DNA of 64,000 nucleotides from a virus. How positions within the stretch are numbered: the first letter of the stretch is position 1; each line of letters opens with the position of its first letter. The translations under genes and the position numbers were made by a program. The notes beneath the pieces were generated by a model. That model did no database searches, was not told the origin of the DNA, and saw only the letters and a list, made by a program, of their open reading frames with translations. This document shows positions 1 through 64,000 of the stretch, piece by piece. The stretch spans positions 1 to 64,000 of IMG/VR virus record IMGVR_UViG_3300026544_000001; one strand, given 5' to 3'.

Positions 1-1
1 C

Positions 2-3000
2 TCAAATGGTATAGGTACTAAGTCTACTACAAGATTAGGAGACCCTGAAGACTCAACTGCTTCATATGTCAACGCTCCAGAAGCCCCTAATACAATAAGA
101 CACAAGTTCCATAGAGAGCCTACAGCCGATGAGTTAGCTAGGTATAATGCATCAATGATGGCTAAGAATAACTACGCTATGGGTACTACTCCAACTAGTA
201 AGGAAGCATATGCTGGAATAATAAATGATCCATTAACCTCTGAGAATCAAGTTATATACGATACAGAGATGAAGAAGCTACTTGCAGAGCAGGGAGATAA
301 CTTGGTATTTACTGGTAACGAAGGGCAATTAGGTAAGTATGGAAGACAAGTTGGTAATGTATATAATACTACATATGGAGATGGCACAGAGAGTTTGAAA
401 AATAGATTATTAGATACAGGTACTGCACAAATGTACTCATATGGTAAACCTATAGAGAATATTACTGATAGTAGTAGTAGTAGTAGTAGATATACTAAAA
501 AAGAATTACTAGCTAAAGCACGTGAGAAAGTATATGGTAAAAATTACGAACCAAGTACTTGGGAAAATATATTAGATACTCCAGGTGAGTTCGCAGCAGG
601 TGCAGTAGAAGGTGGGATGAGTTTAGTTGATGGTATAGGTAAACTAGGAGCTAAAGGGATTAATGCGTTATTTGATACTGACTATAGTGGTGAAGCATTT
701 GGTAAGAAAGACATAGATGATGCTAGTAATTACATTAGTGAAGCTATGGGAGTAGATGAATACGATAAAGAACTTAGACAAGAGAAAGCTGATAAGCTAG
801 TTGGTGACGCACTAAATAAGTTTGATATATGGCATCCTATAGATACATTTGGTGAGATAGATTGGGGTAATGCAGCTAAGGCTACAGTAGAGTTTCTTAA
901 AGATCCTAGTATGGCTGGACACTCACTTGGTTACATGGGTGGAGGAGCTGGTATGTACGGTACAGCTAGTGAGACACTAGTTAAAGGAATACTGAAAGCT
1001 TCAAGTAAAAAGATGGCTGAAAAAGTGTCTACTAGAGTTGCTGCAAAGAACTTAAGTAAAGAATCAGCTGATAAGCTAAGTAGTAAGTATTATGGTATAA
1101 CTGAGAAGAGGTTAGATAAATTAAGTGGTAATAAGCATTCAATGGAAATAGGATACGCATTCGCACAGACTAATGATTTAGATAATCAATATGCTGAGAA
1201 TAATAATGGTGAGCATATGAGTTTAGCTAAGTATACTGCTACATTAGTTGGTACAGCTGCATTAGCATTTCCTGAGATAGCGGCTATGAAGTTTGGATTA
1301 GGTAAAGCAGGTAAAGATATACTAAAAAATAAAAGTGTTAAAGATAAGGTTATTACAGTTAGTAAAGACTTATTAAAAGCTGGTATGTATGAACATGCTC
1401 AAGAAACAGCTGAACAAGCTTATCAAGAAGCAATTACTAAGTATGGTACTGCTAAATATAAAGATAAATCATTCGGTGAAATACTAAGTGAAAGTACTCA
1501 AAATATTATAGGTGCTGGTATGCAAGCAGGTCCTAGTGGTATTCATACAGCTAGTATTGGTATAGCTAGAAATTCGTTTGGCAGTAGTAAGGCTACTGAA
1601 GAAGCTAATACAGTATACAGCACTAAAGCTGATGTAGTTAATGATATTAATAAAGTTACTAAAGATATAGCAACTGCTAAGACTCCTGAAGATAAAGTAG
1701 TACTAGAGAAGAAGCTACAAGACTTACAAGATATAGATAGTAACTATATAGATACTCCTGATGACATAGACAATAGTGAGTTAGCTAGTAAGATTACTGG
1801 AGATACTAAAGAAGAGTATGCTAATAATGTTAAAAACGTATTAAACACATATATTAACGATTCTGTGTCTAAAGATAATATAGATAAGCTGTATGATAAA
1901 CTAGCTATAGATGAAACTAAAATTGATAAAGATACATTCAGTAAGTTAGTTACTGAAGATATTGCTGATAGTAGTGTTGATAACGATGTGACAAATAATA
2001 CTATACATGATGAGCTAGTTAGTGACTTTAGTAAAGATACAAATACTATTAACGATAAGATTAATTACTTACATAAGTACAATGATAAGTTACAAGATAT
2101 GGTCAGTAAGAATGGTACAAATGCTGAAGCAGTTAAACTACAACTAGCTATAGACAATTATAAAACTAAGTTGTATAAAGAGATCGCTGATCAAAATAAT
2201 AGTGAAGTTAGTAATGATACTACTATGCAGTCAACTGGTGATATGTCAACTATAAACAAGAAGATGCTTGATGAATTAGATACATCAATTAATACCTCAA
2301 TGGATAATAATCCTGATAGTAAGTTGCTTAATGATACTATGACAGACTTAGCTACTAATTACTCAGTTGATACTGTTAGTAAGTATAATAAAATGCTAGA
2401 GGATATGGTAGATACAGGTAAAAGTAGTAAAGGTACAATAGAAGCACTAGGAATAATAATAGATCATTATAAAAATAGATTACTAGAAGATGGTGTTAAA
2501 GAAGCTAGTGATATTGTTGTACCAGTTAATACTACTAAATATAAAGATGCTAACGCTATGGATTACATTACTACATTAGACGATGCTACTAGTGTAAAGG
2601 AGGATAAAGTACCAACTGGTAGTAATAATATAAATACTAATACAACTGAGCAAAATGATTATAAATTAGCTAAAGAGGGTGAACTATACACAGAACCAAA
2701 AATGAAAGATACTCGTACTGAACAAGCTACTGATAATAGTAGTAAAACTAATGATAAAATAATTAATAACAATACTGAAGATACTAGAGTAGATGAAGTA
2801 GCATCTGCTAATGATGATTCTAGTACAATATTAGTTACTAGTGCAAATGAAGGTACTGTACATACTATTCCTCATATAGATGAGTTAAAGAGTACTCATA
2901 AGAATGCGCTAGGGTGGATTAAACTAAGTGATGGTAAATATATTACAGAAGTTCAAAGTGACCTATACCAAAAAGGTATAAAAGCTGACTATTCTGGTAT

Positions 3001-6000
3001 GAGTGAAGAAGATATTGCTAGACTTACAGATGATGAGAAAGCTATAGTAGCTACTGCTAAAGTTAAAGGAACTAGTAAGGAATCTGAAGCTATAGCTAAA
3101 TATAAGAATACATGGGTAAAGAAGTTGTTAGAGGCTACTGAAGGTAAAGGAATTATACGTGTACCTATAGCAGGTACTATAAATAACTTCCAAACAGGAG
3201 TAGATAAAATAGTACCAATACAGAAAAGATACAATAAAACTATCCCTAAAGTGATGGAAGAGTTATACGGTAAAGGTAAAGAAGTTACTGTAAAGGAAGG
3301 TAAATACGTTGGTAAATGGTTAGAATTTGATACTACTAAAGGTAGTAGTAAGAAAGTAGATAATACAGAAACTGTCGCAACTAGTACTGAGAATACTAGC
3401 ATAAAAACTGATAATAGTGTAGTTACTAGTAATAGTGATGTATTATTCACAGGTAAGAATATAAGCAAAGTGTTTAGTATCAACCCAGCTTACAGACAAT
3501 ATGCTATGGATATATGGAATAAAGTTACATTACATACAACTGATAGTGTTAATGAAATATTATCTACACATACAGATAGTATTAATAAGTATAGTAAAAT
3601 TATAAATAAAATGTCACTTAATGGTAAGTTAACAGGTATTACATTATTCAATGTAATAGAAGATCCATTTACATTTCTTACTACTGAAGTGGTTAATAAA
3701 GGCACTAGTAATGCTAAAGATGCTAATACTAATAAATATTATTCATTCACTAGTTCAACAGTTAGGTACAAAAAAGAAGTTATAGCAGCTATTGCTAAAG
3801 TTACTAGTGAGTTTATGCTAGAGAATAAAAATAAATTAAGTTCACTTACTAATGAGGATATTGAAGCATACTATCCAGAGTACAAAGGTAATAATGCTGA
3901 TATACGAAATATTGGTATTCCTCAGAAGCTGTTAGTTAATACTTTAGGTAAAAAGGTAATGAAAGAGTTAGGTAGTAAGGTAGCTAGAGATATACCAGAT
4001 ACACAGATTAAGAGTTTATATGCTAGTGCTGGTTATAAAGTACTACAGTTATTACAAGGATTAGATGTAGTTAAAGTCGATAGCTTAGATAACTCATTAG
4101 ATACTGAACTAGTTAAAAAGTTATACGGTGAAGATGCTAATACTAAAGTTAAAGTATACAATGTACAAGCTACGGATAACTTCAAAACAGGTACAGTTAA
4201 ATTACGCGAATTGTACTCAATAGGAATAGATAGCACTAGTTCTGAAGATACTGGTAGAGTTCCTACTACAAGTAAACCAAAAGTACTTACTAAAGCTAAG
4301 GTTAAAAATAGTGTGTTTGGATCTGATGTAAGTAAAAAGAGTTTAAAAACACTTAATACATTAAATGCTACTGAGTATAAAATTGATCATGATATTGTTA
4401 AGTATATTAGTAAGTTAGTTGGTAGTAATAAAACCAATGTACTTAAAGCTATGGGAGCTAAAACAACTAAACAGCTGAGTAGTATGATATATGATGATGC
4501 TGAAGGAGCTAAAGCTAAGAATAAAGTACTAAATGATGAGCTTACTATAGCACTAGATGAAGCTAAACGCATAGGAGATAGCTCTGTATGGTTTAAATGG
4601 TTTGAGACTAGAAATGGTAGATTCATATTAGATAGCTTAACACTTAACCCACAATCAAATAAACAGGTAGATAGGTGGGTATCAGTACCAAGTAAAGCTA
4701 TTACAGCTATAGACCCTACTAAAGATAGTAAAGAAAATGATTTATTCAAGTTCGGTATAGCACAAGCATTCGGAGTTGCTACAGATAAGATTCCGTTCAA
4801 AGAATCAGTTAATATAGGTAATAATATACTTAGTATGGATGTTGATAAAGTAGTTAGTAAACTACTAGATGGTAAAGAAGTTAAAGTAGGTAATACTGAG
4901 TTAGAGATAGAACATTTTGGACAAATGGTTAGTGGGGCCGTTAACGCTAAACGATGGCAACAAGGTAAAGAGTTTGATAGTACATTACTATTTGAAGTAG
5001 ATGGAATTACAAATGGCATAATGCTCAAGTTGCTACAGTTTCCAATAAAGACTGCTAAAGAATGGTTATATAAAGGTGGTATAAATATAGGAAGTAATAA
5101 TACTACTCCATATAATGATTATAAAAGTGTTGGTAATATCAATGATGCATACCAATCACTAGTTATAGATACAGTATTACCTACTCCTAATAACGCCTTA
5201 GCTAAGAGTGTTATAGACGTACTTCCTAAGTTAAAAGATAGTAAAGGTAAAGTAACATCTGCAGGTAGGAACTTTGCTAAACCAATACTAATGTTATTCG
5301 GATATGGTGCTAGTACTCAAAGAATTATAAGTGACAGTGCTAGAGAGATCACTAAAAGCATATTAAATGGTATAGTAAAAGATAAAAATAACTTAACCAT
5401 AGAGCAAAAGAAGTTCCTTATAGGAATTAATAAAAGTACTGTAAATATTTCACATGTAGACTTCATTAATAAAGTGATAGGATTACTTGTTACTAAACCA
5501 ATGGACAGCATTACATATGGAGATATAGATGGTAATTATAGGAATACTAGAAAGTTACTAGAGTATACTAATATAAATGTTGCAGAAAACATTACTGAAC
5601 CAATAGTCAATAATCTAGTCGATACATTCAAAGAATTAACTGATGCTACAGAATTATTAAATGATTTAGGCAATACACAATTTAAAGTATATAAGAATAC
5701 AATAGACAAAGCTGTTAATATGGCTGAAGCAATTAAAGGTTCAACACTTACACAAAAAGAAAAAAGTAAAATAGCTAAAATGTACGAAAGCGCTAGACCA
5801 TTAGTTAAATCATTTGGTAGAAATATTGAAGCTATAGGAAAAGGTGTTGATAATATAAGTAGTGGTGAGAAGACACAAGTTAAAACTAATAAAAGTATAT
5901 ATGGTAAGGAAACACATACTATAAACTTATTCAAAGAGAAGTTAATAGATCCAGGTGCATCAATGGGGGTATTTCCTATTCACTTTACAGATGGTACAAT

Positions 6001-6616
6001 AATGAGTAATGTTATAGACGAGCTAGATGGAGGAATTACTGAAGTACATGATGCTATGGTAGTTGGTCCGGGTAATGCTGAAAAAGCTGTACTATCCTAT
6101 AATAAAAATGTACATAGTACTGCTATAAGCAATAGTGTATTATACAATGCTGCTGAAGGGTTAATTAATACTATTAATCATAAAGGTATAGTAGATAGTA
6201 GTATGCAAGATAGTATTAATGATGCATTAAAACAGTACTATACTACTAGTAAGATGATAGATAAAAATAGAAATAAGTTATTTAGTAAAGAAGTAGCGTA
6301 TAGCCAAGTACCATTAAATAATGATAGTACGTATATTGGAGATAACCAAGTTAAAAGTAATAGTGAGTTACCTAATGTAAAGTTCAATGATAAGTTAGAT
6401 GTTATAAAAATAGCTCGTATTGTTAAAAGTAATACTGATGGCATTAATGAAAAATTTTATCAGTATAATGAAGAAGCTATAAATAGTATACTTAACAGTG
6501 AAGAAGATAGTAACAAGATAAATAAATTAGTTAGTATGTTGTATACAGGTACCATAAAAGATATTCAAGATTATGTTAATAGTACATATGATATTATGTT
6601 AGTTAATAAATGTTAA
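2..6616 (+). CDS. Virion-encapsidated RNA polymerase (N4 gp50-like), N-terminal and polymerase part; 5'-partial
   Basis: Frame is open from base 2, so the true start is probably upstream of the window. N4 vRNAP-type motifs: TRNGRF, NPQSNK, EVDGITNG (motif A), RNFAKPILMLFGYG (motif B), VHDA (motif C). No Cys except the last residue. Confidence 0.92.
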   Translation, partial: SNGIGTKSTTRLGDPEDSTASYVNAPEAPNTIRHKFHREPTADELARYNASMMAKNNYAMGTTPTSKEAYAGIINDPLTSENQVIYDTEMKKLLAEQGDNLVFTGNEGQLGKYGRQVGNVYNTTYGDGTESLKNRLLDTGTAQMYSYGKPIENITDSSSSSSRYTKKELLAKAREKVYGKNYEPSTWENILDTPGEFAAGAVEGGMSLVDGIGKLGAKGINALFDTDYSGEAFGKKDIDDASNYISEAMGVDEYDKELRQEKADKLVGDALNKFDIWHPIDTFGEIDWGNAAKATVEFLKDPSMAGHSLGYMGGGAGMYGTASETLVKGILKASSKKMAEKVSTRVAAKNLSKESADKLSSKYYGITEKRLDKLSGNKHSMEIGYAFAQTNDLDNQYAENNNGEHMSLAKYTATLVGTAALAFPEIAAMKFGLGKAGKDILKNKSVKDKVITVSKDLLKAGMYEHAQETAEQAYQEAITKYGTAKYKDKSFGEILSESTQNIIGAGMQAGPSGIHTASIGIARNSFGSSKATEEANTVYSTKADVVNDINKVTKDIATAKTPEDKVVLEKKLQDLQDIDSNYIDTPDDIDNSELASKITGDTKEEYANNVKNVLNTYINDSVSKDNIDKLYDKLAIDETKIDKDTFSKLVTEDIADSSVDNDVTNNTIHDELVSDFSKDTNTINDKINYLHKYNDKLQDMVSKNGTNAEAVKLQLAIDNYKTKLYKEIADQNNSEVSNDTTMQSTGDMSTINKKMLDELDTSINTSMDNNPDSKLLNDTMTDLATNYSVDTVSKYNKMLEDMVDTGKSSKGTIEALGIIIDHYKNRLLEDGVKEASDIVVPVNTTKYKDANAMDYITTLDDATSVKEDKVPTGSNNINTNTTEQNDYKLAKEGELYTEPKMKDTRTEQATDNSSKTNDKIINNNTEDTRVDEVASANDDSSTILVTSANEGTVHTIPHIDELKSTHKNALGWIKLSDGKYITEVQSDLYQKGIKADYSGMSEEDIARLTDDEKAIVATAKVKGTSKESEAIAKYKNTWVKKLLEATEGKGIIRVPIAGTINNFQTGVDKIVPIQKRYNKTIPKVMEELYGKGKEVTVKEGKYVGKWLEFDTTKGSSKKVDNTETVATSTENTSIKTDNSVVTSNSDVLFTGKNISKVFSINPAYRQYAMDIWNKVTLHTTDSVNEILSTHTDSINKYSKIINKMSLNGKLTGITLFNVIEDPFTFLTTEVVNKGTSNAKDANTNKYYSFTSSTVRYKKEVIAAIAKVTSEFMLENKNKLSSLTNEDIEAYYPEYKGNNADIRNIGIPQKLLVNTLGKKVMKELGSKVARDIPDTQIKSLYASAGYKVLQLLQGLDVVKVDSLDNSLDTELVKKLYGEDANTKVKVYNVQATDNFKTGTVKLRELYSIGIDSTSSEDTGRVPTTSKPKVLTKAKVKNSVFGSDVSKKSLKTLNTLNATEYKIDHDIVKYISKLVGSNKTNVLKAMGAKTTKQLSSMIYDDAEGAKAKNKVLNDELTIALDEAKRIGDSSVWFKWFETRNGRFILDSLTLNPQSNKQVDRWVSVPSKAITAIDPTKDSKENDLFKFGIAQAFGVATDKIPFKESVNIGNNILSMDVDKVVSKLLDGKEVKVGNTELEIEHFGQMVSGAVNAKRWQQGKEFDSTLLFEVDGITNGIMLKLLQFPIKTAKEWLYKGGINIGSNNTTPYNDYKSVGNINDAYQSLVIDTVLPTPNNALAKSVIDVLPKLKDSKGKVTSAGRNFAKPILMLFGYGASTQRIISDSAREITKSILNGIVKDKNNLTIEQKKFLIGINKSTVNISHVDFINKVIGLLVTKPMDSITYGDIDGNYRNTRKLLEYTNINVAENITEPIVNNLVDTFKELTDATELLNDLGNTQFKVYKNTIDKAVNMAEAIKGSTLTQKEKSKIAKMYESARPLVKSFGRNIEAIGKGVDNISSGEKTQVKTNKSIYGKETHTINLFKEKLIDPGASMGVFPIHFTDGTIMSNVIDELDGGITEVHDAMVVGPGNAEKAVLSYNKNVHSTAISNSVLYNAAEGLINTINHKGIVDSSMQDSINDALKQYYTTSKMIDKNRNKLFSKEVAYSQVPLNNDSTYIGDNQVKSNSELPNVKFNDKLDVIKIARIVKSNTDGINEKFYQYNEEAINSILNSEEDSNKINKLVSMLYTGTIKDIQDYVNSTYDIMLVNKC

Positions 6617-6625
6617 GGAAAATAT

Positions 6626-9600
6626 ATGAATTGTAAGATAAAAATAAGTAATAGGACAGTTAACAAAACAGAAGCTAAAAACATAGCAACATACTTTATG
6701 AAAAGTTCTAAAGAACTGGCAGATGAAGCTTATAATAAAATAGATAATCTAGCTAAAGAATCTGTAGTTACTTCTATATACCCTAGTAGTACATCTAAAA
6801 TAAAAGCATTAAAAGATAGTGTTCCTATAGTTATTGAGAGTATAGAAAATTATGACCTGTTTGATAAAACAATGACTATTATAGGTAAGAATTTATATAC
6901 TAATAAGAATGTTGTATATAATATGCAATTAGTTGATATGTATGATAATAGATTAATGCTACAAAGCACTAATAGATTAAGTGATGGAGGCGTGCTTAAA
7001 ATAACAGATCCTATAGCTATATCAAGTATAACTAGTAAACTAAAAGCAATAAGTAATACTCAAAGTACTATTAAATTTGAATCAACTAGTAATAGTAAAA
7101 TTAATAGTAATGCTAATCCAGAAGCTACTGAATTATTATCTGAAGAGTCTGTCACTAGATTGATAGATGAACATAGTAATGGTAATAAGTATATGAAAGA
7201 AGTTGCTAAAGAGTTATTTAGTACTAACGGGTTATTGAATAACATTAATGTAGAGCACTTTAGTAATACTGCTGAAACATCTGCTAATGTTATATTCGAT
7301 AGTAGGTTAAACCCTAAAAATATAGCTTTATTCTATAATAAATATGATGAAACTGGTATGGATATAGGTGAAAGATACTTACATGAAGTGTTCCATGCTA
7401 CATTAGTACCGTTATTAGAAAGTACTAGTAGTTTGTATACGGTACAATTAAGTAAGTTAGAAAACGTATATACTAAAGTACTTCCACATATGACTGTTGA
7501 TAAGCTAGTTAAGAATGGTATTAACGATAGATTAGCTAATAGTATGATTGAGCATATAAATGAGGGATCACAAGGATTTCATGAGTTTCTTGCATATGCT
7601 AAAACTAACGAGGCATTCAGAAAAGTACTTAATGAAATTAATGTTGATACTATTGTAGAACCTAAGAATATGATGGGCATGTTAATGAAGTTAGTTAAAT
7701 CATTCTTTAGCAAATTATCAAGTAGTAAGATTGATGGCAACTCAAAGAAGATTATAGATGGATTAGTTACAGACATATTGCAGATACAGAGTAATAATAT
7801 ACAGAGATCAAATGTAGCTAAAGCATTCAATAAGCTAGGTAAAGTAATAGATAAATTCAATAATAATGCAGCAGCTAAGATTAAGTTAGCTGAGGATAAG
7901 CTATCAGAAGCTTCAAGAGTTAAATATACTAAATTAAGAAATAGTATAAATAATGATGGTAGTATTACTGATAAGATTAAACTATTCGGTATAGCTATTA
8001 GTTTATTGTACTCTAACGCAGATAAAGCTAAAGGTGTGTTCACTGGTATACTAAAAAGTGTTGGTATGGATCCTAATGGGGTGGCTATGCAAGGTATTAA
8101 TTCATTCATGGAGCAAGATAACTTAGCTAATGAAGTAGAGAATTTAGGCTTACTATCACAACAAATTGATGAGAAGAAGCAAAGTATTGCTAATCTGATA
8201 TCCAATACAATACATGAGAGTTTTACTACTAAACTTGACTGGGATACTAAAGAAGCTATTACTAATATATTTATTAAAACTGATATACAAAGTATATTTA
8301 CTAAGTTCAATGAAATTACTGAAGATAATATTTATAAGTTACTGGATAAGAATAAGAGAAAAACTATGTTGATTAGTAATATTAGTAAGTTACAAGATAT
8401 AGTTAAAAATAAAGATGTTATGGAGTATATTGATAGACAGTCTGATATACTGGCTAAGTATATGGTACATGGTACTACACATATAGGATTATTGAAGAAT
8501 AGTTTACAAGTAGCATATGGTACTGGATATAAGAAGCAATTAGATTTATTTAACAATGACGAAGCTATTCGTTTAATAGATTCTATCACTAGTTTAAAAG
8601 CTCTAGAACTAACAGATACTAGTAAGGTTAGTGATTTACTAGCTAAAGATAAAACTAACGTAGAAGGGCTTACTACGTTGTTAAAGATGCATAAAGAGCA
8701 TGTAGCTAAAAGTGCTAAAGAATTATTTAAATATGATAAAGTAAATGTGATAAAAGGCTATACTAAATTTATTCCGGATCCTAATATAGATGTAGTTATT
8801 AAATCAATAAGTGAGACTGCTGCATTGAAGAAAGATGGTTATGCGTTAAGTCATATGGTTAAAGTCCCTGGTATGGATGGTACATATGGATTATTCGTTA
8901 ATAAGTACAAACCAAAAGTAGGTTTCAATAAACAAGCTGTTAGAGTAATCGATAGTTATAGAACGGGTACTAGTGTTACACAGCTACTTAAAGATCAGTT
9001 AGCTAGTGGAGCTATTAGTTCATACAGTGAGTTTGAGAGTAAGCGTAATAAAGTGCTAGCACAGTATGATAGATTGTTTGATAGGTACAAGAGAACTGGT
9101 AAAGATACGGGATTGAAACACATAGCTCCAATATTTAGTACTGATGGAACTGTTATAGATTATGCTATCCATATGGATACTAAGACTAAAGATAGTATAT
9201 ACAATACTGATAATAGAGTAGACAATGTTATGGCTGGGATGTATAATACACTAGTAGATAAGACACTAAGTAATGAATTCAATACTAAAATAGTTGATGA
9301 TTTAGTTGATTACCATAAAGAGTTCTACAAAGAAGACGCTAATATGCTAGTTAGTAAGGATGGTTATCCAATAGTTATGCTCGGACCTGGTGAGTTAGCT
9401 AGTGATGAAAGAGCTAAAAAAATATGGGGTATGTTACCTAGTTATATGCAAAAAGGTATAGAAAAACAGCTGTCAGTTGGTGGTAAACCATTCAAAGGAT
9501 TAGCTGTTAGAGAAGACTTGATCAGACCATGGTTTGGTGAACATGACTATAATTTCTCAGAAGGTAAAATTGGTAAGTTGTCTCCGGCTAAGGTTAAACG

Positions 9601-10546
9601 AGTATCACAAATAGCTACTAGTATATGGAAAGAGATAGTTAGTATAGCTAAAATAGATATAGTAATTAGAACTCCAGCTGTATTAGTTGGTAATATTATG
9701 AGTAATGTTATGTTATGTATGCAGTTTGGTATGTCCCCTAAAGAAGTGTTGAAATTACAAATAGAAGGTGTTAGAGAATTAGAAATATATAGAAAAGATA
9801 AAGAAGAGTTAGATAAACTTGTACTAAAGAAAGAAGTACTAGGTAGTTCAGTTGATAATCAGATTGAAAGATTACAAGCTAAGATTAATAGAAATTCTGT
9901 TAAGCCTTTAGTAGATGCGGGGTTCTTTACGTATATAATGGAAGATGTGAATATTGGTGAAAGTAAAAACAATAGTACAATAACTAGATGGGTAGATAAG
10001 AAATTAGATGGTAAGCCAGAAGGTATTAAAACTATAGCTAACTACTTGTACTTTACTGAAAGAACTAAGCCATTTCAAATTATGGTTAAAGCTACACAAG
10101 ATAGTGATTTTGCAGCTAGGTATGCTATGTATCATGCTAATAAGAAAAAGATAGATAGCATGGATGTATCAGTTAAAGTTAAAGCTAAGATGATTAGCGA
10201 TTTACTTAAACAAACAAGAGATGCCTTTATTAATTACGGTAAATTGGACAATGTATTCATTAAATACGCTAATGATATGGGGTTAGTTATGTTTACGAAA
10301 TTCTTAATAGGTACTCAAAGAACTATTAAAATGTTAATTAAAGGTAAACCAGTTAGTGCAATGCTTGTAGGATTATCACAAAATATTACTGGAGACATTG
10401 ATGATGTTATAGATCATAATATACTACAATATGATGTTGATAAGTTATTGTATAACCCAACTAGTATATTAGAAGCTGCAGCTACTCCCACATTATTTGA
10501 AGTTCCTTCATTACTAGAGCAATCATTAAGGCTAACTAGAAATTAG
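6626..10546 (+). CDS. Virion RNA polymerase C-terminal region encoded as a separate 1306-aa protein; zincin-like HExxH
   Basis: LHEVFHAT plus downstream HEFLAY. C-terminal DSDFAARY...FINY...MGLVMFTKF resembles the N4 vRNAP C-terminus as recalled. TAAGGA RBS overlaps the upstream stop. Confidence 0.75.
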   Translation: MNCKIKISNRTVNKTEAKNIATYFMKSSKELADEAYNKIDNLAKESVVTSIYPSSTSKIKALKDSVPIVIESIENYDLFDKTMTIIGKNLYTNKNVVYNMQLVDMYDNRLMLQSTNRLSDGGVLKITDPIAISSITSKLKAISNTQSTIKFESTSNSKINSNANPEATELLSEESVTRLIDEHSNGNKYMKEVAKELFSTNGLLNNINVEHFSNTAETSANVIFDSRLNPKNIALFYNKYDETGMDIGERYLHEVFHATLVPLLESTSSLYTVQLSKLENVYTKVLPHMTVDKLVKNGINDRLANSMIEHINEGSQGFHEFLAYAKTNEAFRKVLNEINVDTIVEPKNMMGMLMKLVKSFFSKLSSSKIDGNSKKIIDGLVTDILQIQSNNIQRSNVAKAFNKLGKVIDKFNNNAAAKIKLAEDKLSEASRVKYTKLRNSINNDGSITDKIKLFGIAISLLYSNADKAKGVFTGILKSVGMDPNGVAMQGINSFMEQDNLANEVENLGLLSQQIDEKKQSIANLISNTIHESFTTKLDWDTKEAITNIFIKTDIQSIFTKFNEITEDNIYKLLDKNKRKTMLISNISKLQDIVKNKDVMEYIDRQSDILAKYMVHGTTHIGLLKNSLQVAYGTGYKKQLDLFNNDEAIRLIDSITSLKALELTDTSKVSDLLAKDKTNVEGLTTLLKMHKEHVAKSAKELFKYDKVNVIKGYTKFIPDPNIDVVIKSISETAALKKDGYALSHMVKVPGMDGTYGLFVNKYKPKVGFNKQAVRVIDSYRTGTSVTQLLKDQLASGAISSYSEFESKRNKVLAQYDRLFDRYKRTGKDTGLKHIAPIFSTDGTVIDYAIHMDTKTKDSIYNTDNRVDNVMAGMYNTLVDKTLSNEFNTKIVDDLVDYHKEFYKEDANMLVSKDGYPIVMLGPGELASDERAKKIWGMLPSYMQKGIEKQLSVGGKPFKGLAVREDLIRPWFGEHDYNFSEGKIGKLSPAKVKRVSQIATSIWKEIVSIAKIDIVIRTPAVLVGNIMSNVMLCMQFGMSPKEVLKLQIEGVRELEIYRKDKEELDKLVLKKEVLGSSVDNQIERLQAKINRNSVKPLVDAGFFTYIMEDVNIGESKNNSTITRWVDKKLDGKPEGIKTIANYLYFTERTKPFQIMVKATQDSDFAARYAMYHANKKKIDSMDVSVKVKAKMISDLLKQTRDAFINYGKLDNVFIKYANDMGLVMFTKFLIGTQRTIKMLIKGKPVSAMLVGLSQNITGDIDDVIDHNILQYDVDKLLYNPTSILEAAATPTLFEVPSLLEQSLRLTRN

Positions 10547-10559
10547 CCCCATGATTTAG

Positions 10560-11036
10560 TCAATTGATACATTTATCTAGGATAAGTTGTAATTTGGGTT
10601 CAGGCTTCTCAAAATCCTTAGGTTTAATGACTTTGCCTTCAGAGTCTTTTGTATTTGACTTCTGAGTGTTAGCATCATGTACTATTTGAAGTGCATCTAC
10701 CATTTGGTCTGGATTAAGGCCTAGTTTATGAAGTTCCCCTACAGCTATGTATATAGTATCTAATATCTTATCTAATTGATCTACTGTACTAGAAGTATCT
10801 GGCGTGTCTATAAGTAACTCTACTATAGCTCTAGATACACTCTTATGTGTAGCAGTAGTTGGAGTTAAGCCCAACTTCTCTGCTAAAGCAGATACATCAA
10901 AAGTTTCAATAGATTCTTCTATAAGCATAGATGAAGCTAATCTATTATCAAATGAATGTTTAGGGTTATCCCATACATCGTTGTTTAACTTAGCTATGTC
11001 ACATACCAAATTGTAGAGTTGCTTTTTATGAAGCAC
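10560..11036 (-). CDS. MazG-like/PRA-PH nucleoside triphosphate pyrophosphohydrolase
   Basis: LIEESIE...DKILDTIYIAVG...VHDANTQK...GKVIKPKDF pattern of phage NTP-PPases. Confidence 0.75.
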   Translation of the reverse strand: MLHKKQLYNLVCDIAKLNNDVWDNPKHSFDNRLASSMLIEESIETFDVSALAEKLGLTPTTATHKSVSRAIVELLIDTPDTSSTVDQLDKILDTIYIAVGELHKLGLNPDQMVDALQIVHDANTQKSNTKDSEGKVIKPKDFEKPEPKLQLILDKCIN

Positions 11037-11451
11037 TTCGCACCTCCGTTAGGATAGATCTAAGTTCTAGTAGTTTCTCCATTGTAGTAGCTGCACTTAT
11101 ATCTATGATACCATCTTGTCTAAGAGTGTCATTAACAATCTTATCAATTAACTTAATGTTATGTTTAATGATATCGTAGTCTTCTTCTGGTTCCTCTACA
11201 GGTTCTTCTGAAGGGACAGGAGGTGTTTTTTCTATAAAAGCTTTTATAGTTTCTATAAATATCCTTACATCCTTTTTAGTTTTTAACTTAGATATTGGTA
11301 TATTTAAATCCGCTAATGGTATAGTTGTTTCACCTAAAACTACAGAGATAGTTGCTATTATAGTATCTTCAGATGCAGTTACTTCTAGATAGATACCTTT
11401 TGGTAACTCTAGTTTATCTACTTGTTTTCTTAGTTGTTTATTTAAATTCAT
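11026..11451 (-). CDS. Hypothetical protein
   Basis: 141-aa ORF with AAGGA RBS, co-oriented with neighbours. Confidence 0.6.
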   Translation of the reverse strand: MNLNKQLRKQVDKLELPKGIYLEVTASEDTIIATISVVLGETTIPLADLNIPISKLKTKKDVRIFIETIKAFIEKTPPVPSEEPVEEPEEDYDIIKHNIKLIDKIVNDTLRQDGIIDISAATTMEKLLELRSILTEVRSAS

Positions 11452-11483
11452 ATTATTCCTTATTTGTTATACTCTGGGCTTAT

Positions 11484-11553
11484 TGTACCTACTCTACCTA
11501 TCTGCCAGTATATAGGTGATGTACGCGATACATACACATAACGCATAGGTACA
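11484..11553 (-). ncRNA. Candidate structured intergenic element (three-way junction)
   Basis: Closing stem TGTACCTA/TAGGTACA encloses hairpins ACCTAT/ATAGGT and ATGTA/TACAT. Confidence 0.35.
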
Positions 11554-11558
11554 CCTAA

Positions 11559-11849
11559 TTACTTGTTAAGTTCTATAAGTCTATCTATATACCATTTACA
11601 TTTCTCTAAGTCTTCTAAACCATTTTTATTTTTATACCTTGTAATATATTTTATAATTGATCCTTCGTGAAAGCCTAGATTGTTAGCTTCTATGTATTCA
11701 ATAGGTTGTATAGCTACTTCATAATGAGATCCACCTACTTGTTGTTTAGGAGGATTAATAGTACGTTCAATAACTATATCTTCTACAACTGTTTTAGGTT
11801 CTGTAGTAATAGGATTATCCATTTCTACATATTGTTCTGTTATTGCCAT
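11559..11849 (-). CDS. DUF3310 (SaV-like/T7 gp1.7-like) protein
   Basis: QVGGSHY...IQPIEYI...GFHEGSIIKYITRY..KNG.EDLEKCKWY signature. Confidence 0.85.
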   Translation of the reverse strand: MAITEQYVEMDNPITTEPKTVVEDIVIERTINPPKQQVGGSHYEVAIQPIEYIEANNLGFHEGSIIKYITRYKNKNGLEDLEKCKWYIDRLIELNK

Positions 11850-11858
11850 AGTTACTCC

Positions 11859-12893
11859 TTATAGATCAGACATATCTAAACCAGACATGTCGTAATCAGC
11901 TACTTTAGATTCCATAAAGTTAGATTTTATGTCAGACTCAAGCATACTAAACTTTTTAAGTAAAGATTGTAAAGGTCCACCATCTGTATCTTCGTATAAT
12001 AACGAAATACCTAAATTTTTACATACTGAATTAGCTTTATGTTCTACATAAATTCTAATAGATTGTTCAGAGAACCCAAGTACTCCTTCTGTAGCGTATG
12101 TAGTCCATCTAATTTCAGCATCTGTCATAGCAGTTATCATGTCATGTAGTTCAGATGTGAAAGATATTTCTCTAGCTAGATCTATATTATTTTCTCTGCA
12201 AGTAGTTCTAAATATATTCTTGAATAAGGGTACGTGAGTCCCTGACTCATCTTTATGAATAAAACTAATCATCTTAGCTGAGCCTATCATAATATGTCCA
12301 ATAGAGTAGATAGCTACGAAGCCACCTGGGAATACTAGTTCTTCTAAGATTTGATTAGCACAAAATGCTTTTAGTACATCATAGGTTGAAGGTTCTGTTC
12401 CTTGGTACAGTGTTTGATACATATCTGATACTGCTTGGTTCTTTATGAATAGTTCCTTATCATGTTGATGCATAGAGAATATTCTATCAGTATCACCACA
12501 TATGTCTTCTGCCATAACAGAATATGATAATGCATGATTAGACTCTTCATAAGCTTGTCTAGATAAACAGGCATTAACTACTGGACTAGTAATATATTGA
12601 TTAATAGAATCCATTAGTTGATTAGTCTGTATAGAGTCATTACTGATCAGTTGAGCTAGTATTAGATCATACATACGTTTATGCTGTTCTGATAGTTCGT
12701 TATACTTAGTTTTGTCTTGTGATATGTCTACTTCACCACTGAACCAGTTGTATGACTGCATAACTTTGTATAAGCTAGCTGCCCACTTATGGTTAGTTCG
12801 TTCATAGTTTATAATACCATCTGGATTACCTCCTATGATACGAGCTTGATCATGTGGCTCCATAGATGTTTGATTATATATTTGTTTCTTCAT
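11859..12893 (-). CDS. nrdB: Ribonucleotide reductase class I beta subunit
   Basis: DSIQ, EESNHALSY, ILEE, DESGTH metal-ligand motifs; C-terminal NFMES..V.DY; adjacent to nrdA. Confidence 0.92.
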   Translation of the reverse strand: MKKQIYNQTSMEPHDQARIIGGNPDGIINYERTNHKWAASLYKVMQSYNWFSGEVDISQDKTKYNELSEQHKRMYDLILAQLISNDSIQTNQLMDSINQYITSPVVNACLSRQAYEESNHALSYSVMAEDICGDTDRIFSMHQHDKELFIKNQAVSDMYQTLYQGTEPSTYDVLKAFCANQILEELVFPGGFVAIYSIGHIMIGSAKMISFIHKDESGTHVPLFKNIFRTTCRENNIDLAREISFTSELHDMITAMTDAEIRWTTYATEGVLGFSEQSIRIYVEHKANSVCKNLGISLLYEDTDGGPLQSLLKKFSMLESDIKSNFMESKVADYDMSGLDMSDL

Positions 12894-12905
12894 TTGTTTT
12901 CCTTT

Positions 12906-15449
12906 CTATTGGCACCCTGTGCACGATATCGTTGATGATAGTGAATCATCATTTTGTGCTTTTTGTGATTTAGATCTAAGATAGTATAATGTTTTAACAC
13001 CTATCTTCCATGCATATATGATAGTATCTGCTATTTTACCTGCTGTTAATCCTTCTGGTCTGAAATATAGATTATGTGAGATAGATTGATCTACATACTG
13101 CTGATGAGCTGCACATACATCTAACATTTTCTTCTGATCTATATCATATGCTGATTTATAGTACTGATAGTTATCAGGATTGATATTAGGTGCTGTTAAT
13201 GTAGTTGGTCCAAATAAACCATCTTCATTCCACTTGTATCCAAATACAGGTTCATGTGCTGATGTAGTACCTGCTATAAGAGAAATAGATGCAGTTGGAG
13301 CTATAGCCATTTGGTATGCACAACGTATGTGTTCATCTGTACTAAAGATAGGCGCTGATCCACGTTCTTTAGCTAGTTCTACATTAACTTCATCTATTGC
13401 TGTACGGATTGTTCCCATTACTTCATGAACATACTCAATGTGCTCAGTTGAACCGTAATGAATTTGTTTATTAGCTATATCTTCCGCTTCTCCCATGATA
13501 CCCATACCAATAGCTCTACGAGATAGTTCAGTAAGTTTAGACTTCTCTGTAGGGTAGTTAGATAGATCAATAGTATTATCTAACATACGAAATAGAAGCT
13601 TACTGTAGTACGATAGTTCATATGAATCTTCATTTACTATTCTGGCTAGATTAAGTGAACCTAGTATACATACAGAGGTTTCATCTTCATTGTTTGGTTG
13701 AAGTATTTCCATGCAGTTTCCGGTAATAATACCATTAAAGCATAGTTTATTTACTTTTGGTTCGGTACCACAGTATAAAGGATGTGAACCTTTAAGTTTT
13801 TCTATAGATCTTACTGTTAGTTTACCTGTCCTAACAATGTTGTCTCTAGATACTACATCTCCTACTTCTAATTCATGAGTTCTTACACATTCACAAAAAT
13901 TATCTGGTGTTTGCTCTACATACCACTTGTGATAGTCAGATGCATTTATAAATTCACCATTACTAAATGTTACAGTATACACTTCATCATAAGATGGGTG
14001 TGTTTTATATAATGGAGTCCATGACCACTCACTACCATTCCAACATTCAAGAGTTTTACCTGCAACATTTTGTATAGGTATGTAACCATATTCTTTAGTT
14101 AGTACTTTAGTATCTCCAGTAACACATAAATTAGATGATCTTACAATACCATTCTCTGGATGGTTATGTGTTCTATTCACTGTGTCCTTAAAGAAAATAT
14201 ATGGAGCACCACGAGTAAAATAAGAACTAATCATTTTAGCCCAAAGTTCTTTAGCTTTAATTTGTTTAGGGGGGTTAGTAAATTTAAAATGAGATCCATC
14301 ATCTAAATCTACTAATAGCTTATCTTCATAGAATTCATAAGCTGCTGTAAATTCTTCTCCATGTAATTCTGTAAGATTAGGTACATCATAAGGATCAAAC
14401 AATGTCCACATACTGTCCCTAGTAACTCGTTTCATGAATAAGTCAGATACAGATAGAGATAAGAATAGATCCTCTGCTCTTCTACGTTCTTCACCAGATG
14501 TTTTCTTAAGGTCTATGAAGTCAAACACATCTAAATGCCAGTTCTCTATAGAAGCGTTCTCTGAGCCTTTTCTCGTACCGAGCTGATCTACGGCATTAGA
14601 AAAATCGTTCTGTAATTTAAGCCAAGGTACTATACCGCCAGCTGCGTTAGATTGTCCTTGTATAGTTCCACCTAATGCCCTAACTCTAGTCCAATCACAA
14701 CCAAATCCTCCTCCGTTCTTACTACCGAATGAGAATGATGAATAATGATCTAGTATACCTTGTAGTGAATCCTCTACAGAATCAACGAAGCAAGATATGT
14801 GTGTAGCGCCTTTACGTCTACCTTTAGATAGAATAGGAGTAGATAGTACTATTTTAAGTTGAGACATTGCATCATAGAATTCAATAGCTCGTTCAGTTGG
14901 ATTATCTTCATTCTGAGCTAACCACATAGCTAATCCCATAAACATGTGCTGAGGTAATTCAGTAATATTATCATTCTGTTTAATTAGGTATCTGCTAATA
15001 AGCGTAGATATACCTATATAGTTAAATAGTAGATCACGTTCTGGTTTAATAGTATTTTCTAGTTTATTTAAATCAAATATAGATTTATCAAAATCAAGTA
15101 TATTTTCATTATCTATTAGATAATTATCTAGCCAGATAGTATCATATACGTTATCTGAACCTACTCTATCATATGTTCGTTTAACTTTATGGTATAGATC
15201 GTATAGAGTTAATCTAGCTGCTACATATGTCCAATTAGGTTTATCTATATCTATCTTAGATGATGCTGCATTTACTAATGCTTTTTGTATATCCTGTGTA
15301 GATATACCATCTGTAAAAACTATTTGAGCTTCTAGTTCAAGTTCATCTGCTGATGTACCTGGTAGGTTATCACATGCAGGAATAGTTTGCTTACGTATTT
15401 GTTCGATGGATAATTTACTTTTAGACCCATCACGTTTTGTCACTTTCAA
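12906..15449 (-). CDS. nrdA: Ribonucleotide reductase class I alpha subunit with ATP cone and mini-intein
   Basis: VTKRDG ATP cone, STP, SCF, SSNL|CMEI after splicing, VCILGSLNL, APTASIS, KTLYYLRS, C-terminal CTGC. Confidence 0.95.
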   Translation of the reverse strand: MKVTKRDGSKSKLSIEQIRKQTIPACDNLPGTSADELELEAQIVFTDGISTQDIQKALVNAASSKIDIDKPNWTYVAARLTLYDLYHKVKRTYDRVGSDNVYDTIWLDNYLIDNENILDFDKSIFDLNKLENTIKPERDLLFNYIGISTLISRYLIKQNDNITELPQHMFMGLAMWLAQNEDNPTERAIEFYDAMSQLKIVLSTPILSKGRRKGATHISCFVDSVEDSLQGILDHYSSFSFGSKNGGGFGCDWTRVRALGGTIQGQSNAAGGIVPWLKLQNDFSNAVDQLGTRKGSENASIENWHLDVFDFIDLKKTSGEERRRAEDLFLSLSVSDLFMKRVTRDSMWTLFDPYDVPNLTELHGEEFTAAYEFYEDKLLVDLDDGSHFKFTNPPKQIKAKELWAKMISSYFTRGAPYIFFKDTVNRTHNHPENGIVRSSNLCVTGDTKVLTKEYGYIPIQNVAGKTLECWNGSEWSWTPLYKTHPSYDEVYTVTFSNGEFINASDYHKWYVEQTPDNFCECVRTHELEVGDVVSRDNIVRTGKLTVRSIEKLKGSHPLYCGTEPKVNKLCFNGIITGNCMEILQPNNEDETSVCILGSLNLARIVNEDSYELSYYSKLLFRMLDNTIDLSNYPTEKSKLTELSRRAIGMGIMGEAEDIANKQIHYGSTEHIEYVHEVMGTIRTAIDEVNVELAKERGSAPIFSTDEHIRCAYQMAIAPTASISLIAGTTSAHEPVFGYKWNEDGLFGPTTLTAPNINPDNYQYYKSAYDIDQKKMLDVCAAHQQYVDQSISHNLYFRPEGLTAGKIADTIIYAWKIGVKTLYYLRSKSQKAQNDDSLSSTISCTGCQ
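13716..14126 (-). mobile_element. Mini-intein (137 aa, no homing endonuclease) in NrdA
   Basis: Starts CVTGDTKVLT, has a ASDYHKW block B, ends GIITGN followed by Cys; interrupts the N-L-C-x-E active-site loop. Confidence 0.9.
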
Positions 15450-15468
15450 TTTATTCTCCTTATTGTTG

Positions 15469-15675
15469 TTATGCTATACCTTTATAGTATCCAAATAGTT
15501 TTTTAGCTGGCATGATAGTTGTGTTCTTTCTACATATAGGACAAATTCCTTTACGAGCTGTATATGTACCATCGTATGGCTCATTGTCTCTATGTTTCTT
15601 AGCACAATCTGCACAACAAAAAGCTATTAAATTATCCTTAACTGATTGTCTATATGCTTGACTTGTATCTAACAT
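15469..15675 (-). CDS. Small Zn-ribbon protein
   Basis: CADC...CPIC in 68 aa. Confidence 0.55.
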   Translation of the reverse strand: MLDTSQAYRQSVKDNLIAFCCADCAKKHRDNEPYDGTYTARKGICPICRKNTTIMPAKKLFGYYKGIA

Positions 15676-16379
15676 GATTGATTCTCCAATGGATCTGGTT
15701 CAATAATACAATCCTCTAGTAAGTAATGATACTCTTCTGGTATTGCATTATATATAAGATGAGCTAAATGTCTATATTCAGCTAGTGCTGATTTAGCTGT
15801 ACGAAGTTGTAACATATGTCTTAGAGCTCTAAGATTGAAAGAGCAAGTTAATGATGTACGAAATGCTTCAGGTAATGTATATTTTGCTACATCGTTAGAT
15901 ACACCGTTCTTAAGTGCTATTCGAAGATTATCTAATGCTTGTATATTATAGCTATTAATTTCTATGTCTTTTGTCATACATATATACTTTTCAGCTTGCT
16001 TTCTTTGATTTGGTAGTATACAATCTATACCAACAAATGAGTCTTCCTCTTTTAGTTCTTGTAGTGTATAACGACTACTACGAACTGTTTGTGAGAAACC
16101 TATTCGTGTTCTGCTCCATTCTTGAAGTAATGCACGTGAAATATCATCTACATCAAAAGCAAACCACACTAATTCCAGTACAGATTCATGTTTAAATTTA
16201 CAACCAACACGATGAATAAGGTCACGATCTTTAGAGCCAATATTAAATGACTGATTATTTGAAAATATTGAAGTTGGTATACTATCTGATTTATCTTCAG
16301 TGCCTTTAGAACGCCTGATTGCTTGTGCTGCTATCCATAAAGGGGTAGCATGCAATAGTTCTACTTTTATGTTTTTCAT
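15669..16379 (-). CDS. thyX: Flavin-dependent thymidylate synthase
   Basis: HESVLE, ISRALLQE, S..SSRY, LP, NLRALRHMLQLR, ALAEYR motifs; RHR is replaced by RTR. Confidence 0.9.
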   Translation of the reverse strand: MKNIKVELLHATPLWIAAQAIRRSKGTEDKSDSIPTSIFSNNQSFNIGSKDRDLIHRVGCKFKHESVLELVWFAFDVDDISRALLQEWSRTRIGFSQTVRSSRYTLQELKEEDSFVGIDCILPNQRKQAEKYICMTKDIEINSYNIQALDNLRIALKNGVSNDVAKYTLPEAFRTSLTCSFNLRALRHMLQLRTAKSALAEYRHLAHLIYNAIPEEYHYLLEDCIIEPDPLENQSC

Positions 16380-16390
16380 TTTTTCTCCAA

Positions 16391-16420
16391 TAAAAAAGTC
16401 CCATCGGTGTGATGAGACTT
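16391..16420 (-). terminator. Intrinsic terminator after HU
   Basis: Minus strand AAGTCTCATC-ACACC-GATGGGACTT followed by a T-run. Confidence 0.75.
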
Positions 16421-16452
16421 GGTTTATTAATATTAATTTGGCTTAATTAGAT

Positions 16453-16740
16453 TTAGTTGATAGCTTGTTTGATAGCTGAACCGAATTTTAATTTAGCTCT
16501 GTTATGTTTAGGGATAGTAATCTTTGCACCTGTAGATGGATTTACTCCTGGTCTTTCTGGTACTTTAGTTGTAGAAAATGTCCCTAATCCTGTTAATGCT
16601 AATGCATTACCTTTACTCATTTGTTTGCTAATGATAGAAACAAATTCCTTATAGATTCTATTAGCTGCTGCTTTAGATGCAATATCTGGTTGTTTAGCTA
16701 ATTCAGTGATAAAATCACCTGTTGATAATCTCTTTGCCAT
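16453..16740 (-). CDS. HU-like DNA-binding protein
   Basis: LTGLGTFS...ERPGVNPSTGAKITIP...KFG HU/IHF signature. Confidence 0.92.
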   Translation of the reverse strand: MAKRLSTGDFITELAKQPDIASKAAANRIYKEFVSIISKQMSKGNALALTGLGTFSTTKVPERPGVNPSTGAKITIPKHNRAKLKFGSAIKQAIN

Positions 16741-16771
16741 AATGGCTCCTTGTATATTGATTTGTAATGTA

Positions 16772-16804
16772 AGTATAACTATGATACGCTTATATACTGC
16801 TTAA
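16772..16804 (-). promoter_or_regulatory. Host sigma70-type promoter for HU
   Basis: TTAAG...ATAAG-N11-TATACT on the minus strand. Confidence 0.6.
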
Positions 16805-16810
16805 TAGAAG

Positions 16811-17215
16811 TTAGTTTTCTCTAACGTAGATATACTCACTATTGTATTGCATTTCACCATAGTTAGATGAGTCAAGTAAATAAGATTCATCTGTTTCATA
16901 TATAACATCTTTTTTGTATTTATCCTCATCAAAATACCATTGTAGGTGTTTAGGTATTTCATCTAAAGCCGTATCTAGTATAGAGTTTGCATAATCATCT
17001 TTCATATTTGATATAGCATTCTCGTCTAAAAGTTCATAGTTATCCATATAATCTATTGCACATTCGAGATCATGCTCTAGTCCCATATGAGCTACTAAGA
17101 AAGCTAATTCGTACTCTTCGAATGCTTCGTTGTAGTCTTCTGGTAAATCTGGATTCTCTAACCTAATAGAAAAGTATTCCTTTGCATATAATTGTTTAAG
17201 TTCTTCTGGTGTCAT
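16811..17215 (-). CDS. Acidic ArdA-like anti-restriction protein (putative)
   Basis: Very D/E-rich; EIPKHLQWYFDEDKYKKD resembles the ArdA C-terminal IP..L..YFDYE.Y.RD motif. Confidence 0.5.
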   Translation of the reverse strand: MTPEELKQLYAKEYFSIRLENPDLPEDYNEAFEEYELAFLVAHMGLEHDLECAIDYMDNYELLDENAISNMKDDYANSILDTALDEIPKHLQWYFDEDKYKKDVIYETDESYLLDSSNYGEMQYNSEYIYVREN

Positions 17216-18699
17216 TCTGTATCTCCTAACCATTTAGCATTGTTTAGTTTATATCTACAGCGCGAAATCGCTACATAGTACAAAAATAGCTCAGCTATTT
17301 CCTCTTGTTTAGTTGGTATGATTCCGCTCTTAATGTAATCTTCCATAATATCTTCAATAGATTCATTCATATCATCTGCTAGAGTCACTTCATCTAAGGT
17401 AGTACCTTTAGAAGTGTGCCCGGTTAGTAACTGAAGATTAGCTCCTGATTTGAGATGAGACTTAGCGGAGTTGTATGCATTTACTATACCTTGTGGTGTA
17501 TGTGTCATTATAAGATTAGCTGCTTGTTCTATAGCAGGGTTATCTTTATTATTAGCTATAAGATAAGGTAGTAATGTAGCATATTGCTCTTGTAACGAAT
17601 CAGATGATCTATAGTCATTAGCATCTTGTTCTAGATATTTATACTTCTTGTTCTTCTCAGGTTGTCCTGATAATGCTCTAAGTATAGCTAAAGGTAATTC
17701 AAACATTTGATTGATCTTTGTACCTGTAGATAACCTATACGGTGTATTAGTTTCATTTAGTTCTATCATCTTAGATATTAAACTAGAGTTAGTTCTAGTT
17801 ATATATCCTTTAGTTTTGATAGGTGGTAATGGTATAGGATACTCCATACCTTTGAATACAAAATCAGGATCAACTAAACTCTGCATAAATATTTCTATCT
17901 TATTTGCAATAGGTGTATTAACTCTGAATGACTTAGTTAGATGTAACTTAGTTGCATCTGTGTATATGTCAAAAGCATTCTTACATCCCATGAATGAGAA
18001 TATAGCTTGTTTAGGATCACCTACTAGTACTTTAACTTTAGCTGGAATTTTATTAATTACATCTAATGTTGTAGTAGATAAATCTTGTATTTCATCAATA
18101 AGCAGTACATCTACTTCTGGTAGTTGTATAGAACCGTTCATTAGTCTATTGTGAAATACTTTAAGATACACAGAATGCGTACATGGTATAGTTCCAAGTG
18201 CAGCTAGTTTATACAGCTCTTTAGTTAGAGTTATGATAGGTTTGCGTACTTGGATGTTCTCTTCTAAACAATAATGCTCTAGTTTATTATATCCTGATTC
18301 ACAGAATGCATTTAATAGATTAATAGCGTCCATATCTATTCCAAATGGTCTTTTAATAGATTTAGGTATATCTTTCCATGACATAAAACCTGTTTGTGAT
18401 AGATGCATACTAGTTTGTTTAATAGTATAATCATGAGCTAACTTATGCAATGTAGATACAGCTGCTGTATGTTTAAATTCTAACCTAGCCTCTTGTGAAG
18501 CTAGTGAACCAAATACTAGATAGTTTATTCTAGTACTTGGATTTACAGTAGTTAAACGTTTAGCTAGTTCTACTAATGTAGTAGTTTTCGATGATCCAGC
18601 AATTGCATTTATAGTAACTATACTATTTTCTGGTTGCTCTATAAGGTTAGATATTTCTGAAAAGATATGTTCTTGTTCTTCAGACCAATTGAATGACAT
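17212..18699 (-). CDS. UvrD/Rep-like SF1 helicase
   Basis: AIAGSSKTT (variant Walker A), DEIQD, VGDPKQAIFSF, LTKSFR, TGHTSKG, LYYVAISR. Confidence 0.88.
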   Translation of the reverse strand: MSFNWSEEQEHIFSEISNLIEQPENSIVTINAIAGSSKTTTLVELAKRLTTVNPSTRINYLVFGSLASQEARLEFKHTAAVSTLHKLAHDYTIKQTSMHLSQTGFMSWKDIPKSIKRPFGIDMDAINLLNAFCESGYNKLEHYCLEENIQVRKPIITLTKELYKLAALGTIPCTHSVYLKVFHNRLMNGSIQLPEVDVLLIDEIQDLSTTTLDVINKIPAKVKVLVGDPKQAIFSFMGCKNAFDIYTDATKLHLTKSFRVNTPIANKIEIFMQSLVDPDFVFKGMEYPIPLPPIKTKGYITRTNSSLISKMIELNETNTPYRLSTGTKINQMFELPLAILRALSGQPEKNKKYKYLEQDANDYRSSDSLQEQYATLLPYLIANNKDNPAIEQAANLIMTHTPQGIVNAYNSAKSHLKSGANLQLLTGHTSKGTTLDEVTLADDMNESIEDIMEDYIKSGIIPTKQEEIAELFLYYVAISRCRYKLNNAKWLGDTE

Positions 18700-18717
18700 G
18701 TGTTCTCCTAGTTATTT

Positions 18718-19449
18718 TTATATATCATCTGAATCGTCGTTTACTGCTGCTTGTTGTTGAGCAGGTTGTGTTGTTTGTTGAGGTGTAGATGATTGTTGTG
18801 CAGCTGGTGCTGTACCTAATTTTTGTTCTAATAGTTGATTCTTTAATTGAATACAAGCTGGGTTTTGTTCTTTACCATATTGGATTGTGATATTTTCTTT
18901 AGCTTCTGCATCGAATGCTTCTAATCTATCTCTACCCATTGGGTCTTTACCGTCTTTGTCTAAGAACTTAAATGTATCAACTACTTGGTTAGCATATGCT
19001 TTAGTTCCATCTTTGTCTGGTTGAATCTCAGTTGAACTAACAATGTATAGTTTCTTACCTTCTACTTTAGGGAAGATAGTGATTGCATTACCTTTATCAT
19101 CTGTTCCTGATTGTGAGTTAGCTGTAGCTTGTTTTACATCTTTAATACCAATAGATTTAACTAATCTTGCAATAATTGCTGCAACTCTTTTATCTGCTTT
19201 TGCTGCTTTTGCTATCTCTTCTGGTGAATTATCTTTTGGGTTACCAAAGAAACTAGTTATATCTAATGCTTCACCTGCTGCAGTTGTAAAATCTATATTG
19301 AATCTATCCCATCCATTACCTGCTGTTTCATACATTCTAGCTATAGTAACTAAGTGTGCACCTGCTTCTCTACATTTATCTGATGTATTACCTAATGATG
19401 CAATCGCATCGTTGTCCATTTCATTAATTGTGTTTAATAATCTACTCAT
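18718..19449 (-). CDS. Putative single-stranded DNA-binding protein
   Basis: Follows primase and AAA ATPase as N4 gp45 does; Q/P/A linker and acidic tail DDSDDI. Confidence 0.6.
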   Translation of the reverse strand: MSRLLNTINEMDNDAIASLGNTSDKCREAGAHLVTIARMYETAGNGWDRFNIDFTTAAGEALDITSFFGNPKDNSPEEIAKAAKADKRVAAIIARLVKSIGIKDVKQATANSQSGTDDKGNAITIFPKVEGKKLYIVSSTEIQPDKDGTKAYANQVVDTFKFLDKDGKDPMGRDRLEAFDAEAKENITIQYGKEQNPACIQLKNQLLEQKLGTAPAAQQSSTPQQTTQPAQQQAAVNDDSDDI

Positions 19450-19467
19450 TTTTATTTCCTTTTATAT

Positions 19468-20262
19468 TTATTTAGTTGTTGCTGTATCAGCGTCAGTTTG
19501 TGGTAAGTAAAGTTTAGTAAGAACTTCTTCTAATTCATGTAAGCTATTGCCGTCTGATTCGTATGGTGATAGTGATTTATGTATTTTAGTTGGTGAATAC
19601 ATATCTTCGTTATCTGCAATGAACTTATGGTCTTCTAGTGTAAGTACTGTATTGAAGTTTGCTTCGTATGTACCTTTAGGGAAAGTTGATCCTTTGATTT
19701 GAATATATGGATCTGCTTCATCTGTGTTCTTATTGTTCTTAGGCGGAACATTATGTCCAAGGATATACACCAGCTTATTGTTAAAGTTAGTTTCTTCTTT
19801 CAATAGTTGTAGCCAAGTACCTACTTCATCGGCGAAAAGCTGCCAAATAGTAAAACCCTTAGAGACCGATACATAATGCTTCTCTAACTGTGCATGCATT
19901 GATGTTGTAGAATCAAATATCATTCTATCTACATCTTTATGAGCTAATGCTTTTCTAACTAGTAACTTAAGTTCTTCTAGTGTTTTGTATTTTACATTCT
20001 CATAATCTACATATAGATGTTGTTCATCTGGTGGTATTAATCCTGATGGTTTAACACAGTATATACTTCTGTACTCATCACCAAAGTCATTTGGTAAGTT
20101 CTTGTTTTCAAAATTAACATATACTGTTCTAGCTTTCTCTTCTGGAGTTAGCTGTTCCATTGCATATGTTTTTCCTGCACCTTGCTTACCTGTAATTAAT
20201 ACAGGATACGCTCTTGTCATTCTTCTTCGTATAGATCTCTCTACACCTTCTAATGTTGCCAT
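19468..20262 (-). CDS. AAA ATPase (Sak4-like/N4 gp44-like)
   Basis: GKQGAGKT, IFDS, ILGH; start set at MATLEG, which follows an AAGGA RBS. Confidence 0.8.
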   Translation of the reverse strand: MATLEGVERSIRRRMTRAYPVLITGKQGAGKTYAMEQLTPEEKARTVYVNFENKNLPNDFGDEYRSIYCVKPSGLIPPDEQHLYVDYENVKYKTLEELKLLVRKALAHKDVDRMIFDSTTSMHAQLEKHYVSVSKGFTIWQLFADEVGTWLQLLKEETNFNNKLVYILGHNVPPKNNKNTDEADPYIQIKGSTFPKGTYEANFNTVLTLEDHKFIADNEDMYSPTKIHKSLSPYESDGNSLHELEEVLTKLYLPQTDADTATTK

Positions 20263-20340
20263 TAAAATTTCCTTTATAACGTTATTAAATTTGTTTGAGT
20301 TTGACGTGGCTAATCTCAACAACTAAAAGAGCCAAGCTGA

Positions 20341-22701
20341 TTAGAACCAGCTTTCCACTTGTGATTTTACAGTAATATCAAATCTAGTAGAATTCATTGG
20401 TACATCCCAACAGCTGTTGATGTAGTTTAGTAAGTCCATTATTTCTTCATAGTTGAAGCCTTCGTCTCTAGCATGTTTAGCTGCTCTAATTAGTTGGAAT
20501 GACCAATTAGAATCAGGATAGAACGCATAGTGGAATATAGTATCCATATTATCTAGTATCTTATCTACATGAGCTTTACGTGCTTTAGGGGATCTGGTTT
20601 TAACTAGTTTTTTAATTGGTTTAACTTCTTCATCTGAAGCATATTCATTTAAGAATTCAGTAACATCAAATAGTTGCTTATCCTCTACAGTTAGTACTTC
20701 TGCATCTTTGTATCCATAGAATGCTTGTGCTGCTACTGCACTAGCTGGATCTATATTAAGTAGAAGTTCTGCTGCAACTCTTTTAACCACAAAAGAATAC
20801 TGTTTAGGATTAGACCCATCTAATTCTACATTAATAGGTAGAATAATTCTGAACTTACGTTTGTTAGTAATATCAGAAGTAGTAGCTATTAGATGGTTGT
20901 ACTCTTCTAGATAATCATGTACTGCATATAGATCTACATCAGACTTATCTATATCTAGTATAATAAGTTTAGTAGATGATATTATATTGTCAGTATGTCT
21001 ATGCATAGTAGCTTTGTCATCATCTTTGTACTCAAATGGATTGAATATAGTATCTTTAGTAAGAAGATTCTTTATGTTAGCAAAACATAGATCAGATCTA
21101 TATCTATCGAAATTCAATAGATGTGGTTTACGTTGGTCTTTAGGTATATCTGATACCATTTTGTATGACATAGAATAACCACAGTTAGGTTTGTCTTTAG
21201 GTGTTTCTTCTACTTTCTTGAATGGGCTATATACAAAAGTTTTCAAGTCTTCATTGTATGAACATATACCATCTTTACGTAGAACTGAGTTAAGTGGTTC
21301 AATAAGTTCTGCGAAAGTAGGTGTAACTCTGTTGATATAACCATTAGTTAGTGCTGAATCTAGTGTGATATATGTTTGCTTACCTGCTAGGAACACATCT
21401 GCTAATAATTCATATGGTTTAGCTGTAGTTAGTTTAACAAATTTTTGTAGATATTTGTTAGAATACTCAGCTAGATAAATAACGGCTTCCATTATGTCTC
21501 TAGTAATGATAGATGATCCACCTGCTAATGTCCATACTGCAGCTAATTTACCTAATCGGAATGATCTACCTGATAGTTCTATCTGTAGGATAGATGAGTC
21601 TTCTAGTAGTTCTGCTTTACGTTGACAATACTCATAGTAATCTGCATATAGTGTAGCTGCACTATGATCGAATTTAACTAACCTATTCTCTTCATTAGTT
21701 AGTAGACGTTCAACTGCTTTAGTCATATTGTCTGATATGTCTGGAGTTTTGTGAGCTACTATTTCTCTTCTAGCATGAGCTAGGTTTCTACTAGCTTCTA
21801 TAGTATTTGGTACTACATTGTTTTCTACAGTTTCATCTTGATCTGGAAAGAAAAAGAATGATCTTCTAGCAAAACTAGTTGAAAATAACATAGATAATTG
21901 ATCTCTAACTGAATCAGTAGAGAATATGATCTTAGGACTAGAATGAGCTAATAGGTTAATAGCCATATTAGATATAGATGTTTCTTTAACTTCTACATTC
22001 TTAAACTCAGGAGATTCAATATTACCTATGTCAAATGCTTCTGTTAAAAGATGCATAACTTCTGCTGTAGTTGGTCCTGATTTAAGTGACATACCTAGTT
22101 CATCAAAAGTAAGACCTAGACTTGAGAATTTCTCTGATTGTAGTCTAGATAGTAGCGTACTAACTCCTCCTCTCGTGCTGCTTGATGAGACTACTGTCCT
22201 TGGAAGAGGTTTAAGATATTGTTCGTAGTCATCAGGTTGTACTTGATCTATTGTAAGAGTTGGTTCATCCTTAGATAGTTCACGATAGGCTATGTTTTTA
22301 GCTACTTCTATTTGAGCTTTCATTCTTTCACCGTTAACTAGATCTAGTGCGGGTTGGAATGCCTTCAAGAGTCCATTAGTTGAAGATGACTTACCTGAAC
22401 CGCTGCCAGATATAATTACAGAATAGGTGTTTATGATCAATCTATCTGAAGAGAATACTAGGTCATCTATTAATGGTCTACACTGCCCTATTACATGAGA
22501 TATAGCATAGTTAGCTGTAGCTAATGCTGCTACATTAGAATAGTTAGGAGCTTTAGCAGTAACTACTTCTATAATATCTTGTATATGCTGAGGTAGTCTA
22601 TTTAGTTCAAACTTATGTGATGTAGCTAATACATCCTTAAGATCTGCTTCGTATAGATTAACTAGGTTGGATATAGCTTCTTTACGTTCTTCATAAGTCA
22701 T
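20341..22701 (-). CDS. Primase (N4 gp43-like): N-terminal P-loop domain and C-terminal AEP primase domain
   Basis: GSGSGKS and FDE in the N-half; LDID and ATTS...KFRIILP AEP motifs in the C-half. Confidence 0.8.
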   Translation of the reverse strand: MTYEERKEAISNLVNLYEADLKDVLATSHKFELNRLPQHIQDIIEVVTAKAPNYSNVAALATANYAISHVIGQCRPLIDDLVFSSDRLIINTYSVIISGSGSGKSSSTNGLLKAFQPALDLVNGERMKAQIEVAKNIAYRELSKDEPTLTIDQVQPDDYEQYLKPLPRTVVSSSSTRGGVSTLLSRLQSEKFSSLGLTFDELGMSLKSGPTTAEVMHLLTEAFDIGNIESPEFKNVEVKETSISNMAINLLAHSSPKIIFSTDSVRDQLSMLFSTSFARRSFFFFPDQDETVENNVVPNTIEASRNLAHARREIVAHKTPDISDNMTKAVERLLTNEENRLVKFDHSAATLYADYYEYCQRKAELLEDSSILQIELSGRSFRLGKLAAVWTLAGGSSIITRDIMEAVIYLAEYSNKYLQKFVKLTTAKPYELLADVFLAGKQTYITLDSALTNGYINRVTPTFAELIEPLNSVLRKDGICSYNEDLKTFVYSPFKKVEETPKDKPNCGYSMSYKMVSDIPKDQRKPHLLNFDRYRSDLCFANIKNLLTKDTIFNPFEYKDDDKATMHRHTDNIISSTKLIILDIDKSDVDLYAVHDYLEEYNHLIATTSDITNKRKFRIILPINVELDGSNPKQYSFVVKRVAAELLLNIDPASAVAAQAFYGYKDAEVLTVEDKQLFDVTEFLNEYASDEEVKPIKKLVKTRSPKARKAHVDKILDNMDTIFHYAFYPDSNWSFQLIRAAKHARDEGFNYEEIMDLLNYINSCWDVPMNSTRFDITVKSQVESWF

Positions 22702-23117
22702 GCTGTATCTCCTGTTATGTAGTAACTATTACGTTTACGATAGATAAGATTAGCTTTAACTGCTTGTTTAAGAGTTTGTTTAATTTCTTTATCTGTAAAA
22801 GGTAATATTTCTACCATGGCTTCTATAGTAGATTTAACTTTACCTGTATCGTTATAGTTATATGCTAGAACTATACTAGTTAGATTATCTATCTTAACAG
22901 GTTCAGTAGATTCTACTGGTACATCTCTACCTAGTTTTCTAAGGGCTAGTTCTTTTTCTAGTTCATCTGCTCTGTATTGTTCAGTATTTAGTTTAGCTGT
23001 TAGAGATTCTATTGTCTTAATTAGATTCTCATTTGTTTGTTTAACTATTGCAGAAGGTTGTGAGTCCATAAGCTCATCAAGTTCTTCTTGTGTTAGTATG
23101 TATACTGGTTTCATCAT
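22698..23117 (-). CDS. Coiled-coil protein with possible C-terminal winged helix
   Basis: Heptad-like stretch, then FTDKEIKQTLKQAVKANLIYRKRNSYYI. Confidence 0.4.
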   Translation of the reverse strand: MMKPVYILTQEELDELMDSQPSAIVKQTNENLIKTIESLTAKLNTEQYRADELEKELALRKLGRDVPVESTEPVKIDNLTSIVLAYNYNDTGKVKSTIEAMVEILPFTDKEIKQTLKQAVKANLIYRKRNSYYITGDTA

Positions 23118-23368
23118 TGTTCCTCTAATTTATAGTGACTAAGTTTACTTTGTAACCATTTTCGATTTTCTTCTTCTGTATTTAACCAAGAGTAAAATTG
23201 TAAACGAGTTATATCAACTTCATTACATTCGTCATCTAATTCTAAATTGAATAAGTCAGATACGGGACTAAAATCATCTTTATATCCTTGCGCTTCATAT
23301 AGTACTGTTCCGTCATGGTTAGCATATAAGAAGTAATGTTTATAGCTATTTATGAAATATAATTTCAT
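23114..23368 (-). CDS. Hypothetical protein
   Basis: 84-aa ORF tightly coupled to neighbours. Confidence 0.55.
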   Translation of the reverse strand: MKLYFINSYKHYFLYANHDGTVLYEAQGYKDDFSPVSDLFNLELDDECNEVDITRLQFYSWLNTEEENRKWLQSKLSHYKLEEQ

Positions 23369-23369
23369 G

Positions 23370-25208
23370 TTATTCCTTTAGTTTATCTAATGTTTGTTGT
23401 ATTTCTTCTATAGATGCTGTTTTACTTAATACTAATGTATTAGATAAGTTATAACTTAATTCACATTCTGCGTCATTAGCTACTGTTTGATTTATTAGAA
23501 AATCTACATTCATACATTCTACTAATGCTTCATTTGCCCATTTTATTGTAGTAGGATCATTACGTACTTCTAGATATATAGCATCATAAATAGTATTTAC
23601 TATAAGTACATCATCTTGTAGATTAGCTTCTTGTATTTTAAAATGTAATTTAGCTAATGCTATAAGAGTAAGTATTGACCAGAACTGGGATTGGCTATTA
23701 AAGACCGTTCTAGCGTCTTTATCTATATTATCTACTATGATATGTGCGCCTAGGCCCATTTCAATTTCACCTTGTTGTTTAGCTTTAGCTAATACTTCAT
23801 CTCTCCATGCAGATATACCAGGATACATATCATTATGGTAAGCATCAAATATTTGTTTACCTTCTTCTAATGAACAACCTATAGAATCTGCAATTTTTTG
23901 AGGAAACGCTCCGTAAGAAGCGCCAAAAGTTACTCCTTTACTGGATTGTCGTAATGCTTTGATTTCTTTATTACCATTATCCATTGCTTCTTTAGCAGCA
24001 ATAGTTAATTCACGATGAGGTAAATCACCTAATATTGCTGTAAACTTATCTCTAAAATAAATTGTAGCATGAAATAGATGAGCATCTAGTTCAGAATCTG
24101 TTTGTGTAATTATTTTATTTTTATCATGAGATAAACAACTTATTACTTTGTCTTCTAAGCTACTATAATCACTTGATAATTGAATAAAACCTTCTCTAGC
24201 TATGATACATTCCTTGATAGGTTTACTGAATATAGAACCTGTTGAAGGCATGTTAAGGAAATTGATATATCCTGTACCTCCACTAGTTGGGCGGAAAGTT
24301 TTAGTTCCAAAAATCTTAATATTCCCTTTAAGATTACCATTAATCGAACAATCTATGAATCCTTTAACAAAGTTATTCTTTATAATAGCTCCTTGTGAAT
24401 ATTCTATCATAGATTGAATAGCATCTTTTAGATCAGTATCTGTAGTAGTATGTAGTAACTCTTTAAGTTCTGCTCTACCCCAACTTGGATTACCTGTGTC
24501 TTTGGAAAAAGCTATAGGTGCTACATTAAGGAAATCAAAGAACTCTGTTTTCTGTTTAGTAGATCCTGGATTGAATGGAGGTAAAATAGATTCATCTACA
24601 TTTTCTATAGCATCTATATAACGTTTATTGTATAGATTAGCTTTAGTTATAGCTAACATTCTCATTGCAGCTAATGCTACAGTAGAATTTGGATTCATAG
24701 ATTTATCCGCTACTTGTTCAACTAGGTGATGTGATTGTATAGTAAGAAGGTGTTTAACATCTTTAGCAGTCCATTTAGTAGTACCATCTGGTAAAAGAGT
24801 AGATGGTGTATATGGTAAAGGGCTGATTATATTGATATAGTTCATTACATATGACCTATGATCTACTTTAGATAAGTCTAAAGGTTTAATATAATAAGCT
24901 ACTGATCTTTGTTTAGCTTTTTGTTCTTCTATATAAGTAGATTTAGCTTTCTTGTACTGGTGCTGCTGAAATTTACTTACTAAAGGATTATTAGCTAAGT
25001 CTGATTCAACTTTAGCTAATACTTCATCTAGTTCTTTATCTAATGCATATACTCTTTGCATATCTAGTGATATACCATTTTCACACATAGTTATTAATGG
25101 TGGTAGTAGATCTTTTATTACATTGTTATAAAAATATGCTCTTGTAAATCCTGAGTCCATAGGTTCTGGTATAGGTAATAGTTTATTAAGTCTATCTAAT
25201 GCTGACAT
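23370..25208 (-). CDS. Family A DNA polymerase, polymerase part (split gene)
   Basis: FNPGS, GTKTFRPTS, NMPS, motif A SDYSSLE, motif B RQSSKGVTFGASYG, motif C IYDAIY. Confidence 0.9.
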   Translation of the reverse strand: MSALDRLNKLLPIPEPMDSGFTRAYFYNNVIKDLLPPLITMCENGISLDMQRVYALDKELDEVLAKVESDLANNPLVSKFQQHQYKKAKSTYIEEQKAKQRSVAYYIKPLDLSKVDHRSYVMNYINIISPLPYTPSTLLPDGTTKWTAKDVKHLLTIQSHHLVEQVADKSMNPNSTVALAAMRMLAITKANLYNKRYIDAIENVDESILPPFNPGSTKQKTEFFDFLNVAPIAFSKDTGNPSWGRAELKELLHTTTDTDLKDAIQSMIEYSQGAIIKNNFVKGFIDCSINGNLKGNIKIFGTKTFRPTSGGTGYINFLNMPSTGSIFSKPIKECIIAREGFIQLSSDYSSLEDKVISCLSHDKNKIITQTDSELDAHLFHATIYFRDKFTAILGDLPHRELTIAAKEAMDNGNKEIKALRQSSKGVTFGASYGAFPQKIADSIGCSLEEGKQIFDAYHNDMYPGISAWRDEVLAKAKQQGEIEMGLGAHIIVDNIDKDARTVFNSQSQFWSILTLIALAKLHFKIQEANLQDDVLIVNTIYDAIYLEVRNDPTTIKWANEALVECMNVDFLINQTVANDAECELSYNLSNTLVLSKTASIEEIQQTLDKLKE

Positions 25209-26125
25209 TATGTGTCCTTTAATTTAAGTTGTGCTTCATTAAATAAATATAATGTAGCCATAGAATCCGTCCCTGAGTATTTAATTAGCTCTGGATTGTA
25301 TTTATGTTCTATACCAAAAAAATCTTGGCTTATCGCCCACTCTTTGTATATCTCTTTAGCTAGTTCTTTTAGTCCTACTTTAGATAAGAATGAATTAGTG
25401 TTATTCTTAATAGTTGCCCACATTAGTTGTGTATCTTCGTAGTGTTTAATAAACTTACCTGTACGATTGTAAACTAATCGCATATCATACATAGCATTAT
25501 GCATAACTACAGTAGAATCTGTAGAAGTTAGAAAATCTAATACTATAGGATTAGTTTCTTCATTAGCATCTATTACAAATGCTTCTGATTCAGATATAGA
25601 AAAAGAATACATTGTAGTTTGGTTTTTTGCCATAACTAATGCATTAGAAGCTAATTTAGATCTAATAGGTTGTGCTTCCTCTAAAGAAATTGTTTGCTCC
25701 AATTGTTCAACTAATTGTAGTTTATCTTCATCAGAATAGAGTGAAGCGGTTTCAGTATCGAAAGCAAATAGATCTGGTAACGAGTTAAGCCATTGTTTAG
25801 CTTCTACTGGGTCCTTTGTATAATGTACTACTGGATTAATTACTAATGATCTAAGATGCTTGTGTGTTAGTTCATTTAGTGAAGGTACTAGTATATGAGG
25901 ATGTAGCTTAGATGGTAATTGGTGTGCTTGGTATGCAGCTAGTATTACCGGCACATCTGGTATAAGCTCATCTATTGAATTGATAACTACTAGTTTAGTA
26001 GCTAATGATTCATTCCATCTTTTCTTATATGCAGCTAATGTGTTCCTAATAGTTTGACGTAATTGTCCTGTATGGTCAAATACTTGAATTAGTGGAATGT
26101 CTGTTGATTCTTTAAATCTATACAT
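25208..26125 (-). CDS. Family A DNA polymerase, 3'-5' exonuclease part (split gene)
   Basis: ExoI FDTET, ExoII HNAMYD, ExoIII YSGTD; TAATG overlap with the polymerase part. Confidence 0.85.
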   Translation of the reverse strand: MYRFKESTDIPLIQVFDHTGQLRQTIRNTLAAYKKRWNESLATKLVVINSIDELIPDVPVILAAYQAHQLPSKLHPHILVPSLNELTHKHLRSLVINPVVHYTKDPVEAKQWLNSLPDLFAFDTETASLYSDEDKLQLVEQLEQTISLEEAQPIRSKLASNALVMAKNQTTMYSFSISESEAFVIDANEETNPIVLDFLTSTDSTVVMHNAMYDMRLVYNRTGKFIKHYEDTQLMWATIKNNTNSFLSKVGLKELAKEIYKEWAISQDFFGIEHKYNPELIKYSGTDSMATLYLFNEAQLKLKDT

Positions 26126-27137
26126 TACGCCTCCTTAAATTTCTGATTGAATTCTTTAGTACTACAGACATACTTTATTTTAGGGTTAGTAGATTCAAAG
26201 TAAATATAAGCTTTAGTCCATTTGTCGTTTACTTGTATCTTGTGATTATCTACTTCTGCTAAATGATATATCTTGTGGTTCTTGTAGTGTTTATATGCCT
26301 TATAGAGCATTGTCGATTGCATGCTTTACTGCGTTTATTGCTGCATTATATGCACATATCTCTATGTGAGTATTAGCATTTGCTTCCATTGAGGCTTCTA
26401 TAACATCTGGTATATCATGAATTAGTTCTTCTAGTTCTAGTATATACTGACGTTGTTCTTGTATAAGATCTAAGTTATCTTGTATTGTGTCTATTTTTTC
26501 ATGCATATTATTCTCCAAAGTCTCTTACTGATTCATCTACATCTGTGATGAATGTTTTACCTAAGTTATTCCATATACGTTGTCCCCATTGATTGTACTT
26601 TACTTCTGTATGGATATTAGTTTTAAGAACTAATCCTGAGTAAGGTTCACATGTATCTTTGGGTGCAGGGAATACTTTAGGTTTGTTGGTTTTTAACCAC
26701 TTTGCTCTAAGTTGTTCGTCTGTCATTATTTCTCCTGAAGTTTGTGTACTCTATCCATGAGTTGGCGTGATGTTGTGAATATTTCAATTTCACGTGAATT
26801 ATCAATTTCTGGTAAATCATGATCATACTTAATGAAAGTAAGATAAAACTTACCATCATTGAAAGCAATAAAAAAATTACCAAACACATTATCTGAGTTA
26901 AACTGGACATTCATCTACAACCTTTTTAATAGTTTCTATTGCATTAAAGTATGTACTTAATTCCTCTTCTAGTTCATCAATCTGCTCTGCAGCATTTTCT
27001 AAGTTATTCTCTAGATCTTCATAGTCTACTAATACTTCCGAGAATAGTTCATTAAACTCTTCTATAGATAATACTATCTTTCTACCTGAATCTAGTATAT
27101 ACTCTGTTTGATCACTACCTAAATATGTACTTGTCAT
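26125..27137 (-). other. Run of five small hypothetical ORFs (26125-26322, 26300-26518, 26508-26726, 26726-26914, 26898-27137)
   Basis: Overlapping, co-oriented ORFs in the ORF track. Confidence 0.55.
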
Positions 27138-28039
27138 ATATCCATCTCCTGTTGAGTAAAGTTATACTTATTTTGGGGTTGCATTGTTTTCCATCTATTG
27201 TCTTGTGCTATGATATGCCGTAGTTCTGGTTTATCGTTGAATAGTTTAACAGAGTCAACTATCATATAGATAATACCTTCTATTAGATCTAGTGAACTAC
27301 TAGTTACTTCTTCAGTTAAGTTATATACTTCTGAAGGATATACTTTTAGAGGTTTACCAGATTTACCTGTACCACCGCCTTGTTGCTTAGATATAAATAG
27401 TAGTTCTATCTGAGTTACTTTGATACCGTACTTAGCTAATACCCATGCATAAGATAGTTGTTGAAACTTATAAGATTTACTCCACTTAGATACTCTAGTC
27501 TTAGCTGAAGTTGTTTTATAGTCAATTATCTTATATAGATGATCTCTAGGTAGTTCGTCTAATGAATTGTACTTAGCTCCTGGATCAGTTAGATCTACTA
27601 AAGAATCAATAGATCCTCCTACTATTAGGTTGTTAGCTAGTTCATGGTATATGAATGGTTCATTAAGTGATGATGGGTTAGCTAATAGATACTCTTTAGC
27701 TACTTTCCACATAGGTTTAATCATAGATCTAACTTCATTAGGATCTACATCTTCACTAGCTTGTAAGTCAATATACTCATATACTTCTTCTCTATCTGTA
27801 TCTGTAATAACACCATTGTTAGAGAATTGTTCACATAAAAAATGTATACAAGTTCCTGCAACACTAGATGTACTGCCTAAAAATGCTTTATCATTGTTAA
27901 ACTTCTCTTGATACCAAGAAGGTGTATAATCAAAAAAGTTAGCTATAGATGAAGAGTTACATCTAAATATGTTTGGATTGTGTTGTGGTAGATGTTCTTC
28001 ACCTGTAGCTATATAGTTGTAATCTAATTTATTTTTCAT
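27134..28039 (-). CDS. PD-(D/E)xK exonuclease
   Basis: AGTCIH, EP, GSID, IIDYKT, QQLSY motifs; start set at MKNKLD. Confidence 0.82.
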   Translation of the reverse strand: MKNKLDYNYIATGEEHLPQHNPNIFRCNSSSIANFFDYTPSWYQEKFNNDKAFLGSTSSVAGTCIHFLCEQFSNNGVITDTDREEVYEYIDLQASEDVDPNEVRSMIKPMWKVAKEYLLANPSSLNEPFIYHELANNLIVGGSIDSLVDLTDPGAKYNSLDELPRDHLYKIIDYKTTSAKTRVSKWSKSYKFQQLSYAWVLAKYGIKVTQIELLFISKQQGGGTGKSGKPLKVYPSEVYNLTEEVTSSSLDLIEGIIYMIVDSVKLFNDKPELRHIIAQDNRWKTMQPQNKYNFTQQEMDI

Positions 28040-28392
28040 TTGTTTTCCTTTAGTTGTTCTAGTACCCATTCACCTGCTGCAAATATGGCATCTGGTTCTG
28101 TATCTTCTATAAATTCAATCTCTAATGCCATAATAGCTTTATGGTTAGGATCTATAGGATAAACTCTACATTCACCTGTTATATCTGATTCTAATAGAAA
28201 GGCATCAAGAGCCCATTCTTTAACTAAATGTGCAAGTTCATATATGTTAATAAATTTCCATTCTATATTAAAGTAGGCTATAGTTCCTTCAGTTATTGAT
28301 CCATTTATATTATAATTTATCTTTTTTATATCAGACTCTATATACTTTATAGGTCTATCTAATACAGTACTTAATAGTTCTTGTGATATCAT
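28036..28392 (-). CDS. Hypothetical protein
   Basis: 118-aa ORF with AAGGA RBS. Confidence 0.6.
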   Translation of the reverse strand: MISQELLSTVLDRPIKYIESDIKKINYNINGSITEGTIAYFNIEWKFINIYELAHLVKEWALDAFLLESDITGECRVYPIDPNHKAIMALEIEFIEDTEPDAIFAAGEWVLEQLKENK

Positions 28393-28476
28393 TTATTATT
28401 CCTTATATAATGGTACTGAGTTGTTTTTGTAAACATTATCAGCTTCTATGTTATGATAGTTAGAAGTTCCCATTAG

Positions 28477-28713
28477 TTAACTCTTTGAGTATAATGGCAT
28501 ATCTCCACAGTAAAGGTCTGCTTCAACTTCTTGTTGTAGTTGGTTATACTTACTAGTATTTGGATCTAATTTATCTTTAACAAATTTAGCTATATCTATT
28601 ATATTCTGCAGTTCTTCTACTGGTATAGTGTATGCTTGATAGCTAATTATTAATTCTATTTCATTTGCTTTAATATCTACTGATATATCTCCATAGTTAT
28701 ATGTTAGTTTCAT
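28477..28713 (-). CDS. Hypothetical protein
   Basis: 78-aa ORF with AAGGA RBS. Confidence 0.55.
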   Translation of the reverse strand: MKLTYNYGDISVDIKANEIELIISYQAYTIPVEELQNIIDIAKFVKDKLDPNTSKYNQLQQEVEADLYCGDMPLYSKS

Positions 28714-28722
28714 TTGTTATCC

Positions 28723-30939
28723 TTATAGTTTATTCTGTTTATAGTTGCTTATATTAAAGTTTCGTTTGTTGGTTACAGCTTCGTATACATCATGTGATAT
28801 AGCATTATCGCTAACTAGTATATTTACAGGAACTATATGATTGTTATTAACATTAACAGTTCTTTCAACTACTTGTGTATACTTAGCACCACTGAATGTA
28901 AGACTAGTTAGTATGAATACATCTGCGTGAGAATAATCTACACCTTCTGCTTTACTTATTACGGACTCTACTGTAGCTTGTGGAAAGTGTTTACGAAGAA
29001 GATCTCTTTCACCTATGAATGCTGATAAGATTACTGAGTCTTTAGTTATAGTGAAGTTATTCTTTATATAATCTATTGTCTCTGTATTACCTACTTCATA
29101 GTAGTCATCATCTATCTTAGCTACGCCTTTCTCTAACATATATAGACTAGTGTTTAATTTCATTATAGAATCAGCTACTAGTAGAGTATCACCTATAGGT
29201 ATGACTCTATCTGTTTGTAGTTTATTGTATAATACCTTAGTAAAGTTAGATAATTCCACTTTATGTAGTACTATGTTAGATTGTAAACTTTCATCAATCC
29301 CTGCATCTTTTTGTGTCATATAAACAGAGAAAGTGTTGATATACTGCAAAAGTTGGGGTTGCGCGAGCTTATATGTCTCACGGAACTCAGTTCTACTAAT
29401 TTGTATAGGATTTGGAATACCATATTCCTTAAAAAATGTGTAAAAGGACTTATGTGGAAATGGTGTCTTAGTAGAGAAACTAGTTGCATAGTATATTTGA
29501 TTAGGTGTCTCTACAAATGATGTACCAGACATAGCTAACCAAGGTTTATCACCAGCAAATATCTTAAGTAGTTTGTATCTCTTAGATGGTTTACCTACTT
29601 TACCTAGTACATGATGTTCATCACATATGATAAAGTCATAGTCATCTGGATTAAGTTTGAACTGTGGTTCCTCTACAGGCTTGATAGTCTTACCTGATTT
29701 AGATTTAGTACGAGTTACAAATCTACCTAATGCTTCATAGTTAGTTACATAATGAGACTGATGTTCCCAATACTTAGTTAGTTCAGGGTCATTGATAAAT
29801 TTCTCGATCCCTTTTATAGCTGCTTTTTTAGTAAGAATAAGTATAGACTTAATAGTACGTGACTTAGCTATAGCTAGTAATGCTGTAAGGCTCTTACCTG
29901 AGTTCCCAGTAGGTATAACTTTATTATTCCTACGCATTAACCACATACCTGAATTGGTAGTAAAACAGTAACTAGTTCCTATATGCTTAGTTATTTCTGT
30001 TTGGTTTTTCTTTTGTAATAATCTATATTTCCCTTGTAAAATATTTACCTCGTATATATCATTATTTACGTAAGTTCTCTTATCTTTATGCATTACAACT
30101 TGTTTTTCTGTTACACAACTAAATATATGTTGTACTATAGTACAGTCTTGTTTATTTCCTGTAAACTTTTTTACAGTTTGTTTTGTATCATTTCGTACAT
30201 AAATACTACCATCCCAGAATAGTAAGTCATAAAATAATAGTTTCATTTGTTTTTTATTTAATCCCCATAAAGGTTCTAAAGATTTAAAATTTATGCATTT
30301 AGGTGGTGTATACACATAACGTTTGTACCCTTCTGAAGATTTATAAATTTCATATGGTATATTAGCTTCTTTTAAAAGAAATTCACAATACATTTGCTTT
30401 TTTTCTTTTTTAACGTTAATTGCCATCTTACTACTCATAGTAGTCCTATCTATAATAGAACCATCTGCAGAATGCATTATCAGTACTCGTAATAATTCTA
30501 TAGATATATCTAATCCGTTAGATTCAGGGCTTTTATAAAATGCTGGTATACGTAATGAATGTAATTTAACAGCTTCATCAAAACGTTTTTTACGTATATG
30601 ACCTCTGCTTGTTTCATATACTATATCATGATTAGCTGTTACACACATATCTATTATAGGTGTTTGTAATGTATATAACTCACTATTAGGATATTTATGA
30701 TATTCTAAAGGTTCTATAAGTTTAGTTGTACCATCTTCATACCATTCGCATACAAGATCACCTGGTTCATACTCTGATATATACTTCCATCCATTCGGTG
30801 TTAGAAATTCTGTAGTTTCATCTACACAACGAACTTCGCCCTGTAGTAAGCAATATTTCTTCCTTTTAAGCATGTCAAAAACTTCTTCTGATTTAGTTAG
30901 TTGATGAGGTAGAGGCTGCATTTCTATCTCCTCATCCAA
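28723..30939 (-). CDS. SF2 (SNF2/DExH-like) helicase with intein
   Basis: PLPHQ Q-motif, GEVR|SGKS Walker A after splicing, NYE, DEHH, SGT. Confidence 0.85.
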   Translation of the reverse strand: MDEEIEMQPLPHQLTKSEEVFDMLKRKKYCLLQGEVRCVDETTEFLTPNGWKYISEYEPGDLVCEWYEDGTTKLIEPLEYHKYPNSELYTLQTPIIDMCVTANHDIVYETSRGHIRKKRFDEAVKLHSLRIPAFYKSPESNGLDISIELLRVLIMHSADGSIIDRTTMSSKMAINVKKEKKQMYCEFLLKEANIPYEIYKSSEGYKRYVYTPPKCINFKSLEPLWGLNKKQMKLLFYDLLFWDGSIYVRNDTKQTVKKFTGNKQDCTIVQHIFSCVTEKQVVMHKDKRTYVNNDIYEVNILQGKYRLLQKKNQTEITKHIGTSYCFTTNSGMWLMRRNNKVIPTGNSGKSLTALLAIAKSRTIKSILILTKKAAIKGIEKFINDPELTKYWEHQSHYVTNYEALGRFVTRTKSKSGKTIKPVEEPQFKLNPDDYDFIICDEHHVLGKVGKPSKRYKLLKIFAGDKPWLAMSGTSFVETPNQIYYATSFSTKTPFPHKSFYTFFKEYGIPNPIQISRTEFRETYKLAQPQLLQYINTFSVYMTQKDAGIDESLQSNIVLHKVELSNFTKVLYNKLQTDRVIPIGDTLLVADSIMKLNTSLYMLEKGVAKIDDDYYEVGNTETIDYIKNNFTITKDSVILSAFIGERDLLRKHFPQATVESVISKAEGVDYSHADVFILTSLTFSGAKYTQVVERTVNVNNNHIVPVNILVSDNAISHDVYEAVTNKRNFNISNYKQNKL
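29902..30828 (-). mobile_element. Intein (309 aa) with LAGLIDADG-like endonuclease region
   Basis: Starts CVDETTEFLTPNGW, has VTANH, HSADGS and FWDGS helices, ends PTGN followed by Ser; inserted in Walker A. Confidence 0.9.
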
Positions 30940-31469
30940 TTAGGTATTATCCTATCACCAGCGTAATTACGTAATTTCTCTATATGGAGATTTACTCCTT
31001 CTGGTCTAGGGTTTGTTTTAGTACTACTACCTTTATCATATTCAAGATATAGTTTACTATCCATATGGTTAGCTATTCGTCTATCCATATCAGGTATATT
31101 TTGTTTAGTAGCTAGATCTTTATTATGTGCAACTATAACTACTGTATTACCTAACTTAGCTATTTCCTTTAAAAAGTCAATAGTACCTCCTGCATCTATG
31201 AATAGTTGCCATGTATCTACTATGAATACACCATTGTCTGGTATGTCAATACCTTCAGTATCTTCTTTATGTAACTTAAGTATTTCTACTCCGTCTAAAT
31301 GTACAAATTCAAGTCCTGTTGTTTCTGGACTTAGGTTGTTATCAAAATCTATAAGATAAGGTGTTATGTTATCTTCGTTTAGTGCTTTAATAGTTGAAAA
31401 TGTTTTACCTAATCCACTAGCACCATATATTAAATTTAATCCGTTCTTTACGAATACGTTTCCTACCAT
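30924..31469 (-). CDS. Small RecA-like P-loop NTPase
   Basis: YGASGLGKT, IDFD, IVDT, VAH. Confidence 0.75.
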   Translation of the reverse strand: MVGNVFVKNGLNLIYGASGLGKTFSTIKALNEDNITPYLIDFDNNLSPETTGLEFVHLDGVEILKLHKEDTEGIDIPDNGVFIVDTWQLFIDAGGTIDFLKEIAKLGNTVVIVAHNKDLATKQNIPDMDRRIANHMDSKLYLEYDKGSSTKTNPRPEGVNLHIEKLRNYAGDRIIPNWMRR

Positions 31470-31547
31470 AATATATTCCTTATAGTTAGTTATTTTTGTT
31501 CTTAACATTATTATTTTCCTGTGTGTAATTTACAGACTTGAAGAGTA

Positions 31548-31631
31548 GGTTACTAGGCTGCTCTGATATCTGCATTATTATAATTACTTATGTGGAGGCA
31601 CGAGGGCCTCAGAAAGAACAGGCTAGTAACC
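31548..31631 (-). ncRNA. Structured 5' leader of the replication operon (candidate)
   Basis: GGTTACTAG/CTAGTAACC and CTGTTCT/AGAGCAG stems with inner GAGGC/GCCTC hairpin; just downstream of a consensus promoter. Confidence 0.45.
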
Positions 31632-31686
31632 ATAATAATATAGATGTTTGTAAATTTTACTAATAAATTTAATAAATTTATGTAAA

Positions 31687-31715
31687 ATTATACCCAAAAA
31701 AATAACATTTGTCAA
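31687..31715 (-). promoter_or_regulatory. Consensus sigma70 promoter
   Basis: TTGACA-N17-TATAAT on the minus strand. Confidence 0.8.
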
Positions 31716-31742
31716 GTAAAAATATATTAACACAACTGAATA

Positions 31743-31865
31743 GCTATAAGTTGAAGAGGTGCGCCTATGAGAGACCATGAGTCTTTGACTATGTGACAGG
31801 CGATGAGCCTGACGCGTAGGCAATAGGGAATGTCTCGATTAGGTGTGCGTCTGATGACTTATAGC
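31743..31865 (+). ncRNA. Candidate structured ncRNA (rod with multiloop)
   Basis: GCTATAAGT/ACTTATAGC, GTGCGCCTA/TAGGTGTGC (G-U pairs favour the + strand), GAGAC/GTCTC and inner hairpins; GC-rich against the background. Confidence 0.5.
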
Positions 31866-31901
31866 GGTATGCTCGTATGCGTATACTTATATAGATATAT
31901 A

Positions 31902-32029
31902 AACCAACTCCCATAAATTTGCACACTACGTCTTCGACTTGATTGTAGACTTATCTTCGAGCCTCGTCGGCTGAATAAGTAGTCTAAAATCGGCGTCTCA
32001 TCCTTGGTACAAATTTATTCCCGTTGGTT
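31902..32029 (-). ncRNA. Candidate long bubble-containing hairpin RNA
   Basis: AACCAAC/GTTGGTT, ATAAATTTGTAC/GTGCAAATTTAT, a purine-rich bubble, TAGACT/AGTCTA, AGCC/GGCT. Confidence 0.45.
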
Positions 32030-32627
32030 ATTTGTAGATAGTAAAATCATATATTAACGGTTGTATTGTATAGTAGTCTGTATTATTAGGATCATATGGT
32101 TCAACAATACATCTACCATTACGGTAGTTACATACTACTAGTTCATCATTAGTAGGTTCCCAAATTGTTAATGAGCTAGGTCTACTTACACCCATTCCAG
32201 CAGGCCATTGAACTTGGATTGTTTGATTAGTTTTAGATGGTACAAAAGCAAGAATATGTCCTATAGTACCATCATTATGGATAACCCAATCACCTACTTT
32301 AAATTCAGGTTCATCTGGTTTTATACGATAGTCTTCTGCAGTAAGTTTGTTATACTTAAAAGCTTGTTGAAAACTATACTTTACTGGTAAATCAACCCAT
32401 TTCATTTCTATATTTAAATATTGTACTGTTTTACTGTCTTCTATTGCTTTTCTATACTCGCTGTAACTATCGTTGATAACATATTCACATTCAATGTTCC
32501 AAGTTGGTTGAGCACTTAAATTCCATTCGTTTAAACTACCTTTACACCATATCTCAGCTCCTTCTGGTTGATCCATAAACCATATAATAGTTTCTCTATG
32601 TTTAGCCCATTCTGTTTTATCATAATG
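32028..32627 (-). CDS. Modular YRIKP-family hypothetical protein; start codon apparently damaged
   Basis: Paralogue of 46330-47058; homology continues 17 codons upstream of the called ATG. Confidence 0.6.
   Translation of the reverse strand, partial: HYDKTEWAKHRETIIWFMDQPEGAEIWCKGSLNEWNLSAQPTWNIECEYVINDSYSEYRKAIEDSKTVQYLNIEMKWVDLPVKYSFQQAFKYNKLTAEDYRIKPDEPEFKVGDWVIHNDGTIGHILAFVPSKTNQTIQVQWPAGMGVSRPSSLTIWEPTNDELVVCNYRNGRCIVEPYDPNNTDYYTIQPLIYDFTIYK
32468..32569. repeat. 102-bp near-identical repeat, copy 1 (copy 2 at 46902-47003)
   Basis: 101 of 102 bases identical by manual alignment. Confidence 0.9.
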
Positions 32628-32855
32628 TTACTTCTCCTGTGTTAATATATCAAGTTCTTCTATAGAAGATATAATATCAAATTCTAGTATTTTATTACTT
32701 GTAAAATCTTTTCTATGAAGATATTCTTCAGCTAATTCTTTAGTTGAAAATACTTTATCTAATACTAGTTCTCCGTTAGGTCCACTTATAAAATTATAAG
32801 ATGGATATACGTGTTGGTTTCCGCTATTATAATGTGTTGGTATGTATATTTTCAT
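32628..32855 (-). CDS. Hypothetical protein
   Basis: 75-aa ORF, translationally coupled. Confidence 0.55.
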   Translation of the reverse strand: MKIYIPTHYNSGNQHVYPSYNFISGPNGELVLDKVFSTKELAEEYLHRKDFTSNKILEFDIISSIEELDILTQEK

Positions 32856-33337
32856 AATGTTACTTCTCCTGAATTAAGTAGATTACATATTTTTTGTGCT
32901 GTTATGTGGTTCATTTGTATTCCGCCTATATGTTGTGTTACAGCATTAGACAATTTGTAAGTATTATCTGCATCTAAGTATATATAACAGGTATCCTTAT
33001 ATGTTACTTCATTTTGAAATTGATACACTAGTTGCTCTAATACATTAGATTGTACCATACGTGCGTGTGAGTCTTCTGCTTGTTTTCTAGTAGAACGGAT
33101 AATACCTAAATCTACAATATCTGCTATTATATTACATTCTGCTGTTCCATAATTGTCTGCACGGTATGTAGTAGGTGGAAAACTCCATTCAAATGATGGT
33201 TTGATACGATATAGACAATCTTTCCAGTTCCATGATGGCTTAGGTGCTGAACGCCATATATTATACCTATCTATAAATTCTATTTCTCTACCATCTGCAT
33301 ATGCCTGCATAATTTCTATTTGTTCTAATATAGTCAT
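32852..33337 (-). CDS. YRIKP-family hypothetical protein
   Basis: IEIMQAYADG.EIE...PSWNW..CLYRIKP. Confidence 0.6.
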   Translation of the reverse strand: MTILEQIEIMQAYADGREIEFIDRYNIWRSAPKPSWNWKDCLYRIKPSFEWSFPPTTYRADNYGTAECNIIADIVDLGIIRSTRKQAEDSHARMVQSNVLEQLVYQFQNEVTYKDTCYIYLDADNTYKLSNAVTQHIGGIQMNHITAQKICNLLNSGEVTL

Positions 33338-33346
33338 TTAGTTTCC

Positions 33347-34396
33347 TTAGTATTCATATTTTCCATGTACTTGATCTATAGGATACTTACGTTCTCCGCC
33401 GTTATCATAGAACTTCTGAACGTAATCTTTTATCTCAGATCGTTTTAGCTTTCTATTTAGTCTACGTCTAGATTCAATAAACCAATTTCTTTCTTTAGGT
33501 TTACTGATAGCTATACCACCATCTATAATATCTGTTGTAATACCTTGTTTCTTATATTTAGTTATAAAAGACTGTCCTAATGCTATTATACATAGATCAA
33601 TAAACCCATCGTCATCTAATAGTCCTTCAGGTATTCTGTTTATATTGAATTCTTCAACATAACCTCTGTTCTCTGCCATTAGTAATACTTTTATTACATT
33701 CTTTATTTCTTGAAAATTATACCCTGCTAGTAACCTATTACGTTCATTTGCATTCTTATTTAATTCATCATAAATTCTCTTGTCTTTCTTATACTGCTCA
33801 ATGAGAGACTGCTTATGTTTTTGTAGATCTACTATTTGTTTAGATATATCATCTATTTGCTGTTGTTGTTCATGCAGATTCATTTAGTTTCCTTATTTCT
33901 ATAATAACACCATATGCTGCTAGGAATATCATAGCTGTTGTTAGTAGATAATTTTGGTTTGCTTCATTATTAGCAAATGCTGACATTATTGCAAATGCTG
34001 ACATTATTGCAAATGCAATAGATATTACAAATTCTGCTGTTATCTTATTTTTCCAATTCATTTAGATACTCCTCTAGTGTGTCTGTTAGTCTGTATTTAC
34101 TGATACTGAATTCAATACCATATTCTTCTGCTATGTATGATAGATACTCTGCTATTTCTACTTGATCTAGTGCTACTTGATTATTGAAAGCTATTTCTAG
34201 CAGTTCATTAAAACATTCTGTGGTCATTTGGTTTACTCCTTAATGATAGTTTAGTTGAATACCCCTTGTAAAAATCATTCTTATAGAGAATACAGCCAAA
34301 AGTGTGTTTAGTTATAGATTGATCTACCTTAATAGCTTCTGTTAGAATTTGGCATGTTTCTAGTCGATTACAAGTGTTACATGTTAAGTAGGTCAT
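33347..34396 (-). other. Four hypothetical ORFs (33347-33883, 33870-34061 membrane peptide, 34045-34227, 34208-34396 Cys-rich)
   Basis: Overlapping, co-oriented ORFs. Confidence 0.55.
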
Positions 34397-34683
34397 ACTT
34401 CGTCTGTATTAGGTTCAAGAAATCGTTTGACATCTTCTACTGATGTTGCTACGAATGCTGTACCACCTGATTGTATAATAGCATCTATGTTGTATTGTTG
34501 TATAGGAGTAGTAGTATGTACTGTATTAGGTTTCTTTACTTCTATACCATAGAATACTCCATTATGACATGCTATAATGTCTGGTACACCTGATCTATTA
34601 GTAGATATAGTTACAAATGTATATGCACCTATAGATGTAAGATACTTTGAGATCTGTTTCTGTATTTGTTGTTCTGTAACCAT
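34393..34683 (-). CDS. VRR-NUC domain nuclease (Holliday junction resolvase-like)
   Basis: EQQIQ...GVPDII...GIEVK...TPIQ signature. Confidence 0.88.
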   Translation of the reverse strand: MVTEQQIQKQISKYLTSIGAYTFVTISTNRSGVPDIIACHNGVFYGIEVKKPNTVHTTTPIQQYNIDAIIQSGGTAFVATSVEDVKRFLEPNTDEV

Positions 34684-34685
34684 TT

Positions 34686-35108
34686 TTAATCCTTTACGTC
34701 TGGTAGTACTTCTGGTTTATTAGGTAATTTACCGTATTTGTAATAATGTTCTATTACATCCGTACCCATTAGTACTCTATAGTACTTAGTACCATCTTTA
34801 CCTGTATCACTTAAAACTAGTAGATACTTTTTATCTTTTAGTTCTTTACGTATACGTTTAACTTTAGCTACTGACCAATGTAGCTTTTTAGCTATGTACT
34901 CATTGTCATTAGGTTTAAAGTAATTAAATGTAGCTTTTCTATAATAAAAATGGTATAGTTTATATGCACTGTCTGTTAGTTCTGTATTTAGTTCATCTAG
35001 GTATTTATCTGTAAACATGTATACTCCTCGTTCGTATTTAGTATTTTCTGACAAAGGCTTATATACCTTTGTAGAAATATTAAGATAATTTTCGCTATAC
35101 TTATCCAT
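34686..35108 (-). CDS. Winged-HTH protein (cassette A); paralogue of 55067-55528
   Basis: LTDSAYKLY...IAKKLHWSVAKVKRIRKELKDKKYL, resembling replication-initiator N-terminal HTH domains. Confidence 0.7.
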   Translation of the reverse strand: MDKYSENYLNISTKVYKPLSENTKYERGVYMFTDKYLDELNTELTDSAYKLYHFYYRKATFNYFKPNDNEYIAKKLHWSVAKVKRIRKELKDKKYLLVLSDTGKDGTKYYRVLMGTDVIEHYYKYGKLPNKPEVLPDVKD

Positions 35109-35140
35109 AAGCAATCCTTGTAATTTATTGTGGTGATAAA

Positions 35141-35391
35141 ATTATAGCTCATATTTGCTTAAACTAACTTAATAAAAGCTCAGATTTGAGCTTTATCTTA
35201 CTAGAATAGATCAAATATATACCTGATATTAAATAGAATCCCAATGTTTAAAGCATTTATACTTAATTTAGTATAGTACTACTTACATATATAATATATT
35301 AGTGAACTGGTATAACTTTGTGATCAAAAATCTGTCAAAGGAATAACAATAATATGTGTGTGTTTAGTTATACCAGCTCGCTAATATATTA
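35141..35391 (-). promoter_or_regulatory. Cassette A control region: promoter, 31-bp-spaced sites, 26-bp inverted repeat
   Basis: TTAAG-N11-TATAAT (35141-35162); AGCTCA-like sites at 35146, 35177, 35208; palindrome 35175-35194; IR 35292-35317/35366-35391 (24 of 26). Confidence 0.65.
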
Positions 35392-35700
35392 CTGTATTAG
35401 ATCTTTATAGTAGATACATTTACTATGTTTAGAGGATGCTATATGACATGTAAGTAGTTTAGAAGGTTCAGGATCATCTAGATGAGTGAAAATAAATAGA
35501 GGAGTACCTTTAGATATTTTAAGGAACCTGTTATCTTTTGACCATCTATATAAGTCCTCTAGTATATTAGTTATAGAACCCTTTAGGCATGGATCCCAGT
35601 AAAAACCAAGATTACGTAATTTAGCTATAAGACTATTAGCTTCATCTATAGATTCACATAAGATAGCATCATGTGATTTAAGTAGAAATGGGTTTAGCAT
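35389..35700 (-). CDS. Hypothetical protein
   Basis: 103-aa ORF. Confidence 0.55.
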   Translation of the reverse strand: MLNPFLLKSHDAILCESIDEANSLIAKLRNLGFYWDPCLKGSITNILEDLYRWSKDNRFLKISKGTPLFIFTHLDDPEPSKLLTCHIASSKHSKCIYYKDLIQ

Positions 35701-35703
35701 AGT

Positions 35704-36792
35704 TTACTCCAAGGGTTCTCCAGTATTGTCACATTTACGTAAAGATATAAAAATTGGCTTTGTAGGAATTCCTCCATCTGAAAGCATTTCATACTCTATT
35801 GTACCATAGTTGTTACGGTATAGTTTGTCGAAGTCTTTTACTATCTGTTTACGTTCTACGTCAGTACCTTTAGGTTTAGTTTTGAATTGTTTATCGTTAT
35901 ATTCTACTATAAATACTGGATGATCATTCTTATCTAAGTTATAATCTAGTATCTTTACTTCTGTAGATTGTACTGGTTTAAGTTTCCACATTTGATTAGA
36001 TCTAACACCGTGCCTATATTCTGCTTCTGGGTGTTTAATAACTATACCTTCATAATCATCACGTATAGTACTATAGTAAAATTCTGCTAATTCTGTTTCA
36101 TTGTTTACTATTTTAGTATATGCTGGAAGTATATGTGTATATGCAAATATAACATTATCTGTTAAATATTTCCATCTATTTTGGAAATTCATAATAGGCA
36201 AGTCCCCTATATCAAATAACATAAATCTAATAATGTTAGAAAATTCCTTTGGTTTTTTAACATAAGATACTATTTCTTGTAAAGAAAGACTATCAGCCCA
36301 TAGCTCACCTACTAATTCATTACATTGTAGTTTATCCATTAAATCTAACACTTCTTGTTTATTCTCAGGAAGTATAGGATATTCTTCACCTGTCCTAGAT
36401 AGTAGTTGTAGAGTGTTGTTTGTTCTCTTATATGTAGCATTAAGTCCATTGTATTTAATCTGTACGTATAGAGGATAATCTGGCATTTTCTTAGGAGGCC
36501 ATTTGCTTATCTTCATAGCTTGATGTCTAGTAGAAGTTGTATCCTGTGATGTAGTATATCCTAGTTTGATCTTCTTAGCATGTAGTGCCTTAGCTTCTAG
36601 TAAGGCTTGTTCTTCATCTGTAGTAGCATTAGATCTACCTATATTCTTTGGTAAGGCTGTTGTAGTTTTAGATTGCTCTTTACCGTCTACATACCCCCAA
36701 GTTACTGTATATGTATTTGAAGTAACTTGTATATCAAATAATTGTAGTTTACCTGCTTTAGATCGTTTGTATAGTGTAGGTAGATTTAACAT
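35704..36792 (-). CDS. ATP-dependent DNA ligase
   Basis: QIKYNG (motif I variant), LLSRTG, GEL, FD, EGIVIK, WKLKP, PTKPIF. Confidence 0.88.
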   Translation of the reverse strand: MLNLPTLYKRSKAGKLQLFDIQVTSNTYTVTWGYVDGKEQSKTTTALPKNIGRSNATTDEEQALLEAKALHAKKIKLGYTTSQDTTSTRHQAMKISKWPPKKMPDYPLYVQIKYNGLNATYKRTNNTLQLLSRTGEEYPILPENKQEVLDLMDKLQCNELVGELWADSLSLQEIVSYVKKPKEFSNIIRFMLFDIGDLPIMNFQNRWKYLTDNVIFAYTHILPAYTKIVNNETELAEFYYSTIRDDYEGIVIKHPEAEYRHGVRSNQMWKLKPVQSTEVKILDYNLDKNDHPVFIVEYNDKQFKTKPKGTDVERKQIVKDFDKLYRNNYGTIEYEMLSDGGIPTKPIFISLRKCDNTGEPLE

Positions 36793-38845
36793 TTAAGTTC
36801 CTCTAGTAGTTTAGCATTGAATTTGATTGCTTTATGTATATCATGTATCCGTATATCATCTCTGATTGGATGAGATACTTCATACAACTCCTCTATAAGA
36901 ATAGATGCTTTACCTATTTTATATTGTAAAGCTATAGAATAAGGTAAATCACTAAACTCAGTAGGAGATACTCCATATAGGTATTGTGTAGTTTTCATAT
37001 AGGTCCTTTAGAATGTATGATTAGCTAAGTACATAATAGTTACTACAGCTGCGAAGTATGCTAGTAGATCAGCTTCGTTGAATTGTATCATTATATAGTT
37101 CCTTAGTTGCTTGTAATATGTATGTTTGTTCTTGTATAAGTTCTTCAGTTACAGGGTCATTTTCTGATTCCCGGTCATTTGGTTTGTTTCTGTAGTAGTT
37201 GTATAGCTGAGTAAGAACTGTATATTTACCTGTATTAGGTAAAGATAAATCTAGTGACTTAATAGCTATAGGCAGTCTAACTCTATCATCAAGTGTTACA
37301 TGATATTTATGTGCTATAGATAATACATATATATTTAGATTTGGAAATGGTTTATCTTGAGCTATTTCAGCAAATAGTTTAACAGTTTCTAAGTTTGTAT
37401 AACTTATATAGATATTATAGAATTCAAATAGGTTAACTATTGTACTATAATCTACTATATGTTTTTTAAGGTAATCTACTATTCTATTTGAAATACTATT
37501 AAGATCTTTTTCATAGAATAGAGGATAATTATCTGTTTTAGTTTGTATTAATTTAAAAGCTTTAGTAGCTACTCTGAAATGATAGATTGTTCCTTGTTTA
37601 AGTTCTTTAGATATACGTTGTCTACTAATATAATCTAGTGAAGATCTAATAGTAGCATGTAAATACTTTAGTGTAAGTTTAGGTTTATTTAGTTCATTCA
37701 TTATTAATGTATGTTCTAGTTCATTCATTAGTTAGCTCCTAGTTGTAATTTAGCTTCAAATATATGCTTATGTAGTTCTTCCATTCTATCTGGTATATTG
37801 AATTGAATGTAATTTGGATGTAAAGCTAGAATAGATACAAAATCATGTGCTTCTGTTATAAGTTGTTCTAGTTCTCTTCTACGATTTTGTTTATGCTTAT
37901 ATGCTCGTTTATACTTTCCTTGTGCAGTTATTATGTTAGTTACAAAATAATCATAAGCAATTCTAGGTCTAGTGAATAAGGGAAAGACTCTATATTTATC
38001 AGGAATAAGATCTATAAGTTTTCTTATTTGTCTTGATGTTGTATTAGAATACTTATGTGAAGTAATAAACATAAAGTTATTATCTCTATCTATTTGTGCT
38101 ATACGTGTTGAGTATGAATATAGAGAGTCATTTTTATATTTCATTCTATTACAATATGTTCTACCTTCTGTGTTAGCCTTAACTAACCATGATTCGATAA
38201 GAGATATATAGTCAGAAGATTTGAATTTATACATTGTTGTTCCTTAAGTTAATTTCTTTTCTGAATAAATTGAATTTGAATCTATCTTCATCCACTATAA
38301 GGGCTTCGAATACTTGATAGGTATGGTTGTCTACTAACACATGAATAGTTGACATCAGTTCTATTAACTGTAGTTCTTTACCTGATATCGCTTTTGCAGT
38401 ATTTTTAGGTACTATTATATCTTCTACTATTATATAAGTAAACTTATTATCTAACTGTGATTTACTATATTCAGATATTTGTTTAAAACGTACTGTCATT
38501 AATTTACTTTAATTTGATATTATATATAGCTGAATTAGCAAATACATATAATTTATGTTGTTCATTAGTTTTTAGTATGAAATTAAATTCAAGATCACTT
38601 AATTCGTTGCCTAGTAGTTTTTCAAATAATAGTTTTGCATCACAGGTTGTAAAATAGTTATAAGGTCTGGTCTTAGTTTGTTCCGTATAAATATCATGAT
38701 ATTTATCAAAATATACATTTGCTCGTGTATGAATTCGCCCATCCAATAATGTGATAGATAGTAATCTACTTTCATGATTTATACTAATATGAGCAGCATC
38801 GAATCTAGGTTCAAATTGATTTTTAAATATTTCTGAAAATAGCAT
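36786..38845 (-). other. Five hypothetical ORFs (36786-36998, 37069-37728, 37728-38234, 38227-38499, 38504-38845)
   Basis: Co-oriented ORFs with RBSs or overlaps. Confidence 0.55.
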
Positions 38846-38878
38846 TAGTTCTCCTTAATAAGTAAGGAAGAACCTTAC

Positions 38879-40276
38879 TTATGGTAATTTAATATTTAGG
38901 CCATGGCAGATGTTGGTGTCTACTTCTGGGCAGTTCTGTGGAGATAGAAAGAACCAAGTGAATTTCTTCATACTTGGATAAGCTTTCCATGCTTCATTAC
39001 CATCATCATAATTGTCACTCATTTTTATACAAATATATTTAGATTTATCTTTAATACTTAGTTCATCTATATATTTTATAGTAGACATAATAGATGTACC
39101 ACCATTTGCATACCTTTTAGATAGAGCTTCTTTAAACTTAGGTGATTGTGATATATCAAAATCACTTGTAATCTTTGTAGTATAAACTAGATCAACATCA
39201 TAGATACATACTATAAGTTCGTTTATCTTATGGCTTTGCGATTCAAATATACCTAATAGTTTTTGTAGGTCATTGATTTGTATTGAGCCACTTTGATCAA
39301 TAGTTAGGATAATGTTTACTTTGTTATCTGCATATACATCTGCTGGGGCTTTGAATATATGTCTATATGTTCGTTTAAGATTCTTCCAGCTTCTGTCATG
39401 TTTGTTTGTTTTGTTATAGATAGTATTGGTGATAGTACCTTTAAGTTTATCAAACCATGCTGCATCTGTTTTGATTGATTCAAATGACTCTATCATAATA
39501 TCTGCACCATATGTACCTTTAGAGTTAGTTCTAATAACGTTAATGATAGCATTAGCTAGATTCTGTGTTTGTATATCTTGAGCTATGTTACCTGATATTA
39601 GATTCTTTGGTGTGATATATTTAAAGCCATTTATCTCTGATACTATGTATCTATCACTGTTAGTAACAGGAAGACATTTATGAGATTGCTTCTTAAGATG
39701 CTTAACTATTTCTATTTCAGATAGTTCTTTGTAATCTTCGTTAAAAGCTATATGTTCTCTGATAGTAGACCATTCTGATCTAAGGCTACTTTGTGTAAAT
39801 AAACTATCCATGATATTGTTTACTTTATAGTCACAAGCTAGTTTGATAGTAAAGTGAGGGTCAGTACGTTGTTTATACTTCTTAAGTAGCATAGATTGAA
39901 ATGGTGCTGTATAATGCTTACGTAAAATATGTTGTACTTCTTTCATATAGTGATATGCAAAGAATATAGATTGTTTCTTAGCTATCTTAGCTATATACTT
40001 AAGTTGTTTAGCATCTCTGTAAAAGAAAGTAAAGTGTACTTGTTGTTCTATTGGATCTGTATAACAAGAGAATACTTCCATTAGATCTGGTAATTGCAGC
40101 TTCTTAGATTCTGCATCATTTGGGTACTTATGTACTTCTACTGTAATAGGTAGTTTAAGAAACATACCTAATGCTGTGAATGCTACTTTATCTGAACCTA
40201 TGATTTGGTTGTTAAGATATGCTAATTCTTGTATTATATGATTTGCTGTTTGTTCAATAAAAATTGATTCTGTCAT
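38879..40276 (-). CDS. DUF2201-like N-terminal domain plus VWA domain protein
   Basis: MIDAS DQSGS, GGT, MSD; KEVQH at the HExxH position; near a MoxR AAA gene, as N4 gp24/gp25. Confidence 0.8.
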   Translation of the reverse strand: MTESIFIEQTANHIIQELAYLNNQIIGSDKVAFTALGMFLKLPITVEVHKYPNDAESKKLQLPDLMEVFSCYTDPIEQQVHFTFFYRDAKQLKYIAKIAKKQSIFFAYHYMKEVQHILRKHYTAPFQSMLLKKYKQRTDPHFTIKLACDYKVNNIMDSLFTQSSLRSEWSTIREHIAFNEDYKELSEIEIVKHLKKQSHKCLPVTNSDRYIVSEINGFKYITPKNLISGNIAQDIQTQNLANAIINVIRTNSKGTYGADIMIESFESIKTDAAWFDKLKGTITNTIYNKTNKHDRSWKNLKRTYRHIFKAPADVYADNKVNIILTIDQSGSIQINDLQKLLGIFESQSHKINELIVCIYDVDLVYTTKITSDFDISQSPKFKEALSKRYANGGTSIMSTIKYIDELSIKDKSKYICIKMSDNYDDGNEAWKAYPSMKKFTWFFLSPQNCPEVDTNICHGLNIKLP

Positions 40277-40767
40277 GTTGTTTCCTTTGTTTCATTTGAT
40301 TCATTATACCATAATACATCTTCAGGGTCTATATCGGCCTTGTTTAATATGGTTAGGAGATCTTCTGGTATATCGTCTACTGTTTTATAGTCTTCAAATA
40401 TATATGTAAATTCATCTATACCGTAATAGTTAATAGATGCAACTGAAAAGTATTTAGTATAATAGTCACATATACTTTCGTTATTATTTTCTTCGTACTC
40501 ATAGAAGAAGTCATTACCCGGTTCAGATTCAGCTATATGTATGTATACTGGGTTAAACTCATGTAGATCAGATAGAAGATTTGATTTATCTGCTTCCCAT
40601 CTACCTTCTCCTCCTATAGTCATAGTGGTACCTTGTATACCTAAATAGTGTGTTTGTATATTATACTCATAACATTCATCTTTAGTAAAATGGTGTTCTC
40701 TATAATGTTTAAGTTCGAATATATTATCAAACGTAATAGTTATATCTATTTGTGTCCAATTAGCGAT
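40273..40767 (-). CDS. Hypothetical acidic protein with probable ATC start (M-A-N-W)
   Basis: Frame open 48 codons upstream of the called ATG; AAGGA RBS 6 nt before ATC GCT AAT TGG. Confidence 0.6.
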   Translation of the reverse strand: MANWTQIDITITFDNIFELKHYREHHFTKDECYEYNIQTHYLGIQGTTMTIGGEGRWEADKSNLLSDLHEFNPVYIHIAESEPGNDFFYEYEENNNESICDYYTKYFSVASINYYGIDEFTYIFEDYKTVDDIPEDLLTILNKADIDPEDVLWYNESNETKETT

Positions 40768-40778
40768 GAGTTATCCTT

Positions 40779-40973
40779 TCATTTAATAGGTGTTGATTTA
40801 GTTGTACGTCTATTTACTATTGTTATAAAAGTTTTTAAATAGTTTACTCTAAACCACACTTTACAGCTATTACAGTAGGCATTCTTATCTAAAGTATTTC
40901 CACATAACGGGCATAATTTAGATTTAACTGCTTTAGCATCAAACATATTGAAAGATTCTGGTAGATTCTTCAT
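40779..40973 (-). CDS. Small Zn-ribbon protein
   Basis: CPLCG...CNSC. Confidence 0.55.
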   Translation of the reverse strand: MKNLPESFNMFDAKAVKSKLCPLCGNTLDKNAYCNSCKVWFRVNYLKTFITIVNRRTTKSTPIK

Positions 40974-42148
40974 TAGATAATATACTGATTCATAATAGTT
41001 AGTATAGCTGGTCTGTCTTCGAAGGTAGCTTCTTTAACTAGTTTAGTATCTTTCTTAGATAACTTATATTCAGCTATATTGTCTTTATCTAGTATCTTAT
41101 CTAGTAATATAGATTGAGCTATAGTGATAGGTTTCTTGTTAATATATTCATTTTGGTAGTATGCCCAGAATTTACCTGCACTGAATCCTATGAATGAATG
41201 ATTATCTTTGTTAAGATTCATTAGATCTATACAATATACTGCATCTTGTATAGTCTCTGCCCAATCAAGGATAAATGGATATACTATCTGATCTATTGCT
41301 GATAGCTTAGATATATCTAATGGTTTCTTGTCATCTAGTATTTTTCTGAAGTTAATCTTCTCTAAGTATGCAACATGCGATGCTAGTTCTGTAGCAGCTT
41401 CAGATGATACATATTGCTTAGCTATAGTTAGAATATTATCTTGTATGAACTGATCATCTAGATTATTAAGACAAGTAGATAAGAAATCCCAAGATCTAGG
41501 CGTACCATACGGTGTCTCTGTAGATTCTTGTTCTTGTAAGAAGTTCAGGTTAAGTTTCAAGAATGAAGATACATATCTATGTAACTGAATACCTACTGTT
41601 TCATACCATTGAGCTGGATTGAATTGTATCTTAAGTATTTGCATACGATTGATAATAGCTGAACCAAATCCATCAAACCCTGCTTCAGTAGAATCATTAG
41701 CTGTTGCTATGATAGCTACATTAGGTAGAAGTTTATATTGTTGCAGTTTACGGTTAAGTAATAGTTCATATAGAGCATCTTGTGCTGTCTTCTGCATAGC
41801 ATGTACATCATCTATAAGAATAATAGCTCCAGCTGGATTATCCATAGCCATTGAGTTAGCTTGATAGATAACTTCTGGTACAGACCATTGAGTGTATCTA
41901 TGTTCAGTAGATTTTGATAGTGCGTATTTATCTATTGCTTTGTCTTTAAGTTCACTGGGTAATCCCAACCACTGCTCTGTAGATATAGTGGCACCAGATA
42001 GATCAAGTAGACTCATACCTAGTTCTTTAGCAATAGAAGCTACTTTAGTTGATTTACCTGAACCTGGAGATCCCATAAGAACTATAGGTGCTATATATTG
42101 ACCTGTAGTTTGGGCTTTAATATTTGATTTGATTATAGTTGCTTCCAT
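40973..42148 (-). CDS. MoxR-type AAA+ ATPase
   Basis: GSPGSGKS, LIDD, ATAN, AIINR, TPRSW. Confidence 0.88.
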   Translation of the reverse strand: MEATIIKSNIKAQTTGQYIAPIVLMGSPGSGKSTKVASIAKELGMSLLDLSGATISTEQWLGLPSELKDKAIDKYALSKSTEHRYTQWSVPEVIYQANSMAMDNPAGAIILIDDVHAMQKTAQDALYELLLNRKLQQYKLLPNVAIIATANDSTEAGFDGFGSAIINRMQILKIQFNPAQWYETVGIQLHRYVSSFLKLNLNFLQEQESTETPYGTPRSWDFLSTCLNNLDDQFIQDNILTIAKQYVSSEAATELASHVAYLEKINFRKILDDKKPLDISKLSAIDQIVYPFILDWAETIQDAVYCIDLMNLNKDNHSFIGFSAGKFWAYYQNEYINKKPITIAQSILLDKILDKDNIAEYKLSKKDTKLVKEATFEDRPAILTIMNQYII

Positions 42149-42428
42149 TTTTTGATTCCTTATATTATTTAACTAGTTAATTTTTCACTTAATATTTCTT
42201 TTACTATACCTGTTAGTGATGTTGCTATTTGTTCTTCTACCTCTATTTTTATAATTTCTAACCTACTTTTCAATATACTATCTAATTCCAATTCTACAAT
42301 AGTATATACTTTATCTGCTAGACTATCAGACTCCCATATATCCAATCGTTCTATTTCATTATCTATATATTTTTCAAGTGATTGTTTTACTATATCGTTA
42401 GTTATATCTATAGTTATATTCATTTTAT

Positions 42429-42871
42429 TTACCTCTTTATGTTATTTTCTTTCCATTCTACCCATTTACCTTTAGCTTTTAAAGCTATACTGGCAGGTCC
42501 ATTAGTTGTATAGTATGGCTCTTTACAGTAATACCATATACAATTATCGTCTTTATTAAAATAAATATATTCATCATAATCCGGAAATCCCCAATTTATA
42601 TTACATAGTTTTAGATCAGGGTTTAATTCGAATAGAAATAGTAGTTTAGTTTTTATTCTTTCCATTCTAACCATTCTCCGGTATAATCTAAAGCTGTATA
42701 TGCTGGTTCATCTAATTTATCTATTTCATTGTGATTACAATAATAATGGATTTTGTTAGTTCTTTTATTAAAATATATGTATTCTATACACCCTACATCT
42801 TCCCAAGCTGTGTTATATAACTTAAGGTCAGGATTCATATTGAATAAGAATAATAGTTTATTTTTCATCAT
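42429..42871 (-). other. Two tandem paralogous small proteins (42429-42665, 42653-42871)
   Basis: Both share KLLFLF..NPDLKL.N..W...YIYFNK...YYC...PA..AL...G.W.EWKE. Confidence 0.75.
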
Positions 42872-43456
42872 AGTCCCAATTTAACCAAAATGCTTTAGAG
42901 TTAAAGTTGTGTGTTCTATTGTAAGTAGTACACATATCTACTTCATGTGATAATGCTCCTAGTACTAATAATATTCCTGCTATTATAATCAATGATATAG
43001 CTTTCATTACAGTTCCTTAATGAGTAAAGATGTATAGATTATTATTCCAGGATTGCCACTTGGTTGGCATACTGATACTGGTTGCTGAGTAATTACTTTT
43101 ACATTATGTGTAGTTCTAAGTTCATTTATCTTAGCTGCTGTTTTATCTAATGAGGTAGCAAAGTTAATATATTTGCCTTGTTGATATGGTTTAGTTATAC
43201 CTAGATTAGTCATTAGTTACTCCATTTTTTAACTTCTTTGATTCTATCTTCTAAAGCTTTGTATGTTTTCTTTAATAAAGTAGATGTCTTACCTATCGGG
43301 TACCTACCTTGATAGATGCGAACTATAGATTTCATATCATATAGTTTAGCTATAGGATATGTATTTAGGTTATCTAGTGTATTGTTACAACTAAATACTA
43401 CTTGTTCTTCTGTATGTTCTCTCATATTAGTTCCTTGTGTTAAATTTATTATTTAT

Positions 43457-43540
43457 GTCATCCAGCTCCCGCATATGGATAGACTGCTATTCCCACTAAG
43501 TTTCGACACCTATTGATCAAGTAGGTCTGAATAGCTCCCA
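43457..43540 (-). ncRNA. Candidate structured intergenic element
   Basis: GCTATTC/GAATAGC enclosing ACCTA/TAGGT; second hairpin ATCCA/TGGAT; two GGGAGCT copies. Confidence 0.35.
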
Positions 43541-43548
43541 ACTGTTTA

Positions 43549-43713
43549 TTATAAATCAAATTGTTTATAGTTTAATATATCACATATATGTTGTGCATCT
43601 TCTTTTGTTTTAAAATAAATTTTACATAATGAGTATTGTAAATCATCTGTGTTACAATTAAATGCACGTGATCCTGTTAATGTATAATTAGCTAATAGTT
43701 CATCTATTGTCAT
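43549..43713 (-). CDS. 54-aa ORF absent from the ORF track; possible chimeric remnant
   Basis: MTIDELLANYTLTGSRAFNCNTDDLQYSLCKIYFKTKEDAQHICDILNYKQFDL. Confidence 0.5.
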   Translation of the reverse strand: MTIDELLANYTLTGSRAFNCNTDDLQYSLCKIYFKTKEDAQHICDILNYKQFDL

Positions 43714-44619
43714 TACTCTATACCAAATTCAGATAAAGTATCTAATAGTCCTTGCATATCACATTCAGATAGATTTAGTTTACGATATGTTTGTTCACAT
43801 TGTTTATAGATATTTTCACCTTTACGCATAGATTCAATATTGTCTACATAACCAAAGTCCTCTAAAAAGTCGTCCATAGTGTACTGAATGAATAATAATG
43901 CATTTTCTAGTATTGCTCTAAAAGCAAATAGGAGATATTCATCTGATAACTGTTTAGGTAATAGAGGGTTAAGTATACTAATATGGTTTCCTGTATTGTA
44001 TATTTTATAGTTAAACGTTTTTCTATACTCTAGTTCAAGCTGATTATTATCGGAGCTGCAGATGGTAGTGATTTGTGACTTATCTATATCTTTTGGTATT
44101 TCAATTTTCCAATGAATATTCTTTTGGTTAAGAACATTTTCTTTTAAAAACTGAGCTGATTGATGGTATTGATATGACTCATTATCGATTAATATATTAT
44201 ACTTAGGGCATAGTATATAGTGAGTAGATTTATAATCTTGTAGTTTATAGTCTGATTTGACTACAGTATCAAATTGGGATGATATATTAAATTTATTTAT
44301 TAGTTCTTGTTTAGTCATTACTATTCCTTATTTAATTTAAGGTTGTCTCTTTAGCATATTGCTTAATTAACCTAATTACATTTTTAGTATATTTATAATC
44401 ATAACCTATGTGAAGTAATACTTTTTCTAAAAATATAGTATCGTTTCTAAATATATCTAAAGCTTTTGCTATTTGATATCCTGATGTTTTATTAATATTT
44501 ACTTGCGTTCTAATAGATCCAATTATGGCATAATATAATTCTGTTTTATCTTCTTTTTCTTGTCTTGTTAATCGCATATTATCAATAAGAGATTCTGGAG
44601 GTAGAGATAATTGTATCAT
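43713..44619 (-). other. Two hypothetical ORFs (43713-44318, 44332-44619)
   Basis: AAGGA RBSs. Confidence 0.55.
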
Positions 44620-44639
44620 TATTATTCCTTATATTAAGG

Positions 44640-44718
44640 TGGTGAAGTAGGTAGATACTCGAAATCTACAATTCTCACTTAAAAGGCGAGTGTCAATTAC
44701 CGCTTAGACTACTACTTC
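44640..44718 (-). tRNA. tRNA-Lys(UUU) with encoded CCA and atypical T arm
   Basis: Acceptor GAAGTAG/CTACTTC + A + CCA; D arm GTC/GAC with GG; anticodon arm CTCGC-CTTTTAA-GTGAG; T arm GTAGAT-TTCGAGT-ATCTAC. Confidence 0.85.
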
Positions 44719-45047
44719 ATTTGTAGTTGAGCAGGCTAGGTCTCAACTGGTCTTTATAGCCAAGTACTATGTACTAAGGAGTTACCTATGAAAACATATG
44801 AATCCAAAGGATACAGGATTTCACTGCATGCACCTCCATCTTGCATATGAGGCTCTGGGTGTATTACTCTTTCCATCTCCATAGAGATGTAATTAAGAAT
44901 CTAGTGCCATTGGTATCTTCAATAGGTACTAGATGTTGTGCTGTAAGTTCTATAGTGTATCCTGAAGATACCCAAGTTCGTATTTTCTTTTGTGTATCAT
45001 GTATGGTTTCTTCCATACATACGAATTCTTTTTTCATTAGTTATCCT

Positions 45048-45482
45048 TTAATTAAAGCAATTATCTTTAAAATCTTCTATTGCTTCTTCTTTTTCAGTCT
45101 TTACATAATCTCTAATTGATTTAATTATGTTTAGTTCTTCATCAGATACTAGATTAGAAGATACTCTTCTTTTTCCTGTGTCCCAACCTTCTCGTAATCC
45201 ATTAAGGTATAGATTTAAGTCTCGTTTAGTATATGGTATTATTGTATGTACAGTACATATTGTTCTAAAATGTGGTTTACTCCATTCGCTAAATTGATTC
45301 CATTTAATATCCAGTACTCCCCATACACCTTTATCTGAAGGGTGTTTATCATTTGTACCTATATAGATATCTACTTCTGCATATAATGCTGCATATACTT
45401 CTACTTTTATGGTATCAAATAGTTTAAAGTTTTTATTGTTCGATACATCATTATAATTTGAATACTTTAGCGGTATTTTCAT
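45048..45482 (-). CDS. Hypothetical protein
   Basis: 144-aa ORF with AAGGA RBS. Confidence 0.6.
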   Translation of the reverse strand: MKIPLKYSNYNDVSNNKNFKLFDTIKVEVYAALYAEVDIYIGTNDKHPSDKGVWGVLDIKWNQFSEWSKPHFRTICTVHTIIPYTKRDLNLYLNGLREGWDTGKRRVSSNLVSDEELNIIKSIRDYVKTEKEEAIEDFKDNCFN

Positions 45483-46329
45483 TAATTATCCTTTGTATCG
45501 AAATATTTGCTGTTTATAATTAGATAGTAACTATCTCTTACACCTTCTATGTAATCATAACTATAACCTTGATTTCTTAAATCTGTTAAATATGCTTCCT
45601 CTTCCATTAATTATCCTTTATGTTAATATTCAATAGTTATAAAATCATTTTTCCATAGATATATTTTACCTATTGATGAAACAAATACTAAATCTTCATT
45701 AAATGTAAATACTATTTACGTACTCCGTTAGTATACCTTTTAACACTTTCTGTAGCCTTAATTAAAATACCTTTATCTGCCATAACTTCAAATACTTGTA
45801 AGTCTATCTCCATCTTTAGTTTACTGTTAGTATCTTGTAGTTGTATTTTCATTAGTTATCCTTTTGTGTTAAATTACTCTAGTAGGTATATATCAATGAT
45901 GTTGTTTAGCCTAACACCATTGAGTGTTTACTTAGTAAAACCAAACTTTAAAAGTATGGTAATTAAATCTCAATATTGCAAATCTAATAACACTTATTGT
46001 GTTTATTTTGATTAAGACTAGACATCTTATATGGCTCTGGTTTGTTTCTGATGTATACCTGCTAGAATAATCTAGCTAATGTTAGCTTTTATTCTAGTTG
46101 CGAATTGTCTTAGTTCTTTCTTTAGCTGCCCTCTACCTTTAGATGATATAACCTCATCACATAGTTTGATCACAATAGATTGCTTAGTAGTCATATACTG
46201 TATAAACTGTATAGATTCTTGTATGTGTTTGTCTTTTAGTAATTCTTGTTCTTTTGTGTTACATAGCTTATTGTACTTACGGATGAGAGTTTTAAGTTGA
46301 CGCTTGTTAGTATATAGTTTAGGCATTAA

Positions 46330-47058
46330 TTATCCTTTGATAATACTAGGATGTTCTCCTACAAATGGTTCACAATAGATATATCTTGTGTTTTCATCAG
46401 TATAATAGCAATCGTATTCTGTGTGACTAAATTGTCTTAAATCAGGTTCTTTTCGTTTTTTACAGTCATAGAACCAACACCACTCACCTTTAGATGGCTC
46501 CCATGGTTTTAACTCATCTGCATGAAACACTTCATTAGCAAAGCCCTTTTCTCGTATTACATATGATTCATCCCATGTTTGACTTTTTTCATTTACTATG
46601 AGTATTCTATATGGATGTTTAGATTGTGAATATCTTACTAATTTATTTCTATCTACATCTGAAAATTCTGTCATTTTATCTACTAATGGAGTAACCCAGT
46701 CACCTACTTGGTACTGTGGCTCATCTGGTTTGATACGAAATTCTATATCAGAATATTGCAAGCTACTTCTAAATTCTTTTATAGTTGTATCTATCCATTC
46801 TGTTTTGTGATTACACTCTTCTACAGTATCCCCAAAGTGATTGTATGTTCTATATTGAATTTGTTTGCCCTCTATTTCTGCCTTCTTGTATTCAGCATAT
46901 TTATCGTTGATAACATATTCACATTCAATGTTCCAAGTTGGTTGAGCACTTAAATTCCATTTGTTTAAACTACCTTTACACCATATCTCAGCTCCTTCTG
47001 GTTTATCTTTCCACCATGCAAGCGCTTCCCAATGTTTATTTAATGCTTCTTTTGTCAT
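46330..47058 (-). CDS. Modular YRIKP-family hypothetical protein
   Basis: Start set at MTKEAL after AAGGAG; shares a 102-bp block and RIKPDEP.(F/Y).VGDWV with the 32028 gene. Confidence 0.65.
   Translation of the reverse strand: MTKEALNKHWEALAWWKDKPEGAEIWCKGSLNKWNLSAQPTWNIECEYVINDKYAEYKKAEIEGKQIQYRTYNHFGDTVEECNHKTEWIDTTIKEFRSSLQYSDIEFRIKPDEPQYQVGDWVTPLVDKMTEFSDVDRNKLVRYSQSKHPYRILIVNEKSQTWDESYVIREKGFANEVFHADELKPWEPSKGEWCWFYDCKKRKEPDLRQFSHTEYDCYYTDENTRYIYCEPFVGEHPSIIKG
46902..47003. repeat. 102-bp near-identical repeat, copy 2
   Basis: Matches 32468-32569 with one mismatch. Confidence 0.9.
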
Positions 47059-47083
47059 TTTAGTTCTCCTTAATTTAATATTC

Positions 47084-47122
47084 TTATATGAGTAGTGAAT
47101 GGAAGAAACACTACTCATATAA
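47084..47122. other. Perfect 14-bp hairpin
   Basis: TTATATGAGTAGTG-N11-CACTACTCATATAA. Confidence 0.6.
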
Positions 47123-47683
47123 AGATAAGTAGTCATACATTCCTATGTCCAGTGACAGTGAGGCAATTAAAGGTAGCTTACTCCTGTATTAATTGGTTAA
47201 CGTATGACTATATCTAGTTTCAAAATTTAGTTTATTACAATAGTTATGCCAATAATTATTGTATTAGTATGACCTACGTCAGGGACTTAGCTAACTGTAT
47301 ATGTTATATGTGCACTTGATTTATGCCATTGTATGTCTAGTATATCTACTACTGATTGTCCATCTCTAGTTACTACTTTAGCAAAATCTTTTAGTACTGC
47401 TTCAGGTTCTGATCCTTGTATTTTAATTACGTTAAAACGTAGATCACCTTTATATGTTATAGTTGTATGTTTCACTAGTTATCCTTATATTTAGTTAGTA
47501 CTTTATTAACTTCTATTGCAATTGTTGCTTCAATAAGTTCGTATAACTGTTTAGTTGTTATACTTTTATATTGATCATAGTTTATATTCATCGGTAAATG
47601 AGGATCTGACAGCTTGATATAACTAAAGTCTCCTGTATCACATACTATTGCTACTTCTGTTTCTTTATATTTAATCATAAATG

Positions 47684-48136
47684 TTATCCATGTTTAATAA
47701 GGAAAGCTATGTATTTAGCTCTGCTTTTAGTTTGTTTAGCATATAGACTATCTAGTAATCTATTAGATGCGGCCTTGTAGTATTTATTTTTAATACACCA
47801 TATCATGTCTTTAAAGGTAAGAAGTCCTGTATACCCTATATTATATGCTAAATCTATTATAGCTACTTGTCTTACAGGGTTTAGTTTATTAAACCAATCT
47901 AGGTTATCTAATCTATGCCTAAGTCTAATAAGTCTGAACTGTAGTAGGTAAAGTGCTTCTTCTTTAGATATACCATGTGTTAGATTAGTACCATACCCAA
48001 TAGATATTCCATTAATGTCTACATATGGAGTAGATACAAATCCTTCATGTTTCTGTATTAGTGTGGTTGCTGTATTAAGAACAGAGTCTGCTATTAATAG
48101 CCGGAAGGAGAATAGTAGTATAAGTAGGTATCTCAT
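47684..48136 (-). CDS. GH24 phage lysozyme with N-terminal signal-like peptide
   Basis: HEGFVSTPYVD..G.SIGYG, LAYNIG, DSLYAKQTKSRA; N-terminus MRYLLILLFSFRLLIADS. Confidence 0.85.
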   Translation of the reverse strand: MRYLLILLFSFRLLIADSVLNTATTLIQKHEGFVSTPYVDINGISIGYGTNLTHGISKEEALYLLQFRLIRLRHRLDNLDWFNKLNPVRQVAIIDLAYNIGYTGLLTFKDMIWCIKNKYYKAASNRLLDSLYAKQTKSRAKYIAFLIKHG

Positions 48137-48507
48137 TGTTTTATACCAGTGATTGTACAATCTTTAAAATTCCAGTAATGTAGGTTCAACTTTAAGTTAA
48201 TACTATTTATCTCTTTACCAATAAAACACCCGTTTTTATTATCATATATAATATACCAACTATTTAAATCTTTTAAAATATCTCCACCTTTTCCATCTTC
48301 ACTTAAACTAGCGAATATTTTATTATTGTTAGAATCTAGCATATTAGAAAAGTGGATTGATAGGGTTGATTGATCGATTTCAGTATTGAAAGGTTCATCA
48401 ACATCATAATTAACAATATTTCTTGTATAATCATCAGCGTAGCAATATCCTTCTACCCACTCATCACTGTTTAATTTTTTTGCTCGGTATATTGGTATTT
48501 GTGTCAT
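48133..48507 (-). CDS. YopX-like protein
   Basis: IYRAK....EWVEG...LDSNNNKIF...GDIL pattern. Confidence 0.7.
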   Translation of the reverse strand: MTQIPIYRAKKLNSDEWVEGYCYADDYTRNIVNYDVDEPFNTEIDQSTLSIHFSNMLDSNNNKIFASLSEDGKGGDILKDLNSWYIIYDNKNGCFIGKEINSINLKLNLHYWNFKDCTITGIKQ

Positions 48508-48509
48508 AA

Positions 48510-51133
48510 TTACTCCTTTATAGGTACTATTTGTATTATTCCTAATATTATAGCTAACACTCCTGTTGTAGTTGGGCCAAATGCTAAATAAGATCCTCCT
48601 AGTACAAGAGGTATAGCTAATATTACATTGTGATTATATATTGTTTTCATAGATATTTCCTTATTAATGTTTCTAGCTCTTGTGTAGATAATGTAGTATG
48701 AATACCAAAGCAATTACCTTCAGCTAGATTGAGAAGGTATATTAGATATGCTCTATACATAGTTTATCCTTATAAGGAAGCTAATAGTTCTTCTTTAGAG
48801 AAGAATACTTTATTATTATTACTTCTAGTGAATTGTCCATCACATAGATCATTGAAATATAGTGTTATACCTGCATCTTTAATTATACTTACTTCAACTA
48901 GTTCTGCTTCAGTTACTTTATTATTGTGCATGAAATACATAGTTTGACCTAATGTATATTCTATTGGGCTATATGTATCTTGTGTGATTGTTATTGTCAT
49001 AATTTATCCTTAATTATTTCTTCTAGTATTAATATGTTATTAGAAGGTACTGTTATGTTATAGGTTATATCTTTATAGGTTAATACAAGATTACTATCTT
49101 TATTAAAATCTATTTTAGAATTTGTAAACTTTAGTTTATTCTTAAAGAAGTATCCATGATCTTTATAAGTATTAGAATATATCTCAACTAGCTGATTATG
49201 TCTATCTTCATTTGATATAATTTCTAATTTATTCATAACTGCTCCTTAGTTTAATGTTGCTACTACTTTGCAGTGTTCGTCTCTAGTTATTACACTATTG
49301 CCTATGAGTGTGTAGTATAGTATAGAATAGTTAGTAACTGTCCCTTGTCTATGTACTGTTATATATTTCTTACTTTGTTTAATAGTCATGACTATAGTCC
49401 ATACTCTACTAGAGTAAGAAGTATATTTAGATCTAAATCTATAATTGGTGTGTAATCTAATATCATTTGTTATCCTTTACTAATGAATTAAAGTGATAGT
49501 GTCCATCTAGTTTAGTTACTTTAGGATGTTCACTTTTAAGAAGTTGTTTAAGCTGTTTATTATATGTACCATTGATCTTTGTAACTACATTTAAATTAAT
49601 ATCTGATAATAGATCTTCTGTTATTTTGCCATTCTTTTCTAGTAAAGATAATGAGTCCATATCAAATATTGCGTATCTTGTTACTTTGTTATCTGTAGGA
49701 GCTAGATGTTTATATACATCTATAGTATTTGTTCTAGGAGCATACCTAACATCATACAATGTATTAGCTAAATTGTTTATATCTTCTTTAAGTTGTTGTT
49801 CTGCTTTTTTATACTGTTTGTATTGTTCTCTTAATGTTTGTTTCATTTATTATCCTTTATTTATTGTTATGCCCATATCTCTGTTATTCTACCTAATGAA
49901 GGAGTAGGTATACTTAGTTTATTGTATAGATCAGTAATAAGACTAGATTTGATATGTGTGTCTTTTCTTAGAGCTGAGTTATTAGCTTTAAGTAAATCTA
50001 TTTGTGTATCTTTCTCTTTGCACTGATCCAGAAGATCCTCTACTAGTTCATTTCTATGATCTAGTTGATTACGTAGCAGTGCAATAAGATCGTCTTGGTC
50101 TTGTAGTTCTTTGTTAATAGCTGCTGCATGTTCCGCTGGTAGTGTATAAGTGTTGGTTAATTTATTAAATTTCATAATGTCTCCTTTAGTTAGATGTATA
50201 TACTGTTATAAGTTTAACGTAGAAAAAATCGTTAATACTCGTTAAAAAATCTTCTGCATGTTCTATAGATTCAAATTTATACGCTTCGCTAGTACATTCT
50301 ACATATGTTATTTCATCTGATTCTATATCTATATATCGTTCAGAACCTATGCTCTGTAAAACAAATTCTTTTTTCATAGTGTCTCCTTTATATTAAGTGA
50401 TTGTATTGCTAAGTGTAATGTTGGATAGCGTGTAGGTTCTGTAGTTTGATTAAGTTGTAGTTGTGGTCTAGTGTTAAATCTAACTACACAAAATGTGTTA
50501 GTGATTGTATCAAGTCCTATGAACTGATGGTTGTGAGTTACATAAATCTGATAGTTATATGATCTAGCTAATTCATTTAGATTATCGTACTGATGAAATG
50601 CTAACATTTTGTCTCCTTTTAGTGTATAATAGAACTTTTAGTTACTTGTTCCTTTATACCACTATCTGTTAGATGATATGCTTGTAGGCAGTAATCATTA
50701 AAAGATTCTGGTGTATAATTTTCATCTACTACAGCAGCAACTCTTAGATAATCTATATATAGTTTAAGTAACTTATCTCTGTTATTTTCTATGAATTCCT
50801 CTTGGGTATATATTCTTGTCATTACTTCCTCCTGTTATATTTTCTTTTAGCTGGATTGGCATGTTCTATGAATACTAGATCAGATACATCTCGTAAAGTA
50901 TATTGATGTGTATCTTCTAGAGGTTTATAGTACTTTTTTAGTTTAGCTGTGAATTTACATCTACGTTTGTTATTACGATAGATTCCTCTTAATGCTTTCT
51001 GTAGATTGGGTGTTAGTTCAACCCAGCAATGGTCTCTATCTAGGTCTAGTGCTTTAACATGTGTTAATAGTACTAGAGTAGTAGTTGGGTTAATATAACG
51101 TAAGTTTGGTGTTAAATATGCTTTAACTTCCAT
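48510..51133 (-). other. Dense cluster of small early hypothetical ORFs
   Basis: About 10 co-oriented ORFs of 60-130 aa, mostly with AAGGA RBSs. Confidence 0.55.
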
Positions 51134-51163
51134 ATGAAGATCTCCTTGATTAAAAATTGATTA

Positions 51164-51193
51164 AAAAATAAGAATACTAATTAAAGTATTCTT
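51164..51193 (-). terminator. Intrinsic terminator
   Basis: AAGAATACT-TTAATT-AGTATTCTT followed by ATTTTT. Confidence 0.6.
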
Positions 51194-51197
51194 GAGT

Positions 51198-51656
51198 TTA
51201 CACTAATGGTAAATATGTAGTTTTTCTATCATATCCATAGTGATTATGTTGTCGTTGGTGACATCCATTTATTCCACCACATAGTATACGAACATCTCGT
51301 ATATCTTCTTGTCCAAGTCTGACGTAACTTATATGATGTAAATTTAGATTATTAGTTGATCCACATATCTCACATTTATTGTTTACTATAAGCATTCTGT
51401 CTTTCTTTAATTGTTTCCAGTAATTAGATTGCATATGCTTTAGTTTAGCTTCTCTAGATATAAACATAGAAGCATGATATTCTTCATTATCTGTTCTAGC
51501 AGTATTAAGCCAATTACTTTTACTTGGATTCTTAGCTGAAAAAATAAATAATAGCGGTATGAATATTATAAAACCTATAAAAAAAGAATCTGTTAAAGAT
51601 CCTATTGTACATGCTATTATAAGTGGTACTATTTCATTAAATTGTTCTGTTGTCAT
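51198..51656 (-). CDS. HNH endonuclease with hydrophobic N-terminal segment
   Basis: CEICG..NLNLHHISY...LC...CHQRQH; the first 40 aa are transmembrane-like. Confidence 0.75.
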   Translation of the reverse strand: MTTEQFNEIVPLIIACTIGSLTDSFFIGFIIFIPLLFIFSAKNPSKSNWLNTARTDNEEYHASMFISREAKLKHMQSNYWKQLKKDRMLIVNNKCEICGSTNNLNLHHISYVRLGQEDIRDVRILCGGINGCHQRQHNHYGYDRKTTYLPLV

Positions 51657-51671
51657 TACATCTCCTAGAGC

Positions 51672-51700
51672 AAAAAAAGAAATAGACTAATTAAAGTCTA
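51672..51700 (-). terminator. Intrinsic terminator
   Basis: TAGACT-TTAATT-AGTCTA followed by TTTCTTTTTTT. Confidence 0.55.
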
Positions 51701-52026
51701 AATCCTGTACATCCTAATATTTTTCCATGTTCATCTTTCTGAACTTGTCCTGGTGCTACTACATCTGTTCTATCCTTATCCTTACAATTAAGAGCTAAGG
51801 CACTAATAATGTAAATAGTATTAGGCTTAGGCTCTGGCAGATAGTCAATATCTCCACTTATTGTTTTATATATAGGTAAATTAGATTGTTTACTTACTCG
51901 TTTTCTATTAGTTGTACATCTTACAACTATACCTGATTTAGGTATAGTTATTCCTGTTGATACTTCTGTTATATCGTGCTTAGTTAGATTTATATAGTTA
52001 ATTCCATTGTGTGTTGTTTGTTTCAT
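51691..52026 (-). CDS. Phage hypothetical protein
   Basis: INLTKHDI...LPEPKPNTIYIIS...RTDVVAPG...G.ILGC pattern, recalled from other phage proteins. Confidence 0.6.
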   Translation of the reverse strand: MKQTTHNGINYINLTKHDITEVSTGITIPKSGIVVRCTTNRKRVSKQSNLPIYKTISGDIDYLPEPKPNTIYIISALALNCKDKDRTDVVAPGQVQKDEHGKILGCTGFRL

Positions 52027-52035
52027 ATTTGCTCC

Positions 52036-53814
52036 TTATTTCATTGCTGATTGTTCTATTACTGTATCATTAGCTACTTTATCTACAGATAATAGTATCT
52101 TACCAAATGCAATAGCTGCTTTAGTTGATGTAATATTCAATGTTTGTTGATATTGTTTTATTATAGTTTGTCTATTATCAAATAGATCTTGCAATTGTTT
52201 AGTATACTCTACTCTAGCTGTTGATCCTGGTAAGCATAGTATAGCATCATGTATACCTATTGCCCATTCATTAGTATTCATTAATTTAACTAATGTATTG
52301 TTAAGTAATTGACTATCTAGATTATGTACTAAACAAGTTGTATAGTATAATGAGAATCGTTTATAATCAGGTAATCTCATAGGTTTGTGTATCATAGTAG
52401 TCCTAAACTTGTTAATAGATGGATCCCAATATGTGTATACATTTAGTTTACTATCAATAGTCTTAAACTTATTCACTTCTATAGTAAACTCATCATTCCA
52501 TATATTAGCTTTATAGTTTGGTGTAGTTATATTACCAAACATAGTCCAATAGTCTTTAGATTGTCGTACTATACTAAAAGCACCTGATTTAAACTCTTGT
52601 TTTATTGCATTCATTTGCTCTTTAGATAGTTCAATATTCTTTTTAGCTAATAATTGCTTAAATGACTGATTAGAGCCATACGAAATAGGTGTACCAATAG
52701 CTTTAACACCTACTCTAGGTACATCTGCTACATCCCAAAAGTCTTTTAAACTATCTTTATTGATAAGATTAGTTTTATCCATAAGTCTACTATCTCCAAA
52801 TAGTAATCCTGTGATACCAGCTACTGAAGCTGTCATGTCTATCTCAATAGGTATATCCCATTTAACTATATCATTAGTAAATAGGGTATCTAATCTACTA
52901 TAGATTCGCTCTAACCATATATGTTCATGATCTATATGTTTAGGCAGTTCTCGTCTAAGGTATGCTGCTTTACCTGCTAATGCTTTAGTAGCCCATCTAT
53001 TAGATTTAATACCTAATAATTCAGCTATAAATCTATATATATCCTTAAGTTTACTATAGTCCTTAGTAGTAATCATAGTATACTTATTAGATATAAGTAA
53101 AGCTCTTGCATTCTTATCAGCTATAGGATTAAATACTCTTTTAAGTCCGGTATAGATAGATCTACCTCTACTATCACTAATGTTAGCTTCCATATTATAA
53201 CGAGCTTTAGGATTAGCTGTATAGTAAGCAAATAACCATTTAGATATTTCTCCATAGTTAAGTATATCATCTTCAACAAATGAAAATCGTTCCTTCATTT
53301 TAGTTATAGATTTAACTAGTTGTTCAGTGATATAGTCTTCGTACTTAATCATCATAGGTATGTCAAAGCTAAATTGTTGTTTAGCAGCATACTCAAATCC
53401 AGTACGAACTAATCCAATATCCTTAACACCAGATGGTGTACTAGTCAATAAACTAGATGACTCTTCAGTGTTACATTTAAGTGAGTATTGTCTAATCTTA
53501 ATAGATTTTCTATAGTTATCTCGTTCACTCGTAGTAGTATACTTAGCTATAGCTAATGTTGATAACTTAATAGATGCAAATTTAGCTGATCCATTAATAC
53601 TAAGCCAATTAGAATCTTTCTGAGTAAGAGCATAAGTAATCTTATTCATAAGTTCTTGACCTATCTTATCAATCCAATAAGGTATAGATAATGAGTTATT
53701 AAATACCCATGCTCGTTCAAGAGCTAAGATAAATTGTTTAGTTGGTTCCGAAGTTAGTTCAATATAATTTCGTACATTAGTTGTTGTATGTTGTGTTAAT
53801 AGGTTTAGTACCAT
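52036..53814 (-). CDS. T7-family single-subunit RNA polymerase (middle RNAP), compact 592 aa
   Basis: DSRGRSIY, EIDMTAS (motif A), RVGVKAIGTPISYGS (motif B), VHNLDS, IHDA (motif C). Confidence 0.9.
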   Translation of the reverse strand: MVLNLLTQHTTTNVRNYIELTSEPTKQFILALERAWVFNNSLSIPYWIDKIGQELMNKITYALTQKDSNWLSINGSAKFASIKLSTLAIAKYTTTSERDNYRKSIKIRQYSLKCNTEESSSLLTSTPSGVKDIGLVRTGFEYAAKQQFSFDIPMMIKYEDYITEQLVKSITKMKERFSFVEDDILNYGEISKWLFAYYTANPKARYNMEANISDSRGRSIYTGLKRVFNPIADKNARALLISNKYTMITTKDYSKLKDIYRFIAELLGIKSNRWATKALAGKAAYLRRELPKHIDHEHIWLERIYSRLDTLFTNDIVKWDIPIEIDMTASVAGITGLLFGDSRLMDKTNLINKDSLKDFWDVADVPRVGVKAIGTPISYGSNQSFKQLLAKKNIELSKEQMNAIKQEFKSGAFSIVRQSKDYWTMFGNITTPNYKANIWNDEFTIEVNKFKTIDSKLNVYTYWDPSINKFRTTMIHKPMRLPDYKRFSLYYTTCLVHNLDSQLLNNTLVKLMNTNEWAIGIHDAILCLPGSTARVEYTKQLQDLFDNRQTIIKQYQQTLNITSTKAAIAFGKILLSVDKVANDTVIEQSAMK

Positions 53815-53835
53815 TTTATTTTCTCCTTATTAGTT

Positions 53836-53872
53836 AAAATAGTAACCCCATGAATAGTAGATGGGATTACTA
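53836..53872 (-). terminator. Intrinsic terminator between the 201-aa gene and the RNAP gene
   Basis: TAGTAATCCCAT-N9-ATGGGGTTACTA followed by TTTT. Confidence 0.65.
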
Positions 53873-53887
53873 AGTAATTGGTTAGTA

Positions 53888-54493
53888 TTATGCTGATTGT
53901 AATGCTTCACTAGCAGCTTTAGCTAGTTTAATTTCATCAAGTTCACGTTGTATCTTAGTCATAGCAATAGATTCATTCTTAGAGTAAACTTCTTCAGTCA
54001 TTTTGAAATCAACAGCAGATAGATTAGCAGCTTCAGCAAACTCAACATATGCATCATATAGTGCAACATAGTTAGGTTCTTCACCAGATACTACATTATA
54101 CTCATCATCCATAAAGCTATTGAAGCCTTTGTACTCTTTAATATCAAGCATCATATCATGAGTAATATTCCAACCTTTAGATTGTAATGTCTCTATGATT
54201 TCATCTTGTAAGTCAAGTTCCAACTGAGCATCCCATGGCTTATCAATGATAGGTGATGCATATAGAGCTACAAGCTTATTGATAGCAGCAGGTACTTTAC
54301 CATATGAGTCTTTTCTTATACCTCTTCTGAAGAATTGTTGTAAGAATTTATCATCTTTACCTAATTTAGTTGATAGTGATAAAACTATTGGTTTAAGTAC
54401 ATCTACTGATTGAGCTACTAGTCTATTGTTGATTGTTATATCACTGATTGTTCTTGTTGTTCCATCTAGTTTTGTTATTGTATTAATTTCCAT
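53888..54493 (-). CDS. Early acidic protein, possible RNAP cofactor
   Basis: 201-aa ORF directly upstream of RNAP; function inferred from position only. Confidence 0.5.
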   Translation of the reverse strand: MEINTITKLDGTTRTISDITINNRLVAQSVDVLKPIVLSLSTKLGKDDKFLQQFFRRGIRKDSYGKVPAAINKLVALYASPIIDKPWDAQLELDLQDEIIETLQSKGWNITHDMMLDIKEYKGFNSFMDDEYNVVSGEEPNYVALYDAYVEFAEAANLSAVDFKMTEEVYSKNESIAMTKIQRELDEIKLAKAASEALQSA

Positions 54494-54550
54494 TATTATT
54501 CCTTTATATGGTTATTAGTGGTTGCTTACTTGAAGCTACAGTTTATGTTC

Positions 54551-54565
54551 CGTTACATTAAATTT
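54551..54565 (-). promoter_or_regulatory. Candidate phage early promoter motif (variant AAATTTAATGTAACG)
   Basis: One of four co-oriented copies. Confidence 0.45.
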
Positions 54566-54686
54566 ATATATTGTAAATACTAGTAATGCTATAATAGTAC
54601 CTACTACTAAGATACTGAATACAGCATAGAGTAGAGATAGTATTAATGATATGACTAGGATGAGAGATGCTAAAAGTTGTAGTTGT

Positions 54687-54941
54687 TTAATCATCTATTA
54701 TCTCCTTGAAGGTTGCTTCTATACCAGATAAATCAGGTGGATATAGGTATAGGTAGAATGATATTGTGAATGATGCTACCATTGCGATAGACATACCTGT
54801 CTTAGTTCCTCCGAACATAAGGTTAAGTGCTAAGATCATTAAAAGATCTAATATAGCGTCTAGTTTATGGTTATGGTTGAACTTCCATCGTATTACGATT
54901 AGATTGAATGCTGATAGTACTCCTACTATTAGTACTTCCAT
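54687..54941 (-). CDS. Small multi-pass membrane protein
   Basis: Three hydrophobic segments in 84 aa; followed by a 52-aa hydrophobic ORF (54536-54694). Confidence 0.6.
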   Translation of the reverse strand: MEVLIVGVLSAFNLIVIRWKFNHNHKLDAILDLLMILALNLMFGGTKTGMSIAMVASFTISFYLYLYPPDLSGIEATFKEIIDD

Positions 54942-54960
54942 GTTTACTCCTTGTGTAGGT

Positions 54961-54975
54961 CACTACATTGAATTT
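54961..54975 (-). promoter_or_regulatory. Candidate phage early promoter motif (AAATTCAATGTAGTG)
   Basis: Immediately upstream of the RBS of the 54941 gene. Confidence 0.55.
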
Positions 54976-55066
54976 GTTTGTAGTGTGATTCAATTAATAT
55001 TATAGATGTTCTAAGATTACGTATTGTGCTATTATTGATCTTTTCGATTAGAATGTAGTGTAATAG

Positions 55067-55528
55067 TCATATTTCATTTTTAGTTGATATTTGTACATCA
55101 TAATTTGAATCTATTATAGTTTCTGCTATAACTAAATCATGATCTAATAATTTACTACCTTCTTGAAATTCAGTAACATCTTTTTTACCTAATATCCATG
55201 TAGATCTAACTATACCTTTATGAGTTTCTTGCTCAAAATGTATCCAACCTGTGTTAGATAGTTTTAATCTATAATGTTTAACTTTTCTAGATGTCCATCC
55301 TATAGATCTTCCTACTAATATATCGTCTAATAGATTAAAATGTGTTACATAAGCTTTACTTACATAATAGTTATATAGATATAGTGCCTCTGCATTTATA
55401 TCTGAAACTAACTCTCTTTGTAAAGCTAAACTAAGAGTGTAGGTACTTTTTGAATGATGTTTCTTACTCATAATGCATGTTCCTCGGTAGATAAATTTTT
55501 GTTTAAGCTTACTTTTGCTATACTTCAT
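55067..55528 (-). CDS. Winged-HTH protein (cassette B)
   Basis: INAEALYLYNYY..KA...VGRSIGWTSRKVKHYRLKLSNTGWI aligns with the 34686-35108 protein. Confidence 0.7.
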   Translation of the reverse strand: MKYSKSKLKQKFIYRGTCIMSKKHHSKSTYTLSLALQRELVSDINAEALYLYNYYVSKAYVTHFNLLDDILVGRSIGWTSRKVKHYRLKLSNTGWIHFEQETHKGIVRSTWILGKKDVTEFQEGSKLLDHDLVIAETIIDSNYDVQISTKNEI

Positions 55529-55612
55529 TTAACAATCCTTAATGGAAGAGTTAAAATTATTAACCACATCTAAAAGTTAATCTCTTCCTTCTAACCAAAA
55601 GTTTACCAAATG

Positions 55613-55793
55613 TTGTCTGATATATACCTTAACTGGACAAGATCTTGTCCAATGACCCTATAACTGGACAATATTGTGTTAGTACTGAATTTAACTATAA
55701 TACCGATGTATACTAGCTTATAATCAATTTAATGGTAAATTAGAATCACTACCTTATATTATATATTATATATTATATATGTAGATTCTAATT
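55613..55793. promoter_or_regulatory. Cassette B control region
   Basis: TAACTGGACAA at 55630 and 55661; palindrome TGGACAAGATCTTGTCCA; AATTAGAATC/GATTCTAATT IR around a TATATAT-repeat tract. Confidence 0.6.
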
Positions 55794-55806
55794 GATAGAG
55801 TGCATA

Positions 55807-55835
55807 AGTAAAAGATATACTCTCTTTAGGATACT
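55807..55835. repeat. 29-bp direct repeat, copy 1
   Basis: AGTAAAAGATATACTCTCTTTAGGATACT, identical at 56450-56478. Confidence 0.9.
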
Positions 55836-55844
55836 AAATAATTA

Positions 55845-56270
55845 CTATAGCCTATTATCCCATTTTAGTTTATACTTATCATAATTAGATGGTAATAATA
55901 GATCAGGATTTATCATATAATTGTATCTATCTATTTTACCTATTATGTTCTTTTTACGTAAGCTACTTACTGCTGTAGATATCTTTTTCTTCTGTGACTC
56001 TGTACAAGCTATTAAACTACGTTGAAATTGTACTATAGGTACATACTCTTTCTCTATTGGACAATAGTTTATCTTGTTCTTAATATACTTAATAACTTCT
56101 TGCTCTGACTTTGTTAATTTCATTACTATGTCTACTAAATCCATTTGTATTGCTCCTCTATCTACACCTAATCGTATAAAAGGTATATGTGCTTTAACAC
56201 TATCCTCTTCAACTATGGTTACTTTTTTACCTTTTTTTAAGGTAACACTTACTATACTGTTATCATCCAT
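55845..56270 (-). CDS. RepL-like winged-HTH protein (cassette C)
   Basis: LTKSEQEVI...ISTAVSSLRKKNII...YMINPDLL, as in plasmid RepL-type proteins. Confidence 0.6.
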   Translation of the reverse strand: MDDNSIVSVTLKKGKKVTIVEEDSVKAHIPFIRLGVDRGAIQMDLVDIVMKLTKSEQEVIKYIKNKINYCPIEKEYVPIVQFQRSLIACTESQKKKISTAVSSLRKKNIIGKIDRYNYMINPDLLLPSNYDKYKLKWDNRL

Positions 56271-56305
56271 TTAGCAACTCCTTGCTTAATTATTTCTTCG
56301 ACATT

Positions 56306-56440
56306 ATTATAGTAGGTGTTAGCTTAATAGTCCCTTTAAATAGGGATTTTACTAGTTATAAAGTCCCTTTAACTAGGGACTCAAAATAAGTACTAATACG
56401 ATGGTTAAGCTATAGTTACATTCTAAGAGTATATAGCTAA
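56306..56440 (-). promoter_or_regulatory. Cassette C control region
   Basis: TTAAG-N11-TATAAT (56306-56327); palindromes AGTCCCT-N6-AGGGA(T/C)T at 56329 and 56362. Confidence 0.65.
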
Positions 56441-56449
56441 CTAGGTAAT

Positions 56450-56478
56450 AGTAAAAGATATACTCTCTTTAGGATACT
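56450..56478. repeat. 29-bp direct repeat, copy 2
   Basis: Identical to 55807-55835. Confidence 0.9.
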
Positions 56479-56505
56479 CTCATAGAAAAAGATAGTAACA
56501 ACCTA

Positions 56506-56787
56506 TTAGGCTGCTACATCTTTAGCTTGAGTTTCTGCTTTAACTTGTTCATCAGATACTTGTTTACCTGATAGTACCATAGCTATTTGATTGTTAGTTA
56601 CAACTCTTTCTAATGACTCTAATTGTTTAAGTTGCTCATTTCTAACTGAAGCATTAGAGATAAGTATTTCATTACCATAAGTTGATACTGTATCATCTAT
56701 TAGTTGAGCTGAAGTGTCTACTACATTAAGAGTTGTAGTTACTGGAGTCCATACTTGACCGATTGCTTTTTTGATTGATTTAAACAT
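56506..56787 (-). CDS. First sizeable early protein (hypothetical)
   Basis: Start MFKSIKKAIG after AAAGGA; amphipathic N-terminus. Confidence 0.6.
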   Translation of the reverse strand: MFKSIKKAIGQVWTPVTTTLNVVDTSAQLIDDTVSTYGNEILISNASVRNEQLKQLESLERVVTNNQIAMVLSGKQVSDEQVKAETQAKDVAA

Positions 56788-56853
56788 TATTAATCCTTTA
56801 TGATTATTTGATATATGATTGTACTGTATGTACACTAGTTGCTTGGTAATTAC

Positions 56854-56868
56854 CACTACATTAAATTT
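56854..56868 (-). promoter_or_regulatory. Candidate phage early promoter motif (AAATTTAATGTAGTG)
   Basis: Identical to 56994-57008. Confidence 0.6.
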
Positions 56869-56993
56869 CTATAAGCTATATTCAGCACATAGTAATAGCA
56901 TCTCTAAGTCAAGATCTATTATAGAGGTATAGTCTAACATATTAACTCCTTATTTATTATGTGTATAACTATACGATAAATAGTTATACAATT

Positions 56994-57008
56994 CACTACA
57001 TTAAATTT
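56994..57008 (-). promoter_or_regulatory. Candidate phage early promoter motif (AAATTTAATGTAGTG)
   Basis: Outermost copy, at the head of the early block. Confidence 0.6.
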
Positions 57009-57262
57009 AAAAGGGTCCCCTATAGAAGTATATGGAGACTAGTGGGGGGGTGTAATTTAAATAATAGGCATAGAAACGGAGATACTACCCCTCTTGCTAC
57101 ATAATATAATTTCCTCAAATCTACAAAATTATAAAATTAAGTTGCTTATTAATAGCTCTAAACAGCTCATAGTCGGTCTACAAACAACAAACGTATAGAT
57201 TAAATACCATAAAGTAGGGCAAAAATATTATAGGTTATTTGCTAACTACTAGCTCAATAATA

Positions 57263-57296
57263 TTGACATTATAGTTAAATATGTGTATACTATGAT
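57263..57296 (+). promoter_or_regulatory. Host sigma70 promoter for late genes
   Basis: TTGACA-N17-TATACT, with overlapping TTAAA-N11-TATGAT. Confidence 0.7.
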
Positions 57297-57316
57297 AAAC
57301 AGTATAGGAGATTAAT

Positions 57317-58120
57317 ATGAATAATGAGTATGAAAAAGATAATAGTACTAAACAACCATTAATTGATGGGATGACCCCTACTATCAAGGAACAATATTTA
57401 GATAGAGATAAGTTAATGAGATTTCTACCTAAAGGTAGTAGAAGAACTGTTACTGATGAGTTGATGAAAAAGATAAAGAGTATTGAGGAAGATGCAGGGA
57501 TACTACAAGAGTATGCTGAAGAACAAATACTTACACATATAGGTGTGTTGAAGGAAGTTAAGTGTAGTGTTGGTGAGTACATTGATGCTGTTAAGTTTGT
57601 ATCCTTGACTAATAGTGGTATGAGTAATAGTAAGGCTTATGAGATAGTATTTCCTGAGCGAGTTAAGAAGATCATGGATAGAACTGGTGAGATGAATACT
57701 AGTTGGAGTACACAGTATAACCAGAATGCGATAGTTACTAAGTTAAGAGTTGCTATGTATGTACCTGTGCAGATTACACATAAGCCTATTGAAGCGCATG
57801 CTATTAATACATTGTTTGCTTTGAGTAGAGGCGAGAGTCCTGTTGAAGGTATGAGAGTTAGTGCTAATGTTGTTAAAGACAGTGCTATTGGATTATTGAA
57901 TTATTTCAAGGAAGAGAAGGATAAAGGTACCACTATTAACATAGGTGTTGGTGAGAGTGATGAAGCATTAAAGGTTAAGAAACAGATGGCTGATAGTATA
58001 GAGAAGATGATTGAGTTACAAAGAGAAGCTTTTCAAAAAGGTATTCCCGTTGAGGATATACAGAAAATGTATATAGATGTTGAAGTATCTGAAGGAGGCG
58101 ATGAAGATGCTTACTGTTGA
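57317..58120 (+). CDS. N4 gp69-like protein, probable terminase small subunit
   Basis: Directly upstream of terL; EYIDAVKFVS...AYEIVFPER pattern. Confidence 0.65.
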   Translation: MNNEYEKDNSTKQPLIDGMTPTIKEQYLDRDKLMRFLPKGSRRTVTDELMKKIKSIEEDAGILQEYAEEQILTHIGVLKEVKCSVGEYIDAVKFVSLTNSGMSNSKAYEIVFPERVKKIMDRTGEMNTSWSTQYNQNAIVTKLRVAMYVPVQITHKPIEAHAINTLFALSRGESPVEGMRVSANVVKDSAIGLLNYFKEEKDKGTTINIGVGESDEALKVKKQMADSIEKMIELQREAFQKGIPVEDIQKMYIDVEVSEGGDEDAYC

Positions 58121-60017
58121 TATGTTAGATGAGGAGTTAGCTAAGATATACCCTAATGGTGTTGATTGTCACAAAGGCTTAGCTGTAGGCTCTGATGGTA
58201 TTGTGTTTAAGCACTTGGAAGGTAAAAGACCTACAGTAGATGAGTTATTAGATTGTGTAGATGTAGAACTTACTTGGTATGTTCCTAGTGATTTTGCTAT
58301 AGAGTTTGTTATGTTTATTAGTTTAGTGTTAGGTGAAAGTCCTCAGAATAAGAATAGTAAACCACAGTATTTTATGATAGATTGCATGTTTCAACAGTTA
58401 AATGTTAAACCTTACTTTATGGTAAGAAACATAAACTTTGATGACATGGTTGGAGAGACTGTTATACTATGTTCAAGGGAATTCGGGAAATCTGCACTTG
58501 TTACCTACTTTATATTGTATATGGCGTACAAGCAGTTTGTGCCCGGGTTTGGTAGAGTTAATTATGGGTTATATGTTAGTGATAGTATGCGTAATAATGT
58601 TAAAAAAATGATGGGTAGATTGAAAGGTATTTATAATGAGAGTAGATTTCTACAGGATAAGTTTGAAGAAGTAGCTATAACGCAAGAAGAAGCTGTGTTT
58701 GTTAGAAAACCGGAAACTAAAAAAGAACTAGAGTCTTACAGGCATACAGTAGAGATTGAGAAGAAACCTGCTAATCAAGTTCCTGGTAGAATGAAAAGAA
58801 TATTTAAAGTTGATGGTCTTGGCGCTAGCACTAGTTCTAGAGGGGCCAGTAACTTATTAAGTAGACCTGACTTTTTTATATGTGATGATATGATAGCTAA
58901 TGAGAAGGATGCTAGAAGTGATGCTGTATTAGATAGTATAGAGAGTACTATAGAAAGTGATGTTAGAGGGGGTATGAGCGGTAATGGGTACTTTGGTGTA
59001 TTGATAGGTACGCCTTATAATAAAAGTGATCCTATTTATAGTAGAATAGAGAGTGCTGCAGCATTACCTGTTGTATTTCCTAGAGCGGAACAAATGCCTA
59101 CTGATGACTTAGATAAAAGTGTATTTAAGAGTGTATGGCCTGATAGACACACCTATAAGAACTGTAGAAAGGAGTATGTAGCTGCTAGAATGGCTAAGCA
59201 GATGACAGGTAATAATCAGAAGATGCGAAGTTTACTGCAAGAGCATTACTTACGAATTAGTGATCAGGATGAAAGAATGATACCTGATAGTATGCTGCAG
59301 TGGTATAGTAGGAAGAGTTTAGGCAGGTATTTAGAAGGTTATAAGTTATACATGACTACCGACTTTACCGCTAGTAATACTATTGATAACGGAGACTATA
59401 GTGTAATAGCTATGTGGGCATGTACTAATAATAAGGACTGGTTTATGTTGGACTTAGTGTGCAGAAGGATGACTATACAGCAACAGTTTACTGAATGTGT
59501 TAATATGGTGCAGAAATGGAGTGTTAGTTCTGGTCAGCATATAACAGTAGGTGTAGAGATAGATGGGCAGCAGCAAACTAATATCTATAGTTTACAAGAG
59601 CTACAAAGGAAGCATCAAGTATGGTTTAGTTTTGCTAGTCAGATAGGTCAAGGTACTGATAAGTTTGGTATAAGTCGTAGAAGAAGCGGTAACGATAAGC
59701 ATGGTAACTTTATGCAGATACAGCACTTATTTTTTGATAGAAAGATATTCTTTCCTGAGGAGTTAGCTGAGTCTCCTGATATGCTGGAGTTGATGGATGA
59801 GTTGAAATATATTACTTATACATCTATTAATAGTAAGCATGATGATGCACTTGACGTTATTAGTATGTTAGGACTGGTTAATGTAATATACCCTAATGTA
59901 GACGTAGTTACACATAAGGTAATTGATACAGTAGACAGTAGTTGGAATGTATATAAAAGCAAAGAGAATTTTATGGAAGATGAGTATGAAGACGCTGGTT
60001 GGGCAAGCTATATTTAA
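58101..60017 (+). CDS. terL: Terminase large subunit
   Basis: SREFGKS Walker A, RPDFFICDD Walker B, IGTP, TTDFT, DYSVI, HDDALD; start set after AAGGAGG. Confidence 0.92.
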   Translation: MKMLTVDMLDEELAKIYPNGVDCHKGLAVGSDGIVFKHLEGKRPTVDELLDCVDVELTWYVPSDFAIEFVMFISLVLGESPQNKNSKPQYFMIDCMFQQLNVKPYFMVRNINFDDMVGETVILCSREFGKSALVTYFILYMAYKQFVPGFGRVNYGLYVSDSMRNNVKKMMGRLKGIYNESRFLQDKFEEVAITQEEAVFVRKPETKKELESYRHTVEIEKKPANQVPGRMKRIFKVDGLGASTSSRGASNLLSRPDFFICDDMIANEKDARSDAVLDSIESTIESDVRGGMSGNGYFGVLIGTPYNKSDPIYSRIESAAALPVVFPRAEQMPTDDLDKSVFKSVWPDRHTYKNCRKEYVAARMAKQMTGNNQKMRSLLQEHYLRISDQDERMIPDSMLQWYSRKSLGRYLEGYKLYMTTDFTASNTIDNGDYSVIAMWACTNNKDWFMLDLVCRRMTIQQQFTECVNMVQKWSVSSGQHITVGVEIDGQQQTNIYSLQELQRKHQVWFSFASQIGQGTDKFGISRRRSGNDKHGNFMQIQHLFFDRKIFFPEELAESPDMLELMDELKYITYTSINSKHDDALDVISMLGLVNVIYPNVDVVTHKVIDTVDSSWNVYKSKENFMEDEYEDAGWASYI

Positions 60018-60035
60018 GTAAAATATTGATATAAT
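60014..60035 (+). promoter_or_regulatory. Host sigma70-type promoter
   Basis: TTAAG-N11-TATAAT. Confidence 0.65.
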
Positions 60036-60063
60036 AGGTTTAAAATAAATAAGGAAATGTACA

Positions 60064-60525
60064 ATGACATATGGTGAAGTATTAGATTTAGTTTCTGTTT
60101 ACACTACTGGAGATCTTAAAATGCCTCAGGAAGATAGTAAGAAACTAGTTGCATTAAAATCTGCATTCTATTTTGCTGCTGACCATTGTACCGCTCTTAA
60201 ACTACTGACTGCTAATAAAGCCTCATCTATTATACGTATGGGTCCTGGTGGTACTTACGTACGTATGCCAAACTTGCCTAGAGACCTAACTGATGAACTT
60301 GACATAGATAGTGAGTTATGTCCAGCTATTGCTAGGGTAATGGCGTCGTATTTTACTAAAGATATTAGTACTAGGAATTACCATAAAAAAGAAGCTATAG
60401 AAGTATTTCATGCTTATAATGATAAAGTATCAGAGTTTATGGAAGAACAGAACTCTTTAGGGGTATATGATGAAGTAACTGGTGACAGTGCCCAAGCAGT
60501 GTATGGGAATATCTATGCTGTTTAA
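60064..60525 (+). CDS. Putative virion structural protein
   Basis: 153-aa late ORF after terL; function inferred from position only. Confidence 0.45.
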   Translation: MTYGEVLDLVSVYTTGDLKMPQEDSKKLVALKSAFYFAADHCTALKLLTANKASSIIRMGPGGTYVRMPNLPRDLTDELDIDSELCPAIARVMASYFTKDISTRNYHKKEAIEVFHAYNDKVSEFMEEQNSLGVYDEVTGDSAQAVYGNIYAV

Positions 60526-60877
60526 TAATGTAGAATTTTATAGAGACTATAATAAGATTAATAAAGCTGTTACAGATGCTACTAACTTATTTGGTGAAAA
60601 TGTTCCTTATGTAAAAGACAGAAGAATAGAAGGTAAAGTTGTTATATTTGATAAACACTTTATTGATGGGGTAATACTTGCATTAACCAATGGCTGTATG
60701 GCTATGTTCAATGATACTGAAGCTGCGTTATTTGAGGATTTCCTCAGATCACAAGATAACTATTCATTTAGAGATATTACGTATGATAATGATGATATAC
60801 TTGTAGCACTAGATAAGTGGTTATTAAATTTAACATTAGAACTAGATAACCCGGTTATAAATAGTTGTATTAAGTAA
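60515..60877 (+). CDS. Hypothetical late protein
   Basis: ORF overlapping the end of the previous gene. Confidence 0.5.
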   Translation: MLFNNVEFYRDYNKINKAVTDATNLFGENVPYVKDRRIEGKVVIFDKHFIDGVILALTNGCMAMFNDTEAALFEDFLRSQDNYSFRDITYDNDDILVALDKWLLNLTLELDNPVINSCIK

Positions 60878-60895
60878 TAGATAAAAGGTAAATAA

Positions 60896-63800
60896 ATGGC
60901 TGATAATTTTATAGATATATTAAAGGATATTAGAGGTACAGGTACAGACATAAATGCTGTGGGTAATGCTGACAGAGCTGGGGAATTAGTTAGTCAAGAT
61001 GGTGGTGGTATATGGCAAAGGTTTAAAGATAAAGAAGCAGCTGTAACTATAACACATGCTAATGTGGTTACAATGAGTGAAACTGTTGCAACTACTCTAT
61101 ATGGTACTGAGGGAAATAACGGAGAACTTGCTAAGATAGCCACACAAGTAGCTGCAGTTAATGAGGTAAATGAAGTATTAGTAGCAGGAGACAATAATCT
61201 GTTTGATGACTTTAATACTAAGTATAGTACATTCACTAATGATGATCCGGATAACCCAGGGCTATATGAAAGACTAGTTGAGTATACAGATGTGCTTACA
61301 CATGATGGTGAAAATAAGAATATTAATCATTTAGATATAAGTGAGACTCCTGGTTCAGTTGTAGCTGTAGCTAGAGATTTAGAGGCTACTGATATAGATG
61401 GTACAGTTAGATCTGGTGATATGGCTGGGGTATCTTACATAGAGACTGTGTCTATTGATATGAATAGTGATTCTGGTATGCTTCCTACTATAGCTAATGA
61501 TATGCTAAGTACTGATAGTAAGATAGGTATTGTTAGTACTGATTTAAGTACTAATCATTATATAGAAGTAGTACATAATGATTTAACTAGCGTAGATGAA
61601 GATGGTGTAAATATTAGTAAGATAGTTAGTATAGGTACTAATATACAGAAAGGTAGTAGTTACTCTGAATTGTTAGCTACTGGTTCAGATTTACTATTAG
61701 GAGATACAAGCCATATAGTTACAGTTAGTAATGATATTGCAAATGTTGGTTATGTTAGTCAAGATTTACAAGGTAAGAAGTATGATGGTAGTGACTATGA
61801 AAGTAACATCGGAGAATCTAGAATAGAAGTACTTGGTAGCAACATACTTAAAGGTACTAATAGTGAAATGCTTATAGTTGGTGATGACTTACTTAAAGAA
61901 GAGAATAGTAACGTAGTTAAAGTATCTGATATAGTTGATGATGTTACAACAGTAGCTGGTAAAACTACAGAGATAACTGACTTAAGTCAAAATATGTACA
62001 AGATTACTAGTATATATGAAGATTTAGAAGATACACTTAAAGTAGCTGATGAATTAGATGATGTTACTATAGTAGGTAAAGATTTAGATAATAGAGATGC
62101 TAATGGCGATGTATATGAGAATGGTGAAACTTCTAGAGTAATGACAGTTAGTAGAAACTTAGCTAAAAGTACTGAAAGTGAAGTATTACTAGTTGGTACA
62201 GATTTATATAAAGATACTGATAGTAGTATTAAAATAGTAAGTAATAATATAGATAATATAAATGCTGTTAAAGATGATCTAGATAATGATGATAGTTATG
62301 TAGTAGCTGTTGGTACTGATTTAGTTAGTGATGAAAGTGAGATACGTAGATTATATACTATTAGTGATGAAGTAGTAGCTGTTAGTGGTAATAGTACTAA
62401 TATCAATATAATATCAAATGACCTACAAGATAAAGATAAAGACGGTAATGATTATGAAGAAGGTACTAGTAGGATAAAAGTTGTAGGACTTAATATTAGT
62501 AAAACGGATAGCGAGACTATAGCAGTAGGTGAAGATTTACTTAGTACTACTAGTAAGATAGTTAGTGTATATACTAATCAAGATAATATAATAAGTATAG
62601 CTGATAACTTGGCTAAAGGAGATGATAGTACTATATCAATAGTAGCTACTGACTTAAATAGAGATGATAGTAGAATATACCAAGTAGGTGTACATATTGA
62701 TAATGTTATAGTAACTTCTGATAATATTGATTCTATTGTCTCTGTAGCTACAGATTTAGATTTAGGTGATGACTCAACTGTTAAAGCGGTTAGTGATAAT
62801 ATGGAGAATGTTGTAAACGTTGGTCAAGATATTATTAGAGTTGAGAGAGTAGCACAATCTGCCGATAATGTTGATAATGTATCTGATAATATAGGTAATG
62901 TTAATATTGTTGGAGATGACTTAGCACTAGGTAACGATAGTTTAATTAAACAAGCATCTGATGCTGTTGACGATTTACAAGAAATTAAAGATAATATAGA
63001 TGACATAACTACTATCGCTGATGATCTTAATAGCAAAGATGATGATGGTAATAGTACGAGTAAGATTATAACTGTATCAGATAATATTACTAATGTAATA
63101 GCTGTAGGTAATAGTATTGGTAATATAGATACTGTTACTAAAGATCTTGATAAAATCAATAGAGTGTACGATAGTGTTGATAACGTTGATAGGGTAGAAG
63201 ATAGTATAGCTAATATAGATAGAGTATATACTAGTGCCGATGCTATTGATAGAGTTAAGCTATCTGCTGATAATGTTGATACTATTGCTGAAGATATTGA
63301 TAATATTGATGCAGTATCTGATAATGTAACTAAAATTAATACAGTAGCTGATGATATTACTAAAGTTGGTACTGTAGCAGATAGCATAGATAATGTTAAC
63401 ACTGTAAGTGATAACTTAGCTAAAGATGATAGCGAGATTAAATCTGTAGCTGGTAGTATAGATAGTGTAGAAGCTGTTGGTGCTAAGATAAGTCAAGTAA
63501 ACACTGTAAGTGATAACTTAGATGATGGTGATGATAGCACTATAAAAATAGTTAGTGACAATATTACATATGTTCAAGATGTTAGCGCACATATGGATAA
63601 TGTTAGAGACGTTAGTGATAGTACCGATAATATAGACAGTGTTGCAGCTGATGTTAACTTGGGAGATGATTCAACGATTAAAATTACAGCTAATAATATT
63701 ACTGATGTAAATACTGTAGGTACAAATATAGCTGATGTAAGTACAGTTAGCACAGATATAGCTAGTGTGAATACAACTGCTACAGATATAGGGAGTATAA

Positions 63801-64000
63801 AAACTGTTGCTAGTAATTTAGATGATGGGGATACAAGTACGGTTAAGATAGTTAGTGATAATATCTCTAACGTTGACTATGTAGGTGGAAGTATTGATAA
63901 CGTAAATATTGTAGCTGAAAATGTTGATGATGGCGATACTAGTACTATTAAGATTACTGCTGATAATATTGGTAGTGTAGCTACTGTTGGAAGTGCTATA
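60896..64000 (+). CDS. Long acidic repeat protein, probable tail fibre or appendage shaft; 3'-partial (at least 1035 codons)
   Basis: ATG GCT GAT AAT after AAAGGT. No stop seen in the spot-checked frame up to the window end. About 10-aa repeats (VSDNIGNVNI, VADDITKVGT). Not in the ORF track, presumably because no stop lies in the window. Confidence 0.75.
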   Translation, partial: MADNFIDILKDIRGTGTDINAVGNADRAGELVSQDGGGIWQRFKDKEAAVTITHANVVTMSETVATTLYGTEGNNGELAKIATQVAAVNEVNEVLVAGDNNLFDDFNTKYSTFTNDDPDNPGLYERLVEYTDVLTHDGENKNINHLDISETPGSVVAVARDLEATDIDGTVRSGDMAGVSYIETVSIDMNSDSGMLPTIANDMLSTDSKIGIVSTDLSTNHYIEVVHNDLTSVDEDGVNISKIVSIGTNIQKGSSYSELLATGSDLLLGDTSHIVTVSNDIANVGYVSQDLQGKKYDGSDYESNIGESRIEVLGSNILKGTNSEMLIVGDDLLKEENSNVVKVSDIVDDVTTVAGKTTEITDLSQNMYKITSIYEDLEDTLKVADELDDVTIVGKDLDNRDANGDVYENGETSRVMTVSRNLAKSTESEVLLVGTDLYKDTDSSIKIVSNNIDNINAVKDDLDNDDSYVVAVGTDLVSDESEIRRLYTISDEVVAVSGNSTNINIISNDLQDKDKDGNDYEEGTSRIKVVGLNISKTDSETIAVGEDLLSTTSKIVSVYTNQDNIISIADNLAKGDDSTISIVATDLNRDDSRIYQVGVHIDNVIVTSDNIDSIVSVATDLDLGDDSTVKAVSDNMENVVNVGQDIIRVERVAQSADNVDNVSDNIGNVNIVGDDLALGNDSLIKQASDAVDDLQEIKDNIDDITTIADDLNSKDDDGNSTSKIITVSDNITNVIAVGNSIGNIDTVTKDLDKINRVYDSVDNVDRVEDSIANIDRVYTSADAIDRVKLSADNVDTIAEDIDNIDAVSDNVTKINTVADDITKVGTVADSIDNVNTVSDNLAKDDSEIKSVAGSIDSVEAVGAKISQVNTVSDNLDDGDDSTIKIVSDNITYVQDVSAHMDNVRDVSDSTDNIDSVAADVNLGDDSTIKITANNITDVNTVGTNIADVSTVSTDIASVNTTATDIGSIKTVASNLDDGDTSTVKIVSDNISNVDYVGGSIDNVNIVAENVDDGDTSTIKITADNIGSVATVGSAI

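Follow-up and report, generated by a model that had tools for sequence, protein, structure and literature searches.

In phage lambda, the N-terminal domain of the O protein binds repeated sites of inverted symmetry next to an AT-rich tract; the lambda origin has four such sites, located inside the O gene, and the C-terminal domain of O recruits the helicase loader. An N-terminal winged helix with a beta extension is also found in DnaD, in the DnaB of Gram-positive bacteria and in DnaD-like phage replisome organizers (HTH_36, DnaD_N and Phage_rep_org_N; PDB 8ojj, 2v79 and 5wtn), which carry a C-terminal DnaB_2 or helicase-loader domain, and RepL (PF05732) is a replication protein of Firmicute plasmids. 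In other systems, among them MarR/marO, Stf76 of pSSVx and the Aca proteins at anti-CRISPR promoters, a small DNA-binding protein has a pair of sites in the promoter region of its own gene (abstracts of PMC9410906 and PMC4027180). In phage N4, early promoters are hairpins, and promoters of the virion RNA polymerase have one common sequence with flanking inverted repeats centered near -11 (excerpts of PMC4496689). Our literature search found no described replication origin for N4-like phages.

We analyzed a window of 64,000 nt (positions 1 to 64,000 of IMG/VR record IMGVR_UViG_3300026544_000001) from the 124,676-nt genome of an uncultured phage, which is a distant N4-like phage. An earlier note on this DNA had described three small winged-helix genes, each accompanied by its own phased palindromes, and this was confirmed: genes A, B and C lie on the minus strand, encode proteins of 140–153 aa and form compact modules of a protein and its private sites (Table 1).

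Table 1. Features of cassettes A, B and C and adjoining elements (positions in the window)
Feature	Position	Strand	Description
Gene A	34686..35108	-	140 aa winged helix, DnaD-NTD / HTH_36 type, phrog_21584 (translation)
Gene B	55067..55528	-	153 aa, paralog of A, phrog_21584
Gene C	55845..56270	-	141 aa winged helix, separate weakly RepL-like family
Site pair of A	35140..35194	-	18-nt copies at 35140 and 35171, 83% alike, 31 bp apart
Site pair of B	55630..55679	-	19-nt copies at 55630 and 55661, 84% alike, 31 bp apart
Site pair of C	56320..56381	-	27-nt copies at 56320 and 56353, 81% alike, 33 bp apart
VRR-NUC/Hjc-like nuclease gene	34393..34683	-	starts 2 nt past the stop of A; ribosome site within the last codons of A
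Long inverted repeat upstream of A	35292..35391	.	26-nt arms, 92% complementary, 48-nt loop; includes the stop of the gene lying upstream
AT-rich tract of B	55738..55793	.	repeats of TATATAATA type, flanked by a 10-nt inverted repeat
Exact 29-bp repeat, copy 1	55807..55835	-	at the head of cassette B
Exact 29-bp repeat, copy 2	56450..56478	-	heads cassette C, directly after a terminator-like hairpin (56517-56495)

A and B had been proposed to be paralogs. This was upheld by BLASTP (24% over 96 aa, E 1e-7) and by a common family, phrog_21584, whose 162-position profile matched A at positions 25–96 (E 5.1e-8) and residues 19–115 of B at positions 13–111 (E 9.5e-17), significant matches over most of the length. 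The longer start of B was favored because of an N-terminal YSE..L motif common to the A family. A also matched phrog_186 (E 3.9e-8) and, just under the cut-off of 25 bits, Pfam HTH_36 (E 4e-5, 23.8 bits), and a match to phrog_678, the lambda-O-like phage initiators, had an E value of 6.2e-6. The matches of A and B to initiator profiles of PHROG span positions 29–103 of 308 only, that is, the first third. The predicted structure of A (pLDDT 82.8) had its best VIA matches to the N-terminal domains of DnaB (Z 7.8) and DnaD (Z 7.6) over 91–94 residues, with a further DnaB/DnaD N-terminal match at Z 6.5, all below 8, where matches are common by the tool's own rating. ESM Atlas neighbors of B were HTH_36, DnaD_N and Phage_rep_org_N. 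The phrog_186 and VIA matches identify a winged helix of the type found at the DnaD N-terminus. In contrast to DnaD-like organizers, however, A and B stand alone: no C-terminal helicase-loading domain (DnaB_2/DDBH2 or O-type C-terminus) and no second Pfam domain was found in either protein. The data support descent of A and B from replication-initiator-type winged-helix domains resembling the DnaD N-terminal domain. N4 gp1 was ruled out as a relative (hhalign probability 0.1%), and no phased palindromes were found at the N4 left end.

Protein C is not kin to A and B, with which it has no profile likeness (hhalign probability 1%). Its proposed RepL-like character was borne out in part: RepL was matched by 13 of 45 relatives of C at E <= 0.01 (best E 4.6e-7), whereas C itself, shorter than the 164-position profile, scored 15.2 bits against a gathering score of 20.3. 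The predicted structure of C (pLDDT 87.0) had viral fold neighbors labeled RepL or replication protein (E 1e-4 to 1e-2), and descent from a RepL-like, replication-initiator-type winged helix is supported. A search of PDB sequences with the C profile gave no match below E 0.08, tblastn of C against the phage collection gave none, and the single match in a scan of the genome collection was false, as it lay within a TonB-type receptor gene.

Each palindrome is confined to its own cassette in the whole 124,676 nt, in agreement with the earlier note. In the A pair, only the distal site is a full palindrome (AAAGCTCA-N4-TGAGCTTT, 8-nt arms, 35175-35194), and the proximal half-site TGAGCT adjoins a TATAAT box. 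B has a perfect 18-bp palindrome, TGGACAAGATCTTGTCCA (55634-55651), and a degenerate second copy 31 bp off. C has AGTCCCT-N6-AGGGACT and a copy with one mismatch (56329-56348 and 56362-56381), with a TATAAT box ~20 nt downstream of the proximal site. A scan for short-range repeats (18-mers at least 15/18 alike, 25–40 bp apart) found 16 clusters in the genome, compared with 0–2 in five random genomes; A, B and C make up three of the four clusters that lie between genes. When one perfect and a second near-perfect palindrome were demanded, only C stood out. The sites are positioned 40–110 nt ahead of the start codons, with TATAAT boxes adjoining those of A and C, but B has no clear -10 box and promoter-like sites were not enriched over shuffles (20 found and 21.4 expected; 18 found and 19.6 expected).

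The common motif that had been reported upstream of all three genes is at chance level. Its pattern gave two matches where 0.70 would be expected, and 15 shuffles out of 100 did as well; the best ungapped 24-mer likeness was 18/24 between the A and B upstream regions (reached by 7 of 40 shuffles) and 16 for both A–C and B–C (39 and 35 of 40 shuffles, respectively). A role of the motif as a phage promoter was ruled out, as there are no further copies and the next-best matches have five mismatches and are intragenic. The similar leader, AAGGA(G)TTGYT, was confirmed, with three of its four matches in the genome at A, B and C, although plain AAGGA precedes 70 of 168 ORFs. Inverted repeats are indeed present upstream in each cassette but are mutually unlike (26-nt, 10-nt and 18-nt arms); that of A folds as RNA at -36 kcal/mol (z -8.43).

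The earlier note had also considered spread without a nuclease, which overlooks the nuclease-like gene directly following A (phrog_93, E 2.5e-22; matches under the Pfam cut-offs to VRR_NUC, 4.2e-4, and to Hjc, 5.5e-4). The exact 29-bp repeat, missed by the earlier note, has only two copies in 124,676 nt and they bracket cassette C. PADLOC defense-system families gave no match among seven proteins.

One metagenome contig (L005) encodes a homolog of A with 73% protein identity. Both palindrome arms, the TGAGCT half-site and a TATAAT..ACAATAAAT stretch are kept there, and the sites are identical at this protein divergence, whereas the spacer and flanks differ. The neighboring genes are different, and DNA likeness ends at the cassette edge, with the long inverted repeat outside the common DNA. 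Patchy, modular presence was further seen for B: some related contigs contain it, whereas in one its place is taken by 248 other bases, although comparators are few. By tblastn, relatives of A and B occur in N4-like Vibrio cholerae phages (E 4e-8 to 5e-4; VCO139_0081, JA-1, JSF3, 12VC501 and phi 1; Pacinivirus), and these homologs matched phrog_21584 with E values of 1e-96 and 3e-85. The literature search found no study of these genes. They resemble A and B in family and in palindromes phased at 30–31 bp: VCO139, 12VC501 and phi 1 have three palindromes at 31/31 or 31/30 bp. They differ in that the proteins are longer (165–177 aa, annotated as hypothetical only), there are three sites per set, and a second, conserved set (TTACACG...CGTAA) is present; phi 1 lacks the variable set. 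In VCO139 and JA-1, the homolog and six phased palindromes are located 170–550 nt from the genome end, within a terminal repeat of ~1,974 bp according to part of PMC3670811. DNA searches of the phage collection matched neither region, and no relatives were found when IMG/VR was scanned with the three proteins or with alignments of them; one 21-residue IMG/VR match (L004) was seen.

The expected co-variation of sites and proteins was observed, albeit in few comparators. A, B and C have three different palindromes, and the arm reads AGACC in VCO139 but AGACA in 12VC501; the proteins of these two phages share 77% identity and have different predicted recognition helices.

The earlier note had offered two alternatives, selfish mini-origins and orthogonal autoregulated switches, and the latter fits best. 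Given the private paired sites, their conservation in L005 and change in the vibriophages, the winged-helix folds predicted with good confidence and the TATAAT boxes next to the proximal sites of A and C, we consider it somewhat probable that the cassettes are portable, negatively self-regulated DNA-binding modules. The small winged-helix protein would bind, probably as a dimer, two copies of its own palindromic operator located three helical turns apart between the putative promoter and its own start codon, a spacing that would place both copies on one DNA face. The bound protein might then restrain its own expression and, for A, also reduce expression of the nuclease gene coupled to it. A and B would be DnaD-NTD-type domains whose helicase-loading part was lost or never present, C would be a RepL-type domain, and the modules may be accessory and swappable among related phages. 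Such an arrangement would resemble that of Aca, Stf76 and MarR, and MarR-type folds were among the Foldseek matches. However, the protein family is different, the regulator here comes first and, in cassettes B and C, is the sole gene, and there is no evident cargo gene except the nuclease after A. Several observations count against self-regulation. There is no regulon, as the sites occur nowhere else in the genome; the distal palindrome of A followed by TTTTATT resembles an intrinsic terminator; promoter-like sites are no commoner than in shuffles, with no clear -10 box in B; phi 1 lacks the variable set; and the arrays of VCO139 and 12VC501, in our reading of the sequence, lie upstream of a TTGAC-type -35 box without overlapping it. 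A search for RNA runs that contain the locus gave none.

Alternatively, the palindromes might act by structure, either by separating transcription units as intrinsic terminators or attenuators or as hairpin promoters for an injected virion RNA polymerase, for which excerpts of PMC4496689 provide the N4 precedent. One site per cassette does fold well (z about -3.3; -9.2, -10.0 and -11.8 kcal/mol for A, B and C), T-runs follow the distal A site and all vibriophage sites, and a stem and T-run matching that of A end a helicase gene in an unrelated phage (L010). However, within each pair, the sequence is retained in the second site but the fold is not (-3.9, -0.2 and -6.3 kcal/mol); with only one good hairpin per pair, the repeated feature is sequence rather than structure. 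The B sites have no T-run, the vibriophage palindromes have arms of just 5 bp around 6-nt spacers, 12VC501 has one copy in flipped orientation, and no compensatory changes were seen in the vibriophage and L005 comparisons. The N4 promoter hairpin has a 3-nt loop, whereas the loops here are 4–6 nt. The three palindromes share no sequence and occur at one locus each, in contrast to the single conserved sequence of N4-type promoters (excerpts of PMC4496689). We therefore regard a structural role as improbable. Spread of the cassettes as selfish elements among co-infecting phages through biased inheritance appears very improbable. The absence of B from one related contig, the end of A–L005 likeness at the cassette edge and the repeats around C would suit it, but the cassettes were found to contain neither a recombinase nor a homing nuclease, and gain and loss of small genes is ordinary in phage early regions, with few comparators at hand.

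A role in replication is unlikely, though less so. An initiator-derived winged helix would bind phased sites next to an AT-rich, meltable tract and mark a replication start or, as the vibriophage terminal repeat may indicate (part of PMC3670811), serve a genome-end function. The initiator-type domains of A and B, the RepL likeness around C, the AT-rich and inverted repeats adjoining the sites and the position of B and C beside a divergent switch region at ~57 kb are consistent with it. The replicon architecture invoked in the earlier note is nevertheless weak: compared with an iteron array (at least three direct repeats and an AT-rich tract), each cassette has two palindromic sites (three in the vibriophages), an AT-rich tract is clear in B only, and, unlike in lambda, the sites are upstream of the gene and A and B match just the first third of initiator profiles and have no helicase-loading domain. 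Three origins with three unrelated specificities would be unusual in one lytic phage, B is dispensable in a relative, and the GC-skew shifts at 34 and 56 kb are small. Quite unlikely, in our view, is a variant in which initiator domains stripped of their loader parts are portable modules that each mark one genome address, whether as an additional or rival start of replication or to determine incompatibility or exclusion among relatives that co-infect; if true, it would explain both the shift of site specificity in one vibriophage pair and the gain and loss of cassettes.

Although N4-like phages serve as a model of phage transcription, most of their small early genes are unexplained. The present analysis ties the uncharacterized family phrog_21584 to a testable DNA target, palindromes phased at 30–31 bp, and this link spans a vent metagenome phage and cultured vibriophages. 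If the modules are orthogonal self-regulating binders, they would offer at least three ready-made, non-cross-reacting protein-operator pairs; if they are origin or genome-end markers, they would be relevant to the start of replication in N4-like phages.

Each of the three winged-helix genes A, B and C was preceded by two copies of a palindrome-type site of its own, spaced at 31, 31 and 33 bp, respectively. Both the genes and their paired sites had been claimed in the earlier note and were borne out here. When all 124,676 nt of the genome were searched, each of the three palindromes was found to be unique. A genome-wide scan for short-range repeats yielded 16 clusters, compared with 0-2 in random genomes; four were intergenic, and three of these four were cassettes A, B and C. 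The remaining one, at genome position 78458 beyond the window, pairs GTATATGCATACATATGT with a 15/18 copy at a distance of 27 bp. In a strict two-palindrome test C alone stood out; the copy of A proximal to the gene is a half-site and the distal copy of B is degenerate. RNA folding gave -9.2, -10.0 and -11.8 kcal/mol for the better copy of each pair (A, B and C) and -3.9, -0.2 and -6.3 kcal/mol for the other copy. The paired sites repeat as sequence, not as structure; the arms in the vibriophage relatives described below are 5 bp only.

Other proposed common features of the cassettes fared unevenly. Of the four occurrences of the similar leader AAGGA(G)TTGYT in the genome, three are at these genes. 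The supposed shared motif upstream of the cassettes failed every control, and the upstream inverted repeats are present but have nothing in common with one another. TATAAT boxes adjoin the proximal sites of A and C, no clear -10 box was detected in the region upstream of B, and promoter-like matches were no commoner than in shuffled sequence. The stop codon of gene 35389-35700 falls within a very stable hairpin (26-bp stem, -36 kcal/mol, z -8.4), a possible terminator, processing site or cruciform.

A and B are indeed paralogues, though distant ones (24% identity, E 1e-7), both assigned to phrog_21584. An N-terminal YSEN.L motif is kept across both subfamilies, a sign that translation starts at the upstream ATG. 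In the structure model of A (pLDDT 82.8), a winged helix carries a beta extension at its N-terminus; the best matches of the model, obtained without relying on Foldseek, were the DnaB and DnaD N-terminal domains of Gram-positive bacteria (Z 7.8, 7.6 and 6.5 over 84-94 residues; the comparison tool warns that Z <8 can be a common arrangement). Sequence profiles agreed with a DnaD-type fold (phrog_186 DnaD-like loader, E 3.9e-8; phrog_678 O-like initiator, E 6.2e-6), as did ESM Atlas neighbors (HTH_36, DnaD_N and Phage_rep_org_N). Only the first third of each initiator profile is matched by A and B, and both proteins stop shortly past the wing. Judged from sequence and model, A and B are predicted to be DNA-binding domains without the helicase-loading part.

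C is a member of a different family, and profile comparison showed no likeness between it and A or B. At E <= 1e-3, a search of 1.84 billion representatives detected 52 relatives, C itself included. The description of C as RepL-like fits part of its family: 13 of 45 aligned relatives (4 short and 3 long rows excluded) touch Pfam RepL, whereas C itself is under the RepL cut-off. Its model (pLDDT 87.0) resembled a generic winged helix when compared with PDB, and its neighbors in the viral library were phage proteins, crAss-like ones among them, that carry the label RepL or replication protein (E 1e-4 to 1e-2).

The window covers the first 64,000 nt of a virus record of 124,676 nt. The record has a completeness rating of 94%, and because its last ~125 bases repeat the first, the assembly closes on itself. 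The genes form two arms, which diverge near 57 kb and converge near 10.55 kb. PHROG matches included ribonucleotide reductase, helicase, primase, DNA polymerase and ligase in the minus arm and terminase in the plus arm. The terminase shares ~33% identity with its counterparts in N4-like phages (matches to 480 records, every one <60%), and the sole matches of a 592-aa early protein were in 100-kb Alteromonas podoviruses; the phage is therefore a large and distant member of the N4-like group. B and C stand at the beginning of the minus (early) arm, and A is within the replication and repair region. The two virion RNA polymerase ORFs (2,153 and 1,306 aa) match positions 141-1925 and 2280-3063 of the phrog_2206 profile. 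A 187-nt direct repeat (81% identity) is located inside two minus-strand genes, which are paralogues.

Features of the phage genome (positions in the record)
Feature	Position	Strand	Basis
Gene A	34686-35108	-	
Gene B	55067-55528	-	
Gene C	55845-56270	-	
Minus arm	56856 to 10560	-	gene orientation
Plus arm	57317, via record's end, to 10546	+	gene orientation
N4-type virion RNA polymerase, two adjacent ORFs	155-6616 and 6626-10546		PHROG match
29-bp direct repeat	55807-55835 and 56450-56478		exact
AAATTYAATGTAGTGR, three copies	57008-56993, 56868-56853, 54975-54960	-	<=1 mismatch
AAATTYAATGTAGTGR, weaker copies	54565-54550 and 55761-55746		
23-codon ORF	56939-56868	-	
Hairpin	35292-35391		
187-nt direct repeat	32418-32604 and 46852-47038		
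Genes containing the 187-nt repeat	32028-32576 and 46330-47136	-	

Two features had been missed previously. One is a VRR-NUC/Hjc-like nuclease gene, which starts 2 nt past the stop codon of A. The other is the 29-bp repeat, which has only two copies in the 124,676 nt; it heads both B and C, and C is thus bracketed. Downstream of it are TTTACT, 16 nt, and then TATACT or TAGAAT, and contigs of the run that is the likely source of this DNA break exactly at this repeat. It could be part of a promoter, or a recombination site that allows loss or gain of C. In the same region, where the early arm begins, the three AAATTYAATGTAGTGR copies all fall between genes and on the coding strand, with a small hairpin after each one; the motif is a candidate for an early phage promoter. 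Two of these copies flank a short ORF whose ribosome site (AAGGAG) is strong.

Patchy presence, proposed as a check on selfish spread, was examined in metagenome contigs of three runs covering parts of 54900-57400, compared at 80% likeness; one of the runs may be the source of this DNA. Among the matches listed for a run from a different study, a 1,558-nt contig matched 54660-54977, 55852-55991 and 56103-56925. In this contig 248 other letters join 54977 to 55852, replacing the entire cassette B with its 29-bp head, and 111 nt within gene C are skipped. Also among the matches listed were a second contig, in which 1,479 other letters join 51263 to 55847, and others that have B with ~3-4% differences. 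Being replaced in one contig and present in others, B is therefore accessory among near relatives. Accessory genes are ordinary for phage early regions, and accessory status does not show selfish spread.

Close relatives were rare: A had five homologues (53-73% identity) on short metagenome contigs and B had one (49%), and scans of IMG/VR detected no close relatives of A, B or C. One A-bearing contig (2,648 nt) was compared with the window. It keeps, near letter-for-letter, the distal palindrome in both arms, the TGAGCT half-site of the proximal copy, and the TATAAT box with the next 20 nt, whereas the 4-nt palindrome spacer differs and sequence farther upstream has diverged. DNA likeness is confined to 35238-34759. 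The neighbors differ: downstream of the A homologue come a small ORF and then genes for an HU-like protein and the ribonucleotide reductase large subunit, whose window equivalents are 18 kb from A.

In the phage collection, A and B matched only N4-like Vibrio cholerae phages, whose proteins define phrog_21584. Upstream of the VCO139 gene are an inner set of three AGACC-N6-GGTCT copies in exactly 31-bp steps and an outer set of three copies of a second palindrome, TTACACG...CGTAA, likewise in 31-bp steps. Phage 12VC501 (protein 77% identical to that of VCO139) retains the outer set, while its inner set, AGACA-N6-TGTCT, has steps of 31 and 30 bp and one inverted copy; three positions of the predicted recognition helix differ between the two proteins. 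In phi 1 (39% identical) the outer set alone is present. The outer set, three palindromes in 31-bp steps, is conserved in three Vibrio cholerae N4-like phages (174-251 in L003 and L006, 825-905 in L007), at equal distance from the genome end and within the terminal repeat. According to the available text on the JA-1 and VCO139 records, their last ~1,974 bp are a direct terminal repeat (PMC3670811); the vibriophage gene and arrays, 170-550 nt from the genome end, are therefore inside it.

The simplest reading is that the cassettes are negatively self-regulated from a promoter overlapped by the proximal site. Palindromes with 5-8 bp arms and 4-6 nt spacers would suit dimers of winged-helix proteins, and steps of 30-33 bp would put successive dimers on the same face of DNA. 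Bound at the proximal site, the protein would repress its own gene, with the distal site aiding cooperative binding; in the case of A, self-repression would also gate the coupled nuclease gene. Weaknesses of this reading are the missing clear -10 box of B, the promoter-like matches at no more than the shuffled frequency, the position of the vibriophage arrays upstream of a -35-like box, and the T-run at the distal site of A, which may let that site serve as a terminator too. Because no further copy of any site occurs in the genome, the proteins must do more than control themselves.

That the cassettes are replication-origin modules appears unlikely. In favor of origins are the initiator ancestry of the domains, the AT-rich tracts next to the sites and the closeness of the vibriophage arrays to the genome end; against them, the proteins have no loader domain, each cassette has two sites only, and B is dispensable. 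Early promoters of N4 are hairpins sharing one sequence, as described in the portion of the N4 literature used here (PMC4496689), and the cassette sites do not fit this pattern.

Full-text literature searches turned up no publication that deals with these genes or with their phased palindromes. In the available text of the VCO139 and JA-1 paper, predicted promoters and terminators are mentioned in a figure legend only (PMC3670811). Small DNA-binding proteins that regulate themselves through paired operators are a well-known kind of system; new here is the combination of an initiator-type domain that stands alone and private sites at 30-31 bp, common to N4-like phages and exchangeable as a cassette.
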